IMG/VR virus record: IMGVR_UViG_3300037200_000088
Coordinates: 11,114 to 75,113 of that record
Length of the DNA stretch: 64,000 nt
Direction: 5' to 3' (one strand)
DNA from: a virus
The notes beneath the pieces are model-generated. The model had not been told where the DNA came from, made no database searches, and saw only the letters and a program-made list of their open reading frames with translations. How positions within the stretch are numbered: position 1 is the first letter of the stretch; the number at the start of each line of letters is the position of its first letter. Shown here one piece after another: positions 1 to 64,000 of this stretch. The position numbers were made by a program, and so were the translations under genes.

Positions 1-51
1 TGAGGATTAGGCGCGGGGTCGCGTTTGCCGAACTACCGACGTCCGCGATGG

Positions 52-2169
52 TCAGAAGCTTTCAACAATGATCGCGTACCCGCTCGCGCCAGCGCCACCT
101 GCGCCCGCAGTCCCGCCGTTATCAGCGCAGCCACCTCCGCCACCACCGCCGCCAAAGGTGCCGCCAGCACCGCCTGCACCCGCGGCGGTTAGCGATGAAC
201 CACCTCCGGCACCGCCCGCTCCCGCTAGTTGTGTGTAGGGTTTTGCGCTCGTAAAAGACGCGCCGGCGCTACCAGTAACTCCCGCAGCGCCGCCTGAGGC
301 TTGTGTCACGCCAAACTGCGGAAAACCGCCTGCGCCACCGCTGAATACAGCGTTAATGGCAGATATTCCCCCGCCTGCGCCAGCGCCCGATGCGCCGTTG
401 TTTGGAGTAGACCAATCGGCGTTGCCGCCATTTGGCCCTGCACCACCATTCAGACCGCCCGCGCCGCTACCACCCGAGTTGAAAGATCCGGAATTTGCAG
501 CGTTACCGTTTGCGCCATAACCTCCGGCCACCCCCGCCCACGCGGCAGACCCTCCCGCGCTACTGCTGCCGTTACCCGCAGGCGACGTACCATATGCCCC
601 GCCGCTTCCGCCACCGCCGGAATTTGAGGCAAGCTGACCGCCGGCCCCGCCGCCGCTTCCGTTAGCATAGAGTAAAGTTCCGAAGCTTGTGGTGCCTCCT
701 CCAGCTCCATTGCCTCCGGCTGTGGTAGAACTTGTCGCGGCCGCACCGGCTGAGCCACCGCCGCCAATGGTAACTGTTAGAGATGTGCCGATTGCGGATA
801 TTGCAAATGTCGCTGCATTGGCTCCTCCTCCACCGCCGCCGGAGCCGCCCGAACAGGCGGCTAAGGATGCTTGAAGTGCGCCACCTCCGCCACCGCCTCC
901 ACCACCAACTAAAAATACGTCGACTTTCGCTGCACCGACGGTTGGAGTGTAAGTTGCCGCGCCGCCCGATGTCGTGAGTGTACAGCCACTTGCGCATACG
1001 GTTATGATGTTCGTTTTATGGGACCACGTAATGTTTGCCTGTCCTGTCCCACAAAAAACAGAATTTGGCGAAGCAAATGCGATAAGCTTGTTGAGTGGGC
1101 CGATAGTTGTGCTTAGCGCGGTTAAGTCAATGTCCATCGCGCAAGTTCCACTCCCGGATTGCTGGAACAGCGTATTGTCAACGCTTATATAGGGAGCGCT
1201 TATTCTTATGTTTGCTATTGTCGCAGTGTCGACCGCAACGCCATCAACAACATCAGAGTATCCATTGAGTTGCATATCATACTGTGGATATAAACCGGAT
1301 ACGGCTTGCCAAGTGTGGGTCCCAGGACCAAAGTGGTTATTACCCGTTGCATTATCTATGATGTTAGATATCGACGCGCTGGTAGCTATCAGCCCGGTAA
1401 AATCGCTGTCACTAGCGCCGTTTTCGAGATCGTGTGGGGGCAGATCAGCTAAAACACTGTAGCAAGTATGGCCGGTATCGTTTACGTTTTGAATGAGATT
1501 TCCGGTTCCAAGAGACTCTTCATAGCCTCCACTAGCTGTTCCATTTTGAGTTGCCGTTTGAAACCTAACGTTCGATCCCGTCATGGAAGCGTTTGCTACG
1601 TTCCGATAGACTACATTGTATGACGTAAAACCGCGAGAATAAGCGATGTCGAGATCATGAGCCGCAAGGCAGTAACCGTCTACCCGCAGGTTATTGAGAC
1701 TAATCTGGACAAGTGTGCTGGCAACACCCTCTGTTAGAACCGAAGCGGGCGGCGTCGCACATCCCGGCATGACTCGTATCGTCGCCCCAGCAGAAGCTCC
1801 ATTTATCACAAGCGAAACTGTCGTCGGGAGACTTACCGTGGCGGCGCATACGTTATACGCCCCGCTCGGCGGCGGCGGCAGATACAACGTCCCTCCGCCG
1901 TCCGCAGTCAGTTGCGTGATCGCCGCGTTGATCGCCGCGCTATCATCCCCACCCGTTCCCGCCGATGCGTTGAAGTCCATCGGTGTGCGCGTCCACGCGG
2001 ATCGTGTCGACGCGGAAGCTGCTGCCGAGCCGCCGTTCGCCGTGTACGGAACAGACGCCGACGGACCATTGAAATCCGCGAACGCGGGCGCGATGAACAG
2101 CCAAACAAACGCGAATAGCGCGAACCCGGCGCGCATCCTCGAAGCCGCGCGAGAGAGCAAGCCGCGCAT
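52..2169 (-). CDS. Tailspike/depolymerase-like protein: signal peptide, pectate-lyase-like beta-helix, C-terminal glycine-rich domain
   Basis: FALFAFVWLFIAPAFA|D signal; DFNASAGTGGDDSAAINAAI...GGGTLYLP motif; C-terminal TYTPTVGAAKVDVFLVGGGGGGG...GASGYAIIVESF. Confidence 0.75.
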   Translation of the reverse strand: MRGLLSRAASRMRAGFALFAFVWLFIAPAFADFNGPSASVPYTANGGSAAASASTRSAWTRTPMDFNASAGTGGDDSAAINAAITQLTADGGGTLYLPPPPSGAYNVCAATVSLPTTVSLVINGASAGATIRVMPGCATPPASVLTEGVASTLVQISLNNLRVDGYCLAAHDLDIAYSRGFTSYNVVYRNVANASMTGSNVRFQTATQNGTASGGYEESLGTGNLIQNVNDTGHTCYSVLADLPPHDLENGASDSDFTGLIATSASISNIIDNATGNNHFGPGTHTWQAVSGLYPQYDMQLNGYSDVVDGVAVDTATIANIRISAPYISVDNTLFQQSGSGTCAMDIDLTALSTTIGPLNKLIAFASPNSVFCGTGQANITWSHKTNIITVCASGCTLTTSGGAATYTPTVGAAKVDVFLVGGGGGGGGGALQASLAACSGGSGGGGGGANAATFAISAIGTSLTVTIGGGGSAGAAATSSTTAGGNGAGGGTTSFGTLLYANGSGGGAGGQLASNSGGGGSGGAYGTSPAGNGSSSAGGSAAWAGVAGGYGANGNAANSGSFNSGGSGAGGLNGGAGPNGGNADWSTPNNGASGAGAGGGISAINAVFSGGAGGFPQFGVTQASGGAAGVTGSAGASFTSAKPYTQLAGAGGAGGGSSLTAAGAGGAGGTFGGGGGGGGCADNGGTAGAGGAGASGYAIIVESF

Positions 2170-2822
2170 CAGTTCGCCCCCACGCTAACGGGCGTCGAAG
2201 CCGCCGAGGCAATAGCGTGCACAGCGCCTGTAGGAACCAACGTCCCGCCGTCGGGCCACGACCTATGCCAGAGCGGCGGGAGGGTGATTTCGCCCGCGGC
2301 GCATTGAGTTCCCGTGATCGTTGCCGCCGCGCCGAAGTTGATGCAGACCGTCGCGGAAGGACTCCCGCTGATCACGTCGAGATAGTTGGTGACCGCGTTC
2401 GCCGCGAGGATTGTGACGTCGGAGGTCCCTACCGTCTGCGCCGTATAGGGCGACGCGGACTTCGACGGCGTCAGGCTTTCGACCGAAGCCGCCGCCGCCC
2501 CGACCGCCCCCGACGAAACCACCGCGCTTGCGCCATTCGCCCCAAGCGCCCAAATATGCGAGGTCGTCTGAACCGGCGCCGGCGGATCCCCGAACCGCTG
2601 CACATGGCCGCCGGAATTGTTGGCCGGCTGCGAATCCGCGACCTGATAGATCACGTTGCCACCGACCGCGCCGAGCAGGATCGGGCCGGGGCCAAGGTCG
2701 GTGTAGGTGGTCGAGCTCAGCGAGACGACATTGGTCACCGTCGCCGCGTCGGCGGGGACCGCGGACGCGAGCCATAGGCACGCGATCGTCGCCGCAAACC
2801 ACCGTTTCGACATTTCAAACAT
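2169..2822 (-). CDS. Signal-peptide protein with two small beta-rich (decoration/spike-base-like) domains
   Basis: MSKRWFAATIACLWLASAVPADA|A; stop overlaps the start of the next gene at 2169. Confidence 0.65.
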   Translation of the reverse strand: MFEMSKRWFAATIACLWLASAVPADAATVTNVVSLSSTTYTDLGPGPILLGAVGGNVIYQVADSQPANNSGGHVQRFGDPPAPVQTTSHIWALGANGASAVVSSGAVGAAAASVESLTPSKSASPYTAQTVGTSDVTILAANAVTNYLDVISGSPSATVCINFGAAATITGTQCAAGEITLPPLWHRSWPDGGTLVPTGAVHAIASAASTPVSVGAN

Positions 2823-2836
2823 CTTGTAAGCCTCGC

Positions 2837-5425
2837 TCAGATCCCGCCGTCAGCTGTGTAGTGGGCGCACAACAGATCGCCGATGCCGCTCACCGTCGCG
2901 CCGGCCTGGATCGTAAAGCCGTTGGCGCTGACGCCAGCCGCGGGAACCGAGGCCGTCACGCTGGCGCCGGCCGTCACGTCCCACCAATTGGCGTTGGCGG
3001 CATCCGGATTGAATATCGCGATCGTCGGCGCCTTCAGCATGGGCGTCTCGAACGGGACCGTCAGCGAAGGCTCGCCGTTGGCAATCGGGTTGCCGACACA
3101 CGACGCGCCCCCCGTCGCGCCTGTCGCTGTGAGGGTCCCCGTCGCCGGCGATGTTCCGCCGCCAAATGTATAGGTGAAGGTCGTCGGGCTCGTGACCGTG
3201 ACCGCGTAGGACCCATTGTAGGCGCTCGGCGTCGCGCCCGCGATAGTCAAGGTCTGGCCGTTGGCGATCAGCGCGGTGTTGGCGACCGTCGCCGTCGCCG
3301 TAGTCGAAGACGATGTCAGGCTGCTGATTGAGAGCGATCCGGCGTTTTGAGCCGGCAGCACGCCTTGCGGGAAACTCGACCGATAGAACAGCCGTACGCG
3401 GCCAAGCTCTTCGGCATAGCTGCGCTGCTGCCAGCCGTTGTCCGCCTCCGCCGCCACCAGACGCACAGAGCTATAGTCGAGCGACGAACCGTTCGGCTCC
3501 GAGACGAAGGGCGTCGCGCTCGCCGCCGCATTGGCGTTGCCGCCGATCCACTGCCGATAAGTTGATGTCTGCGAGCCTGTTCCGCTTCCGGTGTCGAACA
3601 CGACCTTGAGCGAAGCCAAGCCAGGCGCAGTGATTGCAAAATTCGCGTTCGGCGCGGTCTGGTTGTAATTGTCGTAGGGAATTCGGAAAGAGAAGGTCTG
3701 AAGCGTTCCCGCTGCGGCTGTGTAAGTGAACGGGATGACATAGTCGGTCGTGGCGTTGATATTCTGGATCGACACGCTCTGGGTGAGCGGCGTCACCGAA
3801 GACTTCATCTGGAACGACAGCACCAAATCGCGCGGCGTCTGATTACCGCCAGACGTCCAGTTCAACTCTTGGGCGAAGGCGCCGGGGATATCTTGAACGA
3901 TGCCATGAAGTTCGCCTGAGGCCGGTGAACCGCTGGTCGAGACAACGGCATGCAGGCTCGACGCGCAAAATCCGAAGTTGTTGGCGACGGTCTCGAAAAA
4001 TTCAGAGCCGGTCGATTGATACGTTCCCCATTGATCCGGACCAAACCCCGCGGAGAACGCCGTGCGGTTTTTTCGCTGGTCGAAGTAGAAGCAAGGATTG
4101 GTGATCAGGTTGCCAGATTGCGGTGTGGTGAAATTGCTGCCGCCGACGATGTTGGTCGCACCCTTCAGCCCGTTAAAATCGTTCGGACCGAGCCCCACGT
4201 TGAGTACATTTCCGACGTCCGAATAGCCGTAGCTGGTGTTGCCTCCGCCGTCGTCATAGACGGTGTTGCCCTCGAGATAGCTGCCGTTGGCGACATTCGA
4301 CGGCTGCCCCGGGACCGAAGCGACAAAGCCAGAGTTGTAATAGTCGGAATGGTTGCAGGTGCCCGCGTCGACGGCGCGGTTCCCGAGCAGCGAGACCTTG
4401 CCGTAAAAGGTAAAACCCGCGCCACACGTCTTGTAGGACGTGTTGCCCGATACGACGACGCCGTTGTAGCCGATCTCGTAGCCGTCCAGCCAAGTGTTGC
4501 TGGCGTCGGCCGATGTCATCGAATTCTCGACCTTGTTGTCCTCGACGGTCACGTTCTTGGTGACAGGGTCCGACCAGCCGACGACCTCGAAGGTAATCCC
4601 GGCGCCATACCCCCAGCCGTTGACTCGGTTGCGGTCGATGTGGTGATTGTCGCCGACGCCGAAGACGCCGACGCCGGTATTGACCAGCCAATTATCGGTG
4701 ACGTCCAAATTCGACGATGGAAAACTCTGGTTGCCGCAGTTGACGCCCTCGTTGAACTGGTTGCTCGGCGCGGTCAGCGAGAAATAATTGCGCGCGATAT
4801 GCGCGCTGGTCATGCCGTAGCACTGGATCAGATAGAGCGCGCCGCCCGTGGTGAGAGAGCCGTTGACAACCGCGCTATCCTCGAAATCGAGAGCGCCGCC
4901 CGGCGAGGCATAGATTCCGCCGGCGTAAACCGAGGCCGTGTTGCCGCCTAGATCGAGCGTGAAATGTTCGAAATGATGCGTCTGCCCGTTGCCGGCGAGG
5001 GTCAGAATAACGCCGTTTGGCGTCTGTCCGGAGGCCACCTTGAGGCCGCCGCCGTGGATGCCTTCGAAACGGAAATTCTGATTGATGGTCGGGAAGTTCG
5101 CCCAGTTGACCAGGCACGTCCCGGGAAAGGTGACCTCGAAGCCGCCGGACGTCAGATTGAGCTGGTTGATCATCGCCGTGACTTTGGCGGTGTCGTTGGT
5201 CGCGCCATCGCAGGCGAGACCAAAATCGAGGCGCGCGTCGAGTTGCGCGCCATCGTGGGTCGCGCGCCGCGCCGGCGACGCCGGGAACAGGCCCGGGCCA
5301 ACGCCGGTGAACGGCACGAGCGGCCCCGAGGGTGCGCCCGTTCCGGCAGGAACAGCAAGCGCCGCGGTAGACAGCGCTCCCCCAAGCGCGAAAGCTAGAT
5401 AGCCGGCGAGAAGTCGCTTGATCAT
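2837..5425 (-). CDS. Tailspike/depolymerase-like protein: signal peptide, beta-helix, C-terminal fibre/carbohydrate-binding-like domain
   Basis: MIKRLLAGYLAFALGGALSTAALA|V; LDFGLACDGATNDTA motif; Asn ladders; VRLVAAE...RSYAEELGRVRLFY resembles the phage fibre 'VQLE..ATPFE.R...EL..CQRYY' motif. Confidence 0.75.
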   Translation of the reverse strand: MIKRLLAGYLAFALGGALSTAALAVPAGTGAPSGPLVPFTGVGPGLFPASPARRATHDGAQLDARLDFGLACDGATNDTAKVTAMINQLNLTSGGFEVTFPGTCLVNWANFPTINQNFRFEGIHGGGLKVASGQTPNGVILTLAGNGQTHHFEHFTLDLGGNTASVYAGGIYASPGGALDFEDSAVVNGSLTTGGALYLIQCYGMTSAHIARNYFSLTAPSNQFNEGVNCGNQSFPSSNLDVTDNWLVNTGVGVFGVGDNHHIDRNRVNGWGYGAGITFEVVGWSDPVTKNVTVEDNKVENSMTSADASNTWLDGYEIGYNGVVVSGNTSYKTCGAGFTFYGKVSLLGNRAVDAGTCNHSDYYNSGFVASVPGQPSNVANGSYLEGNTVYDDGGGNTSYGYSDVGNVLNVGLGPNDFNGLKGATNIVGGSNFTTPQSGNLITNPCFYFDQRKNRTAFSAGFGPDQWGTYQSTGSEFFETVANNFGFCASSLHAVVSTSGSPASGELHGIVQDIPGAFAQELNWTSGGNQTPRDLVLSFQMKSSVTPLTQSVSIQNINATTDYVIPFTYTAAAGTLQTFSFRIPYDNYNQTAPNANFAITAPGLASLKVVFDTGSGTGSQTSTYRQWIGGNANAAASATPFVSEPNGSSLDYSSVRLVAAEADNGWQQRSYAEELGRVRLFYRSSFPQGVLPAQNAGSLSISSLTSSSTTATATVANTALIANGQTLTIAGATPSAYNGSYAVTVTSPTTFTYTFGGGTSPATGTLTATGATGGASCVGNPIANGEPSLTVPFETPMLKAPTIAIFNPDAANANWWDVTAGASVTASVPAAGVSANGFTIQAGATVSGIGDLLCAHYTADGGI

Positions 5426-5435
5426 CGTAGGTCTC

Positions 5436-5789
5436 TCAAACCAGATTGTAGACAGTTGCCGTGGCGGCGTTCGAACCTGGAAAGTTGAACTGCGTGCATT
5501 GGAACGGGTAAGTCTGCCAACCGACTCCCACCGGCAGCGTCAGCGCCGACGAATCTGGAAATGTGAACGTCAGATTGCCAGCAACAGACGCCAGCACGCC
5601 GACCGATCGTTGCGGCTGATAATTCTGCCCTGCTGACATCGCGACCGCGCCAGCAAAAGCCGCGCTTTGCATGTCGGAGGTGACAGGCACAAACGGCCCG
5701 GCGCCGACACCGCTCTGATCGATGAAGGCAACCGGCTTGATGACCGGATCGGCGGTCCGCGCGTTGAGCGTGGTCAGGATTGCGGGCAT
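5436..5789 (-). CDS. Small structural protein resembling the RcGTA head-spike base (Rcc01079/GhsA-like)
   Basis: C-terminal pattern RSVGVLASVAGNLTFTFPDSSALTLPVGVGWQTYPFQC...ATATVYNLV, recalled by eye. Confidence 0.5.
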   Translation of the reverse strand: MPAILTTLNARTADPVIKPVAFIDQSGVGAGPFVPVTSDMQSAAFAGAVAMSAGQNYQPQRSVGVLASVAGNLTFTFPDSSALTLPVGVGWQTYPFQCTQFNFPGSNAATATVYNLV

Positions 5790-5801
5790 GTGGTCAAATC
5801 C

Positions 5802-6059
5802 TCACAGCAGATAGCCGGGCAAGCTCATGTCGAGCGTTAAGGTCACCAGAATCGATCCAGGCAGGCTCATGTCGAGCGTCAGCGTCACGGGGGCAGGATC
5901 TGGCACGCCTTCCGTTAAGCTCGCCAAGGCCGCTGCCTGCGCCGCGCTGGCCGTTGCTGCGGTTGCAGCCGCCGCCGACGCCGCCGCACTCGCCGCGGTC
6001 GCCGCAATGGTCATGGCAAGGCTCGGCACGGCGGAAGGTTGATGGCCGCCTCCGCGCAT
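5802..6059 (-). CDS. Small Ala-rich protein; duplicate of the C-terminus of the upstream gene
   Basis: Ala-rich helix plus two TLTLDMSLPG motifs; similar to the C-terminus of 6071..6628. Confidence 0.65.
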   Translation of the reverse strand: MRGGGHQPSAVPSLAMTIAATAASAAASAAAATAATASAAQAAALASLTEGVPDPAPVTLTLDMSLPGSILVTLTLDMSLPGYLL

Positions 6060-6115
6060 GGCGCAAAATCCTAAAGCAGGGTGTAGCCGGGAACGCTCAT
6101 GTCGAGCGTTAAGGT
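5823..6115. repeat. Three copies of GCTCATGTCGAGCGT (encodes TLDMS on the minus strand)
   Basis: Copies at 5823-5837, 5865-5879 and 6095-6109; copies 1 and 3 share 21 bp. Confidence 0.9.
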
Positions 6116-6628
6116 GATCGGGAATTCGTCATCGTATACTGAGACGAGCGTCGCCACGGCTGCAGCAGCAGCGCCAGCCGAGACCGCCGCCGTTACCGCA
6201 CTGCCCGCCGCTGCCGCGATGGCGCTGGCGACGCTCGGCATGGCAAAGAGCGGTTGTGCCCCAGCCATCCTCCAGGTGTCGTCGGCGCCCGTAGGAGCGC
6301 TCGGCGATCCGCCCACGGCAGCCTCGGTTACGCCGCCGTGGAAGGCGATCGATCCCCAGCCCGCAAGTTCGAAATCGCAGCCCGGCAGGATAAAGCCGAA
6401 ATCGTAAGTCGCGGGCCCTGGCGTCAGCGCCGCCAGGGCCGCCTCGGTCCACCGGAAAGTCACAACCGGCGCAATGCCGCCAGTATAGATCTGGTCCCCG
6501 CTGTCCGAGTCAAGCAAGAGTTGATCGGACCAATTGCGGATTTGCATGCGCCATGTCGCGCTCGCGAGCGAGGGGTAGAGTGTCGCAAAATCCACGACCG
6601 CGAAGCTGACCTGCTGGCGTTGGTTCAA
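6071..6628 (-). CDS. Stand-alone baseplate-anchor (BppU-N-like) domain protein, paralogous to the tailspike N-terminus
   Basis: TYDFGFILPGCDFE...APTGADDT versus TYSAELGFTLPGADYE...APTGADDT in 6656..8545; true start probably upstream of 6628. Confidence 0.65.
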   Translation of the reverse strand: MNQRQQVSFAVVDFATLYPSLASATWRMQIRNWSDQLLLDSDSGDQIYTGGIAPVVTFRWTEAALAALTPGPATYDFGFILPGCDFELAGWGSIAFHGGVTEAAVGGSPSAPTGADDTWRMAGAQPLFAMPSVASAIAAAAGSAVTAAVSAGAAAAAVATLVSVYDDEFPITLTLDMSVPGYTLL

Positions 6629-6655
6629 GGATGCGACATATTTGATGATCGCCTC

Positions 6656-8545
6656 CTAGATGTTGTTGCCGCCGTTGACGACGCCGTTGAGGCTGCCTCC
6701 GGTCAGCAGATATCCACCGCCGCTGTTCAACGAGATGTTATTGACGACTAGACAGTTCCCCCCCAAGCCAGCGGTCTCTACATCATAGAGCGTCGCGTCG
6801 ATCGCTACGCTCTCCGCCCCCGTTCCGTCGAAGACGTTGTTTGTAACGATGCCAGGCAAGAAGAAATCGTTCGAGCTCATAAGAACCAAGCCAGGCGGGC
6901 AAGCCACGCCGCCAGTGCCTCCCGGGGCAGCCGCCGTTGCGGTAAACGTCGTCCCTACCGTGTTGTTTGGCGATCCTAGCGAGGTCCAACTCGTGCTGCC
7001 GGCGGTGATGATGGTGTACCGATCTCCGACGGTGAGATACTGTGGATCGAGGTTGCTGGTAATCACCGTATTTCCTACGAAGCGGATACCCCCGCATCCA
7101 TTGAACTTCGCGGTTCCCAACGAGCAGCCCTGCACTCTCCACTCAACGTTATCCTGATCGGTTGCAGCCATGTCGATAGACCGAACAGATTGACCGATGA
7201 TCAAACTGTCGAGGACAAAAACCCCTTGCGGGTCCTGGTTAACACCAGTCCCGCCGCTCGCATGAAATTGGACTCCGAAACACCCACCGAGCAATGTGCA
7301 CTTCTCAAAATAGATGGCGGTAGGAACGTTTGGCGAAGAACCCGACAAGGAGGTTTTATGCACGACGCAGGCCGATTGACTTCCTAGAACCGCGTCGGCG
7401 GCGGCGCTGAAGTTGATGTAGCAATCGTTCATATCCTGCAAGAACAGGCCAACGAAAGCAAACTTCTGTCCATAGGTTGCTGACGCGGTATACAGCGAGA
7501 CGTTGTCGATGACGCACGACCGAACGCCCGCGCCTGGCGCGCCGGCTATGCCAGTCATTTTGACGTTGATGGCGCCGACTATTGTTCCGACCGCGCTTCC
7601 GATTGAGTCCCCGACAGGGCAATCTATTACGACCTTGAAGTCCCTGAGCAGAAGCGAGCCGCACTGGCCGTCGTAGGAGTTGGCGTCTGCAATGGCGAAA
7701 TTGAGCGTGGCGCTCGCGCTTCCGAGAATGATCTTCGACTGGCCGCCGACGCCGAACATACTGACGGCCTGGTTGATTGCGATCGTTGCCCCGACCTGGG
7801 CTGTGATCATGTACTCGCCCGCCAGCAGGGCCATCTTGCCGCTGTTGATGGCGCCCTGGAGGGGTATGGTGTCGTCGGTCAGGCCTAGGCCGCCGGCTTC
7901 GAACATTTCCGGTGTGACAAAGGCCCCGGAAAACAAGACGCCGCTAGGGCCGACCAACGCAGCGCCGAGAGCGATTGCGCCCGAGCCCTGGAGTACATGC
8001 GGGGTGGGCGAGTAAAGCGCGAGTTGCCCAGCGCTGCCAAACCCTATAGCCGCCGCGACCGCCGCATTGATCGCGGCGGTGACTGTCGCATCCAACGTGA
8101 CCGTCGCCGCTGGCGTCGGGTTGGCGCCGCCGATAACCGTGTCATCAGCGCCCGTCGGCGCCGCTGGTGTCCCGGCCGCTGGCGGGACAACGACGCCGGC
8201 CAAGAAGGCGATCGTCCCGCCGTCGACTCGCTCGTAATCCGCGCCCGGCAACGTGAAGCCAAGTTCGGCTGAATATGTCAGGGTCGCCACGCCGATCAGC
8301 AGCGAGGCTGGACATCTGACGACAACCTGCGCCGGAGGCCCCGCAAGGAAGGCCACCGTCGCATTCGCATTTTGCGGCGAGCCGCCGGTGCGAAAATCCA
8401 GCGTTATGACCGGCGACCCCGCCATCGGACGGATCTGGAAAATCCAGACCGCCTCAGCGAGGTTCGAATAAATGCTGGCGAAGTTGGAGACGTTGTAGGT
8501 GAACTGGAAACGCTCGTTGAGATAAGCGGTGAGGCTTAATGTCAT
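6656..8545 (-). CDS. Tailspike: anchor domain plus beta-helix depolymerase-like domain
   Basis: FVTPEMFEAGGLGLTDDTIPLQGAINSGK motif; beta-helix-like C-terminus; ATGA overlap with the upstream gene. Confidence 0.75.
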   Translation of the reverse strand: MTLSLTAYLNERFQFTYNVSNFASIYSNLAEAVWIFQIRPMAGSPVITLDFRTGGSPQNANATVAFLAGPPAQVVVRCPASLLIGVATLTYSAELGFTLPGADYERVDGGTIAFLAGVVVPPAAGTPAAPTGADDTVIGGANPTPAATVTLDATVTAAINAAVAAAIGFGSAGQLALYSPTPHVLQGSGAIALGAALVGPSGVLFSGAFVTPEMFEAGGLGLTDDTIPLQGAINSGKMALLAGEYMITAQVGATIAINQAVSMFGVGGQSKIILGSASATLNFAIADANSYDGQCGSLLLRDFKVVIDCPVGDSIGSAVGTIVGAINVKMTGIAGAPGAGVRSCVIDNVSLYTASATYGQKFAFVGLFLQDMNDCYINFSAAADAVLGSQSACVVHKTSLSGSSPNVPTAIYFEKCTLLGGCFGVQFHASGGTGVNQDPQGVFVLDSLIIGQSVRSIDMAATDQDNVEWRVQGCSLGTAKFNGCGGIRFVGNTVITSNLDPQYLTVGDRYTIITAGSTSWTSLGSPNNTVGTTFTATAAAPGGTGGVACPPGLVLMSSNDFFLPGIVTNNVFDGTGAESVAIDATLYDVETAGLGGNCLVVNNISLNSGGGYLLTGGSLNGVVNGGNNI

Positions 8546-9129
8546 GGCGCTGGCCACGCTGCGGCGTCAATCGCGGCTTCTGTCGTGATCGTCGCGGCGG
8601 TAATCGCGGCCATGACTGTTTCGAGCGCGGCGAAGGTCGACTGAACCCAATCTGCGATATTGTCGGCGGTCGTTAGGAAATCAGCAGCGGAGATCGTCAC
8701 GAAGGCGCCAGTCGAAGAGAATTGCCAAAGCACGCTGGTCGGCGCGCCGGATTGTTGTAGGCGCAGCGCGTTGCCGGTGATCAACGCCAGCGAAGTCGGG
8801 TCGGTGGCGAATAGGTAGGAGGTTCCCTCGATCGTTACGTTGTGGCCGCCGGTCGCTAACGTCCATTGCTTCGCGTTGGCGTAGGCTAGGAGTTGCGCGG
8901 TCGTTGGAGCCGGAAGCGTCGGGGCTGCGGGCGCGATCAGCGCGCCGCCGGAGAGCGTCCATCCAATCCCGGCGCCGGGCTGGATCATGAAAGACGACCC
9001 GGTCGGCGGCGACATCGTTGCACCGCCGGGCAGCGAAAGAACGCCGCCGGATAGCGTCGCCGCGGCGTCGACCAGCAGCGTGTTGACGACGACGCCGCCC
9101 ACGACTTCTTGAACAATTTGCGTAACCAT
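8542..9129 (-). CDS. Tail fibre assembly-like protein (DUF4376-like)
   Basis: LLAYANAKQWTLATGG...WVQSTFA...AAIDAAAWP; directly follows the fibre gene. Confidence 0.7.
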   Translation of the reverse strand: MVTQIVQEVVGGVVVNTLLVDAAATLSGGVLSLPGGATMSPPTGSSFMIQPGAGIGWTLSGGALIAPAAPTLPAPTTAQLLAYANAKQWTLATGGHNVTIEGTSYLFATDPTSLALITGNALRLQQSGAPTSVLWQFSSTGAFVTISAADFLTTADNIADWVQSTFAALETVMAAITAATITTEAAIDAAAWPAP

Positions 9130-9140
9130 CCGCGCGCCCC

Positions 9141-10652
9141 TCAGAATTTGATAATGACGAAGCCATTGGCGCCGGTCCCGCCGTTGGCCGTGCCGCTGGC
9201 GCAGGCGCCCCCGTTTGACCCGCCGCCTGGAAACAGACCGGCCGCACCGACAGGACCGATGACCCCCCAATTTGGCGCGCCACCCCCGAATGGTGAGCCG
9301 CCGCCCGCGCCGTTGACAGGGAGCGCGCCAGATCCCGTGCCGGTGGCTGAGCCGATACCGCCCTGCTCGCCGTTCAACTCGATTTGAGCACCGAAGCCGC
9401 TGCCACCGACGCCCGGAACGTTGATCGCGTTAGGCGACCCGCCGCCGCCGCCGGTCGCATAAACCGGCGTGGTTGACCCAAAGGTGGTCGTGCCGCCAGC
9501 GCTGCCGTAATTGGCGCCGATGCCCCCGGTGCCGCCGGCTCCCACCGTGACGGTGATCACCTGCCCGGGCGTGACCCCTACGTCGTACGCGTGCGCGTAA
9601 CCACCGCCGCCGCCGCCGCTCGATGATGCGTTGGTCCCGGAGGAGCCGCCACCAGCGCCGCCAGCGCCCCAGAGTTCAACCTCTTTCAGGTTGTAGAGTC
9701 CCGCCGGAACCGTCCATGTGGTTGAAGAAAGAAACGGTATTACCTGCGATATGGCTTGGCTGTCGGTGTAGACGCCTAGCAACTGAGCCGACGACCCGGT
9801 GTTGGAAAAGAGAGTGTTCGCGCTGGCCTGAATGTCGTTTTTCTGGCAAGGCGTCCCATCCGCCCGGGTAATGGTCAACTGGCCGAGCGATCCGATCTGG
9901 ATCGTGGGCGTCGTTGTCTGGTTATTGTGAGCGACGTCCACCAAGTAGAGTTGGCCCTGCTTGTAGGCCGTGATCGCCGGCGCAAGATTGGTGACCTCGA
10001 TCGCGTCGGCCGCGCCACTGTCCGCGCCGAAATACGGGCCGACGCCATTGACGCTGGCGCTGGTGCTGTAGGCGTCGATCAGTTGGACGCCCGAACCTGT
10101 ATCGGCGAACAGCGTATCCGCGCCGGCCTTGATGTCGTGCGGCTGGCAAGGCGTCCCGTCCGCCCTGGTGATCGTTTGCACGCCGATCGAATTGATCTCG
10201 AATGTCGGCGTCGTGGTCAGATTGTCGTGCGCGACGTTGATCAGGAAAAGCTGGCCGGCGACATAACCGGTAATCGAGGGCGAGAGATCGGTAACGTGGA
10301 TAGCGTCCGCCGATCCGCTGTCGATCCCGTAGTAGGGGCCGAGGAACCCGGTAGGCGGCGCGGGAAGATTGGCGGCGATGACGGCTTCGAGCGCCGCCAG
10401 AAACTCCGCCTCAAGCGTCGCAACATTGCCATCGTCGTTGACGTTGGCCGACTGATGATCGGCGGTAAATTGCGCAATCATGGTCGCGACGACGCTCGCT
10501 TGGCGCATCGCATTGTTGAAGGTCACCGGGTCGGCAATGCCGATTTGCGCACCGAGTTGGCGGATCGTCGCCGCAGCATAAGCCGCTGGTGTCGCAGGTA
10601 TATTCGCGCCAACCCCAGTCGCCCAGGTGACAAATTCGTTGGTGGGAGGCAT
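9141..10652 (-). CDS. Tail fibre protein with an internal domain duplication and a Gly-rich C-terminal domain
   Basis: NNAMRQASVVATMIAQF...DDGNVATL baseplate-attachment N-terminus; TWTVPAG..VELWGAGGAGG domain. Confidence 0.85.
   Translation of the reverse strand: MPPTNEFVTWATGVGANIPATPAAYAAATIRQLGAQIGIADPVTFNNAMRQASVVATMIAQFTADHQSANVNDDGNVATLEAEFLAALEAVIAANLPAPPTGFLGPYYGIDSGSADAIHVTDLSPSITGYVAGQLFLINVAHDNLTTTPTFEINSIGVQTITRADGTPCQPHDIKAGADTLFADTGSGVQLIDAYSTSASVNGVGPYFGADSGAADAIEVTNLAPAITAYKQGQLYLVDVAHNNQTTTPTIQIGSLGQLTITRADGTPCQKNDIQASANTLFSNTGSSAQLLGVYTDSQAISQVIPFLSSTTWTVPAGLYNLKEVELWGAGGAGGGSSGTNASSSGGGGGGYAHAYDVGVTPGQVITVTVGAGGTGGIGANYGSAGGTTTFGSTTPVYATGGGGGSPNAINVPGVGGSGFGAQIELNGEQGGIGSATGTGSGALPVNGAGGGSPFGGGAPNWGVIGPVGAAGLFPGGGSNGGACASGTANGGTGANGFVIIKF
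9768..10340 (-). repeat. Tandem ~300-bp domain duplication inside the tail fibre gene
   Basis: GPYYGIDSGSADAI...TITRADGTPCQ and GPYFGADSGAADAI...TITRADGTPCQ. Confidence 0.9.
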
Positions 10653-10664
10653 TCTGAAGTCCCT

Positions 10665-11474
10665 TTAGGAGACGATGTTCTGAGCGACGAAGTCGGGCGG
10701 TTCGCCCCAAGAGCCGACTTCCCAGCCGGAGACGAATTCGTTCATCAGGCCCCAACCAAACAAAGGCGTGTTGTCGACCGTGACGACCTTGATATCGAGA
10801 TAGACGCCAGCGGGACCGATCGGGATCAGCTTTTGGGCAAGGATTTCGAGATCAACGACGCTCGGTATCTGCCCTGAGACGCCTATTTCCCAGTGCATCC
10901 CGATCGTCTGCAGCGTTGGCTGCGTCTGACCCAAGAACTCGCCCGGCGCGCGCCAGTAGGCCTGCCCCCAGCCATTGGCGGGAACGCCCCACGAGAACGG
11001 CTGGATGACACCGACGGCGCCGGAGACATCCTCAACGAACACATGGGTTGCCGGATTGATGAAGTACGCGTTGAGCGCGGCTTGCGCCGAGTCGGTTTGA
11101 CCGTCGCCGTAGTTGGCGATGATCTTGGCGTAGAGCAGCCGGCGGTAGGTGTCGTCGTCGAGGCTGTCGATGTAGGCCGCGTTGATATTGGGGCCTTGCC
11201 AGTAGCCTTGCGACCAGCCGCGAAGCGGATCGCTCCAAGTGAACCAGGGCTGCGCTACCGGGATCGTGACCTTGCGCGATTGCCCGACCCATTGACCGAC
11301 TACATCGAGCTGTGCACCGACCGCGACGTTGAGATCGAACGCCTGCGAGAGATTTGCGAAAAAGCTCTGGACATCGGCGAACGAAGCGACAGAGGCGGCG
11401 ATCGTCGCATTGAAGTTAGGCTTGTTGGCATAGAGCGGCGGGATGAGCGCCAGATAGTCGTTGGTGGCGCGCAT
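10665..11474 (-). CDS. Baseplate wedge protein (DUF2612)
   Basis: AFDLNVAVGAQLDVVGQWVG...LDDDTYRRLLYAKIIAN. Confidence 0.85.
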   Translation of the reverse strand: MRATNDYLALIPPLYANKPNFNATIAASVASFADVQSFFANLSQAFDLNVAVGAQLDVVGQWVGQSRKVTIPVAQPWFTWSDPLRGWSQGYWQGPNINAAYIDSLDDDTYRRLLYAKIIANYGDGQTDSAQAALNAYFINPATHVFVEDVSGAVGVIQPFSWGVPANGWGQAYWRAPGEFLGQTQPTLQTIGMHWEIGVSGQIPSVVDLEILAQKLIPIGPAGVYLDIKVVTVDNTPLFGWGLMNEFVSGWEVGSWGEPPDFVAQNIVS

Positions 11475-11523
11475 CAGGTTTTGCCTCTATAGGCTCTCAA
11501 AGAAGTTCTGGAGGATCGAAGAG

Positions 11524-11745
11524 ATGACCGTTGACGAGCTGCGCACCGCACTTGAGGGCGTGCCGGGCGAGCTGGAAGTGCAAATGTATTGCGATCAAAC
11601 GCTTGCGGAGGTGGACGTCGCGCACGTCGCTCGTCTGGACAGAAACTCGCGCATGAAACTTGGCGAGCCGTTATCCCCGAGGGGGACACCCTTCTTTGCG
11701 GTCGGCGATAAATATCCTGATAAATCCAAGCCTACGGATTGCTGA
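11524..11745 (+). CDS. Small hypothetical protein, antisense inside the baseplate operon
   Basis: GGAGGA RBS upstream of ATG 11524; MTVDELRTALEGVPGELEV; fills the gap between baseplate J and DUF2612. Confidence 0.65.
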   Translation: MTVDELRTALEGVPGELEVQMYCDQTLAEVDVAHVARLDRNSRMKLGEPLSPRGTPFFAVGDKYPDKSKPTDC

Positions 11746-12931
11746 CGATGACCGAGACGTTCCCCGGCACGCACAGCGGCGCTTCGTTGAAGTTGATCAT
11801 TACGTCGGCTTGCGTGGGCGTAAGACCATCGCGCGCGACGGCGATCGATTGGATTTCGAACGTCTGCGATTGCAAGCCGCCGAACAGATAGGCCGCAGCG
11901 TAGGCGCGGGTCCATTGGATGCCGTTGCCGATCCCGATATTGTTGGTCCAATTGGCAAGCGAATTCTGGATCAGCGCCTCGACATCGGTCGTGAATCCGT
12001 TCAGCGATTTGATCGTCACGGCATAGGTGATCAGCGGTTCGAGCACCGGGAAATAGTTGACCGTCGAGGGAATGCCATAAGCGTCGGTGAGGATAACCGA
12101 CGCCGAGCCATAGGTGCCGCAGCCGCCCTTTTTCGCCTTGATGGTCGCCGCGATCGAAGCCGCAACGCCTCCGTCGACGACGACCGCGATGCAATGGCCG
12201 GGAACGCCGTTCGCGTCGGGCAGGTTGCCCTCGTTCTCGTAGCAGCGCACGCGCGCAACGCCGGGCAGCGCCTCGATCGCGCCCTGTACGCCTTGCAGGA
12301 TCGCGGTAGAGGAATTCATGGTCGAAACCGACTGGCGCTGGCGTAGCGTCGCGTCGTCCTCAACCGGCAACCCTGCAGTGGCGTCGGAGATGTTGATCGC
12401 CGACTGCCAGCCTGGTTGGCTGTTCGATATTTCGTTGATCGTACCTTGCGGCGCCAGGATCGCCCCCGGCGTCGTGCAAATCGCGGTGACGACGATCTGC
12501 CCCGAGTAGGGGATCGTGACATTCGCCGGCAGCGCCCATGTGAAGCCGCCCTCATCCTCGAGCAGGCCGTTGATGATCGGCGAGAACGCCTGACCGACGA
12601 TCAGGATTTGCGCGTTCGAGTAGGAGGGGATCAGGCGTGCAAGACCGTTGATCTTGACGACGCTGGAAAGCCCGACGCCTTGCGCTGTAGTTGGTGAGAA
12701 CGCGTTGTACGCTTGGACCGCCATTGCGTTGGTGTCGTCGATCGCGGAAGCAATCAACCCGACCCATTCTCCGTCTTGCGTCGAGGAATCTAGACTTACG
12801 TCGCTGCCGTAAATCGACTGAAACTGCGCCACGACCCATGCCAGAACGGTCGCCAGCGTCGGCCGGCTGATCCCCGTAGGCGTGATCGTGCAAACCGGCG
12901 TCGTGCCGGCCTGGATTGACGACGTCGCCAT
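11732..12931 (-). CDS. Baseplate J / gp47-like protein
   Basis: ITPTGISRP...QSIYGSD...STQDGEW; EDDATLRQRQ; YENEG..DANGVPGHCI. Confidence 0.9.
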   Translation of the reverse strand: MATSSIQAGTTPVCTITPTGISRPTLATVLAWVVAQFQSIYGSDVSLDSSTQDGEWVGLIASAIDDTNAMAVQAYNAFSPTTAQGVGLSSVVKINGLARLIPSYSNAQILIVGQAFSPIINGLLEDEGGFTWALPANVTIPYSGQIVVTAICTTPGAILAPQGTINEISNSQPGWQSAINISDATAGLPVEDDATLRQRQSVSTMNSSTAILQGVQGAIEALPGVARVRCYENEGNLPDANGVPGHCIAVVVDGGVAASIAATIKAKKGGCGTYGSASVILTDAYGIPSTVNYFPVLEPLITYAVTIKSLNGFTTDVEALIQNSLANWTNNIGIGNGIQWTRAYAAAYLFGGLQSQTFEIQSIAVARDGLTPTQADVMINFNEAPLCVPGNVSVIVSNP

Positions 12932-12932
12932 T

Positions 12933-13322
12933 TTAGATCGGACCTAGGAAGACATATTGGCCGAACGACGTGTCGACCTTGGCGGCGACATTCCACTGGC
13001 GCGTCTGCCGATTGAGCTGCGAATTGTAGCCGTCAATCCCGTTCACGTTCGGCGTGGCAAGGATGCGCTGTTGGATAGTCGCGTCGCGGAAGTCCTCGGT
13101 GTATTTGCCAAGCACGCGGGTCAACCAAGGCGTGCCGTCGTCGACATTTAAAAACCATTGCCCGAGCCAAAGTAAAAGACGCGTCTCGACCAACTGACCG
13201 ACGCCTTCCGCCTTGTTGATGTAGTAGTCAGACGCGCCATGGCCGAAGACCATGTCTCCGCCGCCGGCGCCGGTGATAGCGACGCCGCCGGTAACAGGAG
13301 GACTGAGTTTTCTGATCCTCAC
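12933..13322 (-). CDS. Baseplate wedge / sheath initiator (gp46/gp25-like)
   Basis: GDMVFG...RLLLWLGQWFLNVDDGTPW; lies between spike and J. Confidence 0.8.
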   Translation of the reverse strand: MRIRKLSPPVTGGVAITGAGGGDMVFGHGASDYYINKAEGVGQLVETRLLLWLGQWFLNVDDGTPWLTRVLGKYTEDFRDATIQQRILATPNVNGIDGYNSQLNRQTRQWNVAAKVDTSFGQYVFLGPI

Positions 13323-13325
13323 GCC

Positions 13326-14828
13326 TCAAAGCCCCCCTGTCGCCCCGGCGCTGTCCGCGTCCGCGTCGGGGAAGGATTGGATCGCAACGATGTCATCCGC
13401 CGTCGGCTCGATTTCCGCCGCCATCGCGGCGATCAGCGCTGCGATTTGCGGTCCGGCCAGCGTGGCGGCGACGGCGAGTTCGTTCGGATCCAGGCTGACG
13501 CCCATCGAGCCGGCGAGCGCCGCGAGCTGTAGCGCGGGCAGCGCGGCCTGCAACGTCGCAATCGCTGAGTTGGCGTTGGTCATCAGCGCGTTGATCTGCG
13601 CCGTCATGGCGGTGAAAGCCGCCATAGCCACGGCTTGGCTAGTTTCCGTAGAGAGCACGCCGGCCGTCAACCCCGTGACCTGGGCTTCTATCGCCGCGAG
13701 CGTCGAGGCGCTTTGCAGCGGTGCGAGTACGGCTGAGAGCGAAACCGGCGTCGGCGGATCGATTCCGAAATATTGGGTTATGTTCTGCGCCTGCGCCACG
13801 ACGTCCGTGAGGCCGTACGCGCCTCCGGTTGGCGTCGTAGCCCCGGAAAGGGCCGATACGCCCGTCTCCAGCGCCCCTACGGCCGCCGAGAGGCCTCCCG
13901 AGCCGGTTAGCGCCGAGACGAGGCCAGCGCCGGCCCCGCCGAGCGTCGAGGTCAGTGAGGAGGCGGCCGAGGTAATCGCCGAGGTCAGGGAAGACGTCGC
14001 GGCTGCGGTCGGGCTCGAAAGCAGCGAGCTTATACCGACCGACATCACCGTCGACATAATCGAGGAGATCTGGCTCGATCCGGACATTGGCGGCGGTATC
14101 GGCTTGGTCGCGACCAGTTTTCGGTTGGCGAAGGTCATTCCCGGCGAAGGCAGCGGGCTTTGCTGAATCGTGTTGATCAAAACCTTGGCGGCGTTTTTGA
14201 TGATGTTGCCGCTGGGAAGATGGATGGTCCCCGCCGCACCGCTGCCGCCAGTCGCGCCGCCGCTGCTAACCCCGCCGCCGCCGCTGCCGACGATGACCAG
14301 GTGCTTGACCGTCGAGGAGTGCGTGATCCCATTCGAGGGGTGGACATCGCTGACGTGGTTGCCGTTGTCGGAGCGGTTTTGCTGCGAGGTGGTCGACGGC
14401 GGCGGATTGAGCTTGCGCGGGTCGGATCGGCCGCCTGGCAACCAGCGAGAGTCGGCGAGATGGTGCGTCCTGTTGTCGATCGGGTCCTGAATACCGCCTT
14501 TTTGGTGCCAGAGATCCTGGGCCCGGCTGAGAAACTGGACGATCCCCTCGTCGCCCTTTTTTACCGGGTGGGTGTGCGATACGCCGCCCCCGTTGGGAAA
14601 GTGCACGGGGCTGGTATCGAGCGGGGGGAACGCGATCATTTTGACCGTGCCGTCCAGCATGGTGATCGCGAGATTGACGGCGGAGCTCGCGGTCGCGATA
14701 TGCCCATTGCTATCCTGCGAGATGATCGCTGGCAGTGAGGTCCAGATACCCTTCAGCGCGCCGTTGACAGCCTCCTCAACCGCGTCCATTTCCTGCGCGG
14801 CGTTCATCTTGATGCGCAGGACGTCCAT
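13326..14828 (-). CDS. Baseplate central spike (Gp138 N-terminal domain) with a long C-terminal extension
   Basis: IWTSLPAII...PVHFPNGGG..HPVKKGDEGIVQF...RTHHLAD. Confidence 0.8.
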   Translation of the reverse strand: MDVLRIKMNAAQEMDAVEEAVNGALKGIWTSLPAIISQDSNGHIATASSAVNLAITMLDGTVKMIAFPPLDTSPVHFPNGGGVSHTHPVKKGDEGIVQFLSRAQDLWHQKGGIQDPIDNRTHHLADSRWLPGGRSDPRKLNPPPSTTSQQNRSDNGNHVSDVHPSNGITHSSTVKHLVIVGSGGGGVSSGGATGGSGAAGTIHLPSGNIIKNAAKVLINTIQQSPLPSPGMTFANRKLVATKPIPPPMSGSSQISSIMSTVMSVGISSLLSSPTAAATSSLTSAITSAASSLTSTLGGAGAGLVSALTGSGGLSAAVGALETGVSALSGATTPTGGAYGLTDVVAQAQNITQYFGIDPPTPVSLSAVLAPLQSASTLAAIEAQVTGLTAGVLSTETSQAVAMAAFTAMTAQINALMTNANSAIATLQAALPALQLAALAGSMGVSLDPNELAVAATLAGPQIAALIAAMAAEIEPTADDIVAIQSFPDADADSAGATGGL

Positions 14829-15802
14829 CAGGTTCCACCCAATTGGGCGGAAGAGAAGGTTTCGGCGGGCGTCGGCGCCTGGCCGAGCACGTTCATCGCG
14901 AGGTCCTGATACCAGGGCGTCCCGCGCGTGTCGGCGTCGACGTCGATCCGATAAATCCTGTAAATTCCGTCGCCGGCAACCGCCGCCATGTTGATCGCAT
15001 TGGGCAAATAGTTGGGGTCAATCGATCCGTCCGAGAGAAGCTGCGGAAGCATGCCTTGGACCAGCGACTCATCAATATGCACCAAGCTATGGAACTTTAG
15101 TTGTGGATTGATCAACGACCTTGCGTACAGGCCGCCGGTTTCGAGCGTCGGCATGCCGATCAGGCCAGTCAGCGTGTTCAATTCGGTCGCGCCGCCGGGG
15201 ATCGCATCGTTGGGCGTGACCAGGTGCACCAGCGCATTTTGGATCGAAGCCGTCGCGCCCTTGGATTTGGCGACGTCGTTCATCAATTTCCACGCCATGC
15301 CGAACAGCGCGATCGAGCGCGGGTAGACCGGCGTCGAGAGCTGAACCGACGGTCCAACAAAGCCGAGGCCAACGCCGAACTGTTTCAAGGCGGCGATCGA
15401 CGTGTTGACGATATCGTTCGGCGTCGAGCCGGGCGGAAGCGTCTTGTTGACTTGCGCGTAGGTCTGCGCCTGCCCGCCGTCCGAGGCTAGGATCGTCGTC
15501 ATCGTGTCGGTCGGGTTCTCGCGGCCGTAAATCGCCTTGCGCAGATCGCCTTGAAAGATCAGCCCCATGTTCCCGACGTAACCGGCGCTGATCGAAACGT
15601 TGCTGCCCTCCGCCTGCGGGGCACAAAGCGCCTTCGCAAGCCCGGGGTTCTGGTTGGTCAACAGGATCGTCGCCGTATTCGGCTGGTTGAGCGTCGATTG
15701 CTTGATCTTGAAACGGACGCGGATGCTGCCTTCGTTGGCGTCATAGGTTTTGCCGATATAGGCGAAGGTGACCGCGCATTGGCGGATGTAGTTGGCACTC
15801 AT
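14828..15802 (-). CDS. Baseplate hub protein
   Basis: PNTATILLTN, ISAGYVGNMGLIFQG, TGLIGMP..SLINPQL, DTRGTPWY. Confidence 0.85.
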   Translation of the reverse strand: MSANYIRQCAVTFAYIGKTYDANEGSIRVRFKIKQSTLNQPNTATILLTNQNPGLAKALCAPQAEGSNVSISAGYVGNMGLIFQGDLRKAIYGRENPTDTMTTILASDGGQAQTYAQVNKTLPPGSTPNDIVNTSIAALKQFGVGLGFVGPSVQLSTPVYPRSIALFGMAWKLMNDVAKSKGATASIQNALVHLVTPNDAIPGGATELNTLTGLIGMPTLETGGLYARSLINPQLKFHSLVHIDESLVQGMLPQLLSDGSIDPNYLPNAINMAAVAGDGIYRIYRIDVDADTRGTPWYQDLAMNVLGQAPTPAETFSSAQLGGT

Positions 15803-16110
15803 GCCGCTATGTACAAATGAGCGGAACTTCCTAGATTGAAGAAACGCGGCACGGCGTCGGGATCTGCATCGGTAGCGCAGTACATTTGGCAACCGAAGTT
15901 CAAATACTCATATTGAGCCAGCAAGTCTGCCCCGGTAACCAACGGAATGCCTTGCACCAGAGGATTGTCGTCGCTGTCGGCGATATCCAACTCCCAGCAA
16001 TCATTTGGCGTGAAGAGATAGATCAGCCTCAAGTTATAACTCTGCCCATTGGGGAAAACGACCGAAAGCGTTTGAGGCTGCGGCGTCAGCGGGACTTCGT
16101 AGACCGTCAT
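15799..16110 (-). CDS. Baseplate component (DUF6983-like)
   Basis: MTVYEVPLTPQPQTL...GIPLVTGADLLAQYEYLNFG. Confidence 0.8.
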   Translation of the reverse strand: MTVYEVPLTPQPQTLSVVFPNGQSYNLRLIYLFTPNDCWELDIADSDDNPLVQGIPLVTGADLLAQYEYLNFGCQMYCATDADPDAVPRFFNLGSSAHLYIAA

Positions 16111-16799
16111 GGCGAATAGGCCGTGGGCGCCCCAGCGCCGGCTGGGACGAGGCTTTGCGTGCCGGCCCCGGTGACGTCGTTCGGAAACGTCATCGCGCCG
16201 AAAGCGTCGGGGGTGACCGAGCCGGCCGGAATCGTCGCGACGCCATTGCCGACTTGCGGCGTCGGAACGCCGCTCGGGTTGTTGGTAATCGATCCGATTT
16301 GGCTTGACCCGTTGGTGTTGGCGGGCGTCGTCGCGCTCATCGTCGTGTTGGTGATGACGATATGCTGCGCGGTCGCGACGCACATCAGCGTATATTCGGA
16401 ATCCGGGTCGGTCTTGACCAGGAGCGTGCGCAGCAACATCGAGGAATATTGGCGTTTTCCAGTCGAGATGTTGAACGGCGTTTTCGAGGCTTGCAGCGCG
16501 AGAAATGCCGCATAAACCGCTTGGACGTAGCCGGAGGTTTGCGCGTTCGAGTCCGACCAGCCGCAACGGATTTCAACCGTGTAGGGCTGAAGGAAGGCGT
16601 GGTCGGTGACTGGCGTCCCGTATTCGACGGGATGCTGGGTGATCGCCAATTCGTCGTTGTGTGTCTCCTCGACGACGACGTGGGGATAGAGGTCGCCGAT
16701 CGAGCGGACGCCAGGTTGAATCAACGCGTAATTTGCCGAGGTGTCGCCGATCAGCGGGCCGAATGTCGACGCAGCCGAAACGATGTTGTTTGCCATCAC
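16107..16799 (-). CDS. Distal tail / tube-initiator (Dit-like) protein
   Basis: EETHNDELAITQHPVEYGTPVTDHAF; ISTGKRQYSSMLL. Confidence 0.85.
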   Translation of the reverse strand: MMANNIVSAASTFGPLIGDTSANYALIQPGVRSIGDLYPHVVVEETHNDELAITQHPVEYGTPVTDHAFLQPYTVEIRCGWSDSNAQTSGYVQAVYAAFLALQASKTPFNISTGKRQYSSMLLRTLLVKTDPDSEYTLMCVATAQHIVITNTTMSATTPANTNGSSQIGSITNNPSGVPTPQVGNGVATIPAGSVTPDAFGAMTFPNDVTGAGTQSLVPAGAGAPTAYSP

Positions 16800-18658
16800 G
16801 GACTCGCCGCTTGCAGGGCTTGGCTCAAATCATCGTTGACGCCCTTTTGCGCGCCGTGAACAAGCCGCGCGACGGCGACTGGGTCGCCGGTTCCGTCGAC
16901 GTGGATCGTAGTTTGCGTCGGCGCGTTGATATGCGTGTCGCCGCTGGCCCCGCCCAAGATCGGCGGGCTCGCCATTGCGCCCGAAATGAGCGGTCCACCA
17001 AACGCCGGGATTTGCATAGGCGGTGTGGGCGCCGCGTTCGGCCGACTCAGCGATCCTGCAAGAGCGCCGTAATCCGGGTGAACGTCCGTTCCCGGCGGGA
17101 GCGCCTGAAAGTTGGCCCCGGCGCGAGCGGCTTCGCTTCTCAGCGTCGAGTTTACCTCGGCGGACGCGCCCGGATAGTTGCCCAGGGCGCTTGAGAGCGA
17201 CCCGACGCCAAGGACTGTGATCCGTTTCGGATCGGCGCCCTTGTCGATTGCGGCCTGAATTTGCTGGCGGATCGTGGCCGCGGCGTGCGGCTCGTTGGAT
17301 GCACCGCTCGAGATGACGACGTCTTTGCCGGCGAGGCTTTGCCGATAGGCGGAGATTCGCTTGGCGACCCAGTCGGGCGTCTTCCCGACCACCGCGTTGT
17401 CGCTATCGGCGTGAAGCGCGCCGGCCAAGCCCGCGCCGATGCTATCGCCGAAGATGACCGTGCCGCCGCCGAGCGGCGCGCCGCTCCTGGCCGGCGGGGC
17501 GTTGGCGTCCGGCGAGGCGCCGGAAGGCACACGCACGGCTGGCGTAGCGGGCTCTCCCCCGCCAGCGCCGACCAGACCCTTAGCCCAATTCCAGGCTTTC
17601 GACGCACCGCCTTTCCAGTCCCAGGCCGGCGCATCTTTCTGGTCATTTAGGCCCTTGACTATATCGGCGGCGGGCGGGTTTACCGCACGGTCGGCCTGAT
17701 TGAGCATGCTGCCCGGCGTGTTGACCGAGCCATTCATCCAGACCAGCCAACCGACCAGGCTGTGAAACCGCATCGCGATATCGGCGATCGAGTCCGCAAG
17801 TCCTTTGACCAGCATGCGGAAGTCGCCCAATTCGTCTGGCTGGCCCAGCACGGCGCCAAAATCCTTGACCCATGCCGCTGTCATATCAGCGAGCGCTTTG
17901 GTTACCTCGCCGATCGCCTCGCCGATCTGAGCGCCGTTGGCGGTAATGAAGTCGTCGAAAGCCTGCATAGGCGCGGTGAAATCACGCTCTAGCGCCGAGC
18001 CGATCATGTCGGCGATGGCGCTGAGCTTGTTCGAGACGTCGCGCCAGATTGTCTGAAAGTTCTTACCGTCGATCGCCGCCTGCTCGATATTGAAACCAAG
18101 CGACTTGCGATAGGCCTCGAAACCGGCCAGATCGGGCAAGACCTCGTCCAAGTGCCGCTTCATCAGCAGGATCGGCTGCGCGGAAATGCCGACGACGGAG
18201 GCGAGGTTTTCGACCTGCTGGACGCTCAAGTTTCGCAGGTTCTCCAGCATCTCCTGCTGAATTTCGAGCTTTCCGGTAGTCGCGTCGAGGCCGAAGCCAA
18301 GCTTATTGAGTACCGAAATGTTGTTGCGATTTTCGCGAAGCTTTTGCGCAGCCGCCTCGAGTAGGCTGCTCGCCTCAGCCGCATTGCCCCCGTATTTCTT
18401 GATCAGCAGCGGAAAATCGTGGGCTAGCCCCGCCGAGCTATTGGCGCGCTGCGCGGCGAAGTAGAGATCGTCGAATTTAGTCGCCGCCTCCTTGACCGCC
18501 TCGCCGACCTTTTTGGCGATTTCAACCAACAGATCGCCGAGCAGTTGAGCCTTGAGCGTCGCGCTCGTAATCGCGGCCTCAAACTGATGCTGGTCGCGCT
18601 TGCCCCTCTCGGTATCCCAGCCGAGCGCAATCAGGAATTCGCGCAATGTTTCGGCCAT
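16796..18658 (-). CDS. Tape-measure paralogue 2 with an SGNH/GDSL hydrolase domain
   Basis: N-terminus ETLREFLIALGW..FDDLYFAAQR; SGNH blocks FGDSIG, VVG, SSGASN, DVHP. Confidence 0.85.
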   Translation of the reverse strand: MAETLREFLIALGWDTERGKRDQHQFEAAITSATLKAQLLGDLLVEIAKKVGEAVKEAATKFDDLYFAAQRANSSAGLAHDFPLLIKKYGGNAAEASSLLEAAAQKLRENRNNISVLNKLGFGLDATTGKLEIQQEMLENLRNLSVQQVENLASVVGISAQPILLMKRHLDEVLPDLAGFEAYRKSLGFNIEQAAIDGKNFQTIWRDVSNKLSAIADMIGSALERDFTAPMQAFDDFITANGAQIGEAIGEVTKALADMTAAWVKDFGAVLGQPDELGDFRMLVKGLADSIADIAMRFHSLVGWLVWMNGSVNTPGSMLNQADRAVNPPAADIVKGLNDQKDAPAWDWKGGASKAWNWAKGLVGAGGGEPATPAVRVPSGASPDANAPPARSGAPLGGGTVIFGDSIGAGLAGALHADSDNAVVGKTPDWVAKRISAYRQSLAGKDVVISSGASNEPHAAATIRQQIQAAIDKGADPKRITVLGVGSLSSALGNYPGASAEVNSTLRSEAARAGANFQALPPGTDVHPDYGALAGSLSRPNAAPTPPMQIPAFGGPLISGAMASPPILGGASGDTHINAPTQTTIHVDGTGDPVAVARLVHGAQKGVNDDLSQALQAASP

Positions 18659-20667
18659 CAGAACGTCGCGCCCTGAAGGTTTCGCGTCAGGTCCGCAGGC
18701 TGTTGCGTAATGCCAGCCGCGACCATGTGCGGGCTAGGGTTCGCCTCGCTACTGAGCCCGTCGATCATGATCTTCGTGTCCATCGGCGCGTGGATCGTCG
18801 TGCCAGCCGTTCCGGCCGCGCCGCCTAGCGTAGGTGTCTGGCCGCCCATCAGGCTACCCGTTAGGGCACCTTGCGGCTCCCAATTACCCATCCCTTTCCA
18901 AGGATTTGGCAGATTGCTCACCGCGGGAGCGCGTGCGGGTTCACCTGCGGGCGCGTGCTGTGCTGGCTCATCGAGCGCGCCGAGCCGCCGCCCGATCGGC
19001 CCGAAATACGCAGTGCCGCTTGTACCCCAGGCGTCGGTACCGGCGGCGCCGGTATTGAGATATCGATTTGCACCGCCTACGCCCTGATTGTGCGCATAAC
19101 CCAACATTTGTAGTTGTTGCGGTTTCGACATCGCCGCGAATTTTGGATTTCGCATCAATTGGTTGTAGTGATCGAGCGTGTAGTTTTCGAAAAACCGCTC
19201 TTGCATCGCTGGATCGGCGAGAAACTCAGCGGTGCTAGGCCTCGGGACGCCGAGGCGCGCGGCGGTTTCGGTAATTTCCGCTGGGCCCATCTGGTAGCGG
19301 CCAGCGAACCGTCCGCCAGCGCCGCCCATGCGGTCGTAACGCTTACCCTCAATATCGGTCAGCCCCTCTTTGAAGGCCCCGTATTGTTCGGCACTAAAGC
19401 CGGTTCCGGTCGTCATCGAGGTCGCGTCATACGGGACGCCAGTGGGGCCCGTCGCCGCCGCGGCGGGGGCTCCCCGCAGCGGGGACGCACTCGCACCACC
19501 CCCAGGCGCGGCTTCGGCACCGCCTCCAGCCGCCGGAGGGCCGCCACCAGCCCATCCAGGGGCGTGCCTGCGATAGAAATTCTTTGCCGCGCCCCACACA
19601 CCGGTCGGCGCCGAGCCATCAGCGTTCGCCTGACCGCCCGCGCCTAGCGCGCCTTCGATCGCCGCACCGCCGCGGTTGTAACTGTCCAGGTCAGATTTGT
19701 TGCCGGATAGGCGATTGAGGATATCGGCGAACTTGTCGCCGTAGCTCAACAGCAATTGGATATCTTTGATGAAGCCGTGGAAGTTGTCGGCCAATTCCTT
19801 GATCGACACCGCGAAATCGCGCATGCCATCGCGAAACGAATCGAACGACTGCGGATCGTTCATGATCTTCTGGAAGTCGCCGACCCAAGCCGTCGTCATC
19901 GCCAGCAGCGCCTTGCTGATGATGTCAATGTCGGCGCCGATTCCCTTGCTGTTCGCCGTAAGGAACTGGTCGAACGCGTTGAGCGGACCGATCAGCGCCT
20001 TTGTCAACCCGCTCCCGATATCATCGCTGATCGCGGTGATCTTGTTGTGCGTATCGCGCCAGATCGTCGCCAGCTTATTCGCGTCGATTTCGGCTTGCGG
20101 CAGATCGAAGCCAAGCGTCTTGCGATAAGCGGCGAGTTTGTCCATCTGCTCGAGGATGTCGTCAGCGTTCCGGCGCAGCGCCATCGCGACGTTGTCGGAC
20201 ATGCCGACCTGGTGTGCGCCCTGGATCAGCAGCGCCGTGCTCATGTGAGACAGGTTTTTCAGATACTTCTGCTGCAACTCCATTTGGCCGGTGATCGGGT
20301 TCAACCCGAAGCCCATCCGGTTGATGTCTTGCACCGCGATCGAGCCGGCGCGCAGCTTGGCCGCCATGCTCTCGATCGAGCCGGCCGCCTCGCCCGCGCT
20401 GACGCCAGCCTGCGCCATCACTTTGACGAAATCGCTTACCGTCGCCGCAGCTGTATTCGTCCGCTGCGCCTGGAAGTAGAGGCGGTCGAAGTTGGTCGCG
20501 ACGTTCGAAACGCTATCGAGAACCTTGCGGGCGAGCTCCTCAAGGCCGTCGCCGAGCAGCCTCGCCTTGAGGGTGGCGCTTTCGATCGCCGCCTCGAACT
20601 GTTTCTGGCCGGTTTGATTGGACGCCCAGCCCAGCGAGATCAGAAACTCCTTGACGGTATCGGTCAT
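18658..20667 (-). CDS. Tape-measure paralogue 1 with a lysozyme-like domain
   Basis: N-terminus DTVKEFLISLGW..FDRLYFQAQR; IEG..Y..GG..FAGRYQMG...PAMQE...GYAHNQGVGG. Confidence 0.85.
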   Translation of the reverse strand: MTDTVKEFLISLGWASNQTGQKQFEAAIESATLKARLLGDGLEELARKVLDSVSNVATNFDRLYFQAQRTNTAAATVSDFVKVMAQAGVSAGEAAGSIESMAAKLRAGSIAVQDINRMGFGLNPITGQMELQQKYLKNLSHMSTALLIQGAHQVGMSDNVAMALRRNADDILEQMDKLAAYRKTLGFDLPQAEIDANKLATIWRDTHNKITAISDDIGSGLTKALIGPLNAFDQFLTANSKGIGADIDIISKALLAMTTAWVGDFQKIMNDPQSFDSFRDGMRDFAVSIKELADNFHGFIKDIQLLLSYGDKFADILNRLSGNKSDLDSYNRGGAAIEGALGAGGQANADGSAPTGVWGAAKNFYRRHAPGWAGGGPPAAGGGAEAAPGGGASASPLRGAPAAAATGPTGVPYDATSMTTGTGFSAEQYGAFKEGLTDIEGKRYDRMGGAGGRFAGRYQMGPAEITETAARLGVPRPSTAEFLADPAMQERFFENYTLDHYNQLMRNPKFAAMSKPQQLQMLGYAHNQGVGGANRYLNTGAAGTDAWGTSGTAYFGPIGRRLGALDEPAQHAPAGEPARAPAVSNLPNPWKGMGNWEPQGALTGSLMGGQTPTLGGAAGTAGTTIHAPMDTKIMIDGLSSEANPSPHMVAAGITQQPADLTRNLQGATF

Positions 20668-20834
20668 TTCCTTTCCGCCGCCTTGCGCGCCCGCGCGTCA
20701 TTCTCCGCCTTGACGGCGAGCGCGTCATTCATGATCGCGATGTCGAGCAGGTCGAGCGTGCCGTCTTTCAGGCTTTCGTATTTGCACCAGTTCGCCGCGA
20801 CCGGCGCCAACAGCCAGTCTAGGTTATCCGGCAT
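20664..20834 (-). CDS. Tail assembly chaperone, second ORF (DUF6889-like; -1 frameshift extension)
   Basis: MPDNLDWLLAPV..WCKYESLKDGTLDLLDIAIMNDAL; absent from the ORF track, translated by hand. Confidence 0.85.
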   Translation of the reverse strand: MPDNLDWLLAPVAANWCKYESLKDGTLDLLDIAIMNDALAVKAENDARARKAAERK

Positions 20835-20836
20835 CC

Positions 20837-21319
20837 TTACTGGATCGAATGTGAGGCGGCCGGATTCGCGCCTGTCAAACTTGACAGGCCGGCGGGCAAA
20901 AAACCACCGAAGGTCTCCTGGAAGACGCCTAGCGCAATGCGCAGCATGACGGTGAAATCGTTGTTGATGTCATCGAACATCGAGCGCCCGGCGTCTGCCG
21001 ACCAGACCTTTGCCCAACCGATTTCGCCGTCTCGCTTGCGTTCAACCGTCGCCAGGCAAGTGCCGATAATGAACCTGCGGTCCCCGGCCGACATTTTAGC
21101 CAGCTCGCGCGCGACCGGCGTTGCGATATGCCCCAACTGCTCCAGGGAGGTCTCGGCAAGATTGCCAACCCCCTGCTGGCGCATTTGCACCAAGAGCGGC
21201 GCGAGTTCTCCGAACCCGGAGGCGAGCAACGGCGAGATTTTAGCGATGATCTCGATTTGGTCGAACGCGTTGATCCGCGACGTCTGGCGATAGACACAGT
21301 CGCCTACCCTGAATTCCAT
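20837..21319 (-). CDS. Tail assembly chaperone
   Basis: INAFDQIEIIAKISPLL...MFDDI; between tube and tape measure. Confidence 0.85.
   Translation of the reverse strand: MEFRVGDCVYRQTSRINAFDQIEIIAKISPLLASGFGELAPLLVQMRQQGVGNLAETSLEQLGHIATPVARELAKMSAGDRRFIIGTCLATVERKRDGEIGWAKVWSADAGRSMFDDINNDFTVMLRIALGVFQETFGGFLPAGLSSLTGANPAASHSIQ
20870..20903 (-). promoter_or_regulatory. Programmed -1 frameshift signal: T TTT TTG plus a downstream hairpin
   Basis: Slippery heptamer at 20903-20897; GCCTGTCA-agtt-TGACAGGC hairpin 3' of it; -1 frame is open into 20664..20834. Confidence 0.8.
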
Positions 21320-21346
21320 TCGCGTCACCCTTTCCAAAGTAAATCG

Positions 21347-21550
21347 TCAATCTAGCCGCTTCCATGTCGGCTCTCTCGATACGCATCTAGCGAACGATCC
21401 GCCGCCTTCCGACGCGTACATTCGGTTCAGCTTATCCTCTCGCCGGCGGCAATCCTCAACGCTGGCGAAATAGGTCGGCTGGCCCTCAAGCACGCAAACC
21501 TGGGCTGGCCCGGGTGCGGTGCAAAGCATCAGCGCGATGATTGTGTTCAA
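21347..21550 (-). CDS. Small hypothetical protein with a hydrophobic N-terminus and Cys residues
   Basis: 67-aa ORF, MNTIIALMLC... Confidence 0.5.
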   Translation of the reverse strand: MNTIIALMLCTAPGPAQVCVLEGQPTYFASVEDCRRREDKLNRMYASEGGGSFARCVSREPTWKRLD

Positions 21551-21646
21551 CGGAAGCCCCTTTCGCGCTCCGGGATTGGAGCTACGAAGGAGTTATTTTA
21601 CATCACAGTATTACGCAACTCGTTCCCTAAAGTATCTTCTGGCGGC

Positions 21647-22429
21647 TTAGATCGACGCCATCAGGAGGCCCGCTGCTAAGCCCTTTGGTCTGGCACTCCT
21701 GTTCTGAGCAATTTTGCTCATAAGGGCGCAAGATTCAGGAGATCGCTTTTTGCCACGGTTTTTCGCAGCAGCCTTGGCGCGTGCCTCAGGGGTGTGAATA
21801 AGCGCGACGCACTTGGCTATTGTTTGAGCGGAGGGCGGCGGACGGTTGCGCGCTGCGACACTTCGTCTATCGCGCGTCTCATCGCTTTGATTGAGAACGG
21901 CTTGTCTGATCAGCTCGCAGGTTTCTTTGGAATGCGCGTACCCGCTCTTAGCGCGCCTTCCGGCTACAGCCGCCGCGATATGCTCAGGCGTTCGGTTGAG
22001 AGCGGCGACCCGTTTTCTTTCCCGCGTTTCGGGCGAGTCGATACGTCCCTTTAGGGCCGCGCTTCGCTTTGTCTTTGTGAGGGGCGCCGTCCGTCTCGAT
22101 ATTTCCCCAATGAGCCGCTTTCCAGCCTCGGTGTGTTTATGCCCAGACGCGCCCTCGCCACCGTCCGTCAGATTGAGCAGCGGGCCACCATGCCGATTGC
22201 GACCGATTGAAGCAATCAATGCCACTTCTAGTTCGTAGGCGGCAGCCTCGGTTAAGTTTTCGCTGACCTTCGCGATGGGAAGCTCGCCATATTTCCTAAT
22301 GAGGTTGCGAAGATGCTTGTTGTGATCGCGGCGAGGCGTATAGCATCGCCGTCCGACGCCCTTTCCAACGTAGCATGGCGCGCCATTTGGGCGGAAAATC
22401 ACATACACGTAGAACCGAGAATCGCTCAT
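21647..22429 (-). CDS. Free-standing GIY-YIG-like homing endonuclease with NUMOD3-like repeats
   Basis: FYVYVIFRPNGAPCYVGKG..R; E..LI..IGR; LLNLTDGGEG; HTE../DSPETR/HSKETC repeats. Confidence 0.85.
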   Translation of the reverse strand: MSDSRFYVYVIFRPNGAPCYVGKGVGRRCYTPRRDHNKHLRNLIRKYGELPIAKVSENLTEAAAYELEVALIASIGRNRHGGPLLNLTDGGEGASGHKHTEAGKRLIGEISRRTAPLTKTKRSAALKGRIDSPETRERKRVAALNRTPEHIAAAVAGRRAKSGYAHSKETCELIRQAVLNQSDETRDRRSVAARNRPPPSAQTIAKCVALIHTPEARAKAAAKNRGKKRSPESCALMSKIAQNRSARPKGLAAGLLMASI

Positions 22430-22457
22430 GCCCGCACTTATAGCATGATTGTCTCAG

Positions 22458-22949
22458 CTATTGGGCGATCGGGAGTCCTGCTGAAAGTCCGGTGTTCATT
22501 AATCCGTTCCCCAATACTTCCGACGTCGCGATGAAGTCGAAGGCCCAGACATTGAGGCCGCCCTCGGTAGAGTAGCCGATGTCTGATTGTTTGATGAAAG
22601 CCCCGGCGGTCGCAACAATCGCGTCGCCACTGACCGGATTTGCGATCGTCAGGATATTCTGCCCCCAGTATGCCGCCGATTTTGATTGATAGGCGTAAAG
22701 CTGGTTCATCAGCGCATTGCCCGTCGCCGTCTTCAAGAGCGAGATCGTGATGCGGCTCGCCGTCGTCGCCTTCAGCGAGTGCATGCCGTCGCCATTCGCG
22801 CCGATCGTCATCGTGTTTTTGTCAGAGGACATCGCAATGCGAATGCTCTCATCCGAGACGCCAGACGAGGCTATATCGAAGTTTCCGCCAGGGCCTGAGA
22901 TAGATGCCTGAACGTCAAAGAACGAATAGACGCCACTTTGGACGGCCAT
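22458..22949 (-). CDS. Tail tube protein (DUF3277-like)
   Basis: YSFFDVQASISGPGG...KNTMTIGANGDGMHSL; follows sheath. Confidence 0.9.
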   Translation of the reverse strand: MAVQSGVYSFFDVQASISGPGGNFDIASSGVSDESIRIAMSSDKNTMTIGANGDGMHSLKATTASRITISLLKTATGNALMNQLYAYQSKSAAYWGQNILTIANPVSGDAIVATAGAFIKQSDIGYSTEGGLNVWAFDFIATSEVLGNGLMNTGLSAGLPIAQ

Positions 22950-23003
22950 GTTACTGTCTCCGGCGAGTTAGTGTGATGTAGTATTCAAGAATAGGCGACA
23001 GTA

Positions 23004-24521
23004 TCACGGGTTGATGTTCAAAAGTACGTCAGCTATTTGCACGGCACCTGCCAACTTCGCGGCCACCTGAAATGGAACGCTGATACGTTCTTCTCGCAAG
23101 TTCTCGGCCTGCGTAGCAACAGGAGGATAATATATGTAGTACCCCTTTGTAAGTATCTGCCCGTTCTGCAATTGGCCGAAGCCATCTGCGTTCCATTGTC
23201 CCGGCGCCATCAGCCCATTGTTGATACCGGCCTCGCAGCCTGCCGCAATCGCGGTCGCGATCTGGTTAGACCCGGCATCGGTCTGCGGAATCTTCGTGCC
23301 GGTCGTGTAGAGCAAGTTGAACACGTCGGTTTGGATTTGGTTCTGCAGCCAATCGACGCCCTGGACCTCATCGAACCAGTAGCCGTTGGTCATCTGGCCG
23401 TTCCAAATCATCACCGCGCCGTTGGACACTGTGATGTTGACGTTGCCGCCCTTGCCGATCAGCGTCGCGAACTGCGTCTCGTTGAGTTGTTCGGCCTGGA
23501 GGCCCGGCGCCTGCTTGTAGGCCAGGGTCAGCGTCGTATCGTTGCCCTCGAAATCGACGGTGAAGCCGCGCCCGAACATCGTCGCGACCGCGTAGGGGTT
23601 GAACGCCGAATACATCCAGAACATTTTGCGGTTGTTGAGCGATTGTAGCACGCTCCCCAGGTCGGCCGTTTGCGTCGGGTCCATCACATTTGTGTTTTGG
23701 ATCGTCGTGCCGAACATGCGCTGGCGCTGGCCGGCGAGGATATAGGCGCTGATCGCGATGTAGTCGGCCTGGACGAGCTTGACGGTCGTGGCGTCCATCA
23801 ACCCGTACCACTGCGAGGAGGTCGCCACGCAGGCCTGTACGCCGCTCAGCGCGCTCTCGGCGTTCTGCCCCGGGATCAGTGGCGAGGCGCCGGAGGCGGA
23901 CGTAAGGCCGAGCAAGGTCGAAATGTCGGTGGTGCCGCCGATCGCCGATGACGTTGAGCCGAACGAAACCGAGGAAGCCGGGCCGGTCGTGTTGCTGGTG
24001 ATGACGAATTGGGTTTCGGCGGAATTCCAGACGCAGGTAACGCCGGAGGTGAAAGCAGCGACCAGCGCGGTTTGAATGATCGACGCCACGCCGTTCATGT
24101 TCAACGCGGCCGAGAAGTTCAGCGGTTGGATATTGGCCGCGACGCCGTTGACCGAAATGCGAAATGATCCATCCGTGATCGCGGTGAAGTTCGAGAGCAG
24201 CGCCTGAAGCGGGTTGAGCGTCGCGGCGCCCAGCATGCCGGCGGTTGCCGTGCTGGCCCAGCGGCCGATATAGACGATCGCGGGCTGCGGCGACTGTTCA
24301 AAAAACAACTCCGCCGCCAGATATTCTGGAGTGTTCGAGGCGAAGTCAACCGCGACCTCCTCAAAGCCGGAATACTGGCGGATGCGTTCATTGGTGTTGA
24401 TGACGTTGGAGTCTCCCAAGATCAACAATGTACCAAAGTTCTCGAACGGGACTGCCGTCGGCGTGAACGAGACGGCTACGTTGACGAAGTCCGAGACGTC
24501 GACCGCAATCACGTTTGCCAT
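23004..24521 (-). CDS. Tail sheath protein (DUF3383)
   Basis: PEYLAAELFFEQSPQP..YIGRW; DWLQNQIQTDVFNLLY..KIPQTDAG; KLAGAVQ. Confidence 0.92.
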   Translation of the reverse strand: MANVIAVDVSDFVNVAVSFTPTAVPFENFGTLLILGDSNVINTNERIRQYSGFEEVAVDFASNTPEYLAAELFFEQSPQPAIVYIGRWASTATAGMLGAATLNPLQALLSNFTAITDGSFRISVNGVAANIQPLNFSAALNMNGVASIIQTALVAAFTSGVTCVWNSAETQFVITSNTTGPASSVSFGSTSSAIGGTTDISTLLGLTSASGASPLIPGQNAESALSGVQACVATSSQWYGLMDATTVKLVQADYIAISAYILAGQRQRMFGTTIQNTNVMDPTQTADLGSVLQSLNNRKMFWMYSAFNPYAVATMFGRGFTVDFEGNDTTLTLAYKQAPGLQAEQLNETQFATLIGKGGNVNITVSNGAVMIWNGQMTNGYWFDEVQGVDWLQNQIQTDVFNLLYTTGTKIPQTDAGSNQIATAIAAGCEAGINNGLMAPGQWNADGFGQLQNGQILTKGYYIYYPPVATQAENLREERISVPFQVAAKLAGAVQIADVLLNINP

Positions 24522-24533
24522 TTGGTTGGTCCC

Positions 24534-25160
24534 TTATTCGACGAGCGGGTTGACGCTGAACGGTGTCTGCAGCGGATCGGTCAGATCGCCGTCGTGCTGA
24601 TCCGTGAGGATCGTCCCCTGCATTTCCAGAATGTTGAGGATCGGCCACACCAGCGTCGTGCGGCGCCGGAACATGATCTGAATATCGGCGCGGCGCAGCG
24701 TTTGGTTGTTTACGATCTCAGGCAGAAACACCGTCTTGCCGGGTATCTCCATAAGCGCGAGGCCGGAGTTGTAGAGCGTCTCGCGGTTTTGCGGGATCAT
24801 CAGGCCGGTGCGCAGTAGCTTGGCGTTGCCGCGCGCGGTGGGTCCGTAGAAGCTCGCCAGCACGGTCACGGTGTCGACGTCGTAGGAGATCGTCGAGCCT
24901 TGGCCCGCGCTCAGGTGGACCTGGCTGATGTTGGGCTCGGGGTCTTCGTCGGTTATCCCGATCGCGCACCAGTCGACGGACGGCTCGGGAACGGGCGGCG
25001 GACGTGGCTGCCACCGTGGTCTGATCAGATTGCCCGGGAGCCCCGTGACACCCACGACGAGAGCCTGAAGGATCTCGTCAAGGGCAGTATCTTCAGGCGG
25101 AAGACCGGCCGGCGCCGGGCTGAGAAACCCGCCAGTAGAACTGTCGTTAGTGTTGGCCAC
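24534..25160 (-). CDS. Tail terminator / neck protein
   Basis: NDSSTGGFL..VVGVTGLPGNLIRPRWQP..DWCAIGIT. Confidence 0.8.
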   Translation of the reverse strand: MANTNDSSTGGFLSPAPAGLPPEDTALDEILQALVVGVTGLPGNLIRPRWQPRPPPVPEPSVDWCAIGITDEDPEPNISQVHLSAGQGSTISYDVDTVTVLASFYGPTARGNAKLLRTGLMIPQNRETLYNSGLALMEIPGKTVFLPEIVNNQTLRRADIQIMFRRRTTLVWPILNILEMQGTILTDQHDGDLTDPLQTPFSVNPLVE

Positions 25161-25469
25161 TTACGCCTTGACGGCTTTCTTCAGCGCGACCCCGAACTTG
25201 GTCCCGTCCCAAACATGCGGCTTTTTCATGCGTGGCTTCGGCGCGCCCATTTGCGCGAGAATGTGCGGCGCGCCGAGATTGAGCTTTGGCTTGGTCAGCA
25301 TGTGCATCACGTAGTTAACGCGACCGCGGTCGGCCATCGCTGGCGTCTTGAAGCGTGAGTCTGGGAAGCCAAGATTTGCTGCCTCAAGGAAAGGCGCGGC
25401 TTGCTCCGCGGTGAACGCCTTCGCCTCGGCAGGGAAGGCGGCGCGAATGTCGTCAAAGCTGATAGCCAC
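25161..25469 (-). CDS. Divergent DUF4054-like head-tail adaptor paralogue
   Basis: IRAAFP...HML...WDGTKFG parallels FRIVFPEF...HNI...YNATSYG of 27522..27947. Confidence 0.5.
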   Translation of the reverse strand: MAISFDDIRAAFPAEAKAFTAEQAAPFLEAANLGFPDSRFKTPAMADRGRVNYVMHMLTKPKLNLGAPHILAQMGAPKPRMKKPHVWDGTKFGVALKKAVKA

Positions 25470-25479
25470 GGTGGCTCCT

Positions 25480-25872
25480 TCAGGATGTGGGGTTCAGCGG
25501 CAAGAGGTCGCAGCCCGCTTTCACGAAGCCTGGACCGAACGCCGAATAATCCTCGACGCTGATCACCGTAAAAACGCGCGAGTGCCAACAAATCGTATCG
25601 GCGTCACGGTACGTCGAGTCGTTGGTCTTGTATCCGGCGCTCAGCGGGTAGGCCGTGAACACTTCGATGTAGGCGACGACCCGCGAGCCATCGTCGCCGC
25701 GGCGTAGATTGGACTTGCCTGGCACAACGATCGCGGTGACCGTCTCTGGAAAGTTTGGCGTCACGACGTCTTCACCGCCCGTGCCGATAACGCCCTGATT
25801 GACGGTGACGGTTATCGTGTCGGTGAATTCCGGACTGTCGAGTACATCCTCAAATGAAAGGCTCGGGGGCAT
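25480..25872 (-). CDS. Head closure / head-tail joining protein
   Basis: DVLDSPEF..ITV...DADTICWHSRVFTV...DYSAFGPGFV. Confidence 0.75.
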   Translation of the reverse strand: MPPSLSFEDVLDSPEFTDTITVTVNQGVIGTGGEDVVTPNFPETVTAIVVPGKSNLRRGDDGSRVVAYIEVFTAYPLSAGYKTNDSTYRDADTICWHSRVFTVISVEDYSAFGPGFVKAGCDLLPLNPTS

Positions 25873-25878
25873 CTTTCG

Positions 25879-26106
25879 CTATTCGCCCCCGATTGAGAAT
25901 TCGTAGCGACGACCGCCACGGTCTATGACGCCGGCAACCGAGCGCTCAGCGCTTGAGACTGTCGCCGCCGCCAAGCAAAGCTCACCGCCGATCAGCGTGG
26001 CGCCGTTCAAATTGGCGATATAGTTTCGCAGCGCTGACGGCGGTTCGGCGAACAGATCGCAAAGCGCCTCATGTTGCTTGCGGTCTAGCGCGTCTGTGCC
26101 TGCCAT
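25879..26106 (-). CDS. Hypothetical protein
   Basis: 75-aa ORF co-oriented with the operon. Confidence 0.5.
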   Translation of the reverse strand: MAGTDALDRKQHEALCDLFAEPPSALRNYIANLNGATLIGGELCLAAATVSSAERSVAGVIDRGGRRYEFSIGGE

Positions 26107-26162
26107 AGGGTTTCTCGCTATTTCGGGCGAATGACGAAAGTCACCGCGGCATGTCTCAGTTT

Positions 26163-26948
26163 TCAGTATCCCCGAATTTTCCTCAGCGCCGCGGCGATCA
26201 TTTCGTGTTCTTCGGCGGTGCCTGAATTCTTGATCGAGTTGGCCCTCCTGCCGACAATCCAGACATTGCCGGGCTCATAGCCGCGAGACGAGTCGATGCG
26301 ATCGATCGACGGGGAATAGATACCGTCGCGAACTTCTGGTGCCGGCCAAGGATGGCCGAGCAAAGGACAGTAATCACCCATCGGAGGAATGTCGCCTAGA
26401 ACAATAGTAAATGTTCGGCCCATCCGTTTAGACCGGTGCTTAGCCTCTGCATACAGGAGCTTCACTATATTATTGGCTCGGTACCTGCGCGCTCTTGCCC
26501 GAAGAACTAGGACAGGTGTGTTTTTACGGCATTTTTTGTTTGATTCTTTCGCCCGTTCGGGGTGTCGCTCGCGATACTTCTTGGCATGAGCAATGCGACG
26601 AGCGGCGAACGCGACCGGATCGCCCGCCCTTAATTCGGCCTCATATTGCCGCTGCCGCGCAACCCTGCGCTCACGAAGCTCGCCGTCAGTCTTTGTCTTC
26701 GGTCGCCCGGTTCGCTTTATTTTCTGGTATTCGCGCAGGTCTTCGGCCGTCTTTATCTCAGGTGGGACAGGATTAAGCTCGCGATAGCGCCGCCTTCGTA
26801 TGGCTGCCTTCTCGGCTTCCCTCTTGTTATGCCCCACCGGATCGATCGCTTTTCGCTCAAGATAATACTCGTGCGCGCGCCTTAGTTTACGTTCTCGCGC
26901 CTCTTCAACGCTGTATTTTCTGGGCCGTCCGGTTTTTGACATATACAA
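26163..26948 (-). CDS. Free-standing HNH-like homing endonuclease
   Basis: CPLLG...SPSIDRIDSSRGYEPGNVWIVGRRANSIKN; basic N-terminus with two KxTGRPxK repeats. Confidence 0.8.
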   Translation of the reverse strand: MYMSKTGRPRKYSVEEARERKLRRAHEYYLERKAIDPVGHNKREAEKAAIRRRRYRELNPVPPEIKTAEDLREYQKIKRTGRPKTKTDGELRERRVARQRQYEAELRAGDPVAFAARRIAHAKKYRERHPERAKESNKKCRKNTPVLVLRARARRYRANNIVKLLYAEAKHRSKRMGRTFTIVLGDIPPMGDYCPLLGHPWPAPEVRDGIYSPSIDRIDSSRGYEPGNVWIVGRRANSIKNSGTAEEHEMIAAALRKIRGY

Positions 26949-26957
26949 ACGTTATCA

Positions 26958-27512
26958 TCACTTGGCCCGTATAACAAATGATATGCTGTTTCTCAACGCC
27001 CCCGTGTCAATCAAAGGACTGAAGTCTCCGCCCATCCATTTCGCCATCATCGTCGATTTGCGCGCGTCGCTGGCGTTCTGATAGCCGACCTTGCGCCGCA
27101 GCCGAGCGGCCTTGGTCGCATCCTTAATCGGGACGAACGGCCCATCGGTGATCTTCAATTGGACCGCGGCGGCGGCGGCTAGACCTACCGCAACCAGTTG
27201 CTGTGTGACGTCGCCGACGCTCTTGAAGTCTAGCGCGAGCTCGCCGGCCTTTTTCAGCTTCGGCAGCAGCGCTGGCATTGCGCCTTGAACGCCGGGGACG
27301 AGGAATGGCCGCGCCGGGATGTTCTTGATCGGCGAGCCCGTTTCCATGATCCAGCCGAGCTGTGCGTTGTTAATCGGGCTCGGCTTGGCGCCTGGCGCGT
27401 CTTGGCGCTCAGCGTTCTCGGCCGGGATCCCCACGAGGACTTCGTTTTTTGTGAGAGTGCGAACAGCCTTGAGGACTTCCTCGACTTTGTCTTTCGTTAT
27501 ACGAACGCCCAT
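26958..27512 (-). CDS. Neck / tail-completion protein
   Basis: EVLVGIP..NNAQLGWIMETGSP..IPARPFL...PLIDTGALRNSISF. Confidence 0.85.
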   Translation of the reverse strand: MGVRITKDKVEEVLKAVRTLTKNEVLVGIPAENAERQDAPGAKPSPINNAQLGWIMETGSPIKNIPARPFLVPGVQGAMPALLPKLKKAGELALDFKSVGDVTQQLVAVGLAAAAAVQLKITDGPFVPIKDATKAARLRRKVGYQNASDARKSTMMAKWMGGDFSPLIDTGALRNSISFVIRAK

Positions 27513-27521
27513 CGGTTGCAA

Positions 27522-27947
27522 TCACCGCAGGAACCGATTGCCAAACCCAAACACAGTCCGGCGCGGCGGCGGCGCAGCATAGAGCCCGCCCATCGCGGCC
27601 TGCTCGATAAGCTTCCAGAGCCGCTGCCCGTAGGACGTGGCGTTGTAGATCCCCGCGCCTTCCGTCGTCGCTACGTTGACGTCGTAGGACGCTGAGAGGC
27701 CGCCTGCAGCCTTGGACGTCAGCGGAGCAACGGTGGCGCCGGGAGTACCGCCCTTGGAGGCTGCGGCGGCCGTCTGCATGCCCAGCACGATGTTGTGCGC
27801 CGCGAACAGCATTACCGCGAGATCGAAGCTAGTCCCGAGGCGCGCTGGATTGAACGTCGCCTGCGTGAACCAATAGGCGACCTGGTCATCGCTGGCGGTT
27901 TCCGCAAATTCCGGAAATACGATCCGAAATGTCGGAACGTTAGGCAC
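27522..27947 (-). CDS. Head-tail adaptor (DUF4054)
   Basis: FRIVFPEF...LFAAHNI...SKAAGGLSASYD...NATSYGQR. Confidence 0.85.
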   Translation of the reverse strand: MPNVPTFRIVFPEFAETASDDQVAYWFTQATFNPARLGTSFDLAVMLFAAHNIVLGMQTAAAASKGGTPGATVAPLTSKAAGGLSASYDVNVATTEGAGIYNATSYGQRLWKLIEQAAMGGLYAAPPPRRTVFGFGNRFLR

Positions 27948-28524
27948 CCTGGAAACCGGCGGCGGCGCGCTGCTCGGACTCGGGAACCTTGGCGAGGCCC
28001 GGGCCTGGCTTGTCCGAGTTGAGCGGCTCGGCGCCGGTCTTGAGGTCGCGCTGTGCGTCGGCATGGGCGAGCGCACGCGCGCGGTTCGGCTCGGCGAATA
28101 TCGCGCCGGACTTCAGCGCCTTGAAATGGGGGTTGGCGGCGACCCAGGCTTCCCAGAATTCGGTCGGAACCTGAGTAATGCCGTAGCCGCCTACGATATT
28201 GGACGAGTTGCGCCCCTTGAGGGTGATCGAGCCGTCGAGCGGAATATGCTTGACGGTATTGTCGGGGGCTGTCTGCGCCCGGAACAAAGTCAGCTCCAGG
28301 CCGTGCGGCAATTTGCAGCCGATGTTAACGAAGTTGTTTGCAGGCGGCGGCGCCTCAACGAAGCGCGAGCGGGTTTCGGCCGGCCCTCGGCCCTCGTCGG
28401 CCTTGGCGGCGGCGAGCGCAGCGGCGCGGGTATCGGCGGCGGATTTGGCGTCTGCCTTATCCTTCTCTGCCTTGTCCTTGGCGTCCTGGGCCGCCTGGGC
28501 ATTGTCGTCGTCTTTGCCGGCCAT
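27940..28524 (-). CDS. Conserved head-region protein
   Basis: IGCKLPHGLEL...GGYGIT.VPTEFWEAW...SGAIFA; directly after the capsid gene. Confidence 0.75.
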   Translation of the reverse strand: MAGKDDDNAQAAQDAKDKAEKDKADAKSAADTRAAALAAAKADEGRGPAETRSRFVEAPPPANNFVNIGCKLPHGLELTLFRAQTAPDNTVKHIPLDGSITLKGRNSSNIVGGYGITQVPTEFWEAWVAANPHFKALKSGAIFAEPNRARALAHADAQRDLKTGAEPLNSDKPGPGLAKVPESEQRAAAGFQGA

Positions 28525-28602
28525 GTCGCAGTTTCCTTCACGGTTTGAGGGCTATTTCGCGAATTTGCGTAAAGCCGGATTCCGGTCCTGTTTCTTTGCG
28601 CG

Positions 28603-29628
28603 TCAGACTCCGAGCATCTGAGCGATGGCAACCGGGCGGGGAATGATCGCGCCCCATCCGCCGCCGATCTTCTTTTGCTTGTAGGAGCTGAGATCAGAGA
28701 CGATACGGCCGGCGCGAAGTTTCTCGGTAAATGCCGTGTAGGCCGTCCTCTGACCGTCGTATTCGTCGACGTAGAGTTGGATCAGCTCACCAGCGGCGGT
28801 GTTGTATTCGGGAACGGTCACGATCTTCAGGTTGGGCCAATTCTCGTAAATCGCCTTGCGAACGCTGGCCATCGTGTAGGCAGTCACCGCGCTCATGTAG
28901 GGCTCGACGATCGGGGATAGGGCCATCGTCAACGGCGTGTCGCGATCAATCATCGCCGGCATTTGGCTTTGCAGCTTGGTATAGAGCAACTGGACATCTT
29001 GGAAGATTTCACTCGCGAGCGCGACCGCCCAAGTTGTCCCGCCGGCGACCTTCGTCACCGGGGTAATTGGAGCCAAAAGCGCCGGATCGTTGAGCAGCCC
29101 GTAATTCTGCAATGAGCCGATGCCGAACAGATACATCTGATTCTGGAATTTGCTCATCGTCAAGGCGGACGAAAAATTCAAATCCGAAACATAGTTGATC
29201 TGCGCGAGGCCGAACATCTCGGTTTCACGATCGCCGTATTGGGTGATCGTCTGGTAATGGTAGGACTGCCGCGGTTCCCACTGATAGTTGGACCCGGTCG
29301 AGCCGTTGTTGCTATAGTCGTTATAGCTCGCGACTTCGCCAGTGGCCTCGACCATCGGGAACTGAGCGGTCAGTGTTACCCAATCGCCCTTTTTCTGTTC
29401 CGGGGCGACCATCGCGGCTTTCATCGGCGTGGTCAAAACGCGGATGGTTTTCGGGTCGAGCAGATTCGCCATATAGGCGGGAATGCCAACGTTCTGTGCG
29501 GTGATCATCGTCGGCTGGGCGTCGAGCGCCAGTTGCGGATTGTCCCGCCAATCCTCAGCCATGTACTCGGCAAATTCGGGAACGATGATGCCTCGGCGTT
29601 CGAGCACCCGTAGCTGATCTGCACGCAT
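28603..29628 (-). CDS. Major capsid protein (DUF2184 family)
   Basis: ALDAQPTMIT..NVGIP; KKGDW; RQSYHYQT; YGLLNDP; QKK.GGGWGAII.RP.AIAQMLGV. Confidence 0.92.
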   Translation of the reverse strand: MRADQLRVLERRGIIVPEFAEYMAEDWRDNPQLALDAQPTMITAQNVGIPAYMANLLDPKTIRVLTTPMKAAMVAPEQKKGDWVTLTAQFPMVEATGEVASYNDYSNNGSTGSNYQWEPRQSYHYQTITQYGDRETEMFGLAQINYVSDLNFSSALTMSKFQNQMYLFGIGSLQNYGLLNDPALLAPITPVTKVAGGTTWAVALASEIFQDVQLLYTKLQSQMPAMIDRDTPLTMALSPIVEPYMSAVTAYTMASVRKAIYENWPNLKIVTVPEYNTAAGELIQLYVDEYDGQRTAYTAFTEKLRAGRIVSDLSSYKQKKIGGGWGAIIPRPVAIAQMLGV

Positions 29629-29778
29629 TTTATTTCGTCCTTTCTTGGCGGTAAGCGCACGGAAATTCAGCCGCTAGGAGGTGCCTGCGGAGCCGCACTC
29701 AGGGGTTCGGATTTGGTTGGAGGTCTTTGGTTCGCGCTGATTGTCAGGCGCGCGCGTCCTGGGGGACTGAGGGGTTTT

Positions 29779-30714
29779 TTAGTGCGGGCTGATCTTGGCC
29801 AGTTCGCCGGCCGCCGCGTAGGTGTCGACGTACCAAGCTGTTTCGATCGCGCCGGCCGAGGTGAAAGAGGTGCTCGAAACCACCGTCGCGTTGTTGACGA
29901 TGTATGTCCCGAGGCCACCAGTCCCGGTCCCGAGCGCGGTGATCTGCGTCGCGCCGGAGCCACCGGTCAGGGTGTCGCCCACCGCGAACGTGCCGGTGAG
30001 GCCAGACGCGGCGGTGAAGACGCCGTAGGCCTGCGTGATCGCCTCCGAGGCGAGGGTCTGCGCGATCGACACCTCGTACGTGCCGACGCCGCCAGCGGTC
30101 CCGGAAAGTTGGCTGAGCACCGTTTGGCCCGAGACAACGTTGGTGCCGGAGAGCACGCCGCCCGGCTGGATGACGCCCGGGCTACCAGTCGGCGCGGTCG
30201 TGACCGTCATAATGCCGCCTTCCTCGTCCAGATTGAACGGGTTGGCTGGTGCGATAGAGGCGGTGAACGAGGCGGCGCCGGCGGCGATCGAACCAGTGAC
30301 GGCGCCCGCGGCCGGTGGCGTAGCCGTCGCTGCGGCGTAGCAACTCCCGTCCGCATAGTTCGCATAGACTTTTTGGCCAGGGGTCGCGCCGGCGGCAAAG
30401 CGAGCCCAAAAGTCGCCGGACGACATCAGGTTGATTTCATATCCCGGGACGACGATCATGGTTGAGCGACCCAACCATTGCGTGATCAGCGCGACGTTGT
30501 CCCTATGGACAAAGCCGATGCGACCATTGCCGCCGCCGCCGATGTTGCGAACGACGCCATCGTTATCGGCCCAAGCGAAGCGCCCGACGGTGACGCCAAG
30601 CGGCCCAGCGACCAGGCCTCCGGCGCTGGTGAGCATGCTCGATCGCGGATTGGACGAAGCGAAATCGCCCTCGATGGCCTGGGCCGGCTGAGCGTTGACG
30701 ACTTGCTGAAACAT
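29779..30714 (-). CDS. Head decoration / cement protein with inserted beta-barrel domains
   Basis: MFQQVVNAQPAQAIEGDFASSNP..GVTVGRFAW..GDFWA..GELAKIS. Confidence 0.85.
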   Translation of the reverse strand: MFQQVVNAQPAQAIEGDFASSNPRSSMLTSAGGLVAGPLGVTVGRFAWADNDGVVRNIGGGGNGRIGFVHRDNVALITQWLGRSTMIVVPGYEINLMSSGDFWARFAAGATPGQKVYANYADGSCYAAATATPPAAGAVTGSIAAGAASFTASIAPANPFNLDEEGGIMTVTTAPTGSPGVIQPGGVLSGTNVVSGQTVLSQLSGTAGGVGTYEVSIAQTLASEAITQAYGVFTAASGLTGTFAVGDTLTGGSGATQITALGTGTGGLGTYIVNNATVVSSTSFTSAGAIETAWYVDTYAAAGELAKISPH

Positions 30715-30751
30715 TGGATTCTCCTATTTGCGCGAGGGCGACAGGCGGGCC

Positions 30752-31732
30752 TTAGGCGAAGTGCCGAACTGGGGCGGCGTTCGGAAACATCTTTTTGAAT
30801 TCCGCCTCGGCGTCGTCGGTGCGAACCGCTTTTGAATCGCCGACCAGCGTCGTTTGGCGCTCGCCCGGCTTCGGCGTCATCTTGATCAGCGATCGGAGCG
30901 CGCTTGCGTGAACCTTGTCCGCATCGGGGATTTTGAGCATGATCGCGGCGGCGCGCTCGATTTCCTCGGCGCTGTCGTAAGCGATGGCGAGGGTTCCGAC
31001 CCACGGGCGGACGAACGCTTCAGCGTCACGGGCGCCGCGCATTTTCGCCATGATACGCGCCTCGGTTGCTTTGGAGGCGGCTTGAACGGCCTCATCCATC
31101 GCCCCTTGGTTGATCGGCGGGTCAGCGGCGTCGCGGGCGGCTTTGTCCTTGGCGGCCTTGTCCTCGGCCTCCTTTTTCTCCTTGGCCTCGCGCTTCTCCT
31201 TTTCCTCTTCGGTCTCGTCCTTGGCTGCCTTGTCCTTGGCGGCCTTGGCGTCGCGAGCCTTCTTGTCCTTGGCCTCTTTTTCCTTCTTTTCGCGGGCCTC
31301 TTTTTCTTCCTCGGTCTCGTCGGCCTCGTCTTTGGCCTTTGGCTTTTCCTCGGCCGGGTCCATCTCATCGAACGCGCCGAGGAACGCGGCGAAGTCATCC
31401 AGCTTGGCGTCGCTCGCCAACTTGCCCTTGGTCGCCGCCGTCACGCCCGCGATGATCGCCGGCTTGCTGGCCTTGAAATTCAAATGGGTGATCTCGGCAA
31501 AGACAGGCGTCAGATCAGGCTTGGCGTCGGCGGCCAGCTTGCCGGCCAGATACCCAATCGACGCGCCCTGAACAAGGAGCGCCTTGCGGCTTAGAACTGC
31601 GGTGGTCATGGTTGGCTGCTCCTTCGTTGACTGGTCTTCTGCGAGCAAGGACTCGTCGAGTCCAAGCGCTTTCAGGGCCTCTTGCGGCGTTTTGAACTTG
31701 TTTCGGAGCGCGGCGGCGAGCGGCGATTTCAT
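30752..31732 (-). CDS. Capsid scaffold protein
   Basis: Charged KAKDE../AARD repeats; AMD...VRPWVG..AYDSA; between protease and cement genes. Confidence 0.75.
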   Translation of the reverse strand: MKSPLAAALRNKFKTPQEALKALGLDESLLAEDQSTKEQPTMTTAVLSRKALLVQGASIGYLAGKLAADAKPDLTPVFAEITHLNFKASKPAIIAGVTAATKGKLASDAKLDDFAAFLGAFDEMDPAEEKPKAKDEADETEEEKEAREKKEKEAKDKKARDAKAAKDKAAKDETEEEKEKREAKEKKEAEDKAAKDKAARDAADPPINQGAMDEAVQAASKATEARIMAKMRGARDAEAFVRPWVGTLAIAYDSAEEIERAAAIMLKIPDADKVHASALRSLIKMTPKPGERQTTLVGDSKAVRTDDAEAEFKKMFPNAAPVRHFA

Positions 31733-31737
31733 TGGAG

Positions 31738-31766
31738 TGGCATTCCGAAAACCCTTCGGCTATCGT
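31738..31766 (+). promoter_or_regulatory. Putative promoter for a leaderless transcript of the antisense endonuclease
   Basis: TGGCAT-17 nt-TATCGT, 6 nt before ATG 31773; no RBS. Confidence 0.4.
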
Positions 31767-31772
31767 GGGTTG

Positions 31773-32597
31773 ATGGCGATCATGACCGCGCAACCGAAGA
31801 CGGATTTCTACGTTTACGTGTTATTTGACGCTGACGGCGTCCCCCGCTACGTCGGTAAGGGACGGCTCGGCCGCTGGAATGGGCATGCGCAGAAGCCGTT
31901 CGTGGCTGCCTCCATTGCGGCCTTTGGCGATGTACCGAAGGTCAAGGTCCGGGAGCAGCTTTCCGAATACGAGGCCTACTCGATCGAGCACGCGCTGATT
32001 TGCTCACTGGGACGCGCGCCTGATGGGCCGCTTGTGAACCGCACGGACAAAGGAAGTGGTCCGAATAGTCGGCAAGTTGCCGACTGGCACGCGTCGAGGC
32101 CGTTCGAAGACCGATCGGCAATCGCGAAGAAAGCGCGCGCGACGTGGCGGGAGCGCACTACGCCCGAGCAGCGTAGTGCGACCGGCCGGGCGAACGCGTT
32201 AGCACATGGAAGCGAGGCGATCAGTGAGCGTTCGCGGCGGACGCGCGCGGCCGAAACGCCAGAGGAAAAATCACTTAGAGGACGGGCAGGCGGTCTTGCC
32301 TCAGCAACCGCGCTCACTCCCGAACAGCGGAAGGGCCGCCGCAAGGGCCTCACCGTATATTGGGAGAACACAACACCTGATGAGCGACGCTCAATTGCGA
32401 AGAAAACCGGACTGGGCAGAGCGGCAGCTTCCGACCTTAGCGCTTGGGGCAAGCGCGGGGCCACCTCTCTTAACGGTTCACGAACGCCCGCGGAACGATC
32501 TGCGCTCGCGAGAAAGGCCGCGCTAGCCGGCGCAGCGAAGCGCCTACAGGCCGCGCAGCGCGCTCGAGATCAACTCCCACTCGCGATCGAAGATTGA
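31773..32597 (+). CDS. Free-standing GIY-YIG-like homing endonuclease (antisense)
   Basis: FYVYVLFDADGVPRYVGKG..R; EAY.IE.ALI..LGR..GPLVNRT; TPE(Q/E)RS repeats. Confidence 0.85.
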   Translation: MAIMTAQPKTDFYVYVLFDADGVPRYVGKGRLGRWNGHAQKPFVAASIAAFGDVPKVKVREQLSEYEAYSIEHALICSLGRAPDGPLVNRTDKGSGPNSRQVADWHASRPFEDRSAIAKKARATWRERTTPEQRSATGRANALAHGSEAISERSRRTRAAETPEEKSLRGRAGGLASATALTPEQRKGRRKGLTVYWENTTPDERRSIAKKTGLGRAAASDLSAWGKRGATSLNGSRTPAERSALARKAALAGAAKRLQAAQRARDQLPLAIED

Positions 32598-33158
32598 CGC
32601 GTCACCAATCAATACGTCAGGCCCCGCCCTTCCTTCGACCACTATCGCGACATGATTTCCTACGATAGCCGTCATTCGGCCATCGTAGGATTCACCCTGA
32701 AATGCGCCGGGCTCCATGATTGGTTTGTAAGCATAACTGCATGACAACTCTCTTTTGAGTCCTTCCTCGATCTTCTCGATATCTGAGGCTGGCCAGACGA
32801 CCAGGCTGTTGTCGAGGTAGGGGAACGTGAACTTGGCGTCAGTTCCGGTTGACCCAACGACGAGGTCCGGTTTGTGATCCTTGGCCGTGTGAGCGACGTG
32901 ACGGCTCATCAGCGGAATGTTGTTGAAGCTTTCGGCGGCGGCTTCCAATTCTCCGGGATCTCTAAACATTTTGTAGGCGCGGTCGCGGTCGAGCCCCAAC
33001 TCTTGCCAATGCGGAATTTCGCGACCGAAGTATGTATTGACCACGGCCTTGCTGATATGCGCCGAGCCAACGTGCAGCCGGCCGTAAATGTCATAGCGGC
33101 GCGTCGACTCGCCTGGCTGCGGCTGGCGGTCGAACGCCAGAGCCGGCTCAGTCGTCAT
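32544..33158 (-). CDS. Prohead protease-like protein (DUF2213)
   Basis: ISKAVVNTYFGREIP; RELSCSY; NHVAIVVEGRAGPDV. Confidence 0.88.
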   Translation of the reverse strand: MTTEPALAFDRQPQPGESTRRYDIYGRLHVGSAHISKAVVNTYFGREIPHWQELGLDRDRAYKMFRDPGELEAAAESFNNIPLMSRHVAHTAKDHKPDLVVGSTGTDAKFTFPYLDNSLVVWPASDIEKIEEGLKRELSCSYAYKPIMEPGAFQGESYDGRMTAIVGNHVAIVVEGRAGPDVLIGDASIFDREWELISSALRGL

Positions 33159-33170
33159 GTCGGTTTGTCC

Positions 33171-33371
33171 CTATTGATGCGCCCAGTATTTGACGGCGAG
33201 GCCGAAGAGATTCCAGCCGATGACCGCCAAGCCGCAAGCGATGATCGCGACCCCGCCGAGCCAAGCGATCGGAACCAAGGCGGTTCTGCGGGTCGGGTCG
33301 GCTCTATTTACGGCGACCCCCATGCTCAGCGCGCCGACAATGATGAAGCCGGACGCGACAAGCCAGGGCAT
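33171..33371 (-). CDS. Small two-TM membrane protein
   Basis: Two hydrophobic stretches. Confidence 0.55.
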   Translation of the reverse strand: MPWLVASGFIIVGALSMGVAVNRADPTRRTALVPIAWLGGVAIIACGLAVIGWNLFGLAVKYWAHQ

Positions 33372-33384
33372 TTGCGGTTGGTCC

Positions 33385-34149
33385 TTAGTCGGGAATGAGC
33401 GGCGCGCCGTAGCACCTGCAATTCCAGGTAGTGCCAGGATTTCCACGAATGTCTGGCGCGTCGCAAATTGGCGGGTCGTCGTAACGAAACGTCTTTCGAT
33501 TCAGCGCGCGGTGCGACGGTCGCACATTGCTGTCGCCCGCCGTGACCCACGTGTAGTGGGTAACCCCGATATGCTGCGCCCGCACTTGGGTCAGCGTCGC
33601 TGCCGTCCGCGCTGTTTCCGTCCGGGCTATGAGCGTCGCCCGTGACCGCGTAACCTCGCCCGTCTCCATGATCCGCGCCGCGATCTCCCCCGGGCGCGTC
33701 CCCTGGATGAGCCCTTCTTGCGTGAGTTCGCGAACTCGCACTGCAGCCTCGGTCGGCAGGCTCGTGATCAGCGCCACTTGCTCCGCCAGCAGCCTTCGCA
33801 TCGCGGCCCCAGTCGGCGCGCCTTCGATCTCCTTGCGCAGCGCGCGGCCCATCTTGACGGCGACGGAGGCCCAATTCTGTTCGTCGCGGGCCGCGGTTTC
33901 ACGGATCATCCGCCATGCGACAGAACCGGCCCAGGGCTCAAGCAGGCGCCCGTATTCGGTCAGCGCGGTCTGGACGAAAACATTGCCCTCAAGGTTTTCG
34001 ACGTCGAAGCCGGCAACCAAGTCGCCGACATGTCTCGCAACCGATCGCAGCTTAGCCGCGTAGTAGGCTTCGATCCTCTTGGCGCGGGCAAACGGGGCTT
34101 TGGCTTCGTTGGCCTTGCGGTCGATCGCGAGGCCGCGGAGGTGGATCAC
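33385..34149 (-). CDS. Head morphogenesis protein (SPP1 gp7 / Mu gpF family)
   Basis: RATLIARTETAR; YTWVTAGDSNVRPSH; PG..WNCRC; GTG start overlaps the upstream stop. Confidence 0.9.
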   Translation of the reverse strand: MIHLRGLAIDRKANEAKAPFARAKRIEAYYAAKLRSVARHVGDLVAGFDVENLEGNVFVQTALTEYGRLLEPWAGSVAWRMIRETAARDEQNWASVAVKMGRALRKEIEGAPTGAAMRRLLAEQVALITSLPTEAAVRVRELTQEGLIQGTRPGEIAARIMETGEVTRSRATLIARTETARTAATLTQVRAQHIGVTHYTWVTAGDSNVRPSHRALNRKTFRYDDPPICDAPDIRGNPGTTWNCRCYGAPLIPD

Positions 34150-34454
34150 GCCGCCAGGCGCTTGTCGAGCATTGGTCCAAACGGAGTGTAACTCATCTTG
34201 GGAAAGAACTTCGGGTCGTAATCCGGGCTCCATGGGCGCATCTTTCGAAGGACGTCCTCGGGCCACATCCCCATCCCAGGGCACATCTCCGGCGGATATT
34301 TGGCCGCGAAAGCGCATGCGCCTGCGAACGTAGCGTCTACCATGTCATAGTCAGGCGATGGATTGATGATCCGCCAAATCCCCTGATACGGCATTATGTG
34401 CGGCCGATTTCGCTGGCGGGCGATCTGCCGCTCGCGCGCAAAGGGATCACTCAT
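34146..34454 (-). CDS. Hypothetical protein
   Basis: Overlapping start/stop chain with neighbours. Confidence 0.6.
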   Translation of the reverse strand: MSDPFARERQIARQRNRPHIMPYQGIWRIINPSPDYDMVDATFAGACAFAAKYPPEMCPGMGMWPEDVLRKMRPWSPDYDPKFFPKMSYTPFGPMLDKRLAA

Positions 34455-34819
34455 TTTGGCGTCCCCTTGTAGCCGCCCAGATAAGCTTTCCGTATTTCCG
34501 CCAGTTGCGCCGCCACACGGTCGAATTCCTCAAGTGACACGCCGCCGAACATCTTGCCACCAATCAACACGGCGATCTTGCCGGGCCGCGGGGGGTCCGT
34601 CATGAAGCACTCAACTCCGAGGGTTATGCCGTCCACGTAGTCGGCGTGCCGCTCCGCCGTGGGGAACGGAGGCATGCCAATAGGAATAAACGGGGGCACC
34701 GGCTTCTGCTCCTTGTCTATCCGCGGTGGCCCTTGGTTCATCCACTGCAGAAAGGGTTGCGCTGCCGGCGGCGCCGCTGAGATTGGATACGCGCGGCCGA
34801 CAACTAAGGGCTCACTCAT
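34451..34819 (-). CDS. Hypothetical protein
   Basis: Overlapping start/stop chain with neighbours. Confidence 0.6.
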   Translation of the reverse strand: MSEPLVVGRAYPISAAPPAAQPFLQWMNQGPPRIDKEQKPVPPFIPIGMPPFPTAERHADYVDGITLGVECFMTDPPRPGKIAVLIGGKMFGGVSLEEFDRVAAQLAEIRKAYLGGYKGTPK

Positions 34820-35048
34820 CGCGCTTCTCCCGTTCCGTGTAGTGGCGCCTTACGACCTTCCACGCCCAGAAATCGGGGTCGCCGACCAACGCCATTCCGA
34901 GATGCAGCCCTTGATCGTACTTGAAAATCAACGCCATCTCATAAGGCGTTATGTCCGCAAGAGGATTGAAGAAAAATCGTTCCCCTACAATGTGCTCATC
35001 CGCCGTTTCGTGGCTGAACCACGTTTTGAAGCCCTCAATCATACTCAT
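34812..35048 (-). CDS. Hypothetical protein
   Basis: GGAGG RBS; coupled to the next gene. Confidence 0.6.
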   Translation of the reverse strand: MSMIEGFKTWFSHETADEHIVGERFFFNPLADITPYEMALIFKYDQGLHLGMALVGDPDFWAWKVVRRHYTEREKRDE

Positions 35049-35072
35049 CGGTCGCCTCCGCCGACTGGAATA

Positions 35073-36968
35073 TCACACGTCCGGCTTCGATCCAACCGTA
35101 TCCGGCGGCCGTATCGGTCGCGTCGGCGACTTTGGCATAGCCCCGGGAGCGCCCTTTGCCGGCCCTCCGGCGGGCGCCAGTTTGGCAAGCGCAGGATCGG
35201 CGTCAGGATCGCCCGGCAGCAGTTCGCCCGGCTCAGGCGCGTTCGCCTCGTCCTCCTCAGCCTCGGAGATCATCTCGTCTGTGATCCCTTCGCCAAAGCC
35301 AGAGACCGCCGAGGCGGCTCGGATCTCGCGAAGCGCCAAGGATTTCTTGATAATGTCCTCTGCGACCAGTGTCGCGGCCGTTGTCGCGATCTTGGCGGAG
35401 ACGTCGGCCTTTTCGTTTTCGGTCTGCGGGAAGACGACCTCGGCTTTGGGATCGAGGTCTTGATAGGGCCCGTCGGTATCCTTGACGACGCGCGCACGCT
35501 CTTCGGCCGACGACACCGCCTTCGCGCGCACCAGAATTTCGCCGGTTTCCGCGTTGGTCTTGCGGAGTTCGGCCTCTTCCTGCTCCGTCGCCTCGACCAG
35601 CTCGCCGAATTCGAAACCGATATGTGGGTCGACCTCGCCAAAGAGCGAAAGCTGAACTATGCGAAGCACGGTGGTCAGGTTGGGCCGAAAGAAGTGCTCT
35701 TGGTAGGCTTTGATGTGGTCGGCGAAGACCTGCAACTCGCCTTCGCTGCTGGCGTTCAGGCCAGAGGGCGTGATGCCAGTCAGCTTGACCAGAGGGATAC
35801 GCGAGACCGCCGCCATGTGCTCCTGGCTTTGGGCCTGCAAATGATCAAGAGTTCCGAGCGGCGCCGAGACGTTTTTGAAGTCTTCCTTTTCCTTGTCGAT
35901 CCCCAGCACGCCGCGGTTGTCGCGGATCGCGTTGAACAAATCGAGCCGATTGAGGAACGTCGTGCCGGACCCACCGGCGAGAACATCGGTCGCGTTGGTC
36001 GACAGCACAAAGACGCTGAACGCCTTGATGATGTCGGTGACGCCCTGGCGCACGTCGAGCCAGTTGGTCACATACGGAATCGCCATCTGCGTCATCGACA
36101 GCCCGGCAAAGGCGTAGGCCGGCTTGAGGATATCTGGGACGTCGCGTCCGATAAAGGTCAACAGCCGAGTGCCGTGGACCATGCGGCCGAAGACGTACCA
36201 AACAAGCGGCTTATACCAATCGGCCTTGAGCGGGTTCGTCGAGTTATAGTTTTGCGGATAGATCCACATCGGCTCGATGACCCGCATCGATTTCAGCGAG
36301 CCCTTGGCGATCTTCTCCTTGCTGACCTTATCGTCGCTCCCGTCGCCGATCGAGGTGCCGAGCTCGTCGCCGTCGTCATCGCCAAAGTCGAGAAACAAAT
36401 GCGAGCGACCGAAAAACCCGTCCTGCAGCGCCGCCTCGCCGAAGCATTCGCGGACGCGCAGGCGTGTGAATTCCGCCTCGATCTTCTTGATCTTGTCGCC
36501 CTTGTCGCTGCCGTCGAGCGCTTTGATCGTGATCCACTTGCGGACCATCTCGGTAGCGATGACTTCCGAGATAATCCGATATTCGGCGCGCAACGCCAGA
36601 AGCGCGAGCGCCGCGAAGCCGGGGAACGCCTGCCCCTCCGCGTAGGCCCCACCGGGGTCGGCTAGGCCGGAGCGCAGCCAATCCTGGCTGCCAAAACTCG
36701 AGGCGTCGTCCATCGCCAGGACAGGATCGTCTTTCGGTACGACGCCAGGCGGTGGCTTATAGGGCGCGAAGGGATTGCGTGACGCGTTGAACTCGGCCGA
36801 CAGTCGGCCCCGCCGCGGCGGCGGGATTCTGGCGCGCTGGACAGTCTCGGCCGAGACACCTGCCCTTGGTGCCTCCCTAGGAGGACCGGAGAGCGGCTTC
36901 GTCGGCGTTGCCGTCGTCCGGCCGCGCGATCGGGGCTGGAGGCTCTTTTTCACGCGGCCCCTTACCAC
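35073..36968 (-). CDS. Portal protein (DUF1073)
   Basis: EMVRKWI; VIEPMWIYP..YNS.NPL..DWYKP; RIPLVKLTGITPSGLNASSEGE. Confidence 0.9.
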   Translation of the reverse strand: MVRGRVKKSLQPRSRGRTTATPTKPLSGPPREAPRAGVSAETVQRARIPPPRRGRLSAEFNASRNPFAPYKPPPGVVPKDDPVLAMDDASSFGSQDWLRSGLADPGGAYAEGQAFPGFAALALLALRAEYRIISEVIATEMVRKWITIKALDGSDKGDKIKKIEAEFTRLRVRECFGEAALQDGFFGRSHLFLDFGDDDGDELGTSIGDGSDDKVSKEKIAKGSLKSMRVIEPMWIYPQNYNSTNPLKADWYKPLVWYVFGRMVHGTRLLTFIGRDVPDILKPAYAFAGLSMTQMAIPYVTNWLDVRQGVTDIIKAFSVFVLSTNATDVLAGGSGTTFLNRLDLFNAIRDNRGVLGIDKEKEDFKNVSAPLGTLDHLQAQSQEHMAAVSRIPLVKLTGITPSGLNASSEGELQVFADHIKAYQEHFFRPNLTTVLRIVQLSLFGEVDPHIGFEFGELVEATEQEEAELRKTNAETGEILVRAKAVSSAEERARVVKDTDGPYQDLDPKAEVVFPQTENEKADVSAKIATTAATLVAEDIIKKSLALREIRAASAVSGFGEGITDEMISEAEEDEANAPEPGELLPGDPDADPALAKLAPAGGPAKGAPGAMPKSPTRPIRPPDTVGSKPDV

Positions 36969-38581
36969 CGGCGGCGCCGGTAACCGCCAACAGGCACACC
37001 CGCGAGGCGCAGCGTCTCAGCGCTGATTGCCATCGGCAAACTCAGCGGAGCAAGCCGGATCATCAGAGCGTCCGCGAGGTTTGGAGACTTCGCACCATCG
37101 GGGGCCTTGTCGACGAGGATTTTACCCGCCGTGCTGATCGAATAAGTCGGCTGCGAAAGTTCCATGCAGAGTTTCGCAAGGTTTTTCAGACCTCTCGGAA
37201 TCGAGATCAATTCATCGGCGCTGATGACCGCTTTTTCAACCACAGCGCGGTATGTTTTCTGAAACCTCACCCGCAGCGACCACCACGACTGCGCCTTCAG
37301 ATTGGCGAAGAAGTCTTCGTTCTTCCGCCCCTTCACGTCCTCATCCTCAGGGTGCATCACGCCAGCGGACCCGCGAAAGGACTGTACATCCAACTTCCTG
37401 TTTGGCCGGCTATCGTTGATGATTCGGGCATCGCCCCTTACCCCGGCCCCGAGCCCGTCGGCATCATATCGAAAGCCTGGATATCCTAGATCGTCGCAAA
37501 GCATGAACGCGCGTTGCACGGTCCCGAAGATATCGTCACCCTTTCCTGACCATTCCTCGATCGTCTCGACGACAACGCCATGCGCGCCGCAGAACGCGTT
37601 GAGGTCTTTCCCCTCATCCGCTACGTCCAGCGCGCCGAGTCTCGATCCTGTCGGCACGAAACCCAAAACGATATGAGCATCAATCGCGGCTTGAACCCAT
37701 GCGCTCGGAATGAGGACGCCCTCAACCGAGGCGGAAAAGTCAATGTCGAGCTCTTGCGCGATCGTGACCGGGTCAAGCTGCGCACACTGCTTCGCGTACC
37801 AATCCTCGTCTTTTCTAGGATCGTCCCGCCAATGAAAGCGGAATATTCTCTCCGCTGGCCACTCGGTCACCTTGCGATGAAACGGGTTGCCGATCCCGCG
37901 CGCGGTCGAGATATCGATGCGGCAATTCGTTGTCGAGGCGAGAGAGGCCTCTACCATCTCAGGGTGTTCAAGCGCCGATGACTCGTCTACGAAATAGATG
38001 GCGGACCTACCGCCGCGGCCGATATCGTCGCCACCCTCGCCTTGGATGACACTTCGCGTCTGCGGGAATTTGATCAGCCCGAAAGGCGCATCCTCCGACG
38101 TCCAACCGCCTCTGAACTCCGGCGGCAGCGTCGACATGAAGTACCGCGCCTTCCAAAAGAGCGAGTCAGGCTTTCCGATCTTGTCGACGAGTTCCAACTT
38201 GCGAGAGCCGAAGCCGATCGTCAAACTTTCGTGGAAAAGGCATAGCGTGCACGATAGAGCAATGGCGAGCCAGGATACACCCGACTCTCGAGACTTCGGC
38301 GTCGCGCCAGGCCGGCGGGATCGCCAGCTTTCAAGTACCCAATCGACCCACTCGGTCTGCCGCGGAAACAGCACGAACGGGACGTCGGCGGGTAGCCCGA
38401 TTTCCACATTACGCGGGTCGACGGTCGCGCCCCAATCCGAGATAAACTGCGCCGGATGGTCCCGGTAATACGCCTTCAGCGCTGGGAGACTTTTCGGGTC
38501 AGCCCGGATGCGTGATAGAGCCTGTAGGCGGTGATTGAAGACGGCGACATAGTCAGGAGACTTGAAGTCGAAGTCGATCAA
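36962..38581 (-). CDS. terL: Terminase large subunit
   Basis: PKSRESGVSW (Walker A-like); YFVDE (Walker B); LDVADEGKD; SPNLADAL. Confidence 0.95.
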   Translation of the reverse strand: MIDFDFKSPDYVAVFNHRLQALSRIRADPKSLPALKAYYRDHPAQFISDWGATVDPRNVEIGLPADVPFVLFPRQTEWVDWVLESWRSRRPGATPKSRESGVSWLAIALSCTLCLFHESLTIGFGSRKLELVDKIGKPDSLFWKARYFMSTLPPEFRGGWTSEDAPFGLIKFPQTRSVIQGEGGDDIGRGGRSAIYFVDESSALEHPEMVEASLASTTNCRIDISTARGIGNPFHRKVTEWPAERIFRFHWRDDPRKDEDWYAKQCAQLDPVTIAQELDIDFSASVEGVLIPSAWVQAAIDAHIVLGFVPTGSRLGALDVADEGKDLNAFCGAHGVVVETIEEWSGKGDDIFGTVQRAFMLCDDLGYPGFRYDADGLGAGVRGDARIINDSRPNRKLDVQSFRGSAGVMHPEDEDVKGRKNEDFFANLKAQSWWSLRVRFQKTYRAVVEKAVISADELISIPRGLKNLAKLCMELSQPTYSISTAGKILVDKAPDGAKSPNLADALMIRLAPLSLPMAISAETLRLAGVPVGGYRRRRW

Positions 38582-38592
38582 GGAAGTCGGAC

Positions 38593-39177
38593 CTAATCCT
38601 CCGCACCGTTTATCAAACGCTGATACGCCTTAGCGGCTTCAACAGGGTCGGTTGTGGTAATGCCGACGGTCTGCATCGGACCGCCGTTCGGGCCGGAATG
38701 CTCGACCGCAACCTTCTCGCGCCACGCCTCTGGTCGGCGATTTGCAAGCCAATGCTTAGCCGCTCCTGGATCAGGCGGCACATGCTCAACGAGATCAGCG
38801 CGGACTATCTGGCCATTGTTTTGAAAGACTTTCTCGCTTTCAAAGCTGTAGCCGACCGCGCGCTGATACATCGCGCGCTCAACCCGATTGTCCGCAGCCT
38901 CTTTTCCGACCACAGATGCATTACAAAAATCTTCATGTTCGATGCGCCACCGGTGGATAGTAACGGTAGAAACATTGAAGAAACCAGCTATTTCGTAGTC
39001 GGTTGCGCCAAGCTCGCACAGCTTGCGGATTTGCTCGACGAATTCCGGCCTGTAGCTCGTCGGCCTGCCGCGGCCTCGGGGCTCCTCGGCTTCCTGGAGG
39101 ATAGGCTCGTCGGCGATCACGCTTTGGCTTTCTGCAGGCGATGCCAAGTCGCCTTGCTGACACCCTCGGCCAGCCAA
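38593..39177 (-). CDS. terS: Terminase small subunit
   Basis: GRPTSY..CELGATDYEIAGFFNVS..TIHRW HTH; PPD..AA..WLANRRP..WRE. Confidence 0.9.
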   Translation of the reverse strand: MAGRGCQQGDLASPAESQSVIADEPILQEAEEPRGRGRPTSYRPEFVEQIRKLCELGATDYEIAGFFNVSTVTIHRWRIEHEDFCNASVVGKEAADNRVERAMYQRAVGYSFESEKVFQNNGQIVRADLVEHVPPDPGAAKHWLANRRPEAWREKVAVEHSGPNGGPMQTVGITTTDPVEAAKAYQRLINGAED

Positions 39178-39214
39178 GGGGCAACGTCGTGCTTGCGAGG
39201 TCGGCTCAGCGTGG

Positions 39215-39814
39215 CTAGCCTTGGATCGCGAGAGGAAAAAACCGTCGATACCATGTCGCCTTACTCACCCCGACTTCATTCCACGGCATTTCCTCATATT
39301 TGCGAGGGCGGCCGTTCTTGCGCTTCGGCGGCGGGAGGATCTCCCCCTCCAGCGGAAGCCGATGCTCATGCTCACGCATCGGAGGCCCAGCCATTGCGCG
39401 TTCGCCACCAACGATCGGCGCGACGCCATGATACGCCTCGACCAGGCGAGCCAGTTCTGGCGTTCGGCGAAACCATTCGCCGACCATTCTTTGGGTCGCG
39501 AAAATAGCGTGAAAGGCCGTCTCAAGTCTTTGACTCCCCGGCGTCTTCGCGAGAACCTTGAGGCGCTCTGGATTGCCGGTTTGAATTTCCTTAACCCGCT
39601 GCTCGGGTGCCTTGGATGTGTATCCGATCTTGATCGGACCATCGGTGGCGCCGATGAAATAGACGTGGCCGATTTCCCGGTGCTCAGGCTGCAAAATCTC
39701 GACGTCATCGCCGCACCCACAGCATCTCAGGCAAGCAGATCGTTCAAAAATCTCGGTCAAGAAATCAGAGCCAGAACACCGCTTGCACGTCATTTCTAGT
39801 TTCGCCATCACCAC
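39215..39814 (-). CDS. GIY-YIG (T5orf172-like) nuclease with a Zn ribbon and C-terminal HTH
   Basis: VYFIG...IKIGYT..PEQRVKEIQTGNP...E..FH..F...GEWF; PW..GVSKATWYRR. Confidence 0.85.
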   Translation of the reverse strand: MVMAKLEMTCKRCSGSDFLTEIFERSACLRCCGCGDDVEILQPEHREIGHVYFIGATDGPIKIGYTSKAPEQRVKEIQTGNPERLKVLAKTPGSQRLETAFHAIFATQRMVGEWFRRTPELARLVEAYHGVAPIVGGERAMAGPPMREHEHRLPLEGEILPPPKRKNGRPRKYEEMPWNEVGVSKATWYRRFFPLAIQG

Positions 39815-39871
39815 GAATCCCCTATGAGGGATATATGAGGGCGTCTATAGCACTTATGCGGGACGAATGGA

Positions 39872-40066
39872 ATGAGCGACGCGCAGTTTTCTGCCTTTGT
39901 CAACTACGCCCGCGACCGCCTCGGTTGGTCTCAGGCCGCGCTTGCGCGGCGCCTTGGATGCGGCCGAAATCAAATCACCGCTTGGCGAGTTGGCGGCTGT
40001 CCGCCTTACATTGCCCTCGCCTGCTCCGCACTCGTCTGTAAGCTTCCACCCCTTTACATGCCGTGA
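39872..40066 (+). CDS. Small XRE-type HTH protein
   Basis: RDRLGWSQAALARRLGCGRNQITAW..P.YIALAC. Confidence 0.8.
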   Translation: MSDAQFSAFVNYARDRLGWSQAALARRLGCGRNQITAWRVGGCPPYIALACSALVCKLPPLYMP

Positions 40067-40287
40067 GGCCGCGCGCTACGCCAGTCTTCACCTCTCGCGA
40101 CGCGGGCCGGACCTGCTGAACGGGCTCGCGTTTCAGCTTCGGGTCGTGCGATTCGAAGGGGACGCCCGCAATTCGGATCATCCTTACTTTGCCATCTCGT
40201 TAGAGAGATGCACGACCCATATCCATTCGGCTAGCCCAGCGACCATCAGCGCCGTGACAGCGCCAGCAGCGAAGCCCTTCCAGAACA

Positions 40288-40503
40288 TCACGGGATAGAA
40301 CTCGGTGGATCGACCCGATCGACGAGCCAATGGATGCCCGCGACCGGTCCTTGAATTGCTCCTATCGCTACCGAAGCGACGGAAGGCCTACGGCCGCACA
40401 AAGAAATCGCGGCCCCCACAATCATCCATTCGAGAATGATCGCCGTCAAAGTCCACCACGAGGCCAAGAGCCCAGTGTGCGCCCCGGCAGGGACGCCGCG
40501 CAC
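40288..40503 (-). CDS. Small hypothetical membrane protein
   Basis: Hydrophobic ORF; start uncertain. Confidence 0.4.
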   Translation of the reverse strand: MRGVPAGAHTGLLASWWTLTAIILEWMIVGAAISLCGRRPSVASVAIGAIQGPVAGIHWLVDRVDPPSSIP

Positions 40504-40644
40504 TCCGCCTCACGCCGCTCCTGCTGTTCCCGCTCGCGACGGCGGCGATCTTCCCAAGCCTCAGTGTTCGGCAGGATGCGAGCCGGAACCGTCAGGCTGT
40601 AGACGGGGGGAGATCGGTATGCTCTTGCCATATCCGGTTTCCTA

Positions 40645-40857
40645 TCAGACGACGCCGCGACTGTTCGCGTTCGCCGCGATAAACGCCTTGCCGGCGTCCG
40701 TGATGACGTAGCCAGCGCCGACGGCGCCAGAATCAGGCGCGATCAAGTTCATGCCGGCGAGCTTTGCGGTCGCGTCAGCATCGATCTTCTCGATCTTGGT
40801 GTCGTCGCCGCTCGCGGAATAGAGCATCGCCAGTTCGTATTCGCTCAGCATCGGCAT
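40645..40857 (-). CDS. Small hypothetical protein (winged-helix-like)
   Basis: RBS; L...NLI...GYVITDAGKAF. Confidence 0.6.
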   Translation of the reverse strand: MPMLSEYELAMLYSASGDDTKIEKIDADATAKLAGMNLIAPDSGAVGAGYVITDAGKAFIAANANSRGVV

Positions 40858-40867
40858 GGCTGGCCTC

Positions 40868-41158
40868 TCACGGCTTACGTCTCGATTTTGCAGGTTGAGC
40901 GCGCTCGCCCGTCAGCAGCCGAACTTTGAGCGCCTCGAACTCGCGGCGCAGTTTGCTAACTTCGTTAAGCGCGTTCTGCGCCGTGGCGTGCGCGATCGTC
41001 GCCTTGTCGAAGGCAGCAGCAGCGTCGCCGGGATGGTCTTTCACTTGATCCGCCACGGCGGTTTGACCGGCTCGCCCATGATCGCCACGAGACAAGCAGC
41101 ACAGCGCCAAGCCGATCAATACCGCTGCGGCAGCGTCAGTCGGCGGAAGGCTATCCAC
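40868..41158 (-). CDS. Hypothetical coiled-coil protein
   Basis: Overlaps the upstream ORF. Confidence 0.5.
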   Translation of the reverse strand: MDSLPPTDAAAAVLIGLALCCLSRGDHGRAGQTAVADQVKDHPGDAAAAFDKATIAHATAQNALNEVSKLRREFEALKVRLLTGERAQPAKSRRKP

Positions 41159-41462
41159 GTTTGGCTCTCTTGCGCGTGGCGACGACCTTGGGCACCTTGG
41201 CCTCGCGCGGCGAGCCCTCTAGCGCGGTGATGCGCGCGACCAGTGCGGCCATTTCGGTGACGATTTTCTGGCCTAGCGTCTCAAGCGCGAGAATCTTGCG
41301 GCCGAGTGCCTTGATATCGTCGCTGGCCATCGCGAGCTGCGCGATCTCGCGGCGAGATTCCGGCGCCGCAGCGATCGGCGCGATCTTCAGCTTTGGGTCT
41401 TGCGGAGGTTCCGCGTGGCCGTATTGGCGGGCGGCGGAGGTCACTTTGGCTTGCCCCAGCAC
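41151..41462 (-). CDS. Hypothetical coiled-coil protein
   Basis: ORF in a coupled chain. Confidence 0.5.
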   Translation of the reverse strand: MLGQAKVTSAARQYGHAEPPQDPKLKIAPIAAAPESRREIAQLAMASDDIKALGRKILALETLGQKIVTEMAALVARITALEGSPREAKVPKVVATRKRAKRG

Positions 41463-41629
41463 TCAACCGCCAGCTTTTCCGCGTTCAAGTCGCGCACCGC
41501 CTTGCAGGTCGCCTCATCCGGCATTTCGATTGTAACCGGGTAGGGTGTGAAGGGACATGTTGTCGTTGACGACGATGGGCACGGTCCATGCTGCAGCATG
41601 ACGACGATAACCCACGTAAGCTTGTCCAC
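41441..41629 (-). CDS. Small Cys-containing hypothetical protein
   Basis: 62-aa ORF with a hydrophobic N-terminus. Confidence 0.5.
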   Translation of the reverse strand: MDKLTWVIVVMLQHGPCPSSSTTTCPFTPYPVTIEMPDEATCKAVRDLNAEKLAVECWGKPK

Positions 41630-41632
41630 GGC

Positions 41633-41875
41633 TTAGGTGACCGGTGGACGCGGGCCAGGTCCGGGGCCGAACCATCCACCGCCCCAAGTCCCGAGATAGC
41701 CGCCGAAGAAGCGCCACGCCATCAGAAGGATTATCAGGACGGCGAGGATCATCAGGCATTTCATGACCATCGCCGGGATGACAATCCCGAGTTCCCCCAT
41801 GACCCACACGCAGAGGAAGAACAGCAGGGCGATTACGACCAGCGTAATTAGGAATCGAAACAGGGCCTCGACCAT
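41633..41875 (-). CDS. Two-TM small membrane protein (holin-like candidate)
   Basis: AGGAG RBS; MVEALFRFLITLVVIALLFFLCVW..; first gene after the late leader. Confidence 0.65.
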   Translation of the reverse strand: MVEALFRFLITLVVIALLFFLCVWVMGELGIVIPAMVMKCLMILAVLIILLMAWRFFGGYLGTWGGGWFGPGPGPRPPVT

Positions 41876-42307
41876 TTTTCGTCTCCTAGAGGCTCCGAGC
41901 GGGGCGACGCGCAACACGGCGGCGGGATGAAACCGCCAGCGCACTCTCCGAAGCGGCGGCGGCAACTTGCGTCACATCATTTTGCTCAACCGAGGGATAT
42001 GATGGGACGGGCCTCTCAGCTTCAAGGTGTGGCGCTGCCCGTTCGGGCGAATTGTCGCGCTTTCAGCCGTCGACAGACGCGCCTAGCGCGCTGGTTTCTA
42101 GATGTCGCCTCGCCGATCGAACACCAGAAAACGATCAGGTTGCGCGCCCCGCCTGCCGGCCGGGATGTACGAGCCGGATTATCGCAACAGCGCGTCCAGC
42201 ATATCAATTTCATGCCACAAATCAGGGGGCATTGTCGCCCCCCTTTTTGGCGCGCTGCGAGCGCCAGCGACAGGTTTCCCTTGTAAGTGTCGCTACGAAA
42301 TGAAAAA

Positions 42308-43105
42308 TCATTCGTCAGCATCGGTGGAAATGTGCTTCCCCGCCTCCCGAACAGCTATTCCAGCCCTGTTGAGCGCATCGGAAATAGTCGCTGCGGCCTC
42401 TTTCCGGCGCCTGTCGATGGCGTGCCAGCGGAAGTTGCGGCCCGGCATGACGTCCGGCCTACCGACCCTGACTTGTCGCTCGACAATCGCCCCCTCCCTA
42501 ACCGCGCGCGCGAATTGGATCGAAGCCCCGGCGCGGATGCGCGACACCTCGCCAGCCTCGGTTGACCTCGCCATCGCGACGTTTGCCCGCGCCACGATCT
42601 TTTGCGCCGCAGCCTGCGCGTCGTCGGTGTAAATCGTCACGATGTCGGGGATGTCCTCTTTCGCACGCTCGAGCATGGCGTCGGCGCGGATGCAGCGCTC
42701 GCGTATCGCCCGGCGCAGAGATCGCCGAAGCCCAAGGCATGCCGCCCATAGGCTGATGGCGTCGGCGACAAGCGGCTGGTCCGCAAGGTAGCGTGCGCAC
42801 CAGTGAATCGCCTCTTCGCTGCGGCTGACCTCTTCTGCCGTCGGCGCGTTCGCCCGCCGCGTTACCCGCCGTTCCCATTCCTCCCGGGCGTCTAGCCACA
42901 TTTGGAGCTCGCCGAGATCGGGGGCGTCGCGGAAGAATTCAGGCATCGAACTTCCGAACCCGGACGGCCAGATACGCATCGGCGTTCGGCGAAGCACGTC
43001 GTAGGACTCCACCATTCGGCGGCCGACGGCTTCAGGCGTCCAAAAGATCAGGCGCCCATCGCGATCGAAGGCGTTGGCGCGGTCGAGCAAATCCGGGTCG
43101 GTCAA
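42308..43105 (-). CDS. Putative late-gene regulator in the Q position (DUF6362-like N-terminus)
   Basis: WTPEAVGRRMVESYDVLRR.P..WPSGF..SMP; PTAEEVSR.EEAI.W; last early gene before a long leader. Confidence 0.55.
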   Translation of the reverse strand: MTDPDLLDRANAFDRDGRLIFWTPEAVGRRMVESYDVLRRTPMRIWPSGFGSSMPEFFRDAPDLGELQMWLDAREEWERRVTRRANAPTAEEVSRSEEAIHWCARYLADQPLVADAISLWAACLGLRRSLRRAIRERCIRADAMLERAKEDIPDIVTIYTDDAQAAAQKIVARANVAMARSTEAGEVSRIRAGASIQFARAVREGAIVERQVRVGRPDVMPGRNFRWHAIDRRRKEAAATISDALNRAGIAVREAGKHISTDADE

Positions 43106-43860
43106 ACGAGCGCTCCAACAGTCGACGCGGACCAATCCCATTTGGCGAAGTCGGCCTTGATCTGTTCGTAATTGATGGGATGCTGAGCGCTGAAATTCGG
43201 GAAAGCTTCCCCCTTCACGTAGCCTTCCGTGGTCAACTTCAGCCATCCGAAAGCCGGGGACGTCCAACGCGTCGGATCAATGCCGGCCGCCTTGAAGTCG
43301 CGCCGCGTCACGGGCCGGCGCTCGAGCATGATCTCGATCTTGATCGCTCGGATTTTCCAGGACGTCAGTTGAACCGGAGCGGAGGAGCCGGCCGTGACAT
43401 CGGGGACGTATTCGGGGAGGCGATGTCGGCGCGCCGGCGCCCATTCGTGCCAGGTTGGTGGTGCAATGCTGGCACCTGGGAGACGCGGGTTGTAGTCATA
43501 GGGCGCAAGGTCGCGCCCTCGCTCGTGGGGATTCCTGGATATAGTGATGATGCCGATGCCCAGCGCGGCGCAGATCGTCTCGAGTCCGTTCTGTGTCCCC
43601 CCGGCAGGAACCAAGACAGCGCGGAAGTCCGGTCCGAGACAACCGCCGCCCCAATAGCTCGGCAGCGCTTGGCAAACGACTTGCGTGTTGAGGCTGAGCT
43701 TCGCCTCGATGCCGAGTTGGGCGCCATCAGCGCGGACCGCCAAGATATCCCAGCCCTCCGTTTCGGGATAGAACGTCCAGGCGTCGCGCTCGCGCTTTGC
43801 AGCCGCCATGAAAGCGGCGCAGAGGTCGCTTTCCTTCGCGAATAGCTTCGCGGCTTTCAA
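43102..43860 (-). CDS. Conserved phage protein, PD-(D/E)XK-like
   Basis: E.DL..F; YPETEGWDIL..R.DG.QLGIEAKL. Confidence 0.55.
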   Translation of the reverse strand: MKAAKLFAKESDLCAAFMAAAKRERDAWTFYPETEGWDILAVRADGAQLGIEAKLSLNTQVVCQALPSYWGGGCLGPDFRAVLVPAGGTQNGLETICAALGIGIITISRNPHERGRDLAPYDYNPRLPGASIAPPTWHEWAPARRHRLPEYVPDVTAGSSAPVQLTSWKIRAIKIEIMLERRPVTRRDFKAAGIDPTRWTSPAFGWLKLTTEGYVKGEAFPNFSAQHPINYEQIKADFAKWDWSASTVGALV

Positions 43861-43927
43861 AACGCCAGCTCCAATTGCTTGCCGATCTCTTCCCGAGGCT
43901 CTCTGCGGTGTATGCCGTAGGAGAGAT

Positions 43928-44893
43928 TCATGCTGCAGAACTCCCCACGCCGTACCCGCCTGGCAGAAAGGTCCGGGCAATGTGCGTGCTGAGCGCGAGC
44001 GGTATCTTCGCGATCATGGCGCTGGCCGCTTTGCGGGCGGTTCCCTTCGACGTCGTCGTGGGAGGCGACCAGCCGAACGGGTGATCGTGGTTTCTGCCGC
44101 GGCCGGTTCCGTCTGCCTTGCGGCCGTCGGCGGCGTGCTTGCCCGCAATGCGTGTGAAATCTTGTCCGCGCCTAGATCGATCGATCCAGTTCATACCCGG
44201 CGCTTTCACGCCGGTTTCCGCAACCGACGCGCTTTGAAAGCTTCGCCCGCTCCCGTCGAAGCGAAAGCCGGGAACCTTGCGGCCGTCAGGGTTTTGACTG
44301 TGGCCCGAGGTCGTGTTGTGCGCGACAGCGAACCAAGAGCCGCCATCGTTCTTGTTGCCGGTCTCGTACGGCTTTCCCTTGACGCCCCGGATGGTCGCCG
44401 GCATCAATGCCGGAACATCGCCCCAAAGGTGATAGCTCCCGAAATTCCAACGTGACCGGCCAACCCACGGGATTGCACCCTTCACGTTCTCGACGACCAG
44501 AGGGATATGCCGCCCCGCCGCCTCGCAAGCCTCGCGCTGAATGCGAAAGCAGGCGTTGAACAGGCGATTTAGCCGTTCAAGCTCGGCGCCCGTCTCGTCA
44601 GCGCGGATCGCGGCGGCGGCTGCCTTGGCGCGAGACCAGGGCATAGCCATCCACGAATACCGCTGGCACGGAGGCGACGCGGCGATGCAGTCGGCGTTGC
44701 GAAACTGTGATCCATGAAGCGTCATGGCGTCCTGGATCACCAGCCGAAACTCCGGCGCCCGCGCTATCCCAAGCTTGGCGTGCATGTCCTCCAAGTCAAA
44801 CCCGACGACGTCCCAGCCCTCTTGAACGAAGCCTGCCGACCAGCCGAAGAGGCCGCAGAACAGATCCACGCAGAGCGGACGTTCTCGGGACAT
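43928..44893 (-). CDS. DNA cytosine-5 methyltransferase-like protein
   Basis: Motif I DLFCG.FGW; motif IV ASPPCQ; motif VI ENV. Confidence 0.85.
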   Translation of the reverse strand: MSRERPLCVDLFCGLFGWSAGFVQEGWDVVGFDLEDMHAKLGIARAPEFRLVIQDAMTLHGSQFRNADCIAASPPCQRYSWMAMPWSRAKAAAAAIRADETGAELERLNRLFNACFRIQREACEAAGRHIPLVVENVKGAIPWVGRSRWNFGSYHLWGDVPALMPATIRGVKGKPYETGNKNDGGSWFAVAHNTTSGHSQNPDGRKVPGFRFDGSGRSFQSASVAETGVKAPGMNWIDRSRRGQDFTRIAGKHAADGRKADGTGRGRNHDHPFGWSPPTTTSKGTARKAASAMIAKIPLALSTHIARTFLPGGYGVGSSAA

Positions 44894-44901
44894 CGCGCCG
44901 C

Positions 44902-45204
44902 TCAAAAGTCGGAATCCGGAGGCGGCGCAATCGCCGACAGCGGAACGTGCACGCCGACGTTCTCCAGCGCGAGGCGGCTCAACGGCGCCGGCTCCAATAC
45001 GAACCGGCTGCCCAGCGCCTGCGCAGCCGCAAGGTTCGCCGAGACGACTGCCGCATACTCCTCGCTCGCGCATTCTCGGCAATCCATCTCGTGAAGCTCC
45101 TTTCGAGGCGCGGCGATCTTGAGGTTTGCGGCGAGATCGTCGCGCCATTGCCGGATGAAATCCTTGCGACGCTGCGCGTCGGAAAGCTCCCAGATATTGG
45201 TCAC
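44902..45204 (-). CDS. Hypothetical protein
   Basis: Coupled to the upstream gene. Confidence 0.6.
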   Translation of the reverse strand: MTNIWELSDAQRRKDFIRQWRDDLAANLKIAAPRKELHEMDCRECASEEYAAVVSANLAAAQALGSRFVLEPAPLSRLALENVGVHVPLSAIAPPPDSDF

Positions 45205-45953
45205 GCGGTTTTAGAGACCTCCGCAAAATGCCACCCCTCAACAGAACGACCGCCGACCATCCCTCGAGTCCGAAGTGACGCCTTGTGGCCGTCTCGCACG
45301 CGAGCGTCCCACTCGGGCGTCCCGGCCTCAATGAAGACCGTTGGCGGCCCCGTTGATTTGGGCTCGTAGTCGAGGAAAAGCCGGTCGCGCACGAAGCGGT
45401 CCAGCGCGCGCGGATGGGTCGTAGGCTTGGCAGCGTGGCGCGTCGCGTACAGCCGCGCCCCAGCGATCAGCAGCGGCCACTCGGCCTCCGGAATGCCCGC
45501 AATCGCCCTTTCAACCAAAACCTGGGGATGATCGCCCTTGGGGTAGGCGGCCACCAATTCTTGAAAACATTTAGAAACATTCCCTCCCTCCTTCCCGTAG
45601 TCGGCGTCACCGTCACGCCCGTTGCTTGAGGGGGGTAAGGGGGGAAGAGTATATATATTACTTTCACAGGGGAGAACGCGCGCGCGAGAGGATGCCTCAG
45701 GCTCGGCGTCACGCGTTATGTTTGTTGCGTTTGTTACGTCACGTGACGGTTGTGACGTAACAGTTACGTCATCGTTACGCGCTTCCCGCTCCCGCGCAGC
45801 CTTATTCTCGCGATATCGACGTTGGCGCCCGGCGGCGCTGGACCGGGCGGCCGGCTCCTTGGCCGCGTCCTCCATAGCGTCAATAGCAATTAGCGCCTGC
45901 TCCAATGTGAGGCCGCTGGCGAGCATCGCGCGTATGGCCGCTCCGGTACTCAA
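45201..45953 (-). CDS. Putative replication initiator
   Basis: AAGRQRRYRE..; VT-rich linker; FQELVAAYPK; contains iteron-like repeats. Confidence 0.6.
   Translation of the reverse strand: MSTGAAIRAMLASGLTLEQALIAIDAMEDAAKEPAARSSAAGRQRRYRENKAAREREARNDDVTVTSQPSRDVTNATNITRDAEPEASSRARVLPCESNIYTLPPLPPSSNGRDGDADYGKEGGNVSKCFQELVAAYPKGDHPQVLVERAIAGIPEAEWPLLIAGARLYATRHAAKPTTHPRALDRFVRDRLFLDYEPKSTGPPTVFIEAGTPEWDARVRDGHKASLRTRGMVGGRSVEGWHFAEVSKTA
45640..45780. other. Candidate replication origin: GTTACGTCA repeats plus an AT-rich tract
   Basis: Repeats at 45733, 45752 (inverted), 45763 and 45774 (partial); TATATATATTA near 45650. Confidence 0.5.
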
Positions 45954-46600
45954 GCGCCCCCCAACCACTCTTCAATAGTCTTGGCCCCCTTTGAGCGATT
46001 ACACTGTGCGCATGCGGTTAGCAGGTTACCCTCATCATTGGAGCCGCCGCGCGACACGGGAACGACGTGGTCGACATCAAACGGGCCAGCGGTTGAGCCG
46101 CAGTAGCCGCAGGTGAAATTATCGCGACGAAGAATAGCCATGCGAAGTACCGGAGCCATCGCCGGCCTCTCAACACCAATCGAACTTATGAATGCGAAAC
46201 TCTCGTGAACACGCAATCGTCCGTCGTTGATTTCTATCAAGCCCAAGTCTACAAATCTAAGCTTAAGACGCGGCCAATCGCTGTCCTTCTCTATCCCGAG
46301 CACACGAGGAAAAAACTTCCAATTCTCATCCCGTCCGCTCTCATCAGGCGGAGAATAGGTCCAAATGCGCTTTATCGCCGACCATCGCACCAACCGCATA
46401 AAAATACGATGTTCGTGATCAGACAATTCCTCCAGTCTTGAGTCGTCCAAAAGAGAATGCGCGTAGCGAATATCGCAACTCGCCGGGCGCAAATCGCTGT
46501 AGGCCCTTTCCGGTCTTCTCGAGCGGGGCGTGAACTCCTCAAAGAGGCGATCAATCTGATCGGATATGCCAGTCAAGAGTCTTGTCCCTCCCGGCCACAT
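45950..46600 (-). CDS. HNH endonuclease with an N-terminal replication-protein-like domain
   Basis: [37 protein letters not shown]. Confidence 0.88.
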
Positions 46601-47013
46601 TGCGCGGCAAGCTTCCCTTCAAGCGCCAAAACGACCGACGCAACGAAAATATCAGACGCCAACAATCGCTCGATCTTCCGCACCGCGTGCAAAACCGTTG
46701 TGTGATCCTTCCGGCCAGTCGCGCGGCCGATCTGCGGCATGCTCTGGATGGTGAGATGCCTCGCCAGATACATCGCGATTTGCCGCGGCAAGACGACGTC
46801 CTTGGTCCGGCGCTGAGAAAGGAGTTCGGTTTGGCTGATCCGGTAGTGCGAGCAGACGACGCGCCTTATCGATGGCAAGGTCGGGCAACCAAAGCGTGAT
46901 TCGACGTGAGGCGCTGGCGGCGGGAGCAGGTAGAGGTTTCGCGCTCCGAGCGCGTCTCTGATCGCGCCGCAACGCCAAGCCTCATAGGAATCGTGGCCAA
47001 CAAACGGGATCAA
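46573..47013 (-). CDS. DnaA C-terminal (domain IV) HTH protein
   Basis: [46 protein letters not shown]. Confidence 0.9.
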
Positions 47014-47345
47014 ATGACGCCTCCGCTCTTACGTGGCCTGCCCCGCCTGCGCTTCCCCTTGGGCTTCGTCAGCGCCGGGTGATCCGCTCCCCAGACCATG
47101 AGCGTTTCAGCCGCAGAGGCTTCAGCGAAGTAGATCGGCACGAATTTGACGGCCGCGCTCTCGCCGCGTTGGCGTCTGTAGCGATCGACGTGGCGAACGT
47201 CGAAATCAAAAGACGCATTCCGTACGATAACTCTCAGCGGCTCCGGCAATGCGTCGAACGTGTCCATGGTGACTTTTTGCTCGACCATGTTTTTGCCGAC
47301 GTGGTTGCCCCCTGTCTGGTTCATTCGGCTGCCTCCGGCGTTCAT
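47010..47345 (-). CDS. Hypothetical protein (DUF6525-like)
   Basis: [17 protein letters not shown]. Confidence 0.55.
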
Positions 47346-48370
47346 CGAACGCCTCTTTGGTCAAGCGCCGACCTGCCCGGCGCAGGCTCACCGGCAACCG
47401 GAATGACAACTGCCCCGCGCTCATGGGCCGGGCGGTCTGGCTTGAACGAGGTGACGCCGCGGTCGCGTTCGGCGGCGAGCGCGCGAGCGAGCGGGTTGAT
47501 CGGGCGCCGTTCGTCGACAAGGGCATTGATCGGCGCGGCTGGAGGTTTTGGCTTTGCCTTCGTTGCGCGCATGTCTCGTGCGGCGCTAGCGATGGACACG
47601 GCTGCGGCAGACGGTTGACAAATCGGCGATATTTTCGGGTTTGGTTGCGCAGGCGCTCTGTCAACCGGGGCAATGTCCCGTTTTTCTGCATCACCTGATG
47701 TCGAAGAATGAGACATGGCGACCGGGGGCTTTCCAACGATGCGACAACCTGCGCCGATCTCCACTTCCGCGACGCGCGGAGGATCGCCAGCGGCCCAAGC
47801 TTTCATCCTGGCAGCGGCGGCGGCCCTATCGTCTGCCGGCGGCGACAAAAAATGCGCCGCGGCGATCGGCGCAGGATTGCTGGCCACAGCGGGATTTTCA
47901 GGCTCAGAAACGGCAGTTTCGGCGCCGCCGGTTTCGAGGAGCGTGACGGTGAAAAGCGCGGGCGGGTCTGCCGCGGGCGCGGCGTCCACGATAACTTTCT
48001 CGGCCTCAAGCGAGGGCGTCAAAATTTCAGACACCGAGCGATCAGTCTCCGCAATCGCGCGCGCGAGCGCAGCTTTTACGATTCGGAGATCGGCCTCAAT
48101 CCACCATTTCCAAGAGCCCTTGGCGCGGGCGCTCGCCATCTCCGCACGGGAGTTGACCCGGCGTTGCTCTACTGTAAAGCCGCACAAAAGCGCGATCTTC
48201 CGATAGTCGACAGCGGGGAACGCCTCGATCAGCGCCGCGAACGCCAGCCACCGCGCCCGGCTTCCCATCGCGCCAGAGGCGATGTCGAGCGGGTCCTCAT
48301 CGTGAAGCGCGGCGGCGGCGACGATTGTCTGCGCAATCTCGATCAGCGTTGGGTTGACAGGGCTCGTCAC
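47342..48370 (-). CDS. Hypothetical protein
   Basis: Coupled ORF; C-terminal GEPAPGRSALDQR. Confidence 0.65.
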   Translation of the reverse strand: MTSPVNPTLIEIAQTIVAAAALHDEDPLDIASGAMGSRARWLAFAALIEAFPAVDYRKIALLCGFTVEQRRVNSRAEMASARAKGSWKWWIEADLRIVKAALARAIAETDRSVSEILTPSLEAEKVIVDAAPAADPPALFTVTLLETGGAETAVSEPENPAVASNPAPIAAAHFLSPPADDRAAAAARMKAWAAGDPPRVAEVEIGAGCRIVGKPPVAMSHSSTSGDAEKRDIAPVDRAPAQPNPKISPICQPSAAAVSIASAARDMRATKAKPKPPAAPINALVDERRPINPLARALAAERDRGVTSFKPDRPAHERGAVVIPVAGEPAPGRSALDQRGVR

Positions 48371-48852
48371 GCGGCGGACCTTTCTTCGATCCGGGCGCCG
48401 GGCCTTTTTGCAGGCAACACCATGCGCCGCGCGATATGCGCCCCGTCAGCAAGCGCGTCGGCGAGAATTCGCTCAAGCACCTTCTCGCGAGACACCCCGG
48501 CCTCGAGCGCGAGTTTGTCGAGCTGCGTCACATGCCGATCGGCGACCCACGCGGAGACACGGCGGAACCCGGCGCGTTGCACGAGCGCGTGGCCCCAACG
48601 CTTGGCGTGGCGCTGAAGACTGCGAAGGGAAATTTTCAACCGGGCGGATATCTCCTCTGGCTTGTCGCCGATCGAAAGCCGCTGATTGACCAATAGCGCT
48701 TGCGCAACGCGCTCCCGGCGCCGGAGAGTCCGCCCAGTGGCTCGCGCCGCGTCTGCGGCGATCCGCGCGGCGTTCTCTTCAGGCGTCATTAGGGCGATCG
48801 TGGCCAAGCGCGCCGCGCGAAGCATCTCCCTCCAAGGCGCGTCAGGCTGCAT
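48367..48852 (-). CDS. Hypothetical DNA-binding protein (HTH plus RHH-like)
   Basis: PEEISARLKISLRSLQR; LDKLALEAGVSREKVLERIL. Confidence 0.6.
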   Translation of the reverse strand: MQPDAPWREMLRAARLATIALMTPEENAARIAADAARATGRTLRRRERVAQALLVNQRLSIGDKPEEISARLKISLRSLQRHAKRWGHALVQRAGFRRVSAWVADRHVTQLDKLALEAGVSREKVLERILADALADGAHIARRMVLPAKRPGARIEERSAA

Positions 48853-49192
48853 TCTTCGCGCACTCCGTTCCGAGACCTGACGCAAAAGCCGGACGCAACG
48901 CACCTGCAAAGATTTGGGCGATCTCGGCGTCGAACTCTTGCCGGATCGTCGAGATAAACTTGGGCTTGCCGTCTTTGTCCGCAGCGCGATCCTCGAGCCT
49001 GATCTCAGCGCGGGACTTGATGAGCTGGAGCGCCGTCGCCAGGCCATCCCAAAGCTCGGCGTCGAGCAGGACCTCGCGACACTCAGTATCTTCGTAACAG
49101 CCTGCGGTATCGCGCCCGTGCCGCGCGCGGTCCTGAAGGCGCGCTATCGTTGCGGCGAGGACTTCCCGGCCTGGCGCGGTGGCGAGGCTCAT
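48842..49192 (-). CDS. Hypothetical protein
   Basis: Coupled ORF. Confidence 0.55.
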   Translation of the reverse strand: MSLATAPGREVLAATIARLQDRARHGRDTAGCYEDTECREVLLDAELWDGLATALQLIKSRAEIRLEDRAADKDGKPKFISTIRQEFDAEIAQIFAGALRPAFASGLGTECAKNAA

Positions 49193-49500
49193 GCCGTCCC
49201 CTGCACTCTGCGGAGGGTCGCCCAGACCTCGCGTATCGCCTCGCTGTCTTCCAAGGTGGACTCGGCCGGATCGCGCTGGTCTCGTTTGACGCACCGCATC
49301 ACGGCCCAAACCGCGTCCGAGTGCGCCTGTGCGTCCTTCAGAGCCCGATCCATGGTTTCGATGAGGTTGGCGCTCGGTCTGCGCGGCGGGGCCGGTCGAT
49401 CTGGGATAAACGCCGCCCCGGCGCCGCCGGCTGCATCTTGCCTATGCCGCTCTTGCTCCTCCACGTTCGCCATTGCGGTGCTCAATGCGGAATCGGTCAC
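49189..49500 (-). CDS. Hypothetical protein
   Basis: GGAGG RBS; GTG start overlaps the upstream stop. Confidence 0.55.
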   Translation of the reverse strand: MTDSALSTAMANVEEQERHRQDAAGGAGAAFIPDRPAPPRRPSANLIETMDRALKDAQAHSDAVWAVMRCVKRDQRDPAESTLEDSEAIREVWATLRRVQGTA

Positions 49501-50084
49501 GCCGCCCTCCGTTCGCGCTTCTGGCGCGCCGTGTTGAAATCGAATGGGTTGAGCCCGAGAGAGATCGGGTCGAGATGCGGGACGGCGCGCGGCGCGACTT
49601 CGTTGCAGGCCCAGAGGAACAGACCGGCCGCATCGGCTTCGTCGTAATTCTTTGGTTCCCAGCCGAGCGCGCGGCAAACCTGCATGACCGCCGGCTTGGC
49701 GATCTGACTGCGGACGTTGCCCTTCCCAATCACAAATTTGCGGACGCGCTGAATATTCCCGAAGCGGAGATCAATCGACCGAAGTTTGCACGCGCCGCCG
49801 ATCGCTCCGATCAGGGCGAACTTGAGTGCCGTCGCCCAGGCGTTGGTTTGCGAGCCCAGCGCCTGCTCCGGTATCGGGGCCTCGATGACGACGCGATCAA
49901 ATTTCTCAACCCGAGTGAGATCGGCAAACCACTGGATCGCGCGCGCCGTCGCCTCGGCAACGCCGTCCATCGATGCGCCTTCGCCTTCGCGACTGAAGCG
50001 GATCGATCCCAAAACAGGCTTGCTTCCTGGCTCACCGTGGGCGGACCCCGTGTTTGTAGCTACGTCAAGCGCGAGTATCCTCAT
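49497..50084 (-). CDS. RuvC-like Holliday junction resolvase
   Basis: MRILALDVATNTG; VVIEAP; DEADA. Confidence 0.8.
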   Translation of the reverse strand: MRILALDVATNTGSAHGEPGSKPVLGSIRFSREGEGASMDGVAEATARAIQWFADLTRVEKFDRVVIEAPIPEQALGSQTNAWATALKFALIGAIGGACKLRSIDLRFGNIQRVRKFVIGKGNVRSQIAKPAVMQVCRALGWEPKNYDEADAAGLFLWACNEVAPRAVPHLDPISLGLNPFDFNTARQKRERRAA

Positions 50085-50716
50085 TGGCTGAGCGCCCGCT
50101 CGATCGGCCATCCGAGACGGACGTGGCGGGAATAGACTGTCTGATAAAATGAAGTTTTTGAGCCGCCGCAAGCATCGGCCAGACTCATGTGCTGTCCGTT
50201 AATCGTCACGTAGACATTTCTTCGAGTGTTGTTTGCCTGCTCGACTGTTGTGGCCCAACGACAGTTTTCCGGCTCATAGTTTCCGTTGGTGTCGATGCGC
50301 TCTATCGAGTGCGCTCCGCTCGGGCGCCGCCCCATGTCTGAGAGAAAGTTTGCGAAGTCGTCCCACCGTGAGCAAACCTCGATGCCGCGGCCCCCGTACA
50401 TATGGAAGTGGCTGTCGTTTTCGTTGCGACAACGCTTTCGAAGCCCTTCCCACACTGAATATTCTGCGGTCTTTTTTCCCGCCGCGTCCCCATGCTTCGT
50501 GTACATCAAGACTGTCTTTTCTGAGTTGTAACACCCGCAACTCAGTGTCAGTCCCGAACGGATGGATGCAATTATGATGGATTTTTCTATGCCGCAGTCG
50601 CAACGGAAAAGCCCAACCGACTTCCCTGACGGGCTATGATCTTCCGCCTCCAAATAGGTGAGACGAGTGAATCGCTCGCCCACGGCTGGATAGATGCGCG
50701 GCTTGTATTTGCTCAT
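50081..50716 (-). CDS. Free-standing HNH homing endonuclease
   Basis: CDCG..SCGC; YGGRGIEVCSRW..F..FLSDMG.RP..HSIERIDTNGNYEPENCRWAT..EQANN. Confidence 0.9.
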   Translation of the reverse strand: MSKYKPRIYPAVGERFTRLTYLEAEDHSPSGKSVGLFRCDCGIEKSIIIASIRSGLTLSCGCYNSEKTVLMYTKHGDAAGKKTAEYSVWEGLRKRCRNENDSHFHMYGGRGIEVCSRWDDFANFLSDMGRRPSGAHSIERIDTNGNYEPENCRWATTVEQANNTRRNVYVTINGQHMSLADACGGSKTSFYQTVYSRHVRLGWPIERALSQ

Positions 50717-51240
50717 TGAAGAGCGCCACCAGCAAGATCGTCGAGCGCGCCGGAGCGCTTCTTGCGTGAGGCCTTGGCCTTTTCCGCCGTGTCAGCCTTC
50801 ATGCCGGCGAGATTCGCTTGCGCGTCGGCTTGACGCTGCGCCTCGCGGTCCCTCTGGGGTCTGCTGCGAAGGTCTTTGTCGTCGTCAGGCGAGCCGCCAG
50901 CTGCGGCGCCGAGCCCGGTTCCAGCCAAGCCCCTATCGCCGCCAAGCGCGTCGTCGATCATGTCGGCGGTCTCGACGACTTCGGGCTCGGCGTCGTCTTC
51001 GTGCGCCTTCAGTTTGCCGGAAAGGACACGGCGTTTCAGCAGGTGATTGAGGCCCCGGCGCGGGACGCCGGCATTCTCAGCGGCTTTTTTCAACTCCCCG
51101 ATCTGATCTCGGACCCCCTTGCAGCGGTTCATGTAAGCGCCGCGCAAGGATTCCAATTCATCGAACTTGGACTCGATCTCGCCGACCCATCGTTTCGCGA
51201 CTGTCGGATCAATGCCGTTCGTTTGCTGATCTTCGCTCAT
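50713..51240 (-). CDS. GapR/DUF2312-like nucleoid protein
   Basis: WVGEIE...DQIGELKKAAENAGV...LLKRR pattern. Confidence 0.55.
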   Translation of the reverse strand: MSEDQQTNGIDPTVAKRWVGEIESKFDELESLRGAYMNRCKGVRDQIGELKKAAENAGVPRRGLNHLLKRRVLSGKLKAHEDDAEPEVVETADMIDDALGGDRGLAGTGLGAAAGGSPDDDKDLRSRPQRDREAQRQADAQANLAGMKADTAEKAKASRKKRSGALDDLAGGALQ

Positions 51241-51842
51241 GCGTGGCTCCTTGCGATGCGTAATGTGGTTGATGTGACGCCAACAGGCAGCCGCTCACCG
51301 TAACGGCCGCGCGGCCTGCGATATTTTGGCTGAGTTCCGAGATCGGCGTGTTCGTCGCAAAACGAAGCGCGGAAATGGGAGCGCGCGCCGCAGTAAAGCT
51401 GCTCGTCGTCATCCGAACGCGCGAGCGGCCATCTGCACATGCACTTTTCGAGCTGGAAGAATGTGACGGGATTTGACCCAGCGATCGGCTGCGAGCTGGA
51501 GACTTCCTTCGCGGGCGGCACGGCGTCAGAGTTTGGAATTGCCGGCGCATCCTTGCCCGCAGGGCCGGCGTCTACGGACAGAGCAACCAGGGGCGTCGCT
51601 TGAGGCTTCGCCTTGACGGTCGCGCAAGCTTTGGGTTCGGGTAAGACGTGAGGGGCGGACGACCGAAGCGGCAGGCGGGGCAACTCAATGTCGTTGCCCT
51701 TCAGCCTCACGCCGGGCAAGCGCGAGCACTTGGCAACGATCGCGCTACGCGACCGATCCATGATGGCCGCGATCTTTCCTGACGAAAGCCCATCGTCGGC
51801 AAGTTGACGGAGCCTTTTCTCGGATTGCGCGTCCCAACTCAT
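51237..51842 (-). CDS. gcrA: GcrA-family cell-cycle regulator
   Basis: MSW...LRQL..DGLSSGKIA..SRSAIVAK..RL; L..CMCRWP..YCG..SFCDEH. Confidence 0.88.
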   Translation of the reverse strand: MSWDAQSEKRLRQLADDGLSSGKIAAIMDRSRSAIVAKCSRLPGVRLKGNDIELPRLPLRSSAPHVLPEPKACATVKAKPQATPLVALSVDAGPAGKDAPAIPNSDAVPPAKEVSSSQPIAGSNPVTFFQLEKCMCRWPLARSDDDEQLYCGARSHFRASFCDEHADLGTQPKYRRPRGRYGERLPVGVTSTTLRIARSHA

Positions 51843-51910
51843 GCTACCAGCCCATCCTCTCAACTATCGAGCGCATCAGCCGCGCGATCCAACGCAAAGC
51901 GGCAACCAAT

Positions 51911-52099
51911 TCACCGCTCGAACAGAAACCCGCGGAACCGCCAGCCCATCCAAACAAGCTCCGTGATCCACACGGCCTCGACGACGCGAAGGGCCGCCAT
52001 CATCTCATCTCCGAATAAAGAGGCGACGCCGAAAGAAAGGAACGAAGGCGCCGCCAGTGAACGGACGCCGTGGGGTGTAGCGTCCGCAAGCTTGTTCAT
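51911..52099 (-). CDS. Small hypothetical protein
   Basis: Coupled ORF. Confidence 0.4.
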   Translation of the reverse strand: MNKLADATPHGVRSLAAPSFLSFGVASLFGDEMMAALRVVEAVWITELVWMGWRFRGFLFER

Positions 52100-52407
52100 G
52101 CGTCGACGGGCTCGCGGTTGCTCAGCGGTTCGAGAAGCTTCGTGAAAACGGAGATATCGGCGTTTTGGTCGACGACAGGTCGGAAGACGCGCTCATTGAA
52201 ATCCGGCTCACAAATGCCAAAGTTTCCGTATCGCCGGCGTCTGTTTCTGATTTCTTCGAGCATGAACCCGACGAACCCCTCGTACGGGCGGATTTCCCGG
52301 ATCGTGTAGACATGCCCGTCAACCGGAAGTTTCTCAGTTCCGTGGCCGAGCGCGGCCCAAGGACCGCGAACGTGAACGACCTTCTGCCCGACGTACCAAT
52401 CGCTCAT
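52096..52407 (-). CDS. Hypothetical phage protein
   Basis: VGQKVV.V...G.VYTIREI..LEEI.N...FRPV. Confidence 0.65.
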   Translation of the reverse strand: MSDWYVGQKVVHVRGPWAALGHGTEKLPVDGHVYTIREIRPYEGFVGFMLEEIRNRRRRYGNFGICEPDFNERVFRPVVDQNADISVFTKLLEPLSNREPVDA

Positions 52408-52459
52408 TGCGTCACCCTCGCAGCCCGAACTCGCGCCAGACGCTCGGAAGCGGCGGCGC

Positions 52460-53071
52460 TCACGCTGCCTGCTCCGCATCAAACAAAGGCATTCCGTGCA
52501 TGACTCTTTGTAGCGCCGGCAGGGGATCAGGCATGTCGGCCGGCTCCAGTCGAAGCGCCAACAAGCCACCCTTGGTCTCGCCGACTTCACGGAAGCCGGC
52601 CTTCCGATACGTCCAACCGAAGGTGCGCTGCCCGTGAACCATCGTCGGCCTTACCTTCGTCCGATCAACGAAAGTGACCATGCCGAGTTCGGGCGGATTG
52701 CCGTAGTGCGCGAGGGTCGCCGCCACCGCGAGGCGTATCAACTCGGAAGCCCTTTCGCCGCCCTCATTGCGAAAGGCCGAGCAAACCCAAGCGCCGGCCC
52801 AAGCGTGTTTGACGAATTGAGCGAACGGCGCCGAAGTGATCCAGAACGCCTTCGCGTCCCCAGTGATAAGCACGACGCAGGAACCGGGCGGTGCAAACTG
52901 CGGCGTTCCCGGTTTCTGGCGATTGTAGTGCCGGTCGGCGAGCCTGGCAGCTGCCGGGTCGGCCCGATTGGATAAATGCCAAAGCTGGCCACCGCCTGTC
53001 ATCTCGCGCGGGTCTCGCCCGCACTTGGAGCCGTCCGAGATCGTGATGAGGGGCGTCGGCATGCGCGTCAC
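52460..53071 (-). CDS. Mom-like GNAT-fold DNA modification protein (putative)
   Basis: RHY.R...FRNEG..ASELI..A...GMVTFVD...G.TYRKAGFREVGET. Confidence 0.5.
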   Translation of the reverse strand: MTRMPTPLITISDGSKCGRDPREMTGGGQLWHLSNRADPAAARLADRHYNRQKPGTPQFAPPGSCVVLITGDAKAFWITSAPFAQFVKHAWAGAWVCSAFRNEGGERASELIRLAVAATLAHYGNPPELGMVTFVDRTKVRPTMVHGQRTFGWTYRKAGFREVGETKGGLLALRLEPADMPDPLPALQRVMHGMPLFDAEQAA

Positions 53072-53307
53072 TCCGCCGCGATGGGCTGGCGAGAAAACAC
53101 TTGAGCGAGCGCAATGACCGTCGGCGGCTCCGCGTTGTTGCTAAATTCGATCACGGAAACGGCTTCATTTGGATAATTACGGGCCACCGCCGCGTTCATT
53201 TCGTCCAAGGAGCGGCCGTGTCGGATAACCCTTCCAACCACGCCCTCCCATTTGAGGACGATCCAAACACGGCGATCCTCGCGAGGCATAGAGGCTTCCG
53301 CGCTCAT
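53068..53307 (-). CDS. Hypothetical protein
   Basis: Coupled to cro. Confidence 0.55.
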   Translation of the reverse strand: MSAEASMPREDRRVWIVLKWEGVVGRVIRHGRSLDEMNAAVARNYPNEAVSVIEFSNNAEPPTVIALAQVFSRQPIAAE

Positions 53308-53549
53308 TCGGCCGCCTGGACGTGCGGCGGTTCGGACTCGTCAGGCTGATGCTCGGAGTCTTTCAGGCCGAAGAAATCGTTGGCATCAACAAGACCCTCC
53401 GTGGCGCCGAAGATACGGGCCATCGTCTTCCGATCAGGGATGCGCTCGCCAAGGCAGTATCGGCGCACGGCCTGCGGACTGACGCCGATCCGCGGGCCGA
53501 AGTCGACCGCCTTGATATTCCGCTCAGCGAGGAAATCGGAAAGCTTCAT
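53304..53549 (-). CDS. cro: Cro-like repressor
   Basis: MKLSDFL...IGVSPQAVRRYCLGERIP..I..ATEGLVDANDF; divergent from cI. Confidence 0.88.
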   Translation of the reverse strand: MKLSDFLAERNIKAVDFGPRIGVSPQAVRRYCLGERIPDRKTMARIFGATEGLVDANDFFGLKDSEHQPDESEPPHVQAAE

Positions 53550-53558
53550 GCCGGATAG

Positions 53559-53628
53559 AAAAACACCACAACGGTGTTTTTGTCAAGCGGAGAAAAACAC
53601 CAAACTGGATTATCGCCAAAATGGTGTT
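53559..53628. promoter_or_regulatory. OR operator region (three AACACC-N5-GGTGTT-type sites) with the PR -35 TTGACA
   Basis: Perfect site 53562-53578; degenerate sites 53596-53612 and 53612-53628; TTGACA on the minus strand at 53586-53581. Confidence 0.85.
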
Positions 53629-53646
53629 TTCGTTCGACAATTTGGC

Positions 53647-54231
53647 ATGGATGCGGAAAGCGAAAATGGCGTGCTCCAAGAGGCGCGTAAAAGCGCGGGG
53701 ATGACGCGCAACAAACTGGCGTCGCTCGCCAACACCTCTGCGCAGCAGATCGAAAAGCTGGAAAAAGGTATGCGCGAGATGACGCGCGCATGGGCCGAGA
53801 GGCTCGCTCCGCACCTTGGCGTCTCGGCCCAATACTTGGTGTTTGCCGATAGTCGAAAGGTTCACGTCGTCGGGTTCGCCGCCGCGGGAAGCGATACTCT
53901 GATCTTTGCCGACGCGCAGGGGCCTTTCGACGAAGTCGACGCGCCGGCCTGGGCCACCGAACGCACCGTCGCCGTGCAGATCCGCGGAACGTCCCTCGGG
54001 CGCCCGTTCAACAATTGGCTCGCGTTTTACAACGACCGACACGATCCGCCCGACGAAAGCCTGATCGGGGAACTGTGCATCTGTGGCCTGGCCGACGGCC
54101 GCGTGATGATCAAGACCCTGCAAAAGGGCAGCTCGAAGGGACGGTATCATCTCGAATCGCTGACTGAGCCGACGATTCCGGATCAACACGTCGAGTGGGC
54201 TGCAATCGTCGAGGAGATGCGGAGAAGATAA
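53647..54231 (+). CDS. cI: CI repressor (HTH plus S24 peptidase-like domain)
   Basis: RKSAGMTRNKLASLANTSAQQIEKLEKG; VVGFAAAG; RGTS; VMIK. Confidence 0.9.
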   Translation: MDAESENGVLQEARKSAGMTRNKLASLANTSAQQIEKLEKGMREMTRAWAERLAPHLGVSAQYLVFADSRKVHVVGFAAAGSDTLIFADAQGPFDEVDAPAWATERTVAVQIRGTSLGRPFNNWLAFYNDRHDPPDESLIGELCICGLADGRVMIKTLQKGSSKGRYHLESLTEPTIPDQHVEWAAIVEEMRRR

Positions 54232-54298
54232 GCTCAGGCAATTTCGAAAAAAACGTCGCCGGAGAAATCGCGCGCGGCCAATGAGAGGACAGTTCCCG

Positions 54299-54622
54299 AT
54301 GGCGAATATAAACGTACGACGGGACCAGGACCTTGTTGTGATAACGATTGAAGTTCCTGGGCGAGATCCGACGACATTGAGTATGCCGTTGGACATGGCA
54401 GTTCAGGTTGGCGCGGCAATGATTGGCTGCGTTGGCTCTCAGGGAGGCCCACTATTCGATCAATCACAAATGTTGGCAATGCATAATCCTCGCTTCGAAA
54501 TCAGAAAATCCGATGTAGGACAAACCTTAATCGCGTTCGGCAATAATGACACGCGTCCAATCGTCATTCAACTAGATCCGGGCGTTGCGGACGATTTTCT
54601 AGCTACTCTCGCGCGTGGGTGA
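54299..54622 (+). CDS. Hypothetical protein downstream of cI (lysogen-expressed accessory candidate)
   Basis: GAGG RBS; lower GC than its neighbours. Confidence 0.6.
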   Translation: MANINVRRDQDLVVITIEVPGRDPTTLSMPLDMAVQVGAAMIGCVGSQGGPLFDQSQMLAMHNPRFEIRKSDVGQTLIAFGNNDTRPIVIQLDPGVADDFLATLARG

Positions 54623-54874
54623 GATCGGAGCTTTACCGAGATAGTGTGCAGCGTCGGCGTTAGTCGCGCCCAAAGGCGCGCCGCCTCGACGCTCACGAAC
54701 CGGGGCCTGCCGGACTTAGCATCCCTCCGGTAGCCCTTCGTCGAGCACCAATCCCTCTAAGATAGGAATCTAACTAAACCCGCGCGCGTTCTTTAGCGCT
54801 TATCGCGTGCGCGCGTGGGCGGGGGAGGATTTCCTCCGGCCGAGCTTTGTCAATTCTGCGTCGCGGAAAAAATA

Positions 54875-54930
54875 AACACCGACTTGGTGTTTTCTCGCTT
54901 GACTGAACACCGTTTCGGTGTTTTCATAGC
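54875..54930 (+). promoter_or_regulatory. OL operators and PL promoter
   Basis: Perfect AACACC-N5-GGTGTT at 54875-54891 and 54906-54922, flanking TTGACT at 54899-54904. Confidence 0.85.
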
Positions 54931-54994
54931 ATCCGTTGAACCCCCCGATCCCCGCCATCCAAAGGCAGCGGGACGGAGGCGACCGGAGGCGAAG

Positions 54995-55852
54995 ATGGCG
55001 AAGCGGGTGCCCAAGGCAAAACCAACGGGAGACGTGCCGGCCGCCGAGGTTGTCGCGGTCGAGGAAGCCGCTGAGCCCGCTGTTCAATCGATCAAGGGCC
55101 TCAATCAGGATTTCGCCTGTCGCGGGTTTCAATTCGAGATCGGCAAGAGCTACGAGGTCACAGGACGCATCGCGGCTTGTGAGAACGGCTTTCACGCCTG
55201 CCCGACCGAAGAGCATCCTTTCTCCGTTTTCGAATACTACCCGCCGTCGTCGCGCTTCGCGCTCGTGACGCAGGCCGGTAAGTCCGATCGTCAGGGGAAC
55301 AAACTCGCATCGGCGAAAATCACAATCGACGCCGAAATCTCTCTCGGCGATCTCGCGAAACGCGCCATTGATTGGGTCTTCAAACAAGCGAAGTGGTCGG
55401 AAGGCCCGGTTGCTACGAAGCCTAATGAAGGCGTGACGGCGAGCGGCTATCGGGGCGCGGCCACGGCGAGCGGCGATCGGGGCGCGGCCACGGCGAGCGG
55501 CTATCGGGGCGCGGCCACGGCGAGCGGCGATCGGGGCGCGGCCACGGCGAGCGGCTATCGGGGCGCGGCCACGGCGAGCGGCGATCGGGGCGCGGCCACG
55601 GCGAGCGGCAATCAGGGCGCGGCCACGGCGAGCGGCAATCAGGGCGCGGCCACGGCGAGCGGCGATCAGGGCGCGGCCACGGCGAGCGGCTACGAATGTA
55701 AGGCTCGCGGCAAAGCAGGCAATGCGCTCTTCGCTGTTGAGCGGAACGACGATTACGAAATCATCAGCGTTGCTTGCGGGATCGTCGGCCGCGACGAGAT
55801 CGAAGCAGACGTTTGGTATCTGGCGCGCGCTGGAAAGCTCGTCCGCGCCTAA
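54995..55852 (+). CDS. DUF7666-like phage protein with a nonapeptide repeat (beta-solenoid)
   Basis: KGLNQDFACRGFQFEIGKSY..ACENGFHAC; GAATASGxx repeats. Confidence 0.8.
   Translation: MAKRVPKAKPTGDVPAAEVVAVEEAAEPAVQSIKGLNQDFACRGFQFEIGKSYEVTGRIAACENGFHACPTEEHPFSVFEYYPPSSRFALVTQAGKSDRQGNKLASAKITIDAEISLGDLAKRAIDWVFKQAKWSEGPVATKPNEGVTASGYRGAATASGDRGAATASGYRGAATASGDRGAATASGYRGAATASGDRGAATASGNQGAATASGNQGAATASGDQGAATASGYECKARGKAGNALFAVERNDDYEIISVACGIVGRDEIEADVWYLARAGKLVRA
55427..55696 (+). repeat. 27-bp coding tandem repeat, 10 units
   Basis: GGCGCGGCCACGGCGAGCGGC plus a variable hexamer (TATCGG/GATCGG/AATCAG/GATCAG). Confidence 0.95.
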
Positions 55853-55928
55853 CCCCAACAACCATCCCCCTCCCCATCCAGCCATATCGGCATCCATGGG
55901 GACGGGGAGAGATAGCGGAGAGCGGAAG

Positions 55929-56399
55929 ATGGGCCTAGATATCACGTACTACCGCGGTCTTGAGCAAACGGACTATGCGCCTCGCGACCAATACGGGAAT
56001 CTTTCCTTCTACTGGATGTATTTCGAGCCTCGGCATATGTCCGCCTCGGAGGAGCATTGGCCCGGTCGCGGCGCTCCAATCAAGCTAGATGCGATCTACC
56101 GCCATCTAGAGCGGGGAAATTTTCGCGCCGGGTCCTATAGCGGCTATGGCGAATGGCGGCGATGGCTTTCCACGATCGCGCCGCTTCCGGCCTTCGCGGA
56201 GCTAATCAATTTCTCGGATTGCGAAGGCGTGATTGGCAGCGTTGTGGCGTCCAAACTCGCGAAGGACTTCGCTGAGTATGAAAACGTCGCCTTGGAAAAG
56301 GCTCCCGCAAACGATGGCGACTGGTTTGTAGGCCAGTATCGAAAGTGGAGGCGCGCCTTCGAGACCGCCAGCGTTGATGGCGCTGTCGAGTTTCACTGA
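55929..56399 (+). CDS. Hypothetical phage protein
   Basis: MGLDI..FRAGSYSGY..WR..F.ELINFSDCEGVIG..KLAKDF..GAVEFH. Confidence 0.75.
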   Translation: MGLDITYYRGLEQTDYAPRDQYGNLSFYWMYFEPRHMSASEEHWPGRGAPIKLDAIYRHLERGNFRAGSYSGYGEWRRWLSTIAPLPAFAELINFSDCEGVIGSVVASKLAKDFAEYENVALEKAPANDGDWFVGQYRKWRRAFETASVDGAVEFH

Positions 56400-56401
56400 C
56401 C

Positions 56402-56605
56402 ATGCCCCTCCTCACCCAATCCCATCGCGCCGCCGTTCGCCGGGAACTCGAAGCTCTCGGATATTCGGAAGCCGAGATCAAACGAACCATAGCCGACATC
56501 CGCGCCGCGCTTGAGCCGGCCAACGACGACGACGAATCTCCGGTGTCGGATGCGTGGACGAAGCAACTGAGGTCGACGCTGCCTTCGCGCGGCGGACATT
56601 TGTGA
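56402..56605 (+). CDS. Hypothetical protein
   Basis: ORF in operon. Confidence 0.55.
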   Translation: MPLLTQSHRAAVRRELEALGYSEAEIKRTIADIRAALEPANDDDESPVSDAWTKQLRSTLPSRGGHL

Positions 56606-56615
56606 GGTGGCCGCG

Positions 56616-56930
56616 ATGGTAAAATTCATCCTTCCTATTGCTGTCGCAGCCGCAGGGGCTTCCGCCGGAGCATATGCGAATAACTGGTGGGTTTTGCATC
56701 CGACCTGTTCATTCGGCGACCGGCCGATTATCTACAACACCCGCGGTCCTTTCGCTTCGCCCGTAATCGCGATTACGTCCGGGTGGGTGGCGTTCTGCAA
56801 AGACGACACTGGCGTTACCGAGAGCGGTATCGAAGGCCCTGGGCGCGTCGAAAGTATCGACACGTACTGCGGCGAGGGCGCGACCAGATATCTGCTCACC
56901 AACTTCAATGAAGATAGGGAATTTCCATGA
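56616..56930 (+). CDS. Hypothetical secreted/membrane protein
   Basis: GAGG RBS; hydrophobic N-terminus. Confidence 0.55.
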   Translation: MVKFILPIAVAAAGASAGAYANNWWVLHPTCSFGDRPIIYNTRGPFASPVIAITSGWVAFCKDDTGVTESGIEGPGRVESIDTYCGEGATRYLLTNFNEDREFP

Positions 56931-57184
56931 GCGCGAATCTGACCACCTTCGAACGCGTCCACGCCGCACTCACAGTCGCCAACGATCTTGAGGACAAGCT
57001 CGAATTCCTCTGCCAAGGCGGCTACGACGATCTCCGAACCCGCCTGCTTATCAGCGAGGAAGTCATGCTCGCCCATGTCTCAGCTCAGCGAGCGCTGAAG
57101 CATTTGCTGGCGGCGGTGCAGATGGCGGCGAACGCTGAGGCGGATGCGGCAAACCTACGTATCAATCAAATCGCAGCGGAGTGA
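56927..57184 (+). CDS. Hypothetical protein
   Basis: Coupled ORF. Confidence 0.6.
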   Translation: MSANLTTFERVHAALTVANDLEDKLEFLCQGGYDDLRTRLLISEEVMLAHVSAQRALKHLLAAVQMAANAEADAANLRINQIAAE

Positions 57185-57612
57185 GGCGCATGCGCTTTCT
57201 ACCAGACCACGCCATGATCGCAATAGCCGCCATATGCCATATCGCGATCAATTCAAGCCCTGAGGGGGAAAAAGCCTGCGCGGGAGACATATGCCGCGCG
57301 CTCAAGGTTAAGCAACGTTATCTTGAAACGTTCTTCCAGGGCGCCCGTAGGGCGCATCTACTCCGGAGCGTAAGAGGCCCTAAGGGCGGCTATACCCTGG
57401 CAACCGACGCCGAGCTAATCACAGTCGCGGATGTTCTGCGCGTGATTGACGATGTCAGCACGGCGTCTGACGAGTTATCAGCCGACCCCTCGATTATGAA
57501 AGACGCGGTCAAGCCAATGCTCGATGACGCATTCTTGCCTGCTGTAGCCAATTTAAAGCGATTGACAATCGCGGACATTTGTCTGCGCCCAATCGCATGC
57601 GCGGCGGAGTGA
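57181..57612 (+). CDS. Rrf2-family transcriptional regulator
   Basis: RYLE..F...R.AHLLRSVRGPKGGYTLA..AELITVADVLRVID. Confidence 0.85.
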   Translation: MRRMRFLPDHAMIAIAAICHIAINSSPEGEKACAGDICRALKVKQRYLETFFQGARRAHLLRSVRGPKGGYTLATDAELITVADVLRVIDDVSTASDELSADPSIMKDAVKPMLDDAFLPAVANLKRLTIADICLRPIACAAE

Positions 57613-57615
57613 ACC

Positions 57616-57906
57616 ATGCCAAACCGCGACACCTGCTCATCCTGCCAGTTCTTTCAGCCGAGAGCCGACATGCCCGATTTTGGCTCTTGCAGAATTAGGG
57701 CCGCGCAGTTCAATGCAACCGATTCCGCATTCCCGCCCATCTCGGCGATTGATTGGTGCGCGGAGCATCAGCCTGTTGGGTCGCCCAAGAGCGAGTCCGA
57801 CCTGAGGCGCGCCGCGACGCACTTACTCGGCGCGCTCGCCAGTCAATCATATCCGATATCGATAGACACTGCAAAAGACGAGCTTCGGGAGGTCCTCGGG
57901 TCATGA
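57616..57906 (+). CDS. Small Cys-rich hypothetical protein
   Basis: CSSCQFF..GSCR..FP....DWCAEH. Confidence 0.65.
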   Translation: MPNRDTCSSCQFFQPRADMPDFGSCRIRAAQFNATDSAFPPISAIDWCAEHQPVGSPKSESDLRRAATHLLGALASQSYPISIDTAKDELREVLGS

Positions 57907-58013
57907 GCAAATTCTTCCGTGCTGCCTTCCCAGACTTGGGGGAGCGGCTGGCCTTCGCCGGGGTGTGTCTGTGGGCGTGCGTTTGGCTGATGGCTTGGAG
58001 TGCGGTGCCATGA
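57903..58013 (+). CDS. Tiny membrane protein
   Basis: GGAGG RBS; one TM segment; coupled to the next gene. Confidence 0.5.
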   Translation: MSKFFRAAFPDLGERLAFAGVCLWACVWLMAWSAVP

Positions 58014-58225
58014 GCGAGACGCCGAAGCTCACACTGGCAGAGAAGACCGCGAACGCTCTCGCCTCATGCCGGGACATTCACTGGCCGACGGCAATCATGG
58101 ATTCGCTACGCGCTGCAAATCTGAGAGCCGATCAGATTGGTTTCGCCAATTTGGGCGCGGCGATCGAAGCCGAGAGACGCCGCCGGTCAACTGTCGTCGC
58201 TGAGATCGAACGGGAGAAAGTGTGA
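58010..58225 (+). CDS. Hypothetical protein
   Basis: Coupled ORF. Confidence 0.55.
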   Translation: MSETPKLTLAEKTANALASCRDIHWPTAIMDSLRAANLRADQIGFANLGAAIEAERRRRSTVVAEIEREKV

Positions 58226-59112
58226 TGGACACTCTAGAAGCCACGCCGACCGCTGAAGCCCAAGTCTCCGAGACGCGGCAATCGGTGGGGGAGATCGTCG
58301 AAGCCCGGCAGGCGCCCGCGCCCGTGGCGGGGATCGACGATCCTATCATGGCGCTGATCCGAGACCCGTCGATCGACCTTGAGCGCGTCAAGGCGTTCCT
58401 CTCGCTGCGCCGGGAACTCGCTGACGAGGAAGAGCGAAAGCGGAAAGATATGATCGCGGAACAGGCTCGGCGCGAATTCAACGCGGCGCTGCTGGCGTGC
58501 AAGAAAGAAATCCCGATCGTCATCAAAAACGCCGAAAACACAGAGACGCATTCGCAATACTCGACGCTCGACCAGATCGGCGAGGCGATTGACCATATCA
58601 TCAACAGACACGGCTTCACGCCGAGCTTCTATCCCCTCCCGAGCACCAAAGAGGGATTTGTCAAGGTCGAGTGCCTGTTGGCGCATTCCGGCGGTCATGA
58701 ACGCCGTTTCGAAGCGGAATTGCCCTTCGATGTTGCGGGGCCAAAGGGCGGGACAACGAAAACCCAAATCCACGGTTGGAAGTCGGCCACGACCTACGCG
58801 CGCAAGGCCCTCACGGAAATGATCTTCGATATCAAATCGAAGAAAATGGACGATGACGGAAATGCTGCCGGTAAGCCGAAAGGCGTCATCAGCGACGATC
58901 AGGTCGCCGAACTCCGAAGTCTCATCATTGAGGCAAACCCGGACCCGAAGCTCATCCCCCAGTTCATCGAAGACATGCTCGGCTATTTGAAGGCGCACAG
59001 CATCGAAGCGATGACGATCCCGCAGTTCACGAAGGCGCGTGCGGGAATCAGGAAACAGATTGCCGACGAACAGGCCGCGAGAAAGCCTGATCAGAAAGGA
59101 CGTGCGGTATGA
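58222..59112 (+). CDS. erf: ERF-family single-strand annealing protein
   Basis: I.KNA.N..TH.QYSTLDQI...HGF...LAHSGGH...KTQIHG..SATTYARK..DDDGN. Confidence 0.85.
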   Translation: MMDTLEATPTAEAQVSETRQSVGEIVEARQAPAPVAGIDDPIMALIRDPSIDLERVKAFLSLRRELADEEERKRKDMIAEQARREFNAALLACKKEIPIVIKNAENTETHSQYSTLDQIGEAIDHIINRHGFTPSFYPLPSTKEGFVKVECLLAHSGGHERRFEAELPFDVAGPKGGTTKTQIHGWKSATTYARKALTEMIFDIKSKKMDDDGNAAGKPKGVISDDQVAELRSLIIEANPDPKLIPQFIEDMLGYLKAHSIEAMTIPQFTKARAGIRKQIADEQAARKPDQKGRAV

Positions 59113-59750
59113 GCGACGTCGCGCAGGGCACAGAGGCATGGCGGCTCGAAAGGGTCGGCCATGTCACCGGATCACGCATTTCCGAGGTGATGGCGAAGAT
59201 CAAGTCGGGCGGCTACAGCGCGAGTCGCGCCGCCTACATGGGGGAATTGCTGGTCGAGCGGCTGAGCGGCGCACCAGTCGAAAAGTTTCAATCGGCCGCA
59301 ATGAAGCGCGGAACCGAAATGGAGCCGCAAGCACGTGCCGCGTACACCTTCCTGAGACGCGAGGCAGTCGAGGAAGTGGGTTTCTGCCTGCATCCGACAA
59401 TCCCCATGGCGGGCGCGTCCGCTGACGGTTTGGTCGGTGACGTCGGGATCGTGGAATTCAAAAATCCAGAGATCCACACACACGTCGATACCCTGCTCGG
59501 CGCCAGCATCCCGAAGGCGTACCGGGACCAAGCGCAATTCAATTTGGCATGCCGACCTGAGCGACAGTGGGTCGACTTCGTGTCCCACTGCGATCTCATG
59601 CCGGCCGGGATGGACGTGTTCATTCAACGCATCCCGCGCGACGACGCCTATATCGCCGAGATCGAGACAGAGGTTCGCAAGTTTTTAGCCGAACTCGCCG
59701 CGAAGGTTGCCGCGCTGCGCGCTCGCTACGGGCAGGACGAGGCGGCCTAA
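59109..59750 (+). CDS. YqaJ / lambda-exonuclease family protein
   Basis: QGTEAW...R.G.VTGSR; MKRGTEMEP.AR; GASADGLVG..EFKNP. Confidence 0.92.
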   Translation: MSDVAQGTEAWRLERVGHVTGSRISEVMAKIKSGGYSASRAAYMGELLVERLSGAPVEKFQSAAMKRGTEMEPQARAAYTFLRREAVEEVGFCLHPTIPMAGASADGLVGDVGIVEFKNPEIHTHVDTLLGASIPKAYRDQAQFNLACRPERQWVDFVSHCDLMPAGMDVFIQRIPRDDAYIAEIETEVRKFLAELAAKVAALRARYGQDEAA

Positions 59751-59751
59751 G

Positions 59752-60339
59752 ATGATCCTTTTCTTCGACACTGAAACGACGGGGTTTGTTGACGAGCGCA
59801 TGCCGTTTGATCACGAATGCCAGCCGCATCTTGTGCAGCTTGCCGCGCAACTCTGCGACGACGTCGGCAAGGTCGTATCAGGATTTTCCTTCATCGTGGA
59901 CCCGGCCAAAGACGGCGCGTCCATTCCCGAAAAGGCTTCCGCCGTCCACGGAATAACGAATGAGGTCGCGGGTCGACTAGGGGTAGCGCGCGCCTTCGCT
60001 CTCACGGCTTTCTCGCATCTATATCAGCGGCGCGATTTGTTTGTCGCTCACAACATCAAATTCGACAAGGCGGTCATCGAGATTGCGATCGGTCGGCACA
60101 ACGGCCGCGCAAAGGATCTGGATAGGACGGCGTTCTGCACGATGGAGGCTGCCGCGCCGATCGTCAATCTTCCGCCGACCGAGCGAATGCTCGCTGCTGG
60201 AATTAGAAAGCCAAAAGCCCCGAAGCTTGAAGAGTGCGTCAAACATTTCTTCGGCGAAACGCTCGACGGTGCGCACGACGCGATGGTCGACGTAGAGGCG
60301 TGTCGGCGCGTCTACTTTTATATCAAGGGGCTTGCCTGA
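59752..60339 (+). CDS. DEDDh 3'-5' exonuclease (DnaQ-like)
   Basis: FFDTETTG; VAHNIKFD; GAHDAMVDV. Confidence 0.92.
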   Translation: MILFFDTETTGFVDERMPFDHECQPHLVQLAAQLCDDVGKVVSGFSFIVDPAKDGASIPEKASAVHGITNEVAGRLGVARAFALTAFSHLYQRRDLFVAHNIKFDKAVIEIAIGRHNGRAKDLDRTAFCTMEAAAPIVNLPPTERMLAAGIRKPKAPKLEECVKHFFGETLDGAHDAMVDVEACRRVYFYIKGLA

Positions 60340-60851
60340 TGACTGAGCCAATCCTCGCCGAATGGACAGACGAAGGCACCTTCAAGCCTCTCGGGCGCCA
60401 CGCCAAAGCCTGCGACGCGCGGTTCACGATTGGCGAGCGCTATTTCATTGACCCGGAAGCGCCGCGGAACATGGCCACGCATCGTGCCTATTTCGCGCAA
60501 ATCAAAGACGGTTGGCTCAATTTGCCTGAAGCAATCGCGGCGGACCATCCCTCGCCGGAGCACTTGCGCAAGTTCGCGTTGGTTCAATGCGGCTACGCTG
60601 ACGAGAAAACAATCCTGTGTCGCACGAATAAGGACGCGGTTATGGCCGCAGCGTTCATCGGGGCAATGGACGGTTTCGCCATCGTCGATGTCAGGGGCAA
60701 CGTCCTGAAGGCGTGGAAGCCGAGATCGCAGTCTGTCAAGGCGATGGGCGCCGACGAATTTAAGCGCAGCAAATCCGCAGTCTTGGACTTCATCAGCGGC
60801 ATGATTGGCGTCTCGCCCGCTTCGCTCGAACACGCGGGAGAGGCGGCGTAG
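60339..60851 (+). CDS. NinB/DUF1367-like recombination-associated protein
   Basis: RN.ATHRAYFA..W.NLPE..EHLRK.AL..SQS.KAM..DEF..SK..VLD. Confidence 0.55.
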   Translation: MTEPILAEWTDEGTFKPLGRHAKACDARFTIGERYFIDPEAPRNMATHRAYFAQIKDGWLNLPEAIAADHPSPEHLRKFALVQCGYADEKTILCRTNKDAVMAAAFIGAMDGFAIVDVRGNVLKAWKPRSQSVKAMGADEFKRSKSAVLDFISGMIGVSPASLEHAGEAA

Positions 60852-61243
60852 TGGCGCATCGGCAGAATTTCGGCCGGGGAGCCAAACGCGAGATCGCCAA
60901 GCGCGCGGTCAACGCGATCGGTGTCCCGTGCTGTGAAAACTGCGGAGCAACGGGTGTCCCGCGCGAATTCCATCATCTTGAACAAGACGCCATGAAGACG
61001 CCAGAGGCGAAGCAACGAAAACTGACTGCGGCGGACGGAGCTCTTTGGTGCGTGCCGTGTCATCGCCCGGAATCGAAAAAGCAGGCGGCCGTGCTGGCGA
61101 AGGTCGAGGCGGTCGAGGCCCGGCATTGGTTGCCGCGCAAGCCCTCGACGCTCCGCAGTCGCGGGTTCGCCCCGCCGGCGGCGAAAGACAGATCGTTGAA
61201 AAAGCCGCTGCCAGATCGGCGGCAGATGTTTGAGGACGCATGA
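60851..61243 (+). CDS. HNH endonuclease-like protein
   Basis: CENCG...EFHH...LWCVPCH. Confidence 0.75.
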   Translation: MAHRQNFGRGAKREIAKRAVNAIGVPCCENCGATGVPREFHHLEQDAMKTPEAKQRKLTAADGALWCVPCHRPESKKQAAVLAKVEAVEARHWLPRKPSTLRSRGFAPPAAKDRSLKKPLPDRRQMFEDA

Positions 61244-62982
61244 CAATCGCAATCGTTGGCCGTACCGGTTCCGGCAAATCGTATTCCGCCAAAGGCCTTA
61301 TCGAGCCCGAACTGGAGAGCGGTGCGCGCGTATGCGTCATTGACCCGACGGGCGCGTGGTGGGGCTTGCGGCTTCGTCCTGACGGCGTGACCCCGGCATT
61401 CCCCGTCGTGATCTTCGGCGGCGACCATGCCGACGTGCCGATTGCTGCTGACCAGGGCGAGCGGCTTGCCGACGTTGTCGTGGACGGCCGCGCGGCGCAA
61501 AGCGTGGTCGACGTCTCGGACATGAGCACCGGCGAGCAAATAAGGTTCCTGACGCCCTTTCTGGAGCGCCTGTACACGCGCAATCGCACACCGCTGACGC
61601 TCGTCATGGACGAGGCCGACCTGATGGCGCCGCAGCAGGGCATGCCCGAGCAAATGCGTCTCAAAGGCGCGACGAACAAGATAGTGCGCCGCGGTCGGAT
61701 CAAGGGCTTTCGCCCGATCATGATCACACAGCGGCCGGCCGTGCTCGACAAGAGCGTGCTTTCCCAAATCGACACGCTGATCGCGATGCGGCTCACGTCG
61801 CCCCAGGACCGCAAGGCGATCGAGGAGTGGGTCAAGGGCAATGCTGACGAGGGGGAGGCGCGCAGGGTTCTCGGGACGCTCGCTTCGCTCAAACGCGGCG
61901 ACGGCTGGTTTTGGGCTCCGCATGACGATGTGCTCGAGCGGAGGGCGTTCCCGGCGATCAAGACGTTCGATAGTTCACGGGCGCCGGAGGCTGGCGAGAC
62001 ACCGCGAGACATATCGCCGGCGGCGCTAGCTGATCTCGACGGGCTGCGCGCGGCGTTCGCGCCCTCAGCGACTGAAAAATCGACGTCAAAATATAACTCA
62101 AAAAATAACGATGGCGCTGATCTGGTCGAGGCAGAGACGCGAGGCTTTGCGAAGGGCGTCCAGGCAGCGGCAGCGCACATTCGCCATTGGACGCTGATCT
62201 ATTCCCGGTCGCCCACTGCGGGCGAGCGCGAGCTGACCATTCATGATCGCTCGCCAATCGGCCATCTGATCGCTGGCGAAATCGAGACGCTGTTGCCGCG
62301 CGGACTCTCTGTTCACCTTGCGCCTGCCGCGGCGCCAATGAGCGTCGACACCGCCAGCGCGAACGGGAACGTTGTGCGCGCGTGCTCGCGAAGCATGAAC
62401 CTGCTCGACACAGTAGCGCAGCCGCCACGGCAGTTTGACCCGGCCCAAGCCAAGCAGGACATGCCACCGATCAGGCGTCGCGCCGCTAAAGCAGTCGGGG
62501 TCGTCTACAACAGCGCGGCGCGCAAGATGCTGGACGTTCTCGATACGAACCCGCCCGTGCGCCGTTCCTGGACACAGGTTGCGACGCTAGCCGGATTGAA
62601 GGCTCGCGGCGGCCACTTCAATGCGGGCCGGAAGGAGTTGGTCGACTCCGGGATGCTCGCCGAGAATGGCGGCCTGGTCTCAATCATCAGCCCAAGCAAA
62701 GGCGCGGCGTTTGCTTCGGTTGATCCGGCGGCGCTTGTCGAGCTTTGGGCCGCCAGTCTCAGCGGCGCGGCGCCGAAGATACTGCGCTCGCTGTTTCAAG
62801 CGAAGGGGCGCTTGCCGCGTTCCGCGATTGCTGATCGCCTGGGAATGCAACCTCGCGGCGGCCACTGGAATGCGGCTTGGAAAGAGCTTCGCGACAACGA
62901 AATCGTTTCGCTCGACGGCGACGTGGCGACGCTAACCGAACTGTTCCGCGTGCGCGACGAAGCGCTGAAGGAACGAGGCTGA
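61240..62982 (+). CDS. HerA/FtsK-like P-loop ATPase (DUF87-like) with two C-terminal winged-helix repeats
   Basis: GRTGSGKS; VIDPTGAW; VMDEAD; GRIKG; ITQRPA.LDK.VLSQ. Confidence 0.88.
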   Translation: MTIAIVGRTGSGKSYSAKGLIEPELESGARVCVIDPTGAWWGLRLRPDGVTPAFPVVIFGGDHADVPIAADQGERLADVVVDGRAAQSVVDVSDMSTGEQIRFLTPFLERLYTRNRTPLTLVMDEADLMAPQQGMPEQMRLKGATNKIVRRGRIKGFRPIMITQRPAVLDKSVLSQIDTLIAMRLTSPQDRKAIEEWVKGNADEGEARRVLGTLASLKRGDGWFWAPHDDVLERRAFPAIKTFDSSRAPEAGETPRDISPAALADLDGLRAAFAPSATEKSTSKYNSKNNDGADLVEAETRGFAKGVQAAAAHIRHWTLIYSRSPTAGERELTIHDRSPIGHLIAGEIETLLPRGLSVHLAPAAAPMSVDTASANGNVVRACSRSMNLLDTVAQPPRQFDPAQAKQDMPPIRRRAAKAVGVVYNSAARKMLDVLDTNPPVRRSWTQVATLAGLKARGGHFNAGRKELVDSGMLAENGGLVSIISPSKGAAFASVDPAALVELWAASLSGAAPKILRSLFQAKGRLPRSAIADRLGMQPRGGHWNAAWKELRDNEIVSLDGDVATLTELFRVRDEALKERG

Positions 62983-62984
62983 CC

Positions 62985-63224
62985 ATGGGCAAGAAGAACA
63001 ACAAAGAGATCGTCGAGGCGATAGCGACGGCGATCGAGGCTAAGATGTTCGCGCCGCATGAGCTTCCGCTCGATGCGGAATTGCACGCGAAATATCTTGA
63101 CACGGCCCGCAAAGCGCTCGCCGTCGCCAAACCGCTGATCATCGATCAATGGATACGCAAGTTTGTGAAAGAGAGCGCAACAAAGCGGCGCGGCAAGAGC
63201 GCCGGTCGCAAATCGCGGGAATGA
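62985..63224 (+). CDS. Hypothetical protein
   Basis: GAGG RBS. Confidence 0.6.
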   Translation: MGKKNNKEIVEAIATAIEAKMFAPHELPLDAELHAKYLDTARKALAVAKPLIIDQWIRKFVKESATKRRGKSAGRKSRE

Positions 63225-63242
63225 CAATGGGGAGACGCGAAC

Positions 63243-64000
63243 GTGATTGACGCGCGAAAAGCGGCCGAAACCGTCGAGATGCTCGGTTGCATCGTCGAGG
63301 TGATGAAAAAGGACAAACTCACTATGCGAGCCGTCGTTGACGGTCCCCCCCCCGGCGCGTTGCGGAAAACGGAGGCCATCCCCGAGAGTGGTGATAAGGC
63401 TTTCGAGGGTGTGACGATCGCGGAATTCAAGCCCTGCCGCTTGGACATGGCTGACTCCGGCATGACGCAATGGTTCTTTGAGGACGTCGGCTACGTCGCC
63501 AAGCCCGCGTTCCCCGGCCTGTATCATTTCATCGATGAACTTCGCGCGATGGATGACGATCGGTTGGTCGGCGTTCAGTTTTGGGGACCGCCGCCGAAGC
63601 CTCCTGCCGAGAGTGGCGATGCGGACGGCAGGGAGACACAGGCGATCGTCACCCCTGGAAACGCACTATGGGAATTGGGCAAAGCGCGCGCCGAGATCGC
63701 CACGCTACGGGCCGCGCTGGAGGGGCTGAGAGAAGCTGCCGTCCCGTTCGCCGACATATCGGAACCCGATGAGGGCGGCCCATGGCCAGGACATTTCGAT
63801 CGCCTGCGGACCGCTATTGCAAAAAGCAGGGTTCTTGCTGAACATACCGCTACGCTCGCCGCCCGCGACGCCGAGATCGCCACGCTACGGGGCGAGACGA
63901 CTGAACGAGACGTAATGCTGGCTACAGCCCTCGTCGAAGCCGCCACGCTACGGGCCGCGCTGGAGAAGGCCAAGCAGGCGTTCTTGCTTATCTTGGACGA
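63243..64000 (+). CDS. Modular hypothetical protein, runs off the window end
   Basis: GGGAG RBS, GTG 63243, open to the window end (translated by hand); repeated (AEI)ATLR(AALE) segments. Confidence 0.6.
   Translation, partial: MIDARKAAETVEMLGCIVEVMKKDKLTMRAVVDGPPPGALRKTEAIPESGDKAFEGVTIAEFKPCRLDMADSGMTQWFFEDVGYVAKPAFPGLYHFIDELRAMDDDRLVGVQFWGPPPKPPAESGDADGRETQAIVTPGNALWELGKARAEIATLRAALEGLREAAVPFADISEPDEGGPWPGHFDRLRTAIAKSRVLAEHTATLAARDAEIATLRGETTERDVMLATALVEAATLRAALEKAKQAFLLILD

Follow-up and report, generated by a model that had tools for sequence, protein, structure and literature searches.

Tailspike-like proteins with putative export signals encoded by a peat-soil phage

Phage tailspike depolymerases, such as CBA120 TSP2, the Klebsiella K2 tailspike, KP32gp38, and the Sf6 tailspike, have a right-handed parallel beta-helix core that begins with a DF..G..DD.A N-cap, carry mosaic distal modules, and are encoded in the tail-fibre gene block. 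These proteins have an N-terminal particle-binding domain or docking peptide and no export signal. Tailspike-like glycan enzymes with export signals are known from bacteria, including Pantoea WceF, which has a Tat signal (PMC7949094), the Vibrio RbmB lyase, the Azotobacter AlgE epimerases, and a periplasmic depolymerase (Liston et al. 2018, cited in PMC7949094). These enzymes act on the cell's own exopolysaccharide, and are encoded by chromosomal genes in polysaccharide loci that serve the cell. The Bdellovibrio MAT fibres, which are cell-owned adhesins of a predatory bacterium, have a signal peptide followed at once by a conserved beta-rich N-domain and then by phage-fibre-like modules with variable tips (PMC10769870). 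Phages also encode proteins that use the host's Sec system and act on the envelope, some of them beside receptor-binding genes: RI of T4 (PMC6116005), the signal-peptide genes of Porphyromonas phages (PMC10367356), and, in all likelihood, T5 Llp, Cor, P1 Sim, and T4 Sp. However, those are small proteins unrelated to fibres or spikes, none is a large beta-helix tailspike homologue, and the Porphyromonas study names no tail parts.

Here we analyzed a 64,000-nt window (positions 11,114 to 75,113 of IMG/VR record IMGVR_UViG_3300037200_000088) of a complete 75-kb peat-soil phage genome. Between its tail-fibre genes and its lysis enzyme, this phage encodes three proteins built from tail-spike parts that begin with bacterial secretion signals and carry paired cysteines, suggesting that they very probably work outside the cytoplasm in which the virus is built. 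To our knowledge this is not described for tailed phages, and full-text literature searches revealed no paper that describes export signals on phage tailspikes.

Coding sequences and signal peptides of ORFs A, B, and C

A first-pass annotation had proposed that three consecutive genes start with Sec-type signal peptides and that the late operon ends in an exported arm. Our analysis confirmed the observation and supported the inference, although translocation and cleavage are inferred from sequence. All three ORFs lie on the minus strand: ORF A (2837..5425, 862 aa), ORF B (2169..2822, 217 aa), and ORF C (52..2169, 705 aa). ORF A starts with MIKRLLAGYLAFALGGALSTAALA before a mature VP; its signal peptide (codons 1-24, 5354..5425) consists of MIKR, a hydrophobic core, and ALA. 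ORF B starts with MFEMSKRWFAATIACLWLASAVPADA before AT (codons 1-26, 2745..2822), and ORF C with MRGLLSRAASRMRAGFALFAFVWLFIAPAFA before DF (codons 1-31, 2077..2169). Each has a basic n-region (+2, +1 net, and +4, respectively), an uncharged hydrophobic core of 12-20 residues, and Ala at -3 and -1; B and C have a proline at -4. None has a twin arginine, and a Tat reading was rejected; a lipoprotein reading of ORF B (Cys15 in TIAC) was rejected because the box is not canonical and an ADA site followed by A lies downstream. The region is identical in contigs of a second peat study.

To determine whether the signals lie at the true N-termini, we examined the start codons. ORF A is preceded by GAGAGA 6 nt upstream of its ATG and ORF B by GAGG 8 nt upstream, while ORF C starts in a TGATG stop/start overlap with B. 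The genes are tightly packed, with a 10-nt gap between A and the upstream gene, a 14-nt gap between A and B, and a 1-nt overlap between B and C. Alternative starts at M4 of B and M12 of C keep the signal. The first starts that would lose it are codon 37 in A, codon 29 in B, and codon 64 in C, and their use would open gaps of 85-190 nt. The 81 pooled signal-peptide codons have a GC3 of 0.75, like coding sequence here. Operon packing and conservation make starts downstream of the hydrophobic segments unlikely. A crude tripartite rule, used in place of a trained predictor, flagged 5 of 108 rough gene calls of the whole phage; two of the five are A and B, and the other three are small doubtful ORFs. 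ORF C was absent from that gene list but was flagged when the rule was applied separately. Three adjacent positives are therefore unlikely by chance.

Next, we explored whether relatives keep the signal. The results showed that its grammar is conserved while its sequence drifts. In the C family, 7 of 8 relatives (36-50% identical) begin with different but canonical signals. Both relatives of ORF A, P0002 (59% identity) and P0003 (39%), have one at the same place: P0003 has MLKRALLALALVAAAILPAYA before Q, and P0002 a segment ending in IVAAASVLLAADLARA before Q. For ORF B, 163 cluster representatives were found, and 114 of 149 (about 77%) passed the crude rule, compared with 14 of 99 internal windows. 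As 35% of N-termini shuffled with the same composition also pass this rule, we rely only on the internal-window control; several of the negatives are evident signals that the rule missed. Interestingly, two B-family relatives, P0099 and P0144, carry twin-arginine signals instead.

Predicted folds, cysteine pairs, and genomic context

ORF A comprises, in order, the signal peptide, a short linker, a beta-helix (residues ~60-360, 4346..5248), a middle domain, a small fibre-type insert matching phrog_9998 (residues 696-768), and a C-terminal domain. ORF C comprises the signal peptide, a beta-helix (~60-360, 1090..1992), and a glycine-rich C-terminal domain (400-615, 325..972) that hits PF21722 (Gly_rich_2) at 27.5 bits against a cut-off of 24.3, as well as phrog_863. 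In AF2 models of both proteins, the predicted right-handed parallel beta-helix cores have pLDDT of mostly 70-90, whereas the models are poor outside these cores. Foldseek matched the cores to tailspikes and to exported bacterial glycan enzymes with E values of 1e-6 to 1e-4. Matches of ORF A include CBA120 TSP2, the K2 tailspike, KP32gp38, RbmB, and AlgE A-modules; RbmB and AlgE are the top fold matches for ORF C, and the adhesin PfbA was also among the matches. Similarity to the tailspikes is at the fold level only (9-13% identity), while the C-family profile matches the AlgE6 N-cap by sequence at 5e-6. No Pfam, PHROG, or NCBIfam enzyme model was hit at threshold; conserved Asp, Glu, Asn, and His columns are present but were not mapped to a known active site. 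Profile searches against PDB sequences gave nothing for A or B.

The short segment shared by A and C, noted in the first-pass annotation, is real, but it is the N-cap that precedes the DF..G..DD.A beta-helix start in all relatives rather than a separate docking module. Only about 10-15 linker residues separate the cleavage site from this N-cap, which leaves no virion-binding domain, and no relative within the searched length range (387-1234 aa) carries an N-terminal virion domain in place of the signal. Pairwise BLAST found no significant similarity between A and C, A and the spike, or C and the fibre beyond low-complexity glycine runs.

ORF B consists of the signal peptide, an N-domain (27-111, 2490..2744), and a C-domain (112-217) with Cys160/Cys174. 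The two domains mostly occur apart among its relatives: 70 have the N-domain, 83 the C-domain, and 3 both. Long B-family members show the order signal, N-domain, then beta-helix or discoidin domain, which resembles the order in the MAT fibres, although no homology with these was tested or seen and in this phage the N-domain protein is a separate small gene. The nearest Atlas look-alike clusters of ORF B are 85-100% viral.

Cysteines covary in pairs in the three families, as expected for proteins that fold in an oxidising compartment. ORF A has five pairs (72/104, 202/230, 334/357, 445/487, and 776/853), of which four are invariant and 202/230 is lost jointly in P0003. In the C family, C108/C137 are invariant in 9 of 9 and C167/C236 are lost jointly in 2 of 9. 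The B pair is present in both positions in 49, absent in both in 32, and discordant in 2. Furthermore, signal and cysteine pair occur together in the B family (69/1 against 8/5, p = 2.4e-4). Cysteine content alone is not diagnostic, because the signal-less spike of this phage also has 12 Cys; a homologue search with this spike returned a single relative, too few for a covariation control.

The upstream genes, all on the minus strand, provide an internal contrast. The spike at 6656..8557 has no signal peptide. Its first ~147 aa are 35% identical (over 136 aa, E 2e-12) to a 185-aa protein at 6071..6628 that copies this N-terminal module but has no enzyme part, and 69% identical to the N-terminus of its relative P0169, which also lacks a signal. 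That this module is a virion anchor, as the first-pass annotation assumed, is inferred. The tail fibre at 9141..10652 also lacks a signal and carries the same glycine-rich domain family as ORF C (PF21722, 44.5 bits, 2.4e-11; phrog_863 and phrog_11303). Farther upstream (10665..12931) lie the baseplate genes DUF2612/phrog_587 (10665-11474) and Baseplate_J/phrog_6 (11732-12931). Directly upstream of ORF A, a 117-aa ORF without a signal peptide (5436..5789) resembles the C-terminal part of the B-family member P0111 (blastp E 3e-9).

The three genes are followed after 61 nt by a phrog_181 endolysin, and the sequence supports their transcription with the late tail and lysis genes. Promoter-like and terminator-like sites occur at or below the shuffle expectation, and the GC3 of A and B equals that of their neighbours. 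By contrast, the distal ~600 codons of ORF C (52..1870) have a GC3 of about 0.48, against 0.75 in its first 100 codons and 0.7-0.85 in neighbouring genes, suggesting that this part is probably a module swapped in behind a resident signal and N-cap. Consistent with evolution like that of a receptor-binding protein, the A-type C-terminal half is joined to C-type beta-helices in P0005 and P0006. Relatives sit at the same place in other phage contigs: loci L009 and L011 have the order baseplate J, DUF2612, glycine-rich fibre, DUF4376, and then a signal-bearing fibre/beta-helix gene, and L010 and L004 also place a signal-bearing relative at the end of the tail genes. Among cultured phages, tblastn found no match for A, B, or C, and P0010, one of the relatives, gave only short fibre-repeat matches to Pelagibacter phages. 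Scans of viral contigs gave nothing for query A1 or for ORF C and one short locus for B, scans of genome contigs found nothing, and metagenome contigs gave only contigs of 1.5-3.9 kb.

Possible functions of the three proteins

The first-pass annotation had offered escape depolymerases, spikes that fold in the periplasm, and lysogen surface proteins, which our data cannot separate. We tentatively favour the first: the three genes may form an exported accessory arm of the host-recognition gene set, encoding late-made, disulfide-bonded glycan-binding or depolymerase proteins that act on the host envelope. In this reading, which falls short of even odds, the proteins would cross the inner membrane unfolded, be cleaved, and fold with disulfides in the periplasm, or outside the cell if the host has a single membrane; a spanin and lipobox scan revealed no convincing spanin. 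There they would bind or cut the host's own surface glycans (O-antigen, capsule, or EPS) late in infection. The most likely payoff is receptor destruction and loosening of the matrix, so that progeny escape and are not lost on debris, and the enzymes would persist after lysis as free depolymerases. The genome also holds a GT2/GtrB-like glycosyltransferase, in keeping with a surface-glycan theme. ORF B, inferred to be translationally coupled to C, is probably an exported partner or handle of the large proteins. However, enzyme activity is not shown, and as a protein released at lysis does not strictly need export, the selective reason is conjecture.

An unlikely but not excluded alternative is that A and C are true virion parts that mature outside the cytoplasm, with B as an exported assembly helper, and dock when the holin and endolysin open the cell. 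Candidate adaptors already on the particle would be the enzyme-less copies of the spike's N-terminal module (6071-6628 and 5802-6059). The proteins are built only from fibre and spike modules and lie inside the tail-fibre block, relatives such as P0009-P0011 have long fibre-type shafts after the signal, and in L010 the signal-bearing fibre may be the only fibre on the stretch seen. On the other hand, A and C have no docking domain after cleavage, the phage already has a signal-less fibre and an anchored spike, and our literature searches revealed no tailed phage that adds parts after export.

Somewhat less likely still, the proteins may serve the lysogen or the infected cell at its surface or in the periplasm, in superinfection exclusion by masking or trimming the receptor, or as cell-owned fibres comparable to the MAT proteins. 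Exported phage proteins that appear to block reinfection, namely T5 Llp, Cor, P1 Sim, and T4 Sp, would offer a precedent. A CI-like repressor (phrog_4) is present, the related contigs G001 and G003 have integrases, G003 is classed as a provirus, and the GtrB-like glycosyltransferase would also fit. However, the genes have no flanking promoter-like or terminator-like sites above chance and are coupled to late genes, A and B have the phage's own codon usage, no integrase or serine recombinase was found in this complete genome, and no membrane or lipid anchor is evident in the mature proteins.

It is improbable that the proteins are secreted pectate-lyase-like auxiliary enzymes that degrade plant or microbial polymers for the host's nutrition. 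The phage comes from peat, peat viruses carry glycoside hydrolases, one with proven activity (PMC6786970), and the beta-helix fold is shared with pectinases. However, the distal modules are of fibre type, the genes sit inside the tail-fibre block in several phage lineages, their mosaic evolution is typical of receptor-binding proteins, and no CAZyme-type Pfam or NCBIfam model was matched at threshold. Finally, it is least likely that the proteins are not exported and that the hydrophobic N-termini are mis-called starts, uncleaved membrane anchors, or oligomerisation helices, because, although AF2 draws the ORF C N-terminus as a low-confidence helix and P0005 is called from the Met at the beta-helix start, this reading conflicts with the operon packing, the tripartite grammar kept in well over a hundred diverged relatives, the Tat replacements, and the cysteine pairs that track the signal.

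Host-recognition proteins of tailed phages are thought to be made and assembled in the cytoplasm. This window shows a conserved class of tailspike and fibre homologues that carry the host's export signals and a disulfide signature, and the ordinary fibre and spike beside them make the question of what is exported, and why, directly testable. Signal-bearing 'tail fibre' genes in viromes should be neither assumed to be virion components nor discarded as host contamination. If the proteins are free exported depolymerases, phages would be adding a receptor-destroying or matrix-loosening step to lysis, and such genes would be a source of naturally stable, disulfide-bonded glycan enzymes. If they are virion parts, a step of tail assembly would take place outside the cytoplasm.

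Genomic setting of ORFs A, B and C

The sequence analyzed covers bases 11114-75113 of a complete 75,113-bp virus record with a 127-bp direct terminal repeat. The phage comes from peat, and identical pieces of the region were found in contigs of a second peat study. On the minus strand, the late operon runs in the order baseplate J (11732-12931), DUF2612 (10665-11474), a glycine-rich tail fibre (9141-10652), a DUF4376 fibre-associated protein (within 8542-9270), a spike (6656-8557), an enzyme-less copy of the N-terminal module of the spike (6071-6628), two small ORFs, and then ORF A (2837-5425), ORF B (2169-2822) and ORF C (52-2169). The 117-aa ORF just upstream of ORF A (5436-5789, minus strand) has no signal peptide and resembles the C-terminal part of P0111, a signal-bearing member of the ORF B family (blastp 3e-9). 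Just beyond the left edge of the window, 61 nt after ORF C, we identified a phrog_181 endolysin without a signal or SAR segment (minus strand, 10234-11103 of L003, the locus extending past this edge). Therefore, the three genes lie between the fibre genes and the lysis enzyme. No spanin pair was recognized anywhere, and a 110-aa protein with three membrane segments at 41633-41965 is a possible holin far from the endolysin. L003 also contains, on the minus strand, a GT2 glycosyltransferase (3919-4647) that weakly resembles GtrB O-antigen conversion enzymes (Pfam 2e-13, phrog_841 2e-5), as well as a 314-aa protein with no family match downstream of the endolysin (9011-9955). In the early region, far from the tail module, a 345-aa protein (54815-55852, plus strand) matches phrog_4433 (9e-72) and, more weakly, collagen-like tail-fibre families.

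Signal peptides and cysteine pairs in the sequence

The first-pass annotation reported that the three proteins start with Sec-type signal peptides, and the N-termini are as described there. Each has a basic n-region, an uncharged hydrophobic core, and Ala at -3 and -1 (ALA|V in ORF A, ADA|A in ORF B and AFA|D in ORF C). ORFs A and B are preceded by SD-like sites, and ORF C starts in a TGATG overlap with ORF B. The nearby alternative starts in ORFs B and C keep the signal, whereas starts that would remove it lie 29-64 codons in and would open gaps of 85-190 nt where the real intergenic distances are 10, 14 and -1 nt. The pooled signal codons have a GC3 of 0.75, like coding sequence in this phage. 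By a crude rule, only 5 of 108 rough gene calls of the phage look signal-like; two of them are ORFs A and B, and the rest are small doubtful ORFs.

Three independent lines of evidence support the signals. First, relatives keep the grammar of the signal. The beta-helix half of ORF C has eight relatives at 36-50% identity, seven of which begin with different but canonical signals (for example ...SVAFA|A, ...TWAYA|Q and ...GPVFA|Q), while the eighth is called from the Met at the beta-helix start. Both relatives of ORF A, the only two found, have a signal. ORF B belongs to a family with 163 cluster representatives, and 114 of the 149 listed relatives passed our rule, against 14 of 99 internal windows; several of the negatives are plain signals that the rule missed. 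Interestingly, two members of this family carry twin-arginine (Tat-type) signals in place of Sec signals (P0099 with RRDFL and P0144 with TRRSLL), suggesting that export is conserved even where the pathway changes. However, about 15 members start directly at the mature N-domain, showing that a signal-less subfamily also exists. In another contig (L005:1135-3246, plus strand), a relative of ORF B with its own signal peptide lies in frame with a terminase large subunit, with no stop codon between them.

Second, the cysteines behave as disulfide pairs. ORF A has exactly ten Cys in five pairs; four pairs are invariant, and the fifth (202/230) is present in two sequences and lost jointly in the third. 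In ORF C, 108/137 are invariant in 9 of 9 sequences, and 167/236 are lost together in the same two sequences. In the C-domain of ORF B, the pair 160/174 is concordant in 81 of 83 representatives. Third, signal and cysteine pair go together in the ORF B family, with counts of 69 and 1 with a signal, against 8 and 5 without (Fisher p = 2.4e-4). As these sequences are related to one another, the p-value is only indicative. The clean signal-less members have no cysteine at all.

Predicted folds, modules and position in other phages

Furthermore, the folds of ORFs A and C were evaluated using AF2 models. Only the cores of the models (residues ~60-360) are confident, the models being poor outside them, and both predicted cores are right-handed parallel beta-helices. 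Their best solved matches are phage tailspike depolymerases (CBA120 TSP2, the K2 tailspike, KP32gp38 and Sf6), and they also match exported bacterial glycan enzymes and adhesins (V. cholerae RbmB lyase, AlgE epimerase A-modules and PfbA). The ORF C family profile also matches the AlgE6 N-cap by sequence (5e-6). The short similar segment that the first-pass annotation noted in both large proteins is this N-cap, which precedes the DF..G..DD.A start in all relatives. After cleavage, only a short linker would precede the beta-helix, so there is no particle-binding domain. In contrast, the first 147 residues of the spike at 6656-8557 form a signal-less module, which is repeated in the ORF at 6071-6628 and conserved at 69% in P0169, a relative of the spike.

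ORF C ends in a PF21722 glycine-rich domain, the family found at the end of the signal-less fibre. ORF A carries an insert of about 70 residues, a fibre-type small domain matching phrog_9998 (residues 696-768; 3122-3340, minus strand), which is absent from both of its close relatives, P0002 and P0003. The modules are shuffled as in receptor-binding proteins: the A-type C-terminal half is joined to C-type beta-helices in P0005 and P0006. In ORF C, GC3 falls from 0.75 in codons 1-100 to about 0.48 (0.34-0.62) for the rest of the gene (52-1870, minus strand), whereas neighbouring genes have 0.7-0.85, which fits a recent module swap from a lower-GC donor behind a resident signal peptide and N-cap. 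ORF B has two small domains that mostly occur apart in other proteins. Its N-domain is fused, after a signal, to a beta-helix in P0134 and to a discoidin (F5/8 type C) carbohydrate-binding domain in P0099. The nearest Atlas look-alike clusters of ORF B are 85-100% viral.

Relatives that could be placed lie in phage contigs at the same position. Two of these loci, L009 and L011, have baseplate J (phrog_6), phrog_587, a glycine-rich fibre and phrog_10508, followed by a signal-bearing fibre/beta-helix gene, and two others, L010 and L004, also put a signal-bearing relative at the end of the tail genes. The records holding L009 (G001) and L011 (G003) have integrases, and G003 is classed as a provirus. 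The present phage has a CI-like repressor (53380-54231, plus strand; phrog_4, 2e-11), but no tyrosine or serine recombinase was found in its complete genome, which leaves its lifestyle unclear.

Related systems and possible role of the three proteins

Exported tailspike-like enzymes are known in bacteria, namely WceF, which has a Tat signal (PMC7949094), RbmB and AlgE. Exported fibre-like adhesins are known in Bdellovibrio, in which a signal peptide is followed by a conserved beta-rich domain (PMC10769870). Phages are known to export small envelope-acting proteins and some endolysins (PMC6116005), and signal peptides on phage genes of unknown function were noted in Porphyromonas phages, without mention of tail parts (PMC10367356). 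In five full-text searches, we found no paper describing export signals on tailspike or fibre homologues in a phage late operon. To this background, the present region adds an internal contrast between signal-less and signal-bearing spikes in one phage, the cysteine covariation, the link between signal and cysteine pair, and the evidence for a module swap in ORF C.

Promoter-like and terminator-like sites around ORFs A-C do not exceed chance, and ORFs A and B use the codons of the phage. Therefore, the genes look like late genes, not morons. We tentatively favour, at somewhat less than even confidence, an exported accessory arm, although only the sequence-level steps are supported directly, and location, activity and benefit are inferred. 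An alternative that we consider unlikely is that the proteins are spikes matured in the periplasm and docked at lysis, perhaps onto the anchor-only copies of the spike module. Somewhat more doubtful still is that they are surface proteins of the lysogen or infected cell, such as exclusion factors. Carbon-degrading auxiliary enzymes of the type found in peat (compare PMC6786970) appear improbable, and the absence of any export is about as improbable.

In the reading we favour, the proteins cross by Sec, are cleaved, and fold with disulfides outside the cytoplasm, where they bind or cut the surface glycan of the host late in infection. This would destroy the receptor, free the progeny, and leave stable free enzymes after lysis.

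Follow-up and report, generated by a model that had tools for sequence, protein, structure and literature searches.

Tape-measure proteins (TMPs) are treated as single-copy rulers, and few cases of enzymatic inserts in them are known. In phiCbK gp95 (CHAP domain) and in the TMP of mycobacteriophage TM4, a wall-degrading domain is carried on the tail ruler, and expulsion of this ruler is proposed to breach the wall (PMC3556154). T5 pb2 is cited in a passage of PMC3853054 as a tape measure with a built-in wall hydrolase. In the case of SGNH domains, the closest described example is Tal (gp59) of phages 80alpha and phi11, a tail-tip hub protein ending in an SGNH/GDSL domain that is presumed to act on the wall, although its activity is not established (PMC7048315). 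In Gram-negatives whose walls are acetylated, Ape1-type esterases take off the O-acetyl groups and so free MurNAc O6 for lytic transglycosylases (PMC6365954). Both tape measures that bear enzymes and tail-tip lysins with an SGNH domain are already known. In the open-access literature no account was found of full-length tape-measure paralogues in tandem, nor of a tape measure containing an SGNH domain.

The window analyzed here is a stretch of 64,000 nucleotides (positions 11,114 to 75,113 of IMG/VR record IMGVR_UViG_3300037200_000088). The source phage has a complete DTR genome of ~75 kb, and no near-identical DNA was found among phage records. A sequence-only reading of the window had placed it in a long-tailed phage; it is indeed tailed, and more exactly a contractile-tailed myovirus (sheath phrog_205). 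According to PHROG and Pfam matches, the gene order is sheath, tube, chaperone, TMP-A, TMP-B, Dit-like protein, hub and spike, which places both TMP genes in the tape-measure position, between the tail assembly chaperone and the Dit-like/baseplate hub genes. The features, in window coordinates, are as follows.

20837..21337, minus strand: tail assembly chaperone, upstream of the TMP pair (phrog_1688, 6.2e-19)
20664..20834, minus strand: ORF of 56 aa, located after the chaperone and overlapping the start of TMP-A in ATGA (sequence reading)
18658..20667, minus strand: TMP-A (P0001), 669 aa, with a GH23 lytic-transglycosylase-like cassette (ORF; PHROG; orthologues P0013-P0016)
19663..20667, minus strand: TMP-A N-terminal tape-measure domain, aa 1-335 (BLASTP, hhalign; N-domain HMM 4.6e-130)
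19456..19662, minus strand: TMP-A linker, aa 336-404, rich in Gly/Pro/Ala/Ser, with the Trp-rich motif W..R..AP.W.GG (composition)
18973..19455, minus strand: TMP-A enzyme cassette, aa 405-565, predicted GH23 lytic-transglycosylase/goose-lysozyme fold (AF2, Foldseek, VIA)
18661..18837, minus strand: TMP-A C-terminal module, aa 611-669, common with TMP-B (hhalign)
18656..18660, minus strand: TGATG overlap of the TMP-A stop and TMP-B start (sequence)
16796..18658, minus strand: TMP-B (P0002), 620 aa, with a minimal SGNH-hydrolase cassette (ORF; PHROG; orthologues P0004-P0010)
17660..18658, minus strand: TMP-B N-terminal tape-measure domain, aa 1-333 (BLASTP, hhalign; N-domain HMM 2.2e-128)
17015..17506, minus strand: TMP-B enzyme cassette, aa 385-548, predicted SGNH fold with S406, G425, N455 and H527 (AF2, VIA-wide, Foldseek, motifs)
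16802..16969, minus strand: TMP-B C-terminal module, aa 564-619 (hhalign)
16107..16799, minus strand: Dit-like tail protein, directly downstream of TMP-B and overlapping its stop by 4 nt (Pfam Dit_like PF21821, 1.5e-28; phrog_817)
14828..15892, minus strand: baseplate hub (phrog_196, 3.6e-52)

The 56-aa ORF is possibly a second form of the chaperone. Since a separate endolysin is encoded elsewhere in the genome (phrog_181, 4.4e-43, PHROG), the cassettes of the two TMPs are not the lysis enzyme. The endolysin families PF00959, PF05838, PF01510, PF01464, PF00182 and PF13539 of Pfam had no matches genome-wide.

Two intact ORFs of 669 and 620 aa, joined by TGATG, had been read as complete tape-measure paralogues with different enzyme cassettes, and both ORFs were recovered as stated, on the minus strand. 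Across the junction the sequence is ...ACG TTC TGA TGG CC..., with one base common to stop and start, and this overlap implies that translation of TMP-A and TMP-B would be coupled in every infected cell. Both proteins match tape-measure families in PHROG: phrog_2276 and phrog_12506 were found for TMP-A (4.8e-14 and 5e-13) and for TMP-B (9.4e-13 and 8.9e-11), and together with phrog_8125 these are common to the two (E 1e-5 to 5e-14). Against the Pfam tape-measure models both fell below threshold; relatives with the same N-domain lie above the PF10145 (PhageMin_Tail) cut-off of 33.2 bits (L004, 34.2; L052, 36.9). No transmembrane segments were found in either protein (Kyte-Doolittle 19-mer maximum ~1.1 to 1.2).

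The proposed paralogy was borne out at both ends. TMP-A and TMP-B share 43 % identity over aa 1-302 (BLASTP, E 2e-79), and when the two sets of orthologues were compared by profile-profile alignment (hhalign), the N-domains aligned over 331 columns with an E-value of 1e-72. The C-terminal modules are weakly alike in pairwise comparison (BLASTP E 0.002), and at profile level the resemblance is real (94 % probability, E 1.2e-7, 56 columns). Between these modules, the linker of TMP-A has a G+P+A+S fraction of 0.61 (aa 311-410), and its Trp-rich motif is kept in alignments A2 and A3. Solved structures gave no matches when searched with the whole TMP-A and TMP-B sequences, and with the N-domain profile the only match was a designed coiled coil, so that no solved homologue was found by sequence. 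It is thus confirmed that TMP-A and TMP-B are real tape-measure-family paralogues bearing different enzyme cassettes, the positions of which agree with those first proposed.

No Pfam model matches either cassette. The TMP-A cassette had been called lysozyme-like; it does belong to the lysozyme superfamily, and is more precisely lytic-transglycosylase-like. Its AF2 model (pLDDT 93.2) had only lytic transglycosylases as top Foldseek matches, and by VIA it aligned with MltE over 141 residues (Z 13.5, rmsd 2.7 A), followed by MltC (Z 13.1) and Slt70 (Z 12.1). Across 28 homologues of the cassette, E440, G456-R-Y-Q459 and the H526 of motif AHNQG never vary. E440 lies at the end of helix 22-36 in the model, and a predicted catalytic Glu at a helix end together with GxxQ and AxNxG-type motifs points to GH23. 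Also, aa 410-555 match phrog_5867, annotated as 'endolysin' (1.9e-23). Pfam SLT (PF01464) was not matched by TMP-A or its cassette at E<=1, and the cassette has an SLT-type fold yet stands outside the Pfam SLT family as modelled. It may act as a lytic transglycosylase or as a hydrolase, two activities that are indistinguishable at the sequence level.

The TMP-B cassette was modelled as a single domain of ~150 aa (AF2, pLDDT 89.9). Foldseek returned SGNH matches with a probability of 1.00, and the top 50 VIA-wide matches were all SGNH enzymes (Z 14.1 to 10.2), the best being the C-domain of Staphylococcus aureus OatA (Z 14.1, rmsd 2.4 A, 132 residues), with pneumococcal OatA-C at Z 12.7, PatB at 10.6 and Ape1 at 10.3. 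The SGNH blocks are G404-D405-S406, G425, G452/N455 and D525-x-H527; S406, N455 and H527 are invariant in 41 homologues of the cassette, and G425 is kept in at least 90 %. An SGNH domain with all four blocks had been claimed, and the fold and the Ser, Gly, Asn and His residues do hold, while the acid before the His is in a DxH rather than the canonical DxxH arrangement and is variable among relatives. As Pfam gives no match to the cassette at E<=1, the assignment rests on fold and motifs. An SGNH profile compared with solved structures had pneumococcal OatA-C as its only match, at a non-significant E of 0.17.

SGNH enzymes act on many substrates, including lipids, lysophospholipids and the acetyl groups of polysaccharides. 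A link to Ape1 had been suggested for the cassette. What stands of it is that the best structural match, the OatA C-domain, handles peptidoglycan O-acetyl groups, whereas Ape1 itself is mid-list; Campylobacter jejuni Ape1 aligns over its SGNH part only (143 of 365 residues), and the Ape1-type two-domain build, with a carbohydrate-binding domain inserted in the SGNH domain, is not seen in the TMP-B cassette.

With 50 % identity clustering, the SGNH cassette family comprises 85 representatives at E<=1e-3, and its members are found mostly in tape-measure or lytic tail proteins, often with adjoining muramidase domains. Thirteen homologues match tape-measure phrog_2276; Pfam domains accompanying the cassette in the 41 homologues analyzed are SLT (8), Phage_lysozyme2 (6), Hydrolase_2 (1) and Phage_lysozyme (1). 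In addition, a protein of a Helicobacter prophage, encoded where the tape measure is expected, combines the SGNH cassette with a T4-type lysozyme. Such repeated fusion with a muramidase or transglycosylase fits a wall-directed role.

It is possible, at odds well short of even, that the SGNH cassette instead acts on another acylated component of the envelope (membrane phospholipid, lysophospholipid or lipoprotein) or that it transfers acetyl groups. Among the VIA-wide matches, lipases and sialate and xylan esterases have almost the same Z, and GDSL lipases, TesA-like lysophospholipases and PlaA are found with these within ~1 to 3 Z units. Two of the 41 homologues weakly match Pfam PF13472 (Lipase_GDSL_2; 2.4e-4), a TrbL/VirB6 membrane domain is present in one homologue, and the best matches, OatA-C and PatB, are transferases and not esterases. 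Against this, a muramidase or transglycosylase domain occurs on the same polypeptide in 16 of the 41 homologues, a lysozyme domain lies beside the SGNH cassette in L003, in TMP-A of L025 and in the Helicobacter prophage protein, and below threshold the sequence search of solved structures matched nothing but pneumococcal OatA-C. Transfer would moreover need an acetyl donor, which is unlikely to be at hand in the periplasm at injection.

Full-length orthologues of TMP-B (P0004-P0010) share 41-51 % identity with it, and the TMP-B sequence alone had no matches among viral contigs. In an independent contig, L020, the genes have the same A-then-B order, 10 nt apart. Four further Logan/ENA contigs (lengths 27117, 9417, 14443 and 12923) apparently encode a protein of each type, A and B, a pairing taken only from the equal sizes of the source contigs, so that adjacency is circumstantial. 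When the phylogenetic tree was drawn, the A-clade (5 rows) and the B-clade (8 rows) were sisters with a support of 99 to 100, and the single-TMP phages L003, L022 and L023 were placed outside both. Between the window and L020, dN/dS is ~0.22 for TMP-A, ~0.22 for the TMP-B N-domain and ~0.08 for the TMP-A cassette. The order in L020, the sister clades and dN/dS values of ~0.2 lead us to conclude that the pair is old and selected.

The view that the second copy is not a decaying duplicate is upheld by these data, as dN/dS is ~0.2 for each copy and not near 1. That one copy is non-functional or decaying, or that the tandem is an assembly artefact, is exceedingly improbable, and no point in its favour was found: neither frame is interrupted, each copy has orthologues in several lineages, the catalytic residues are invariant, the independent contig shows the same arrangement, and collapsed strain variants would be much more alike than 43 % identity.

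A survey for tandem tape measures recovered the L020 pair and an independently duplicated pair in L025, in which the enzymes are split differently and TMP-A has the SGNH cassette beside a lysozyme domain; in ~45 other related contigs there is a single tape-measure gene. The metagenome scan found distant single-TMP loci only, and distant prophage relatives sit in Alphaproteobacteria. In the single tape measure of L003, Phage_lysozyme2 and SGNH domains are fused; relatives thus have the same enzymes on one tape measure. Cassette content differs between close relatives, and the tape measures of the clade, which share the N-domain, vary between 620 and 792 aa.

In P0014, P0015, P0016 and TMP-B of L025, a second cassette contains the motifs SxHxxGLAFD and HxH, like those of a LAS/M15 zinc peptidase. 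Pfam, PHROGs and the solved-structure profile search gave no support to this, and a putative LAS/M15 assignment is a motif-level lead.

The unequal sizes of TMP-A and TMP-B suggest an unlikely though serious alternative, namely that one copy is the true ruler and the other an accessory ejected cargo that keeps its end modules only as a loading or docking signal. If each protein served as a ruler along its entire length within a single tail, the 49-residue difference would be hard to accommodate. The size range within the clade implies that total length is not tightly fixed, the enzymes behave as swappable cargo and a single gene is usual among the ~45 related contigs. On the other hand, both copies keep the C-terminal module and the whole ~330-aa N-domain, unchanged in size and under equal constraint (dN/dS ~0.22 to 0.25 for the two N-domains), and neither bears a mark of degeneracy.

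We also considered alternative virions, with A-only or B-only tails, as bet-hedging against hosts of different wall chemistry. The two proteins have their assembly modules in common, and the variation in cassettes is as expected of host-adaptive parts. This explanation is nevertheless quite improbable because the TGATG overlap implies that each infected cell would make both proteins, no switch element was seen, and the pairing of glycosidase(s) on A with SGNH on B is stable across the clade, which fits cooperation better than alternation.

We therefore favour, with a probability of roughly 0.6, an old tandem tape-measure duplication kept under selection, the products of which load two wall enzymes for DNA entry. 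Both copies retain the ~330-aa N-domain and the ~56-aa C-terminal module, with different enzymes between Gly/Pro-rich linkers. These shared end modules would load TMP-A and TMP-B into the tail lumen, and on sheath contraction both proteins would be expelled into the periplasm, where the wall would be opened locally for DNA entry. In the most likely division of labour, the esterase would remove O-acetyl (or other acyl) groups from MurNAc C6 and so free the hydroxyl required by the lytic transglycosylase, the role that Ape1 has (PMC6365954). In this phage group, duplication is one of several ways to spread two or three wall enzymes over the tape measure(s).

A more far-reaching version, which we put forward tentatively and consider rather doubtful as a whole, is that a single tail contains both A and B, in a mixed oligomer or next to each other, and injects them together, that TMP-B is the first phage-borne peptidoglycan de-O-acetylase, priming the wall for the TMP-A lytic transglycosylase, and that contractile phages in general can use tape-measure duplication, which arose at least twice in the family, to increase the enzyme payload of the tail lumen. 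Complex prediction of the two N-domains (aa 1-335 each) gave a score of 0.02, which carries no verdict on co-assembly either way.

Duplicating the tape measure would be an uncommon route for packing several wall enzymes into a single tail. The chassis of N-domain and C-terminal module can be duplicated and kept under selection with interchangeable wall-enzyme cassettes, which recalls the carriage of cargo by secretion-system spikes and tubes. If the SGNH domain removes O-acetyl groups, it would be a direct phage answer to a wall modification that protects against lysozymes and lytic transglycosylases, and de-O-acetylation would bear on phage host range and enzybiotic design. A small SGNH domain family without a Pfam model is also defined here. 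TMP-A and TMP-B form a simple testable system of two genes, two enzymes and one junction.

When compared with known enzymes, the TMP-A cassette has the fold of the family 1 lytic transglycosylases (MltE, MltC and Slt70), of phage phiKZ gp144 and of the phi6 lysin (Z 13.5 to 10.4 over ~135-141 residues), and its motifs form the pattern E...GxxQ...AHNQG. It differs from family 1 in having Gly, not Ser, after the predicted catalytic Glu and in the absence of a Pfam SLT match. The TMP-B cassette shares its fold and the Ser, Gly, Asn and His residues with the SGNH domains of Ape1, OatA and PatB. It is ~150 aa long, lacks the inserted carbohydrate-binding domain of Ape1, shows non-significant sequence similarity to these enzymes (best E 0.17) and is located on a phage tail protein. 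An SGNH-family domain on a tail protein is also seen in 80alpha Tal, but that is a gp27-like hub of a Gram-positive siphovirus and neither a tape measure nor part of a pair of paralogues.

In the sister lineage there are single tape measures, one of which, the 742-aa protein of L003 (IMGVR_UViG_3300038412_000035), resembles this locus in its N-domain (~40 % identity), C-terminal module, SGNH cassette and tail operon order, but it is one gene rather than two, and its glycosidase is a PF18013 tail lysozyme instead of a GH23 cassette. T5 pb2, TM4 TMP and phiCbK gp95 are tail-lumen rulers bearing a peptidoglycan-degrading domain, as TMP-A would be. Those phages have a single tape-measure gene and one muralytic activity, whereas here there are two full paralogues with an enzyme domain each, one of these being a putative SGNH esterase.

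The tape-measure slot of this phage holds two paralogues under selection, TMP-A (P0001, 669 aa) and TMP-B (P0002, 620 aa), with coupled translation signals and with GH23 and SGNH folds whose catalytic residues are intact. The virus record (75,113 bp, of which the window covers bases 11114-75113) has direct terminal repeats and is rated complete. No close relative was found among 50,697 phage records. When gene order was determined by PHROG and Pfam searches, both genes were located in a long minus-strand structural operon.

Features of the structural operon (window coordinates, strand, feature, basis)
28603-29628, minus, major head protein (PHROG/Pfam)
between the major head protein and the sheath, minus, neck and tail-completion genes (PHROG/Pfam)
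23004-24521, minus, sheath (phrog_205, E 9e-106)
22458-22949, minus, tube-like protein (PHROG/Pfam)
21647-22429, minus, inserted homing-endonuclease-like gene between the tube and chaperone genes (phrog_314, 4.6e-21)
20837-21337, minus, tail assembly chaperone (PHROG/Pfam)
20664-20834, minus, 56-aa ORF that opens 2 nt past the chaperone stop and overlaps the start of TMP-A at ATGA
18658-20667, minus, TMP-A (ORF)
18973-19455, minus, cassette A, TMP-A residues 405-565 (fold and motifs)
16796-18658, minus, TMP-B (ORF)
17015-17506, minus, cassette B, TMP-B residues 385-548 (fold and motifs)
16107-16799, minus, Dit-like protein (PF21821, 1.5e-28)
14828-15892, minus, baseplate hub (PHROG/Pfam)
13326-14828, minus, spike (PHROG/Pfam)
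after the spike in operon order, minus, wedge proteins and fibres (PHROG/Pfam)

This gene content, including the sheath, identifies the phage as a contractile-tailed myovirus. The homing-endonuclease-like family has a second copy beyond the window, in the early part of the genome (genome 5439-6167, minus strand, 7.9e-19). Between tube and chaperone, the related contigs L003, L020 and L025 lack a gene of comparable size. An HNH/endonuclease VII-like gene among the head-tail connector genes (26163-26948, minus strand, phrog_3322, 3e-22) is likely another mobile insertion in the operon.

The two tape-measure genes meet at TTC TGA TGG, where one base is common to the stop of TMP-A and the ATG of TMP-B. 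A further overlap joins TMP-B to the beginning of the Dit-like gene, and the chaperone is tied to TMP-A through the 56-aa ORF and its ATGA overlap. Judged from these junctions, the whole block from the chaperone to the Dit-like gene looks translationally coupled. The 56-aa ORF may be a second form of the chaperone, either of frameshift type or separate.

The sequence-only reading had taken the two genes for real tape-measure paralogues with different enzyme cassettes, neither of them a decaying duplicate, and all three claims were borne out. TMP-A and TMP-B share 43% identity across the first 302 residues (E 2e-79), and profiles made for the two orthologue sets aligned over 331 columns (E 1e-72). 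Their final ~56 residues also aligned as profiles (probability 94%, E 1.2e-7). Both proteins match the PHROG tape-measure families phrog_2276, 12506 and 8125, and more distant members of the N-domain family pass the Pfam PhageMin_Tail threshold. Between the shared ends, each protein carries Gly/Pro/Ala/Ser-rich linkers (fractions 0.53 to 0.61) and one cassette unrelated to that of the other. A Trp/Arg-rich linker motif was also observed after the N-domain, W..R..AP.W.GG in TMP-A (window 19480-19560, aa ~355-376) and APAWDWKG..KAWNW in TMP-B (window 17560-17620, aa ~345-365); it is conserved in tape measures of A and B type and in single ones.

Seven full-length relatives of TMP-B (41 to 51% identity) retain every motif, and the relatives of TMP-A are alike in the N-domain and C-terminus with varying cassettes. 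Contig L020 (IMGVR_UViG_3300014499_000092) carries the same pair: an A-type gene (1839-4217) with an N-domain 64% identical to that of TMP-A and the same GH23 cassette, and, starting 10 nt after it, a B-type gene (60% identical) truncated by the contig end. Four more A-type and B-type pairs are circumstantial, being drawn from contigs of equal size (27117, 9417, 14443 and 12923 bp). When a maximum-likelihood tree was drawn for the N-domains, the 5 A-type and 8 B-type sequences formed sister clades with support values of 99 and 100, and of 99 at the node that unites them, and the next branch consisted of the single-tape-measure phages L003, L022 and L023. Thus, the duplication took place before any of the sampled members diverged. 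P0017, the A-type partner on the 12923-bp contig (paired by equal contig size only), has a GH23 cassette 77% identical to that of TMP-A; in the tree, its N-domain is not part of the A+B clade, which suggests replacement of the chassis (N-domain and C-terminal module) by recombination.

For the window against L020, the Nei-Gojobori method gave dN 0.30 and dS 1.40 for TMP-A (ratio ~0.08 for cassette A alone) and dN 0.34 and dS 1.55 for the TMP-B N-domain. The ratio is ~0.22 for both copies and, as dS is near saturation, errs on the high side if at all. There is no decay in either copy.

Cassette A has no Pfam match and matches the long 'endolysin' family phrog_5867 (1.9e-23). This cassette alone is shared (58 to 73% identity) by some 25 proteins from metagenomes and prophages, including some of Methylobacterium and Lichenibacterium. 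Its AlphaFold2 model, built on a 28-sequence alignment, reached pLDDT 93.2, and the top Foldseek matches were all lytic transglycosylases (Slt, phiKZ gp144, MltE and phi6 lysin). Re-alignment gave Z 13.5 for MltE (rmsd 2.7 A, 141 residues), 13.1 for MltC and 12.1 for Slt70. E440 at a helix end, G456-R-Y-Q459 and H526 in AHNQG are invariant in the alignment and probably represent the GH23 motifs. From its sequence, the enzyme may be a transglycosylase or a hydrolase.

Cassette B likewise lacks a Pfam match. When 1.84 billion representatives were searched exhaustively with HMMER, 85 proved related at E<=1e-3. Among the 41 of these that were aligned, G404, S406, S450, G452, N455 and H527 are invariant and D405 and G425 occur in at least 90%, which gives the Ser, Gly, Asn and His that characterize SGNH hydrolases. 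In TMP-B the acid is that of D525-x-H527, and it is not kept in the relatives. For the model (pLDDT 89.9), the best match in a Foldseek-independent search was the C-terminal domain of S. aureus OatA (Z 14.1, rmsd 2.4 A, 132/155 residues), followed by SGNH enzymes only, among them pneumococcal OatA-C (12.7), PatB (10.6) and C. jejuni Ape1 (10.3). Lipases and sialate or xylan esterases match at similar Z, and Foldseek likewise gave the SGNH fold. Pneumococcal OatA-C was also the sole match of the cassette profile to solved proteins, with an E of 0.17 that is not significant. Of the 41 homologues, 2 weakly match Lipase_GDSL_2. The main rival to a peptidoglycan substrate is a lipid or another acyl ester.

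The company that cassette B keeps was examined in the same 41 homologues. Pfam co-domains were SLT (8), Phage_lysozyme2 (6), Hydrolase_2 (1) and Phage_lysozyme (1). By PHROG, 13 match the tape-measure family phrog_2276 and 10 the unannotated phrog_19273, and the remainder include matches to 'lytic tail protein' or 'internal virion protein with endolysin domain'. One member carries a TrbL/VirB6 conjugation domain, which hints at a use in conjugative wall breaching also. Only one of the 50,697 deposited phage records contains the cassette, namely a Helicobacter pametensis prophage (BK070131.1; 35% identity). There it is part of an 892-aa 'hypothetical protein' (L054:3441-6119) and adjoins a T4-type lysozyme domain; this protein occupies the place of the tape measure in a locus with a DUF3383 sheath upstream. 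Cassette B is thus a recurrent, unnamed module of envelope-expelled phage proteins, usually beside a glycan-cutting domain. It constitutes a domain family (P0051-P0131, alignment A5; 85 representatives at 50% identity) for which Pfam has no model and which phrog_19273 covers in part. PMC6365954 cites a paper on wall modification in H. pylori, and O-acetylation may thus be relevant in the genus Helicobacter.

By analogy with known tape measures bearing muralytic domains (PMC3556154; PMC3853054), TMP-A and TMP-B would be loaded into the tube lumen through their common ends, expelled upon contraction and act on the wall from within the periplasm. If both are present in one tail, their 49-residue length difference argues for a ruler made up of the equal-length N-domains or of one copy only. 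A 289-aa gene just left of the window (genome 10234-11103, minus strand; phrog_181, 4.4e-43, with chitinase-like sub-hits) is likely the endolysin; six common endolysin Pfam families have no match anywhere in the phage genome. With a separate endolysin encoded there, the enzymes of TMP-A and TMP-B would not be the lysis enzyme.

The putative esterase of cassette B could prime the wall for the putative transglycosylase of cassette A, which we consider plausible at a probability near 45%. Lytic transglycosylases need a free MurNAc C6 hydroxyl. In addition to this chemistry, the idea draws on what Ape1 does in Gram-negative bacteria whose walls are O-acetylated (PMC6365954), the OatA-type structural match and the repeated fusion to glycosidases. 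The two-enzyme wall-breaching injection system first proposed is partly supported: the selected paralogues with GH23 and SGNH folds stand, and mixed oligomers and a joint action on the wall are candidate readings.

Distant prophage relatives of the N-domain occur in Neorhizobium, Methylobacterium and an uncultured alphaproteobacterium. Together with the close matches to cassette A among proteins of Methylobacterium and Lichenibacterium and a G+C content of 58 to 65%, they point to a host in Alphaproteobacteria.

When an N-domain HMM was run over ~45 distinct viral, metagenomic and prophage contigs, two copies were found only in the window, L020 and L025. In L025 (IMGVR_UViG_3300036790_000004), sheath, tube and chaperone genes are followed by 766-aa and 628-aa tape measures with a 4-nt overlap (7983-12166). 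Its two N-domains group together (support 95, one long branch), which suggests an independent duplication. The first protein carries Phage_lysozyme2 and the SGNH cassette; the second carries a domain with the motifs SxHxxGLAFD ... HxH, which reads like a LAS/M15-like zinc peptidase and found no confirmation as such in database searches. A putative peptidase-like domain of this kind follows the glycosidase-like domain in the A-type relatives P0014, P0015 and P0016. In L003, which belongs to the sister lineage, a single tape measure of 742 aa carries Phage_lysozyme2 and the SGNH cassette in series, and most other relatives have a single Phage_lysozyme2 cassette. The picture is of a fixed chassis that bears one to two exchangeable wall-enzyme cassettes and was duplicated at least twice.

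In the open-access literature, we found no description of tandem full-length tape-measure paralogues with complementary cassettes, or of an SGNH cassette within tape measures. Enzyme-bearing tape measures are already known from T5 (pb2), TM4 and phiCbK, and an SGNH domain of putative activity is carried by the tail-tip lysin Tal of 80alpha (PMC7048315).

Follow-up and report, generated by a model that had tools for sequence, protein, structure and literature searches.

Homing-type nuclease genes sit between conserved genes of a peat-metagenome myophage, and the neighboring A/T-ending codon runs mostly reflect ordinary variation in codon usage

The DNA analyzed here comes from an uncultured myophage of a peat metagenome, which has a 75-kb genome with 61% GC and is known from metagenomes alone. 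The window, the whole stretch under analysis, is 64,000 nt long. We found seven homing-type nuclease genes in the 75-kb genome: six inside the examined range (21647–50716 of the window) and a seventh, the GIY-YIG paralogue nuc0, upstream of the window (genome positions 5439–6149). Within the range, nuc1 and nuc3 are of the GIY-YIG type, probably with NUMOD3 repeats, HNH6 and probably nuc2 and nuc5 are HNH-type, and nuc4 is a T5orf172 gene. The original prediction listed five nucleases; families and motifs confirm them as such, but the count was too low, as HNH6 had been missed. When neighbors and gaps are tabulated, each nuclease proves to be an ORF of its own between genes, outside any intron or intein, with overlaps into the end of a neighbor for nuc3 (54 nt) and nuc5 (91 nt). 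The order is nuc1, tube-sheath and further genes, nuc2, neck-capsid-scaffold, nuc3, protease-portal-terL-terS, nuc4. The nucleases are spaced every 4–7 kb in gaps between conserved genes of the late, packaging, and replication region, and they bracket essential modules (tube-sheath, neck-capsid-scaffold, and protease-portal-terminase). This layout bears out the prediction of free-standing, Seg/Mob-like nuclease genes between essential genes. Their composition is foreign, with a GC3 of 0.57–0.66 versus 0.73 (0.734) for native genes.

As for the GIY-YIG genes, nuc1 (21647–22429, minus strand; GC3 0.60) is free-standing and matches the "homing endonuclease" family phrog_314 (E 4.6e-21), while its paralogue nuc3 (31773–32597, plus strand; GC3 0.66) lies in the protease-scaffold gap. 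The two share 45% identity over 94 aa, corresponding to the catalytic domain (E 6e-18). The nuc3 motif reads FYVYV..YVGKG, the pattern FYVYV..CYVGKG..R..E..N is present in nuc0, nuc1, and nuc3, and residues Y9, Y20, G22, R28, E68, and N86 are invariant across the family alignment of 46 nuc1 homologues. Related clusters of nuc3 in the protein atlas are SegE/GIY-YIG. Pfam GIY-YIG models match neither nuc1 nor nuc3, even at E ≤5, and PDB sequence searches with both returned no matches. There are eight GIY-YIG-type Pfam matches among the 46 homologues (six LEM-3_GIY-YIG, two GIY-YIG). NUMOD3 (PF07460) scores 17.3 bits in nuc1, below the cut-off of 20.4, and matches 28 of the 46 homologues; SPETR/TPE..R repeats can be seen by eye. 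The predicted fold of nuc1 is the GIY-YIG α/β fold: in the AlphaFold model (pLDDT 87), every top PDB match is a GIY-YIG domain (PD-T4-3, UvrC, and I-TevI). The N-terminal ~95 residues of the model match I-TevI, the UvrC N-terminal domain, and PD-T4-3 with a probability of 0.87–1.00, the TM scores normalised by target being 0.52–0.65 for UvrC and I-TevI. Identity to these three proteins is only 16–32%, with the catalytic Tyr, Tyr, Arg, Glu, and Asn invariant in the nuc1 family. The C-terminal DNA-binding part of nuc1 is predicted to be a long helical NUMOD3-type array, in contrast to the zinc finger and helix-turn-helix of I-TevI.

The remaining nucleases in the range all lie on the minus strand. 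Nuc2 (26163–26948; GC3 0.57; likely start at the ATG at 26942) is HNH/endonuclease VII-like, matching phrog_3322 (E 3e-22), 1035, and the HNH family phrog_3118 (E 3.8e-9), which are annotated as endonuclease/HNH. Nuc5 (50081–50716; GC3 0.64), which overlaps the longest RuvC-like ORF by the 91 nt mentioned above, matches phrog_374 HNH (E 4.5e-56). The HNH assignment of nuc2 and nuc5, for which a Pfam search gave no match, comes through PHROG families alone; by eye, DRID and ERID stand at the usual place of the first His of the HNH motif. HNH6 (45950–46600; GC3 0.58) matches PF01844 (E 4.7e-13, 49.5 bits). Nuc4 (39215–39814; GC3 0.63) is of the T5orf172/MUG113 type, with matches to PF13455 (45.9 bits) and PF10544 (36.9 bits) that are both over the Pfam cut-off.

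Presence or absence of nucleases at a given locus among relatives was found at the nuc1, nuc2, and nuc3 junctions. Relative to the nuclease-free L001, the window carries an insertion at 21322–22466, consisting of nuc1 and a further 360 bp and including a 67-aa ORF (21347–21550) that has no PHROG match and no family. In the blastn comparison with L001, the alignment stops at 22467 and picks up again at 21321, and the tube-chaperone gap in L001 is 12 nt. No nuc2 homologue lies between the neck gene and the homologue of g25480, which are adjacent in L019 and 92 nt apart in L026. More than 16 relatives have the protease contiguous with the scaffold or fused to it, with no nuc3 between them; in L004, the two are split yet adjacent, again with no nuclease. 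The 86 related loci contain no homologues of nuc1–5 or HNH6. Megablast and blastn searches of 50,697 phage records yielded nothing useful and no DNA-level match to any nuclease-plus-flank. The best sheath match was 47% at the aa level. IMG/VR scans with the portal, RuvC-like, neck, and protease genes gave no matches, and the terS scan gave distant loci only. The phage is found again in a second peat study (X2), where its nuclease junctions are unchanged. In X3, X4, and X6, relatives are present as 150–450-bp contigs only, with low cover over the nuclease bins; no contig spans a nuclease-less junction, and the low cover is therefore not evidence.

The Seg (GIY-YIG) and Mob (HNH) enzymes of T4 are known for intronless homing, marker exclusion, and co-conversion (SegF, SegG, and SegE), and both cassette edges and co-converted donor flanks are familiar from them. 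As with these enzymes, the free-standing genes here lie in gaps between conserved genes and are present or absent among relatives, nuc1 and nuc3 combine a GIY-YIG catalytic domain with putative NUMOD3-like repeats, and the composition of nuclease-side flanks is disturbed. Unlike in T4, the host is an unrelated 61% GC, 75-kb myophage known from metagenomes alone, and nuc1 and nuc3 lie beyond the Pfam GIY-YIG models. A second parallel is with HEG islands, described by Barth et al. 2023 (PMC10448857) as nuclease genes that lie where genetic exchange has its boundaries, the defining observation there being a bracketed module with high nucleotide identity between otherwise distant phages. In the window, T5orf172, HNH, and GIY-YIG genes sit beside terminase, capsid, scaffold-protease, and tail genes, modules are bracketed, and a mosaic boundary versus L001 lies within the sheath gene. 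While bracketing is found here, the nucleotide-identity hint is limited to sheath positions 23648–23330, where synonymous difference to this single relative is 0.07–0.36 versus 0.4–0.8 elsewhere. The phage is an ordinary further example of a kind already known.

The original prediction also held that runs of A/T-ending codons next to the nucleases are synonymous scars marking each enzyme's target, so that targets could be read from composition alone. The quoted codons do occur in the sequence, as seen by direct reading, in patches of 70–340 bp, whose GC3 we ranked as percentiles against all same-length windows within native genes. Patch-scale dips are no commoner near nucleases, however, because of which composition alone does not predict targets. 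Genome-wide, there are ~50 dips (20 codons, GC3 ≤0.45), ~45 of them far from any nuclease. Dips as deep as, or deeper than, those beside nucleases also occur with no nuclease nearby. Among the 14 deepest 40-codon dips, three (at two loci) have a nuclease within 400 nt versus ~1–1.4 expected, an enrichment that is not significant, and the majority fall within the first 100 codons of genes without a nearby nuclease. These counts favor a reading with no nuclease link at all, in which the patches are local codon variation (dips near 5′ ends, segments with weak expression or fast evolution, and mosaic boundaries) that happened to be noticed beside nucleases. We consider this rather unlikely. Codons touching the nucleases do depart from the background. 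Native-codon GC3 is 0.545 at 0–30 nt from a nuclease gene (n = 55) versus 0.699 at ordinary gene ends, 0.66 at 30–60 nt, and at background past 60 nt. The A/T3 excess is confined to the ~10 codons touching the nuclease (end-matched permutation, P = 0.04), and a Mann–Whitney test on 20-codon ends gives P = 0.012, with no effect at 40 or 60 codons. Of the predicted excess of dips beside nucleases, what stands is a real but tiny effect in ~10 codons, resting on 55 codons, with no excess of dips at patch scale; for the most part, the A/T-ending runs are codon noise of the ordinary sort.

Of the seven patches named, three rank at the 8th–13th percentile and are unremarkable: the 5′ end of the tube gene (8th), the 3′ end of the neck (tail completion) gene (phrog_222; 26958–27025, minus strand; GC3 0.59, 13th), and the 5′ end of the RuvC-like gene (phrog_159; 50005–50084, minus strand; GC3 0.59, 11th). 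Ordinary gene 5′ ends are also lower in GC3, and only the final ~8 codons of the neck gene are A/T-rich, abutting the TGATAACGT box upstream of nuc2. Nor does every patch abut its nuclease, as had been claimed. The protease patch does abut nuc3, but the tube gene separates the sheath patch from nuc1, ~600 nt away, and the terS patch (38890–39000, minus strand) is ~200 nt from nuc4. The terS patch is among the lowest in rank (GC3 0.43, 0.6th percentile). It encodes GATDYEIAGFFNVSTVTIHRW and overlies the conserved helix-turn-helix motif, which would suit an immunity scar, its distance from nuc4 speaking against one. In line with no nuclease link, the two profiled terS relatives are low in GC3 too, with gene-wide values of 0.59 for L082 (locus GC 0.57) and 0.42 for L019 (locus GC 0.51).

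Pac sites are often found inside terS, and the patches might be DNA-level signals unrelated to immunity: for example, a pac site in terS, promoters or starts of the nucleases, or a nuc3 terminator in the protease gene. The boxes TGCTATAAG and TGATAACGT lie 6–7 nt upstream of the start codons of nuc1 and nuc2, immediately past the stop codons of tube and neck, respectively, which would place a −35 or spacer region within the final codons of tube and neck. Matches to consensus promoters (4 versus 5.2 expected) and terminators (17 versus 21 expected) are not enriched, a repeat search in terS found no notable repeats, and such signals would cover at most 10–15 codons per junction. As an account of the patches, this is very improbable. 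The junction effect itself would most likely reflect a lower-GC cassette edge or nuclease start signals that overlap the neighbor's end.

The largest patch, at the 3′ end of the sheath gene (23004–23290, minus strand; GC3 0.56, 3.7th percentile), is equally A/T3-rich in nuclease-free L001 (0.53–0.63 versus 0.47–0.60 in the window, at the same codons). Judging from this comparison, the dip is inherited, predates the nuclease, and is not nuclease-specific, which agrees with no nuclease link and disagrees with an immunity scar. A raised synonymous divergence beside nuc1, expected of a scar, was likewise not seen between the window and L001 (0.30–0.35 versus 0.33–0.49 elsewhere). The tail tube gene (PF11681; 22458–22949, minus strand), in which the 3′ end patch has a GC3 of 0.50 (4.7th percentile), behaves differently: the whole gene is shifted to A/T-ending codons versus L001. 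In 34 codons, the window has A/T where L001 has G/C, and in 15 the reverse (P = 0.009); for synonymous codons only, the numbers are 23 versus 10 (P = 0.035). The other four genes compared are without such asymmetry, so the tube gene, which touches nuc1, is the sole shifted gene of five, which argues against no nuclease link. Since the shift is gene-wide and 11 of the 34 codons are non-synonymous, it resembles a separate allele more than a brief synonymous scar. At 0.43, the window-L001 synonymous divergence of the tube gene does not clearly exceed that of its neighbors (0.33–0.49), and a recent allele swap is therefore not demonstrated.

In the DUF2213 protease domain, the final 57 codons (32597–32765, minus strand) form an A/T3-rich patch (GC3 0.49, 0.7th percentile) that abuts the nuc3 stop codon and spans the most conserved part of the domain. 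From the register read off the sequence, the final 18 codons of nuc3 run antisense over the protease gene tail. Over the same patch, 17 nuclease-free relatives have a GC3 of 0.71–0.81; the dip is missing from them, contrary to what no nuclease link would suggest. At conserved residues of the window phage, A/T-ending codons make up 16 of 33 in the patch versus 14 of 71 elsewhere in the gene (post hoc Fisher test, P = 0.005), while relatives have ~0.25 in both parts. Of the claimed synonymous recoding at conserved motifs, a window-specific shift is seen in the protease patch, the sheath dip being shared with L001. By codon comparison, the protease patch is the best case for nuclease-linked recoding. 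Protein similarity to the closest relatives is 0.63–0.74 in the patch versus 0.76–0.84 in the rest of the gene, an exception being P0122, where it is flat at 0.67. The protease and tube tests used windows picked by eye in the first reading, and their P values are therefore inflated.

Would each patch then consist of synonymous changes selected to destroy the site of the adjacent nuclease, making the resident immune and marking the target? Besides the terS patch, the position of the protease patch against nuc3, synonymous at conserved residues, and the A/T3 enrichment of nuclease-touching codons are consistent with this, as is the statement in the introduction of PMC10448857 that T4 free-standing nucleases cut near the insertion site in nuclease-less alleles. 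A cleavage site needs far less than the 70–340 bp of the patches, however, one or a few changes would suffice for resistance, and no consistent drift to A/T is predicted. We find such scars distinctly improbable, and cassette edges plus co-converted flanks explain the surviving signals at least as well. The reading that we consider probable is that of a nuclease-colonized region whose A/T runs combine codon noise, a junction effect, and two co-conversion-type shifts. Free-standing homing-type genes (GIY-YIG/NUMOD3, HNH-type, and T5orf172) would have colonized gaps between conserved genes, and ordinary codon-usage fluctuation would account for the inherited sheath patch and those of the neck, RuvC, and tube 5′ end. 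The tube gene and the last 57 protease codons would be flank DNA from a lower-GC3 donor allele, copied during homing by co-conversion, and a cleavage-resistant site may lie inside these flanks. Homing activity, co-conversion, and any immunity are what we infer, co-conversion from composition only, since there is a close nuclease-free relative for two of the six junctions. A broader version, in which a nuclease-side A/T-ending synonymous footprint in high-GC phages (protease patch and tube) marks either a resistant target or a co-conversion tract, is unlikely; if true, composition together with a single relative could help to narrow down both targets and homing history.

Had composition marked targets, it would have given candidate sites for thousands of uncharacterized phage homing nucleases without experiments. 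This shortcut fails here, dips being common elsewhere and the largest one older than the nuclease. The useful remainder is a clean, densely colonized example in an uncultured high-GC phage, with seven nucleases per 75 kb and modules bracketed in the manner of HEG islands. For mapping cleavage, the 170-bp protease stretch at the nuc3 junction would be a reasonable starting substrate.

Two further ideas about the nuc3 junction were rejected. The DUF2213 gene covers positions 3–184 of the "head maturation protease" profile phrog_2229, and the scaffold gene (30752–31732, minus strand) covers its second half, positions 201–424. The protease-domain tree does not resolve, and gain and loss therefore cannot be ordered. 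A duplicated linker flanking nuc3 finds no nucleotide support. Splitting of a fused protease-scaffold gene by nuc3 is countered by nuclease-free L004 and L067, together with P0242–P0244, in all of which the protease likewise stands alone and carries the same W..I..AL tail; the N-terminal extension of the scaffold is also found in L004 and L067.

The phage carrying these nuclease genes is represented by a single contig of 75,113 bp (61% GC) from a peat metagenome, of which the window spans bases 11114-75113, and the identical sequence, nuclease junctions included, is found in a second peat study. It encodes a tailed phage, with a DUF3383 sheath, a KPP10_Orf10 tube, a portal, terS/terL, a Mu-F-like protein, and a DUF2213 "head maturation protease." The best sheath protein identity to any sequenced phage is 47%, and megablast against sequenced phages returned no match. 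The IMG/VR fragment L001 shares 84% identity with its sheath protein and 76% at the nucleotide level.

The original prediction listed five nuclease genes, nuc1 to nuc5. All five are indeed nuclease genes, but the count was too low, as the range holds a sixth, HNH6 (45950-46600, minus strand), a canonical HNH gene (PF01844). A seventh in the 75 kb precedes the window, at genome positions 5439-6149 (minus strand), at least 4,964 nt ahead of the window start. It is a GIY-YIG/NUMOD3 paralogue of nuc1 (21647-22429, minus strand) and nuc3 (31773-32597, plus strand), which are GIY-YIG genes paralogous to each other, the three sharing 37-45% identity across an N-terminal domain of ~95 residues. Although the Pfam GIY-YIG models matched neither nuc1 nor nuc3, an alignment of 46 homologues shows that Y9, Y20, G22, R28, E68, and N86, the GIY-YIG catalytic set, are invariant. 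Pfam domains among these homologues are NUMOD3 (in 28), LEM-3_GIY-YIG (in 6), and GIY-YIG (in 2), and the top PDB matches of an AlphaFold model of nuc1 (pLDDT 87) are all GIY-YIG domains (PD-T4-3, UvrC, and I-TevI). The nuc4 gene (39215-39814) is of the T5orf172/MUG113 type, while nuc2 (26163-26948) and nuc5 (50081-50716), which matched no Pfam model, hit PHROG families with an HNH or endonuclease VII annotation. These two carry DRID and ERID, respectively, in place of the His usual in HNH_3-type enzymes and are missed by the Pfam HNH models; they may be divergent or inactive. GC3 (i.e., the G/C share at third codon positions) is 0.57-0.66 in all nuclease genes, below the 0.734 of native genes. 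In the "HEG islands" described by Barth et al. (2023; PMC10448857), modules for terminase, capsid, scaffold-protease, and tail lie between nuclease genes of the T5orf172, HNH, and other types. This phage adds a densely nuclease-colonised example from an uncultured high-GC lineage.

Comparison with related loci shows what some of these junctions look like when no nuclease is present. The tube and tail-chaperone genes are 12 nt apart in L001, whereas the window has an extra 1,145 bp there (21322-22466), containing nuc1 and an orphan 67-aa ORF. This ORF (21347-21550, minus strand) belongs to no family, lies downstream of nuc1, and is missing in L001. Similarly, the neck gene runs directly into the homologue of 25480-25872 in the related locus L019 and is followed by a 92-nt gap in L026, a nuc2 homologue being absent at this junction in both. 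Across the 86 related loci searched, homologues of all six nucleases were absent. The neck protein of the window also has ~19 extra residues (VGYQNASDA...KSTMMAKWMGGDFS; ~27020-27095, minus strand) relative to L019, L026, and L042, which sit just ahead of its conserved C-terminal motif and adjoin the neck patch discussed below.

In T-even phages, homing by free-standing Seg/Mob nucleases is intronless; it excludes nearby markers and co-converts flanks, from cleavage sites that are sometimes distant. A difference between resident and naive alleles near the nuclease is already part of the Seg/Mob/HEG literature. The original prediction read the patches of A/T-ending codons beside the nuclease genes as synonymous immunity scars. 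Its new element, that composition alone would reveal each target, is not borne out in this phage. With genes predicted by a codon log-odds model, we profiled GC3 and ranked each patch against all windows of equal length. The A/T-ending codons quoted are present in the sequence, but most of the ~50 dips found genome-wide (20 codons with GC3 ≤0.45) are distant from nucleases. Only two patches are extreme, those in the protease (0.7th percentile) and terS (0.6th), the others ranking at 3.7% (sheath 3' end), 4.7% (tube 3' end), 8% (tube 5' end), 11% (RuvC), and 13% (neck). Among the 14 deepest 40-codon dips, three (at two loci) are within 400 nt of a nuclease, for an expectation of 1-1.4, since ~7-9% of native codons lie within that distance. 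When native codons were grouped by distance from a nuclease gene, GC3 was 0.545 at 0-30 nt (55 codons), compared with 0.699 for ordinary gene ends (end-matched permutation, p 0.04), rising to 0.66 at 30-60 nt and to background farther out. A gene-end test gave p 0.012 for 20-codon ends, 0.13 for 40-codon ends, and 0.10 for 60-codon ends. Only in the few codons adjoining a nuclease gene is the A/T3 association therefore real. The observation is partly confirmed. Its interpretation has partial support, for an association at two or three junctions but for neither a mechanism nor a predictor.

Some strong dips occur well away from the nucleases. The four deepest (53548-53667, 45086-45205, 47603-47722, and 34156-34275; GC3 0.35-0.42 across 40 codons) are all more than 700 nt from any nuclease gene, and most of them fall among the first 100 codons of the gene concerned. 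A 705-aa gene (52-2169, minus strand; GC3 0.52, GC2 0.64) differs strongly in composition from the other late genes and contains six of the genome's dips.

At the nuc1 junction, we compared the window with nuclease-free L001 by codon alignment. The dip at the sheath 3' end is common to both (0.47-0.60 in the window, 0.53-0.63 in L001). Judged from this alignment, the patch is older than nuc1 or independent of it. Nor does synonymous divergence rise beside nuc1, with differences at 0.30-0.35 of amino acid-identical codons in the last 60 tube codons and at 0.33-0.49, by gene, elsewhere. The tube gene as a whole is skewed, 34 codons being A/T-ending in the window and G/C-ending in L001 versus 15 in reverse (p 0.009), or 23 versus 10 for synonymous changes alone (p 0.035), whereas the sheath, chaperone, and both tape-measure genes show no such skew. 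The shift runs along the tube gene, with amino acid changes among the shifted codons, and resembles a distinct allele of lower GC3 more than it does a short scar. Separately, the synonymous difference is just 0.07-0.36 between sheath positions 23300-23648 and L001:2-350 and 0.4-0.8 in the remaining alignment, which places a mosaic (recombination) boundary near 23300, ~840 nt from nuc1.

The neck, RuvC, and tube 3' effects are confined to ~5-10 codons. The A/T-rich end codons of the neck and tube genes are directly upstream of TGnTAnnnT boxes, which suggests that they overlap the cassette edge or the start region of the nuclease gene. These boxes, TGCTATAAG (22427-22442), TGATAACGT (26940-26954), and GGCTATCGT (31761-31775), precede the start codons of nuc1, nuc2, and nuc3, respectively, by 6-7 nt. 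No Shine-Dalgarno sequence is present at these boxes, and a generic sigma-70 scan did not flag them. As for terS, the patch encodes a helix-turn-helix ~200 nt from nuc4, and GC3 is low throughout the gene (0.61). It is also low in the two relatives profiled (0.42-0.59), whose loci have a lower GC content than the window. Neither a repeat search in terS nor a scan for consensus promoters and terminators revealed anything prominent.

The protease is the single place where the original prediction holds descriptively. Its patch (32597-32765) begins at the nuc3 stop codon and spans the conserved ...ELSCSYAYKP...IVGNHVAIV.EGRAGP.V.IGD segment. GC3 in this region is 0.47-0.60 in the window and 0.71-0.81 in 17 nuclease-free relatives (≥60% GC). 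At residues conserved with these relatives, A/T-ending codons in the window account for 16/33 in the patch and 14/71 elsewhere, compared with ~25% and 22% in the relatives (Fisher p 0.005, for a stretch selected post hoc). In protein sequence, the patch is slightly less similar than the remainder to the closest relatives (identity 0.63-0.74 versus 0.76-0.84), except for the homologue P0122, which is flat at 0.67. A co-converted donor tract, in which the donor flank was copied in during homing, would fit this patch equally well as an immunity scar. The last 18 codons of nuc3 (32544-32597) are read antisense, in exact codon register, across the final 17 codons and stop of the protease, the nuc3 stop codon being the complement of the Ser codon in the protease GDAS.

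In the window, nuc3 fills the gap between protease and scaffold. Because these match two halves of one PHROG profile and the nearest long homologues (73% and 67% identity) have the fused form, we first considered that nuc3 had split a fused gene. This was rejected, as the stand-alone form occurs in relatives without a nuclease. At more than 16 metagenome loci linked to a portal, a single ORF covers both parts, and long fused homologues (n = 1,455) outnumber short, split ones (n = 181); protease and scaffold are two adjacent genes in L004. Among the best protein relatives, P0002, P0121, and P0122 have the fused protease and presumably come from nuclease-free genomes, whereas P0242 and P0243 are of the split form. 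The W..I..AL tail of the window protease also ends P0243 (13/17 residues identical), L004, and L067, and the scaffold genes of L004 and L067 begin, as in the window, with a TP.EA.K.LGLDE.LL extension. Neither locus has a nuclease, and the split (window 30752-33158; L004:10184-12312; L067:14600-17773) is therefore an older alternative architecture. Its intergenic gap is a hot spot for insertions, occupied by nuc3 in the window and by an XRE-like HTH ORF in L067 (15938-16402).
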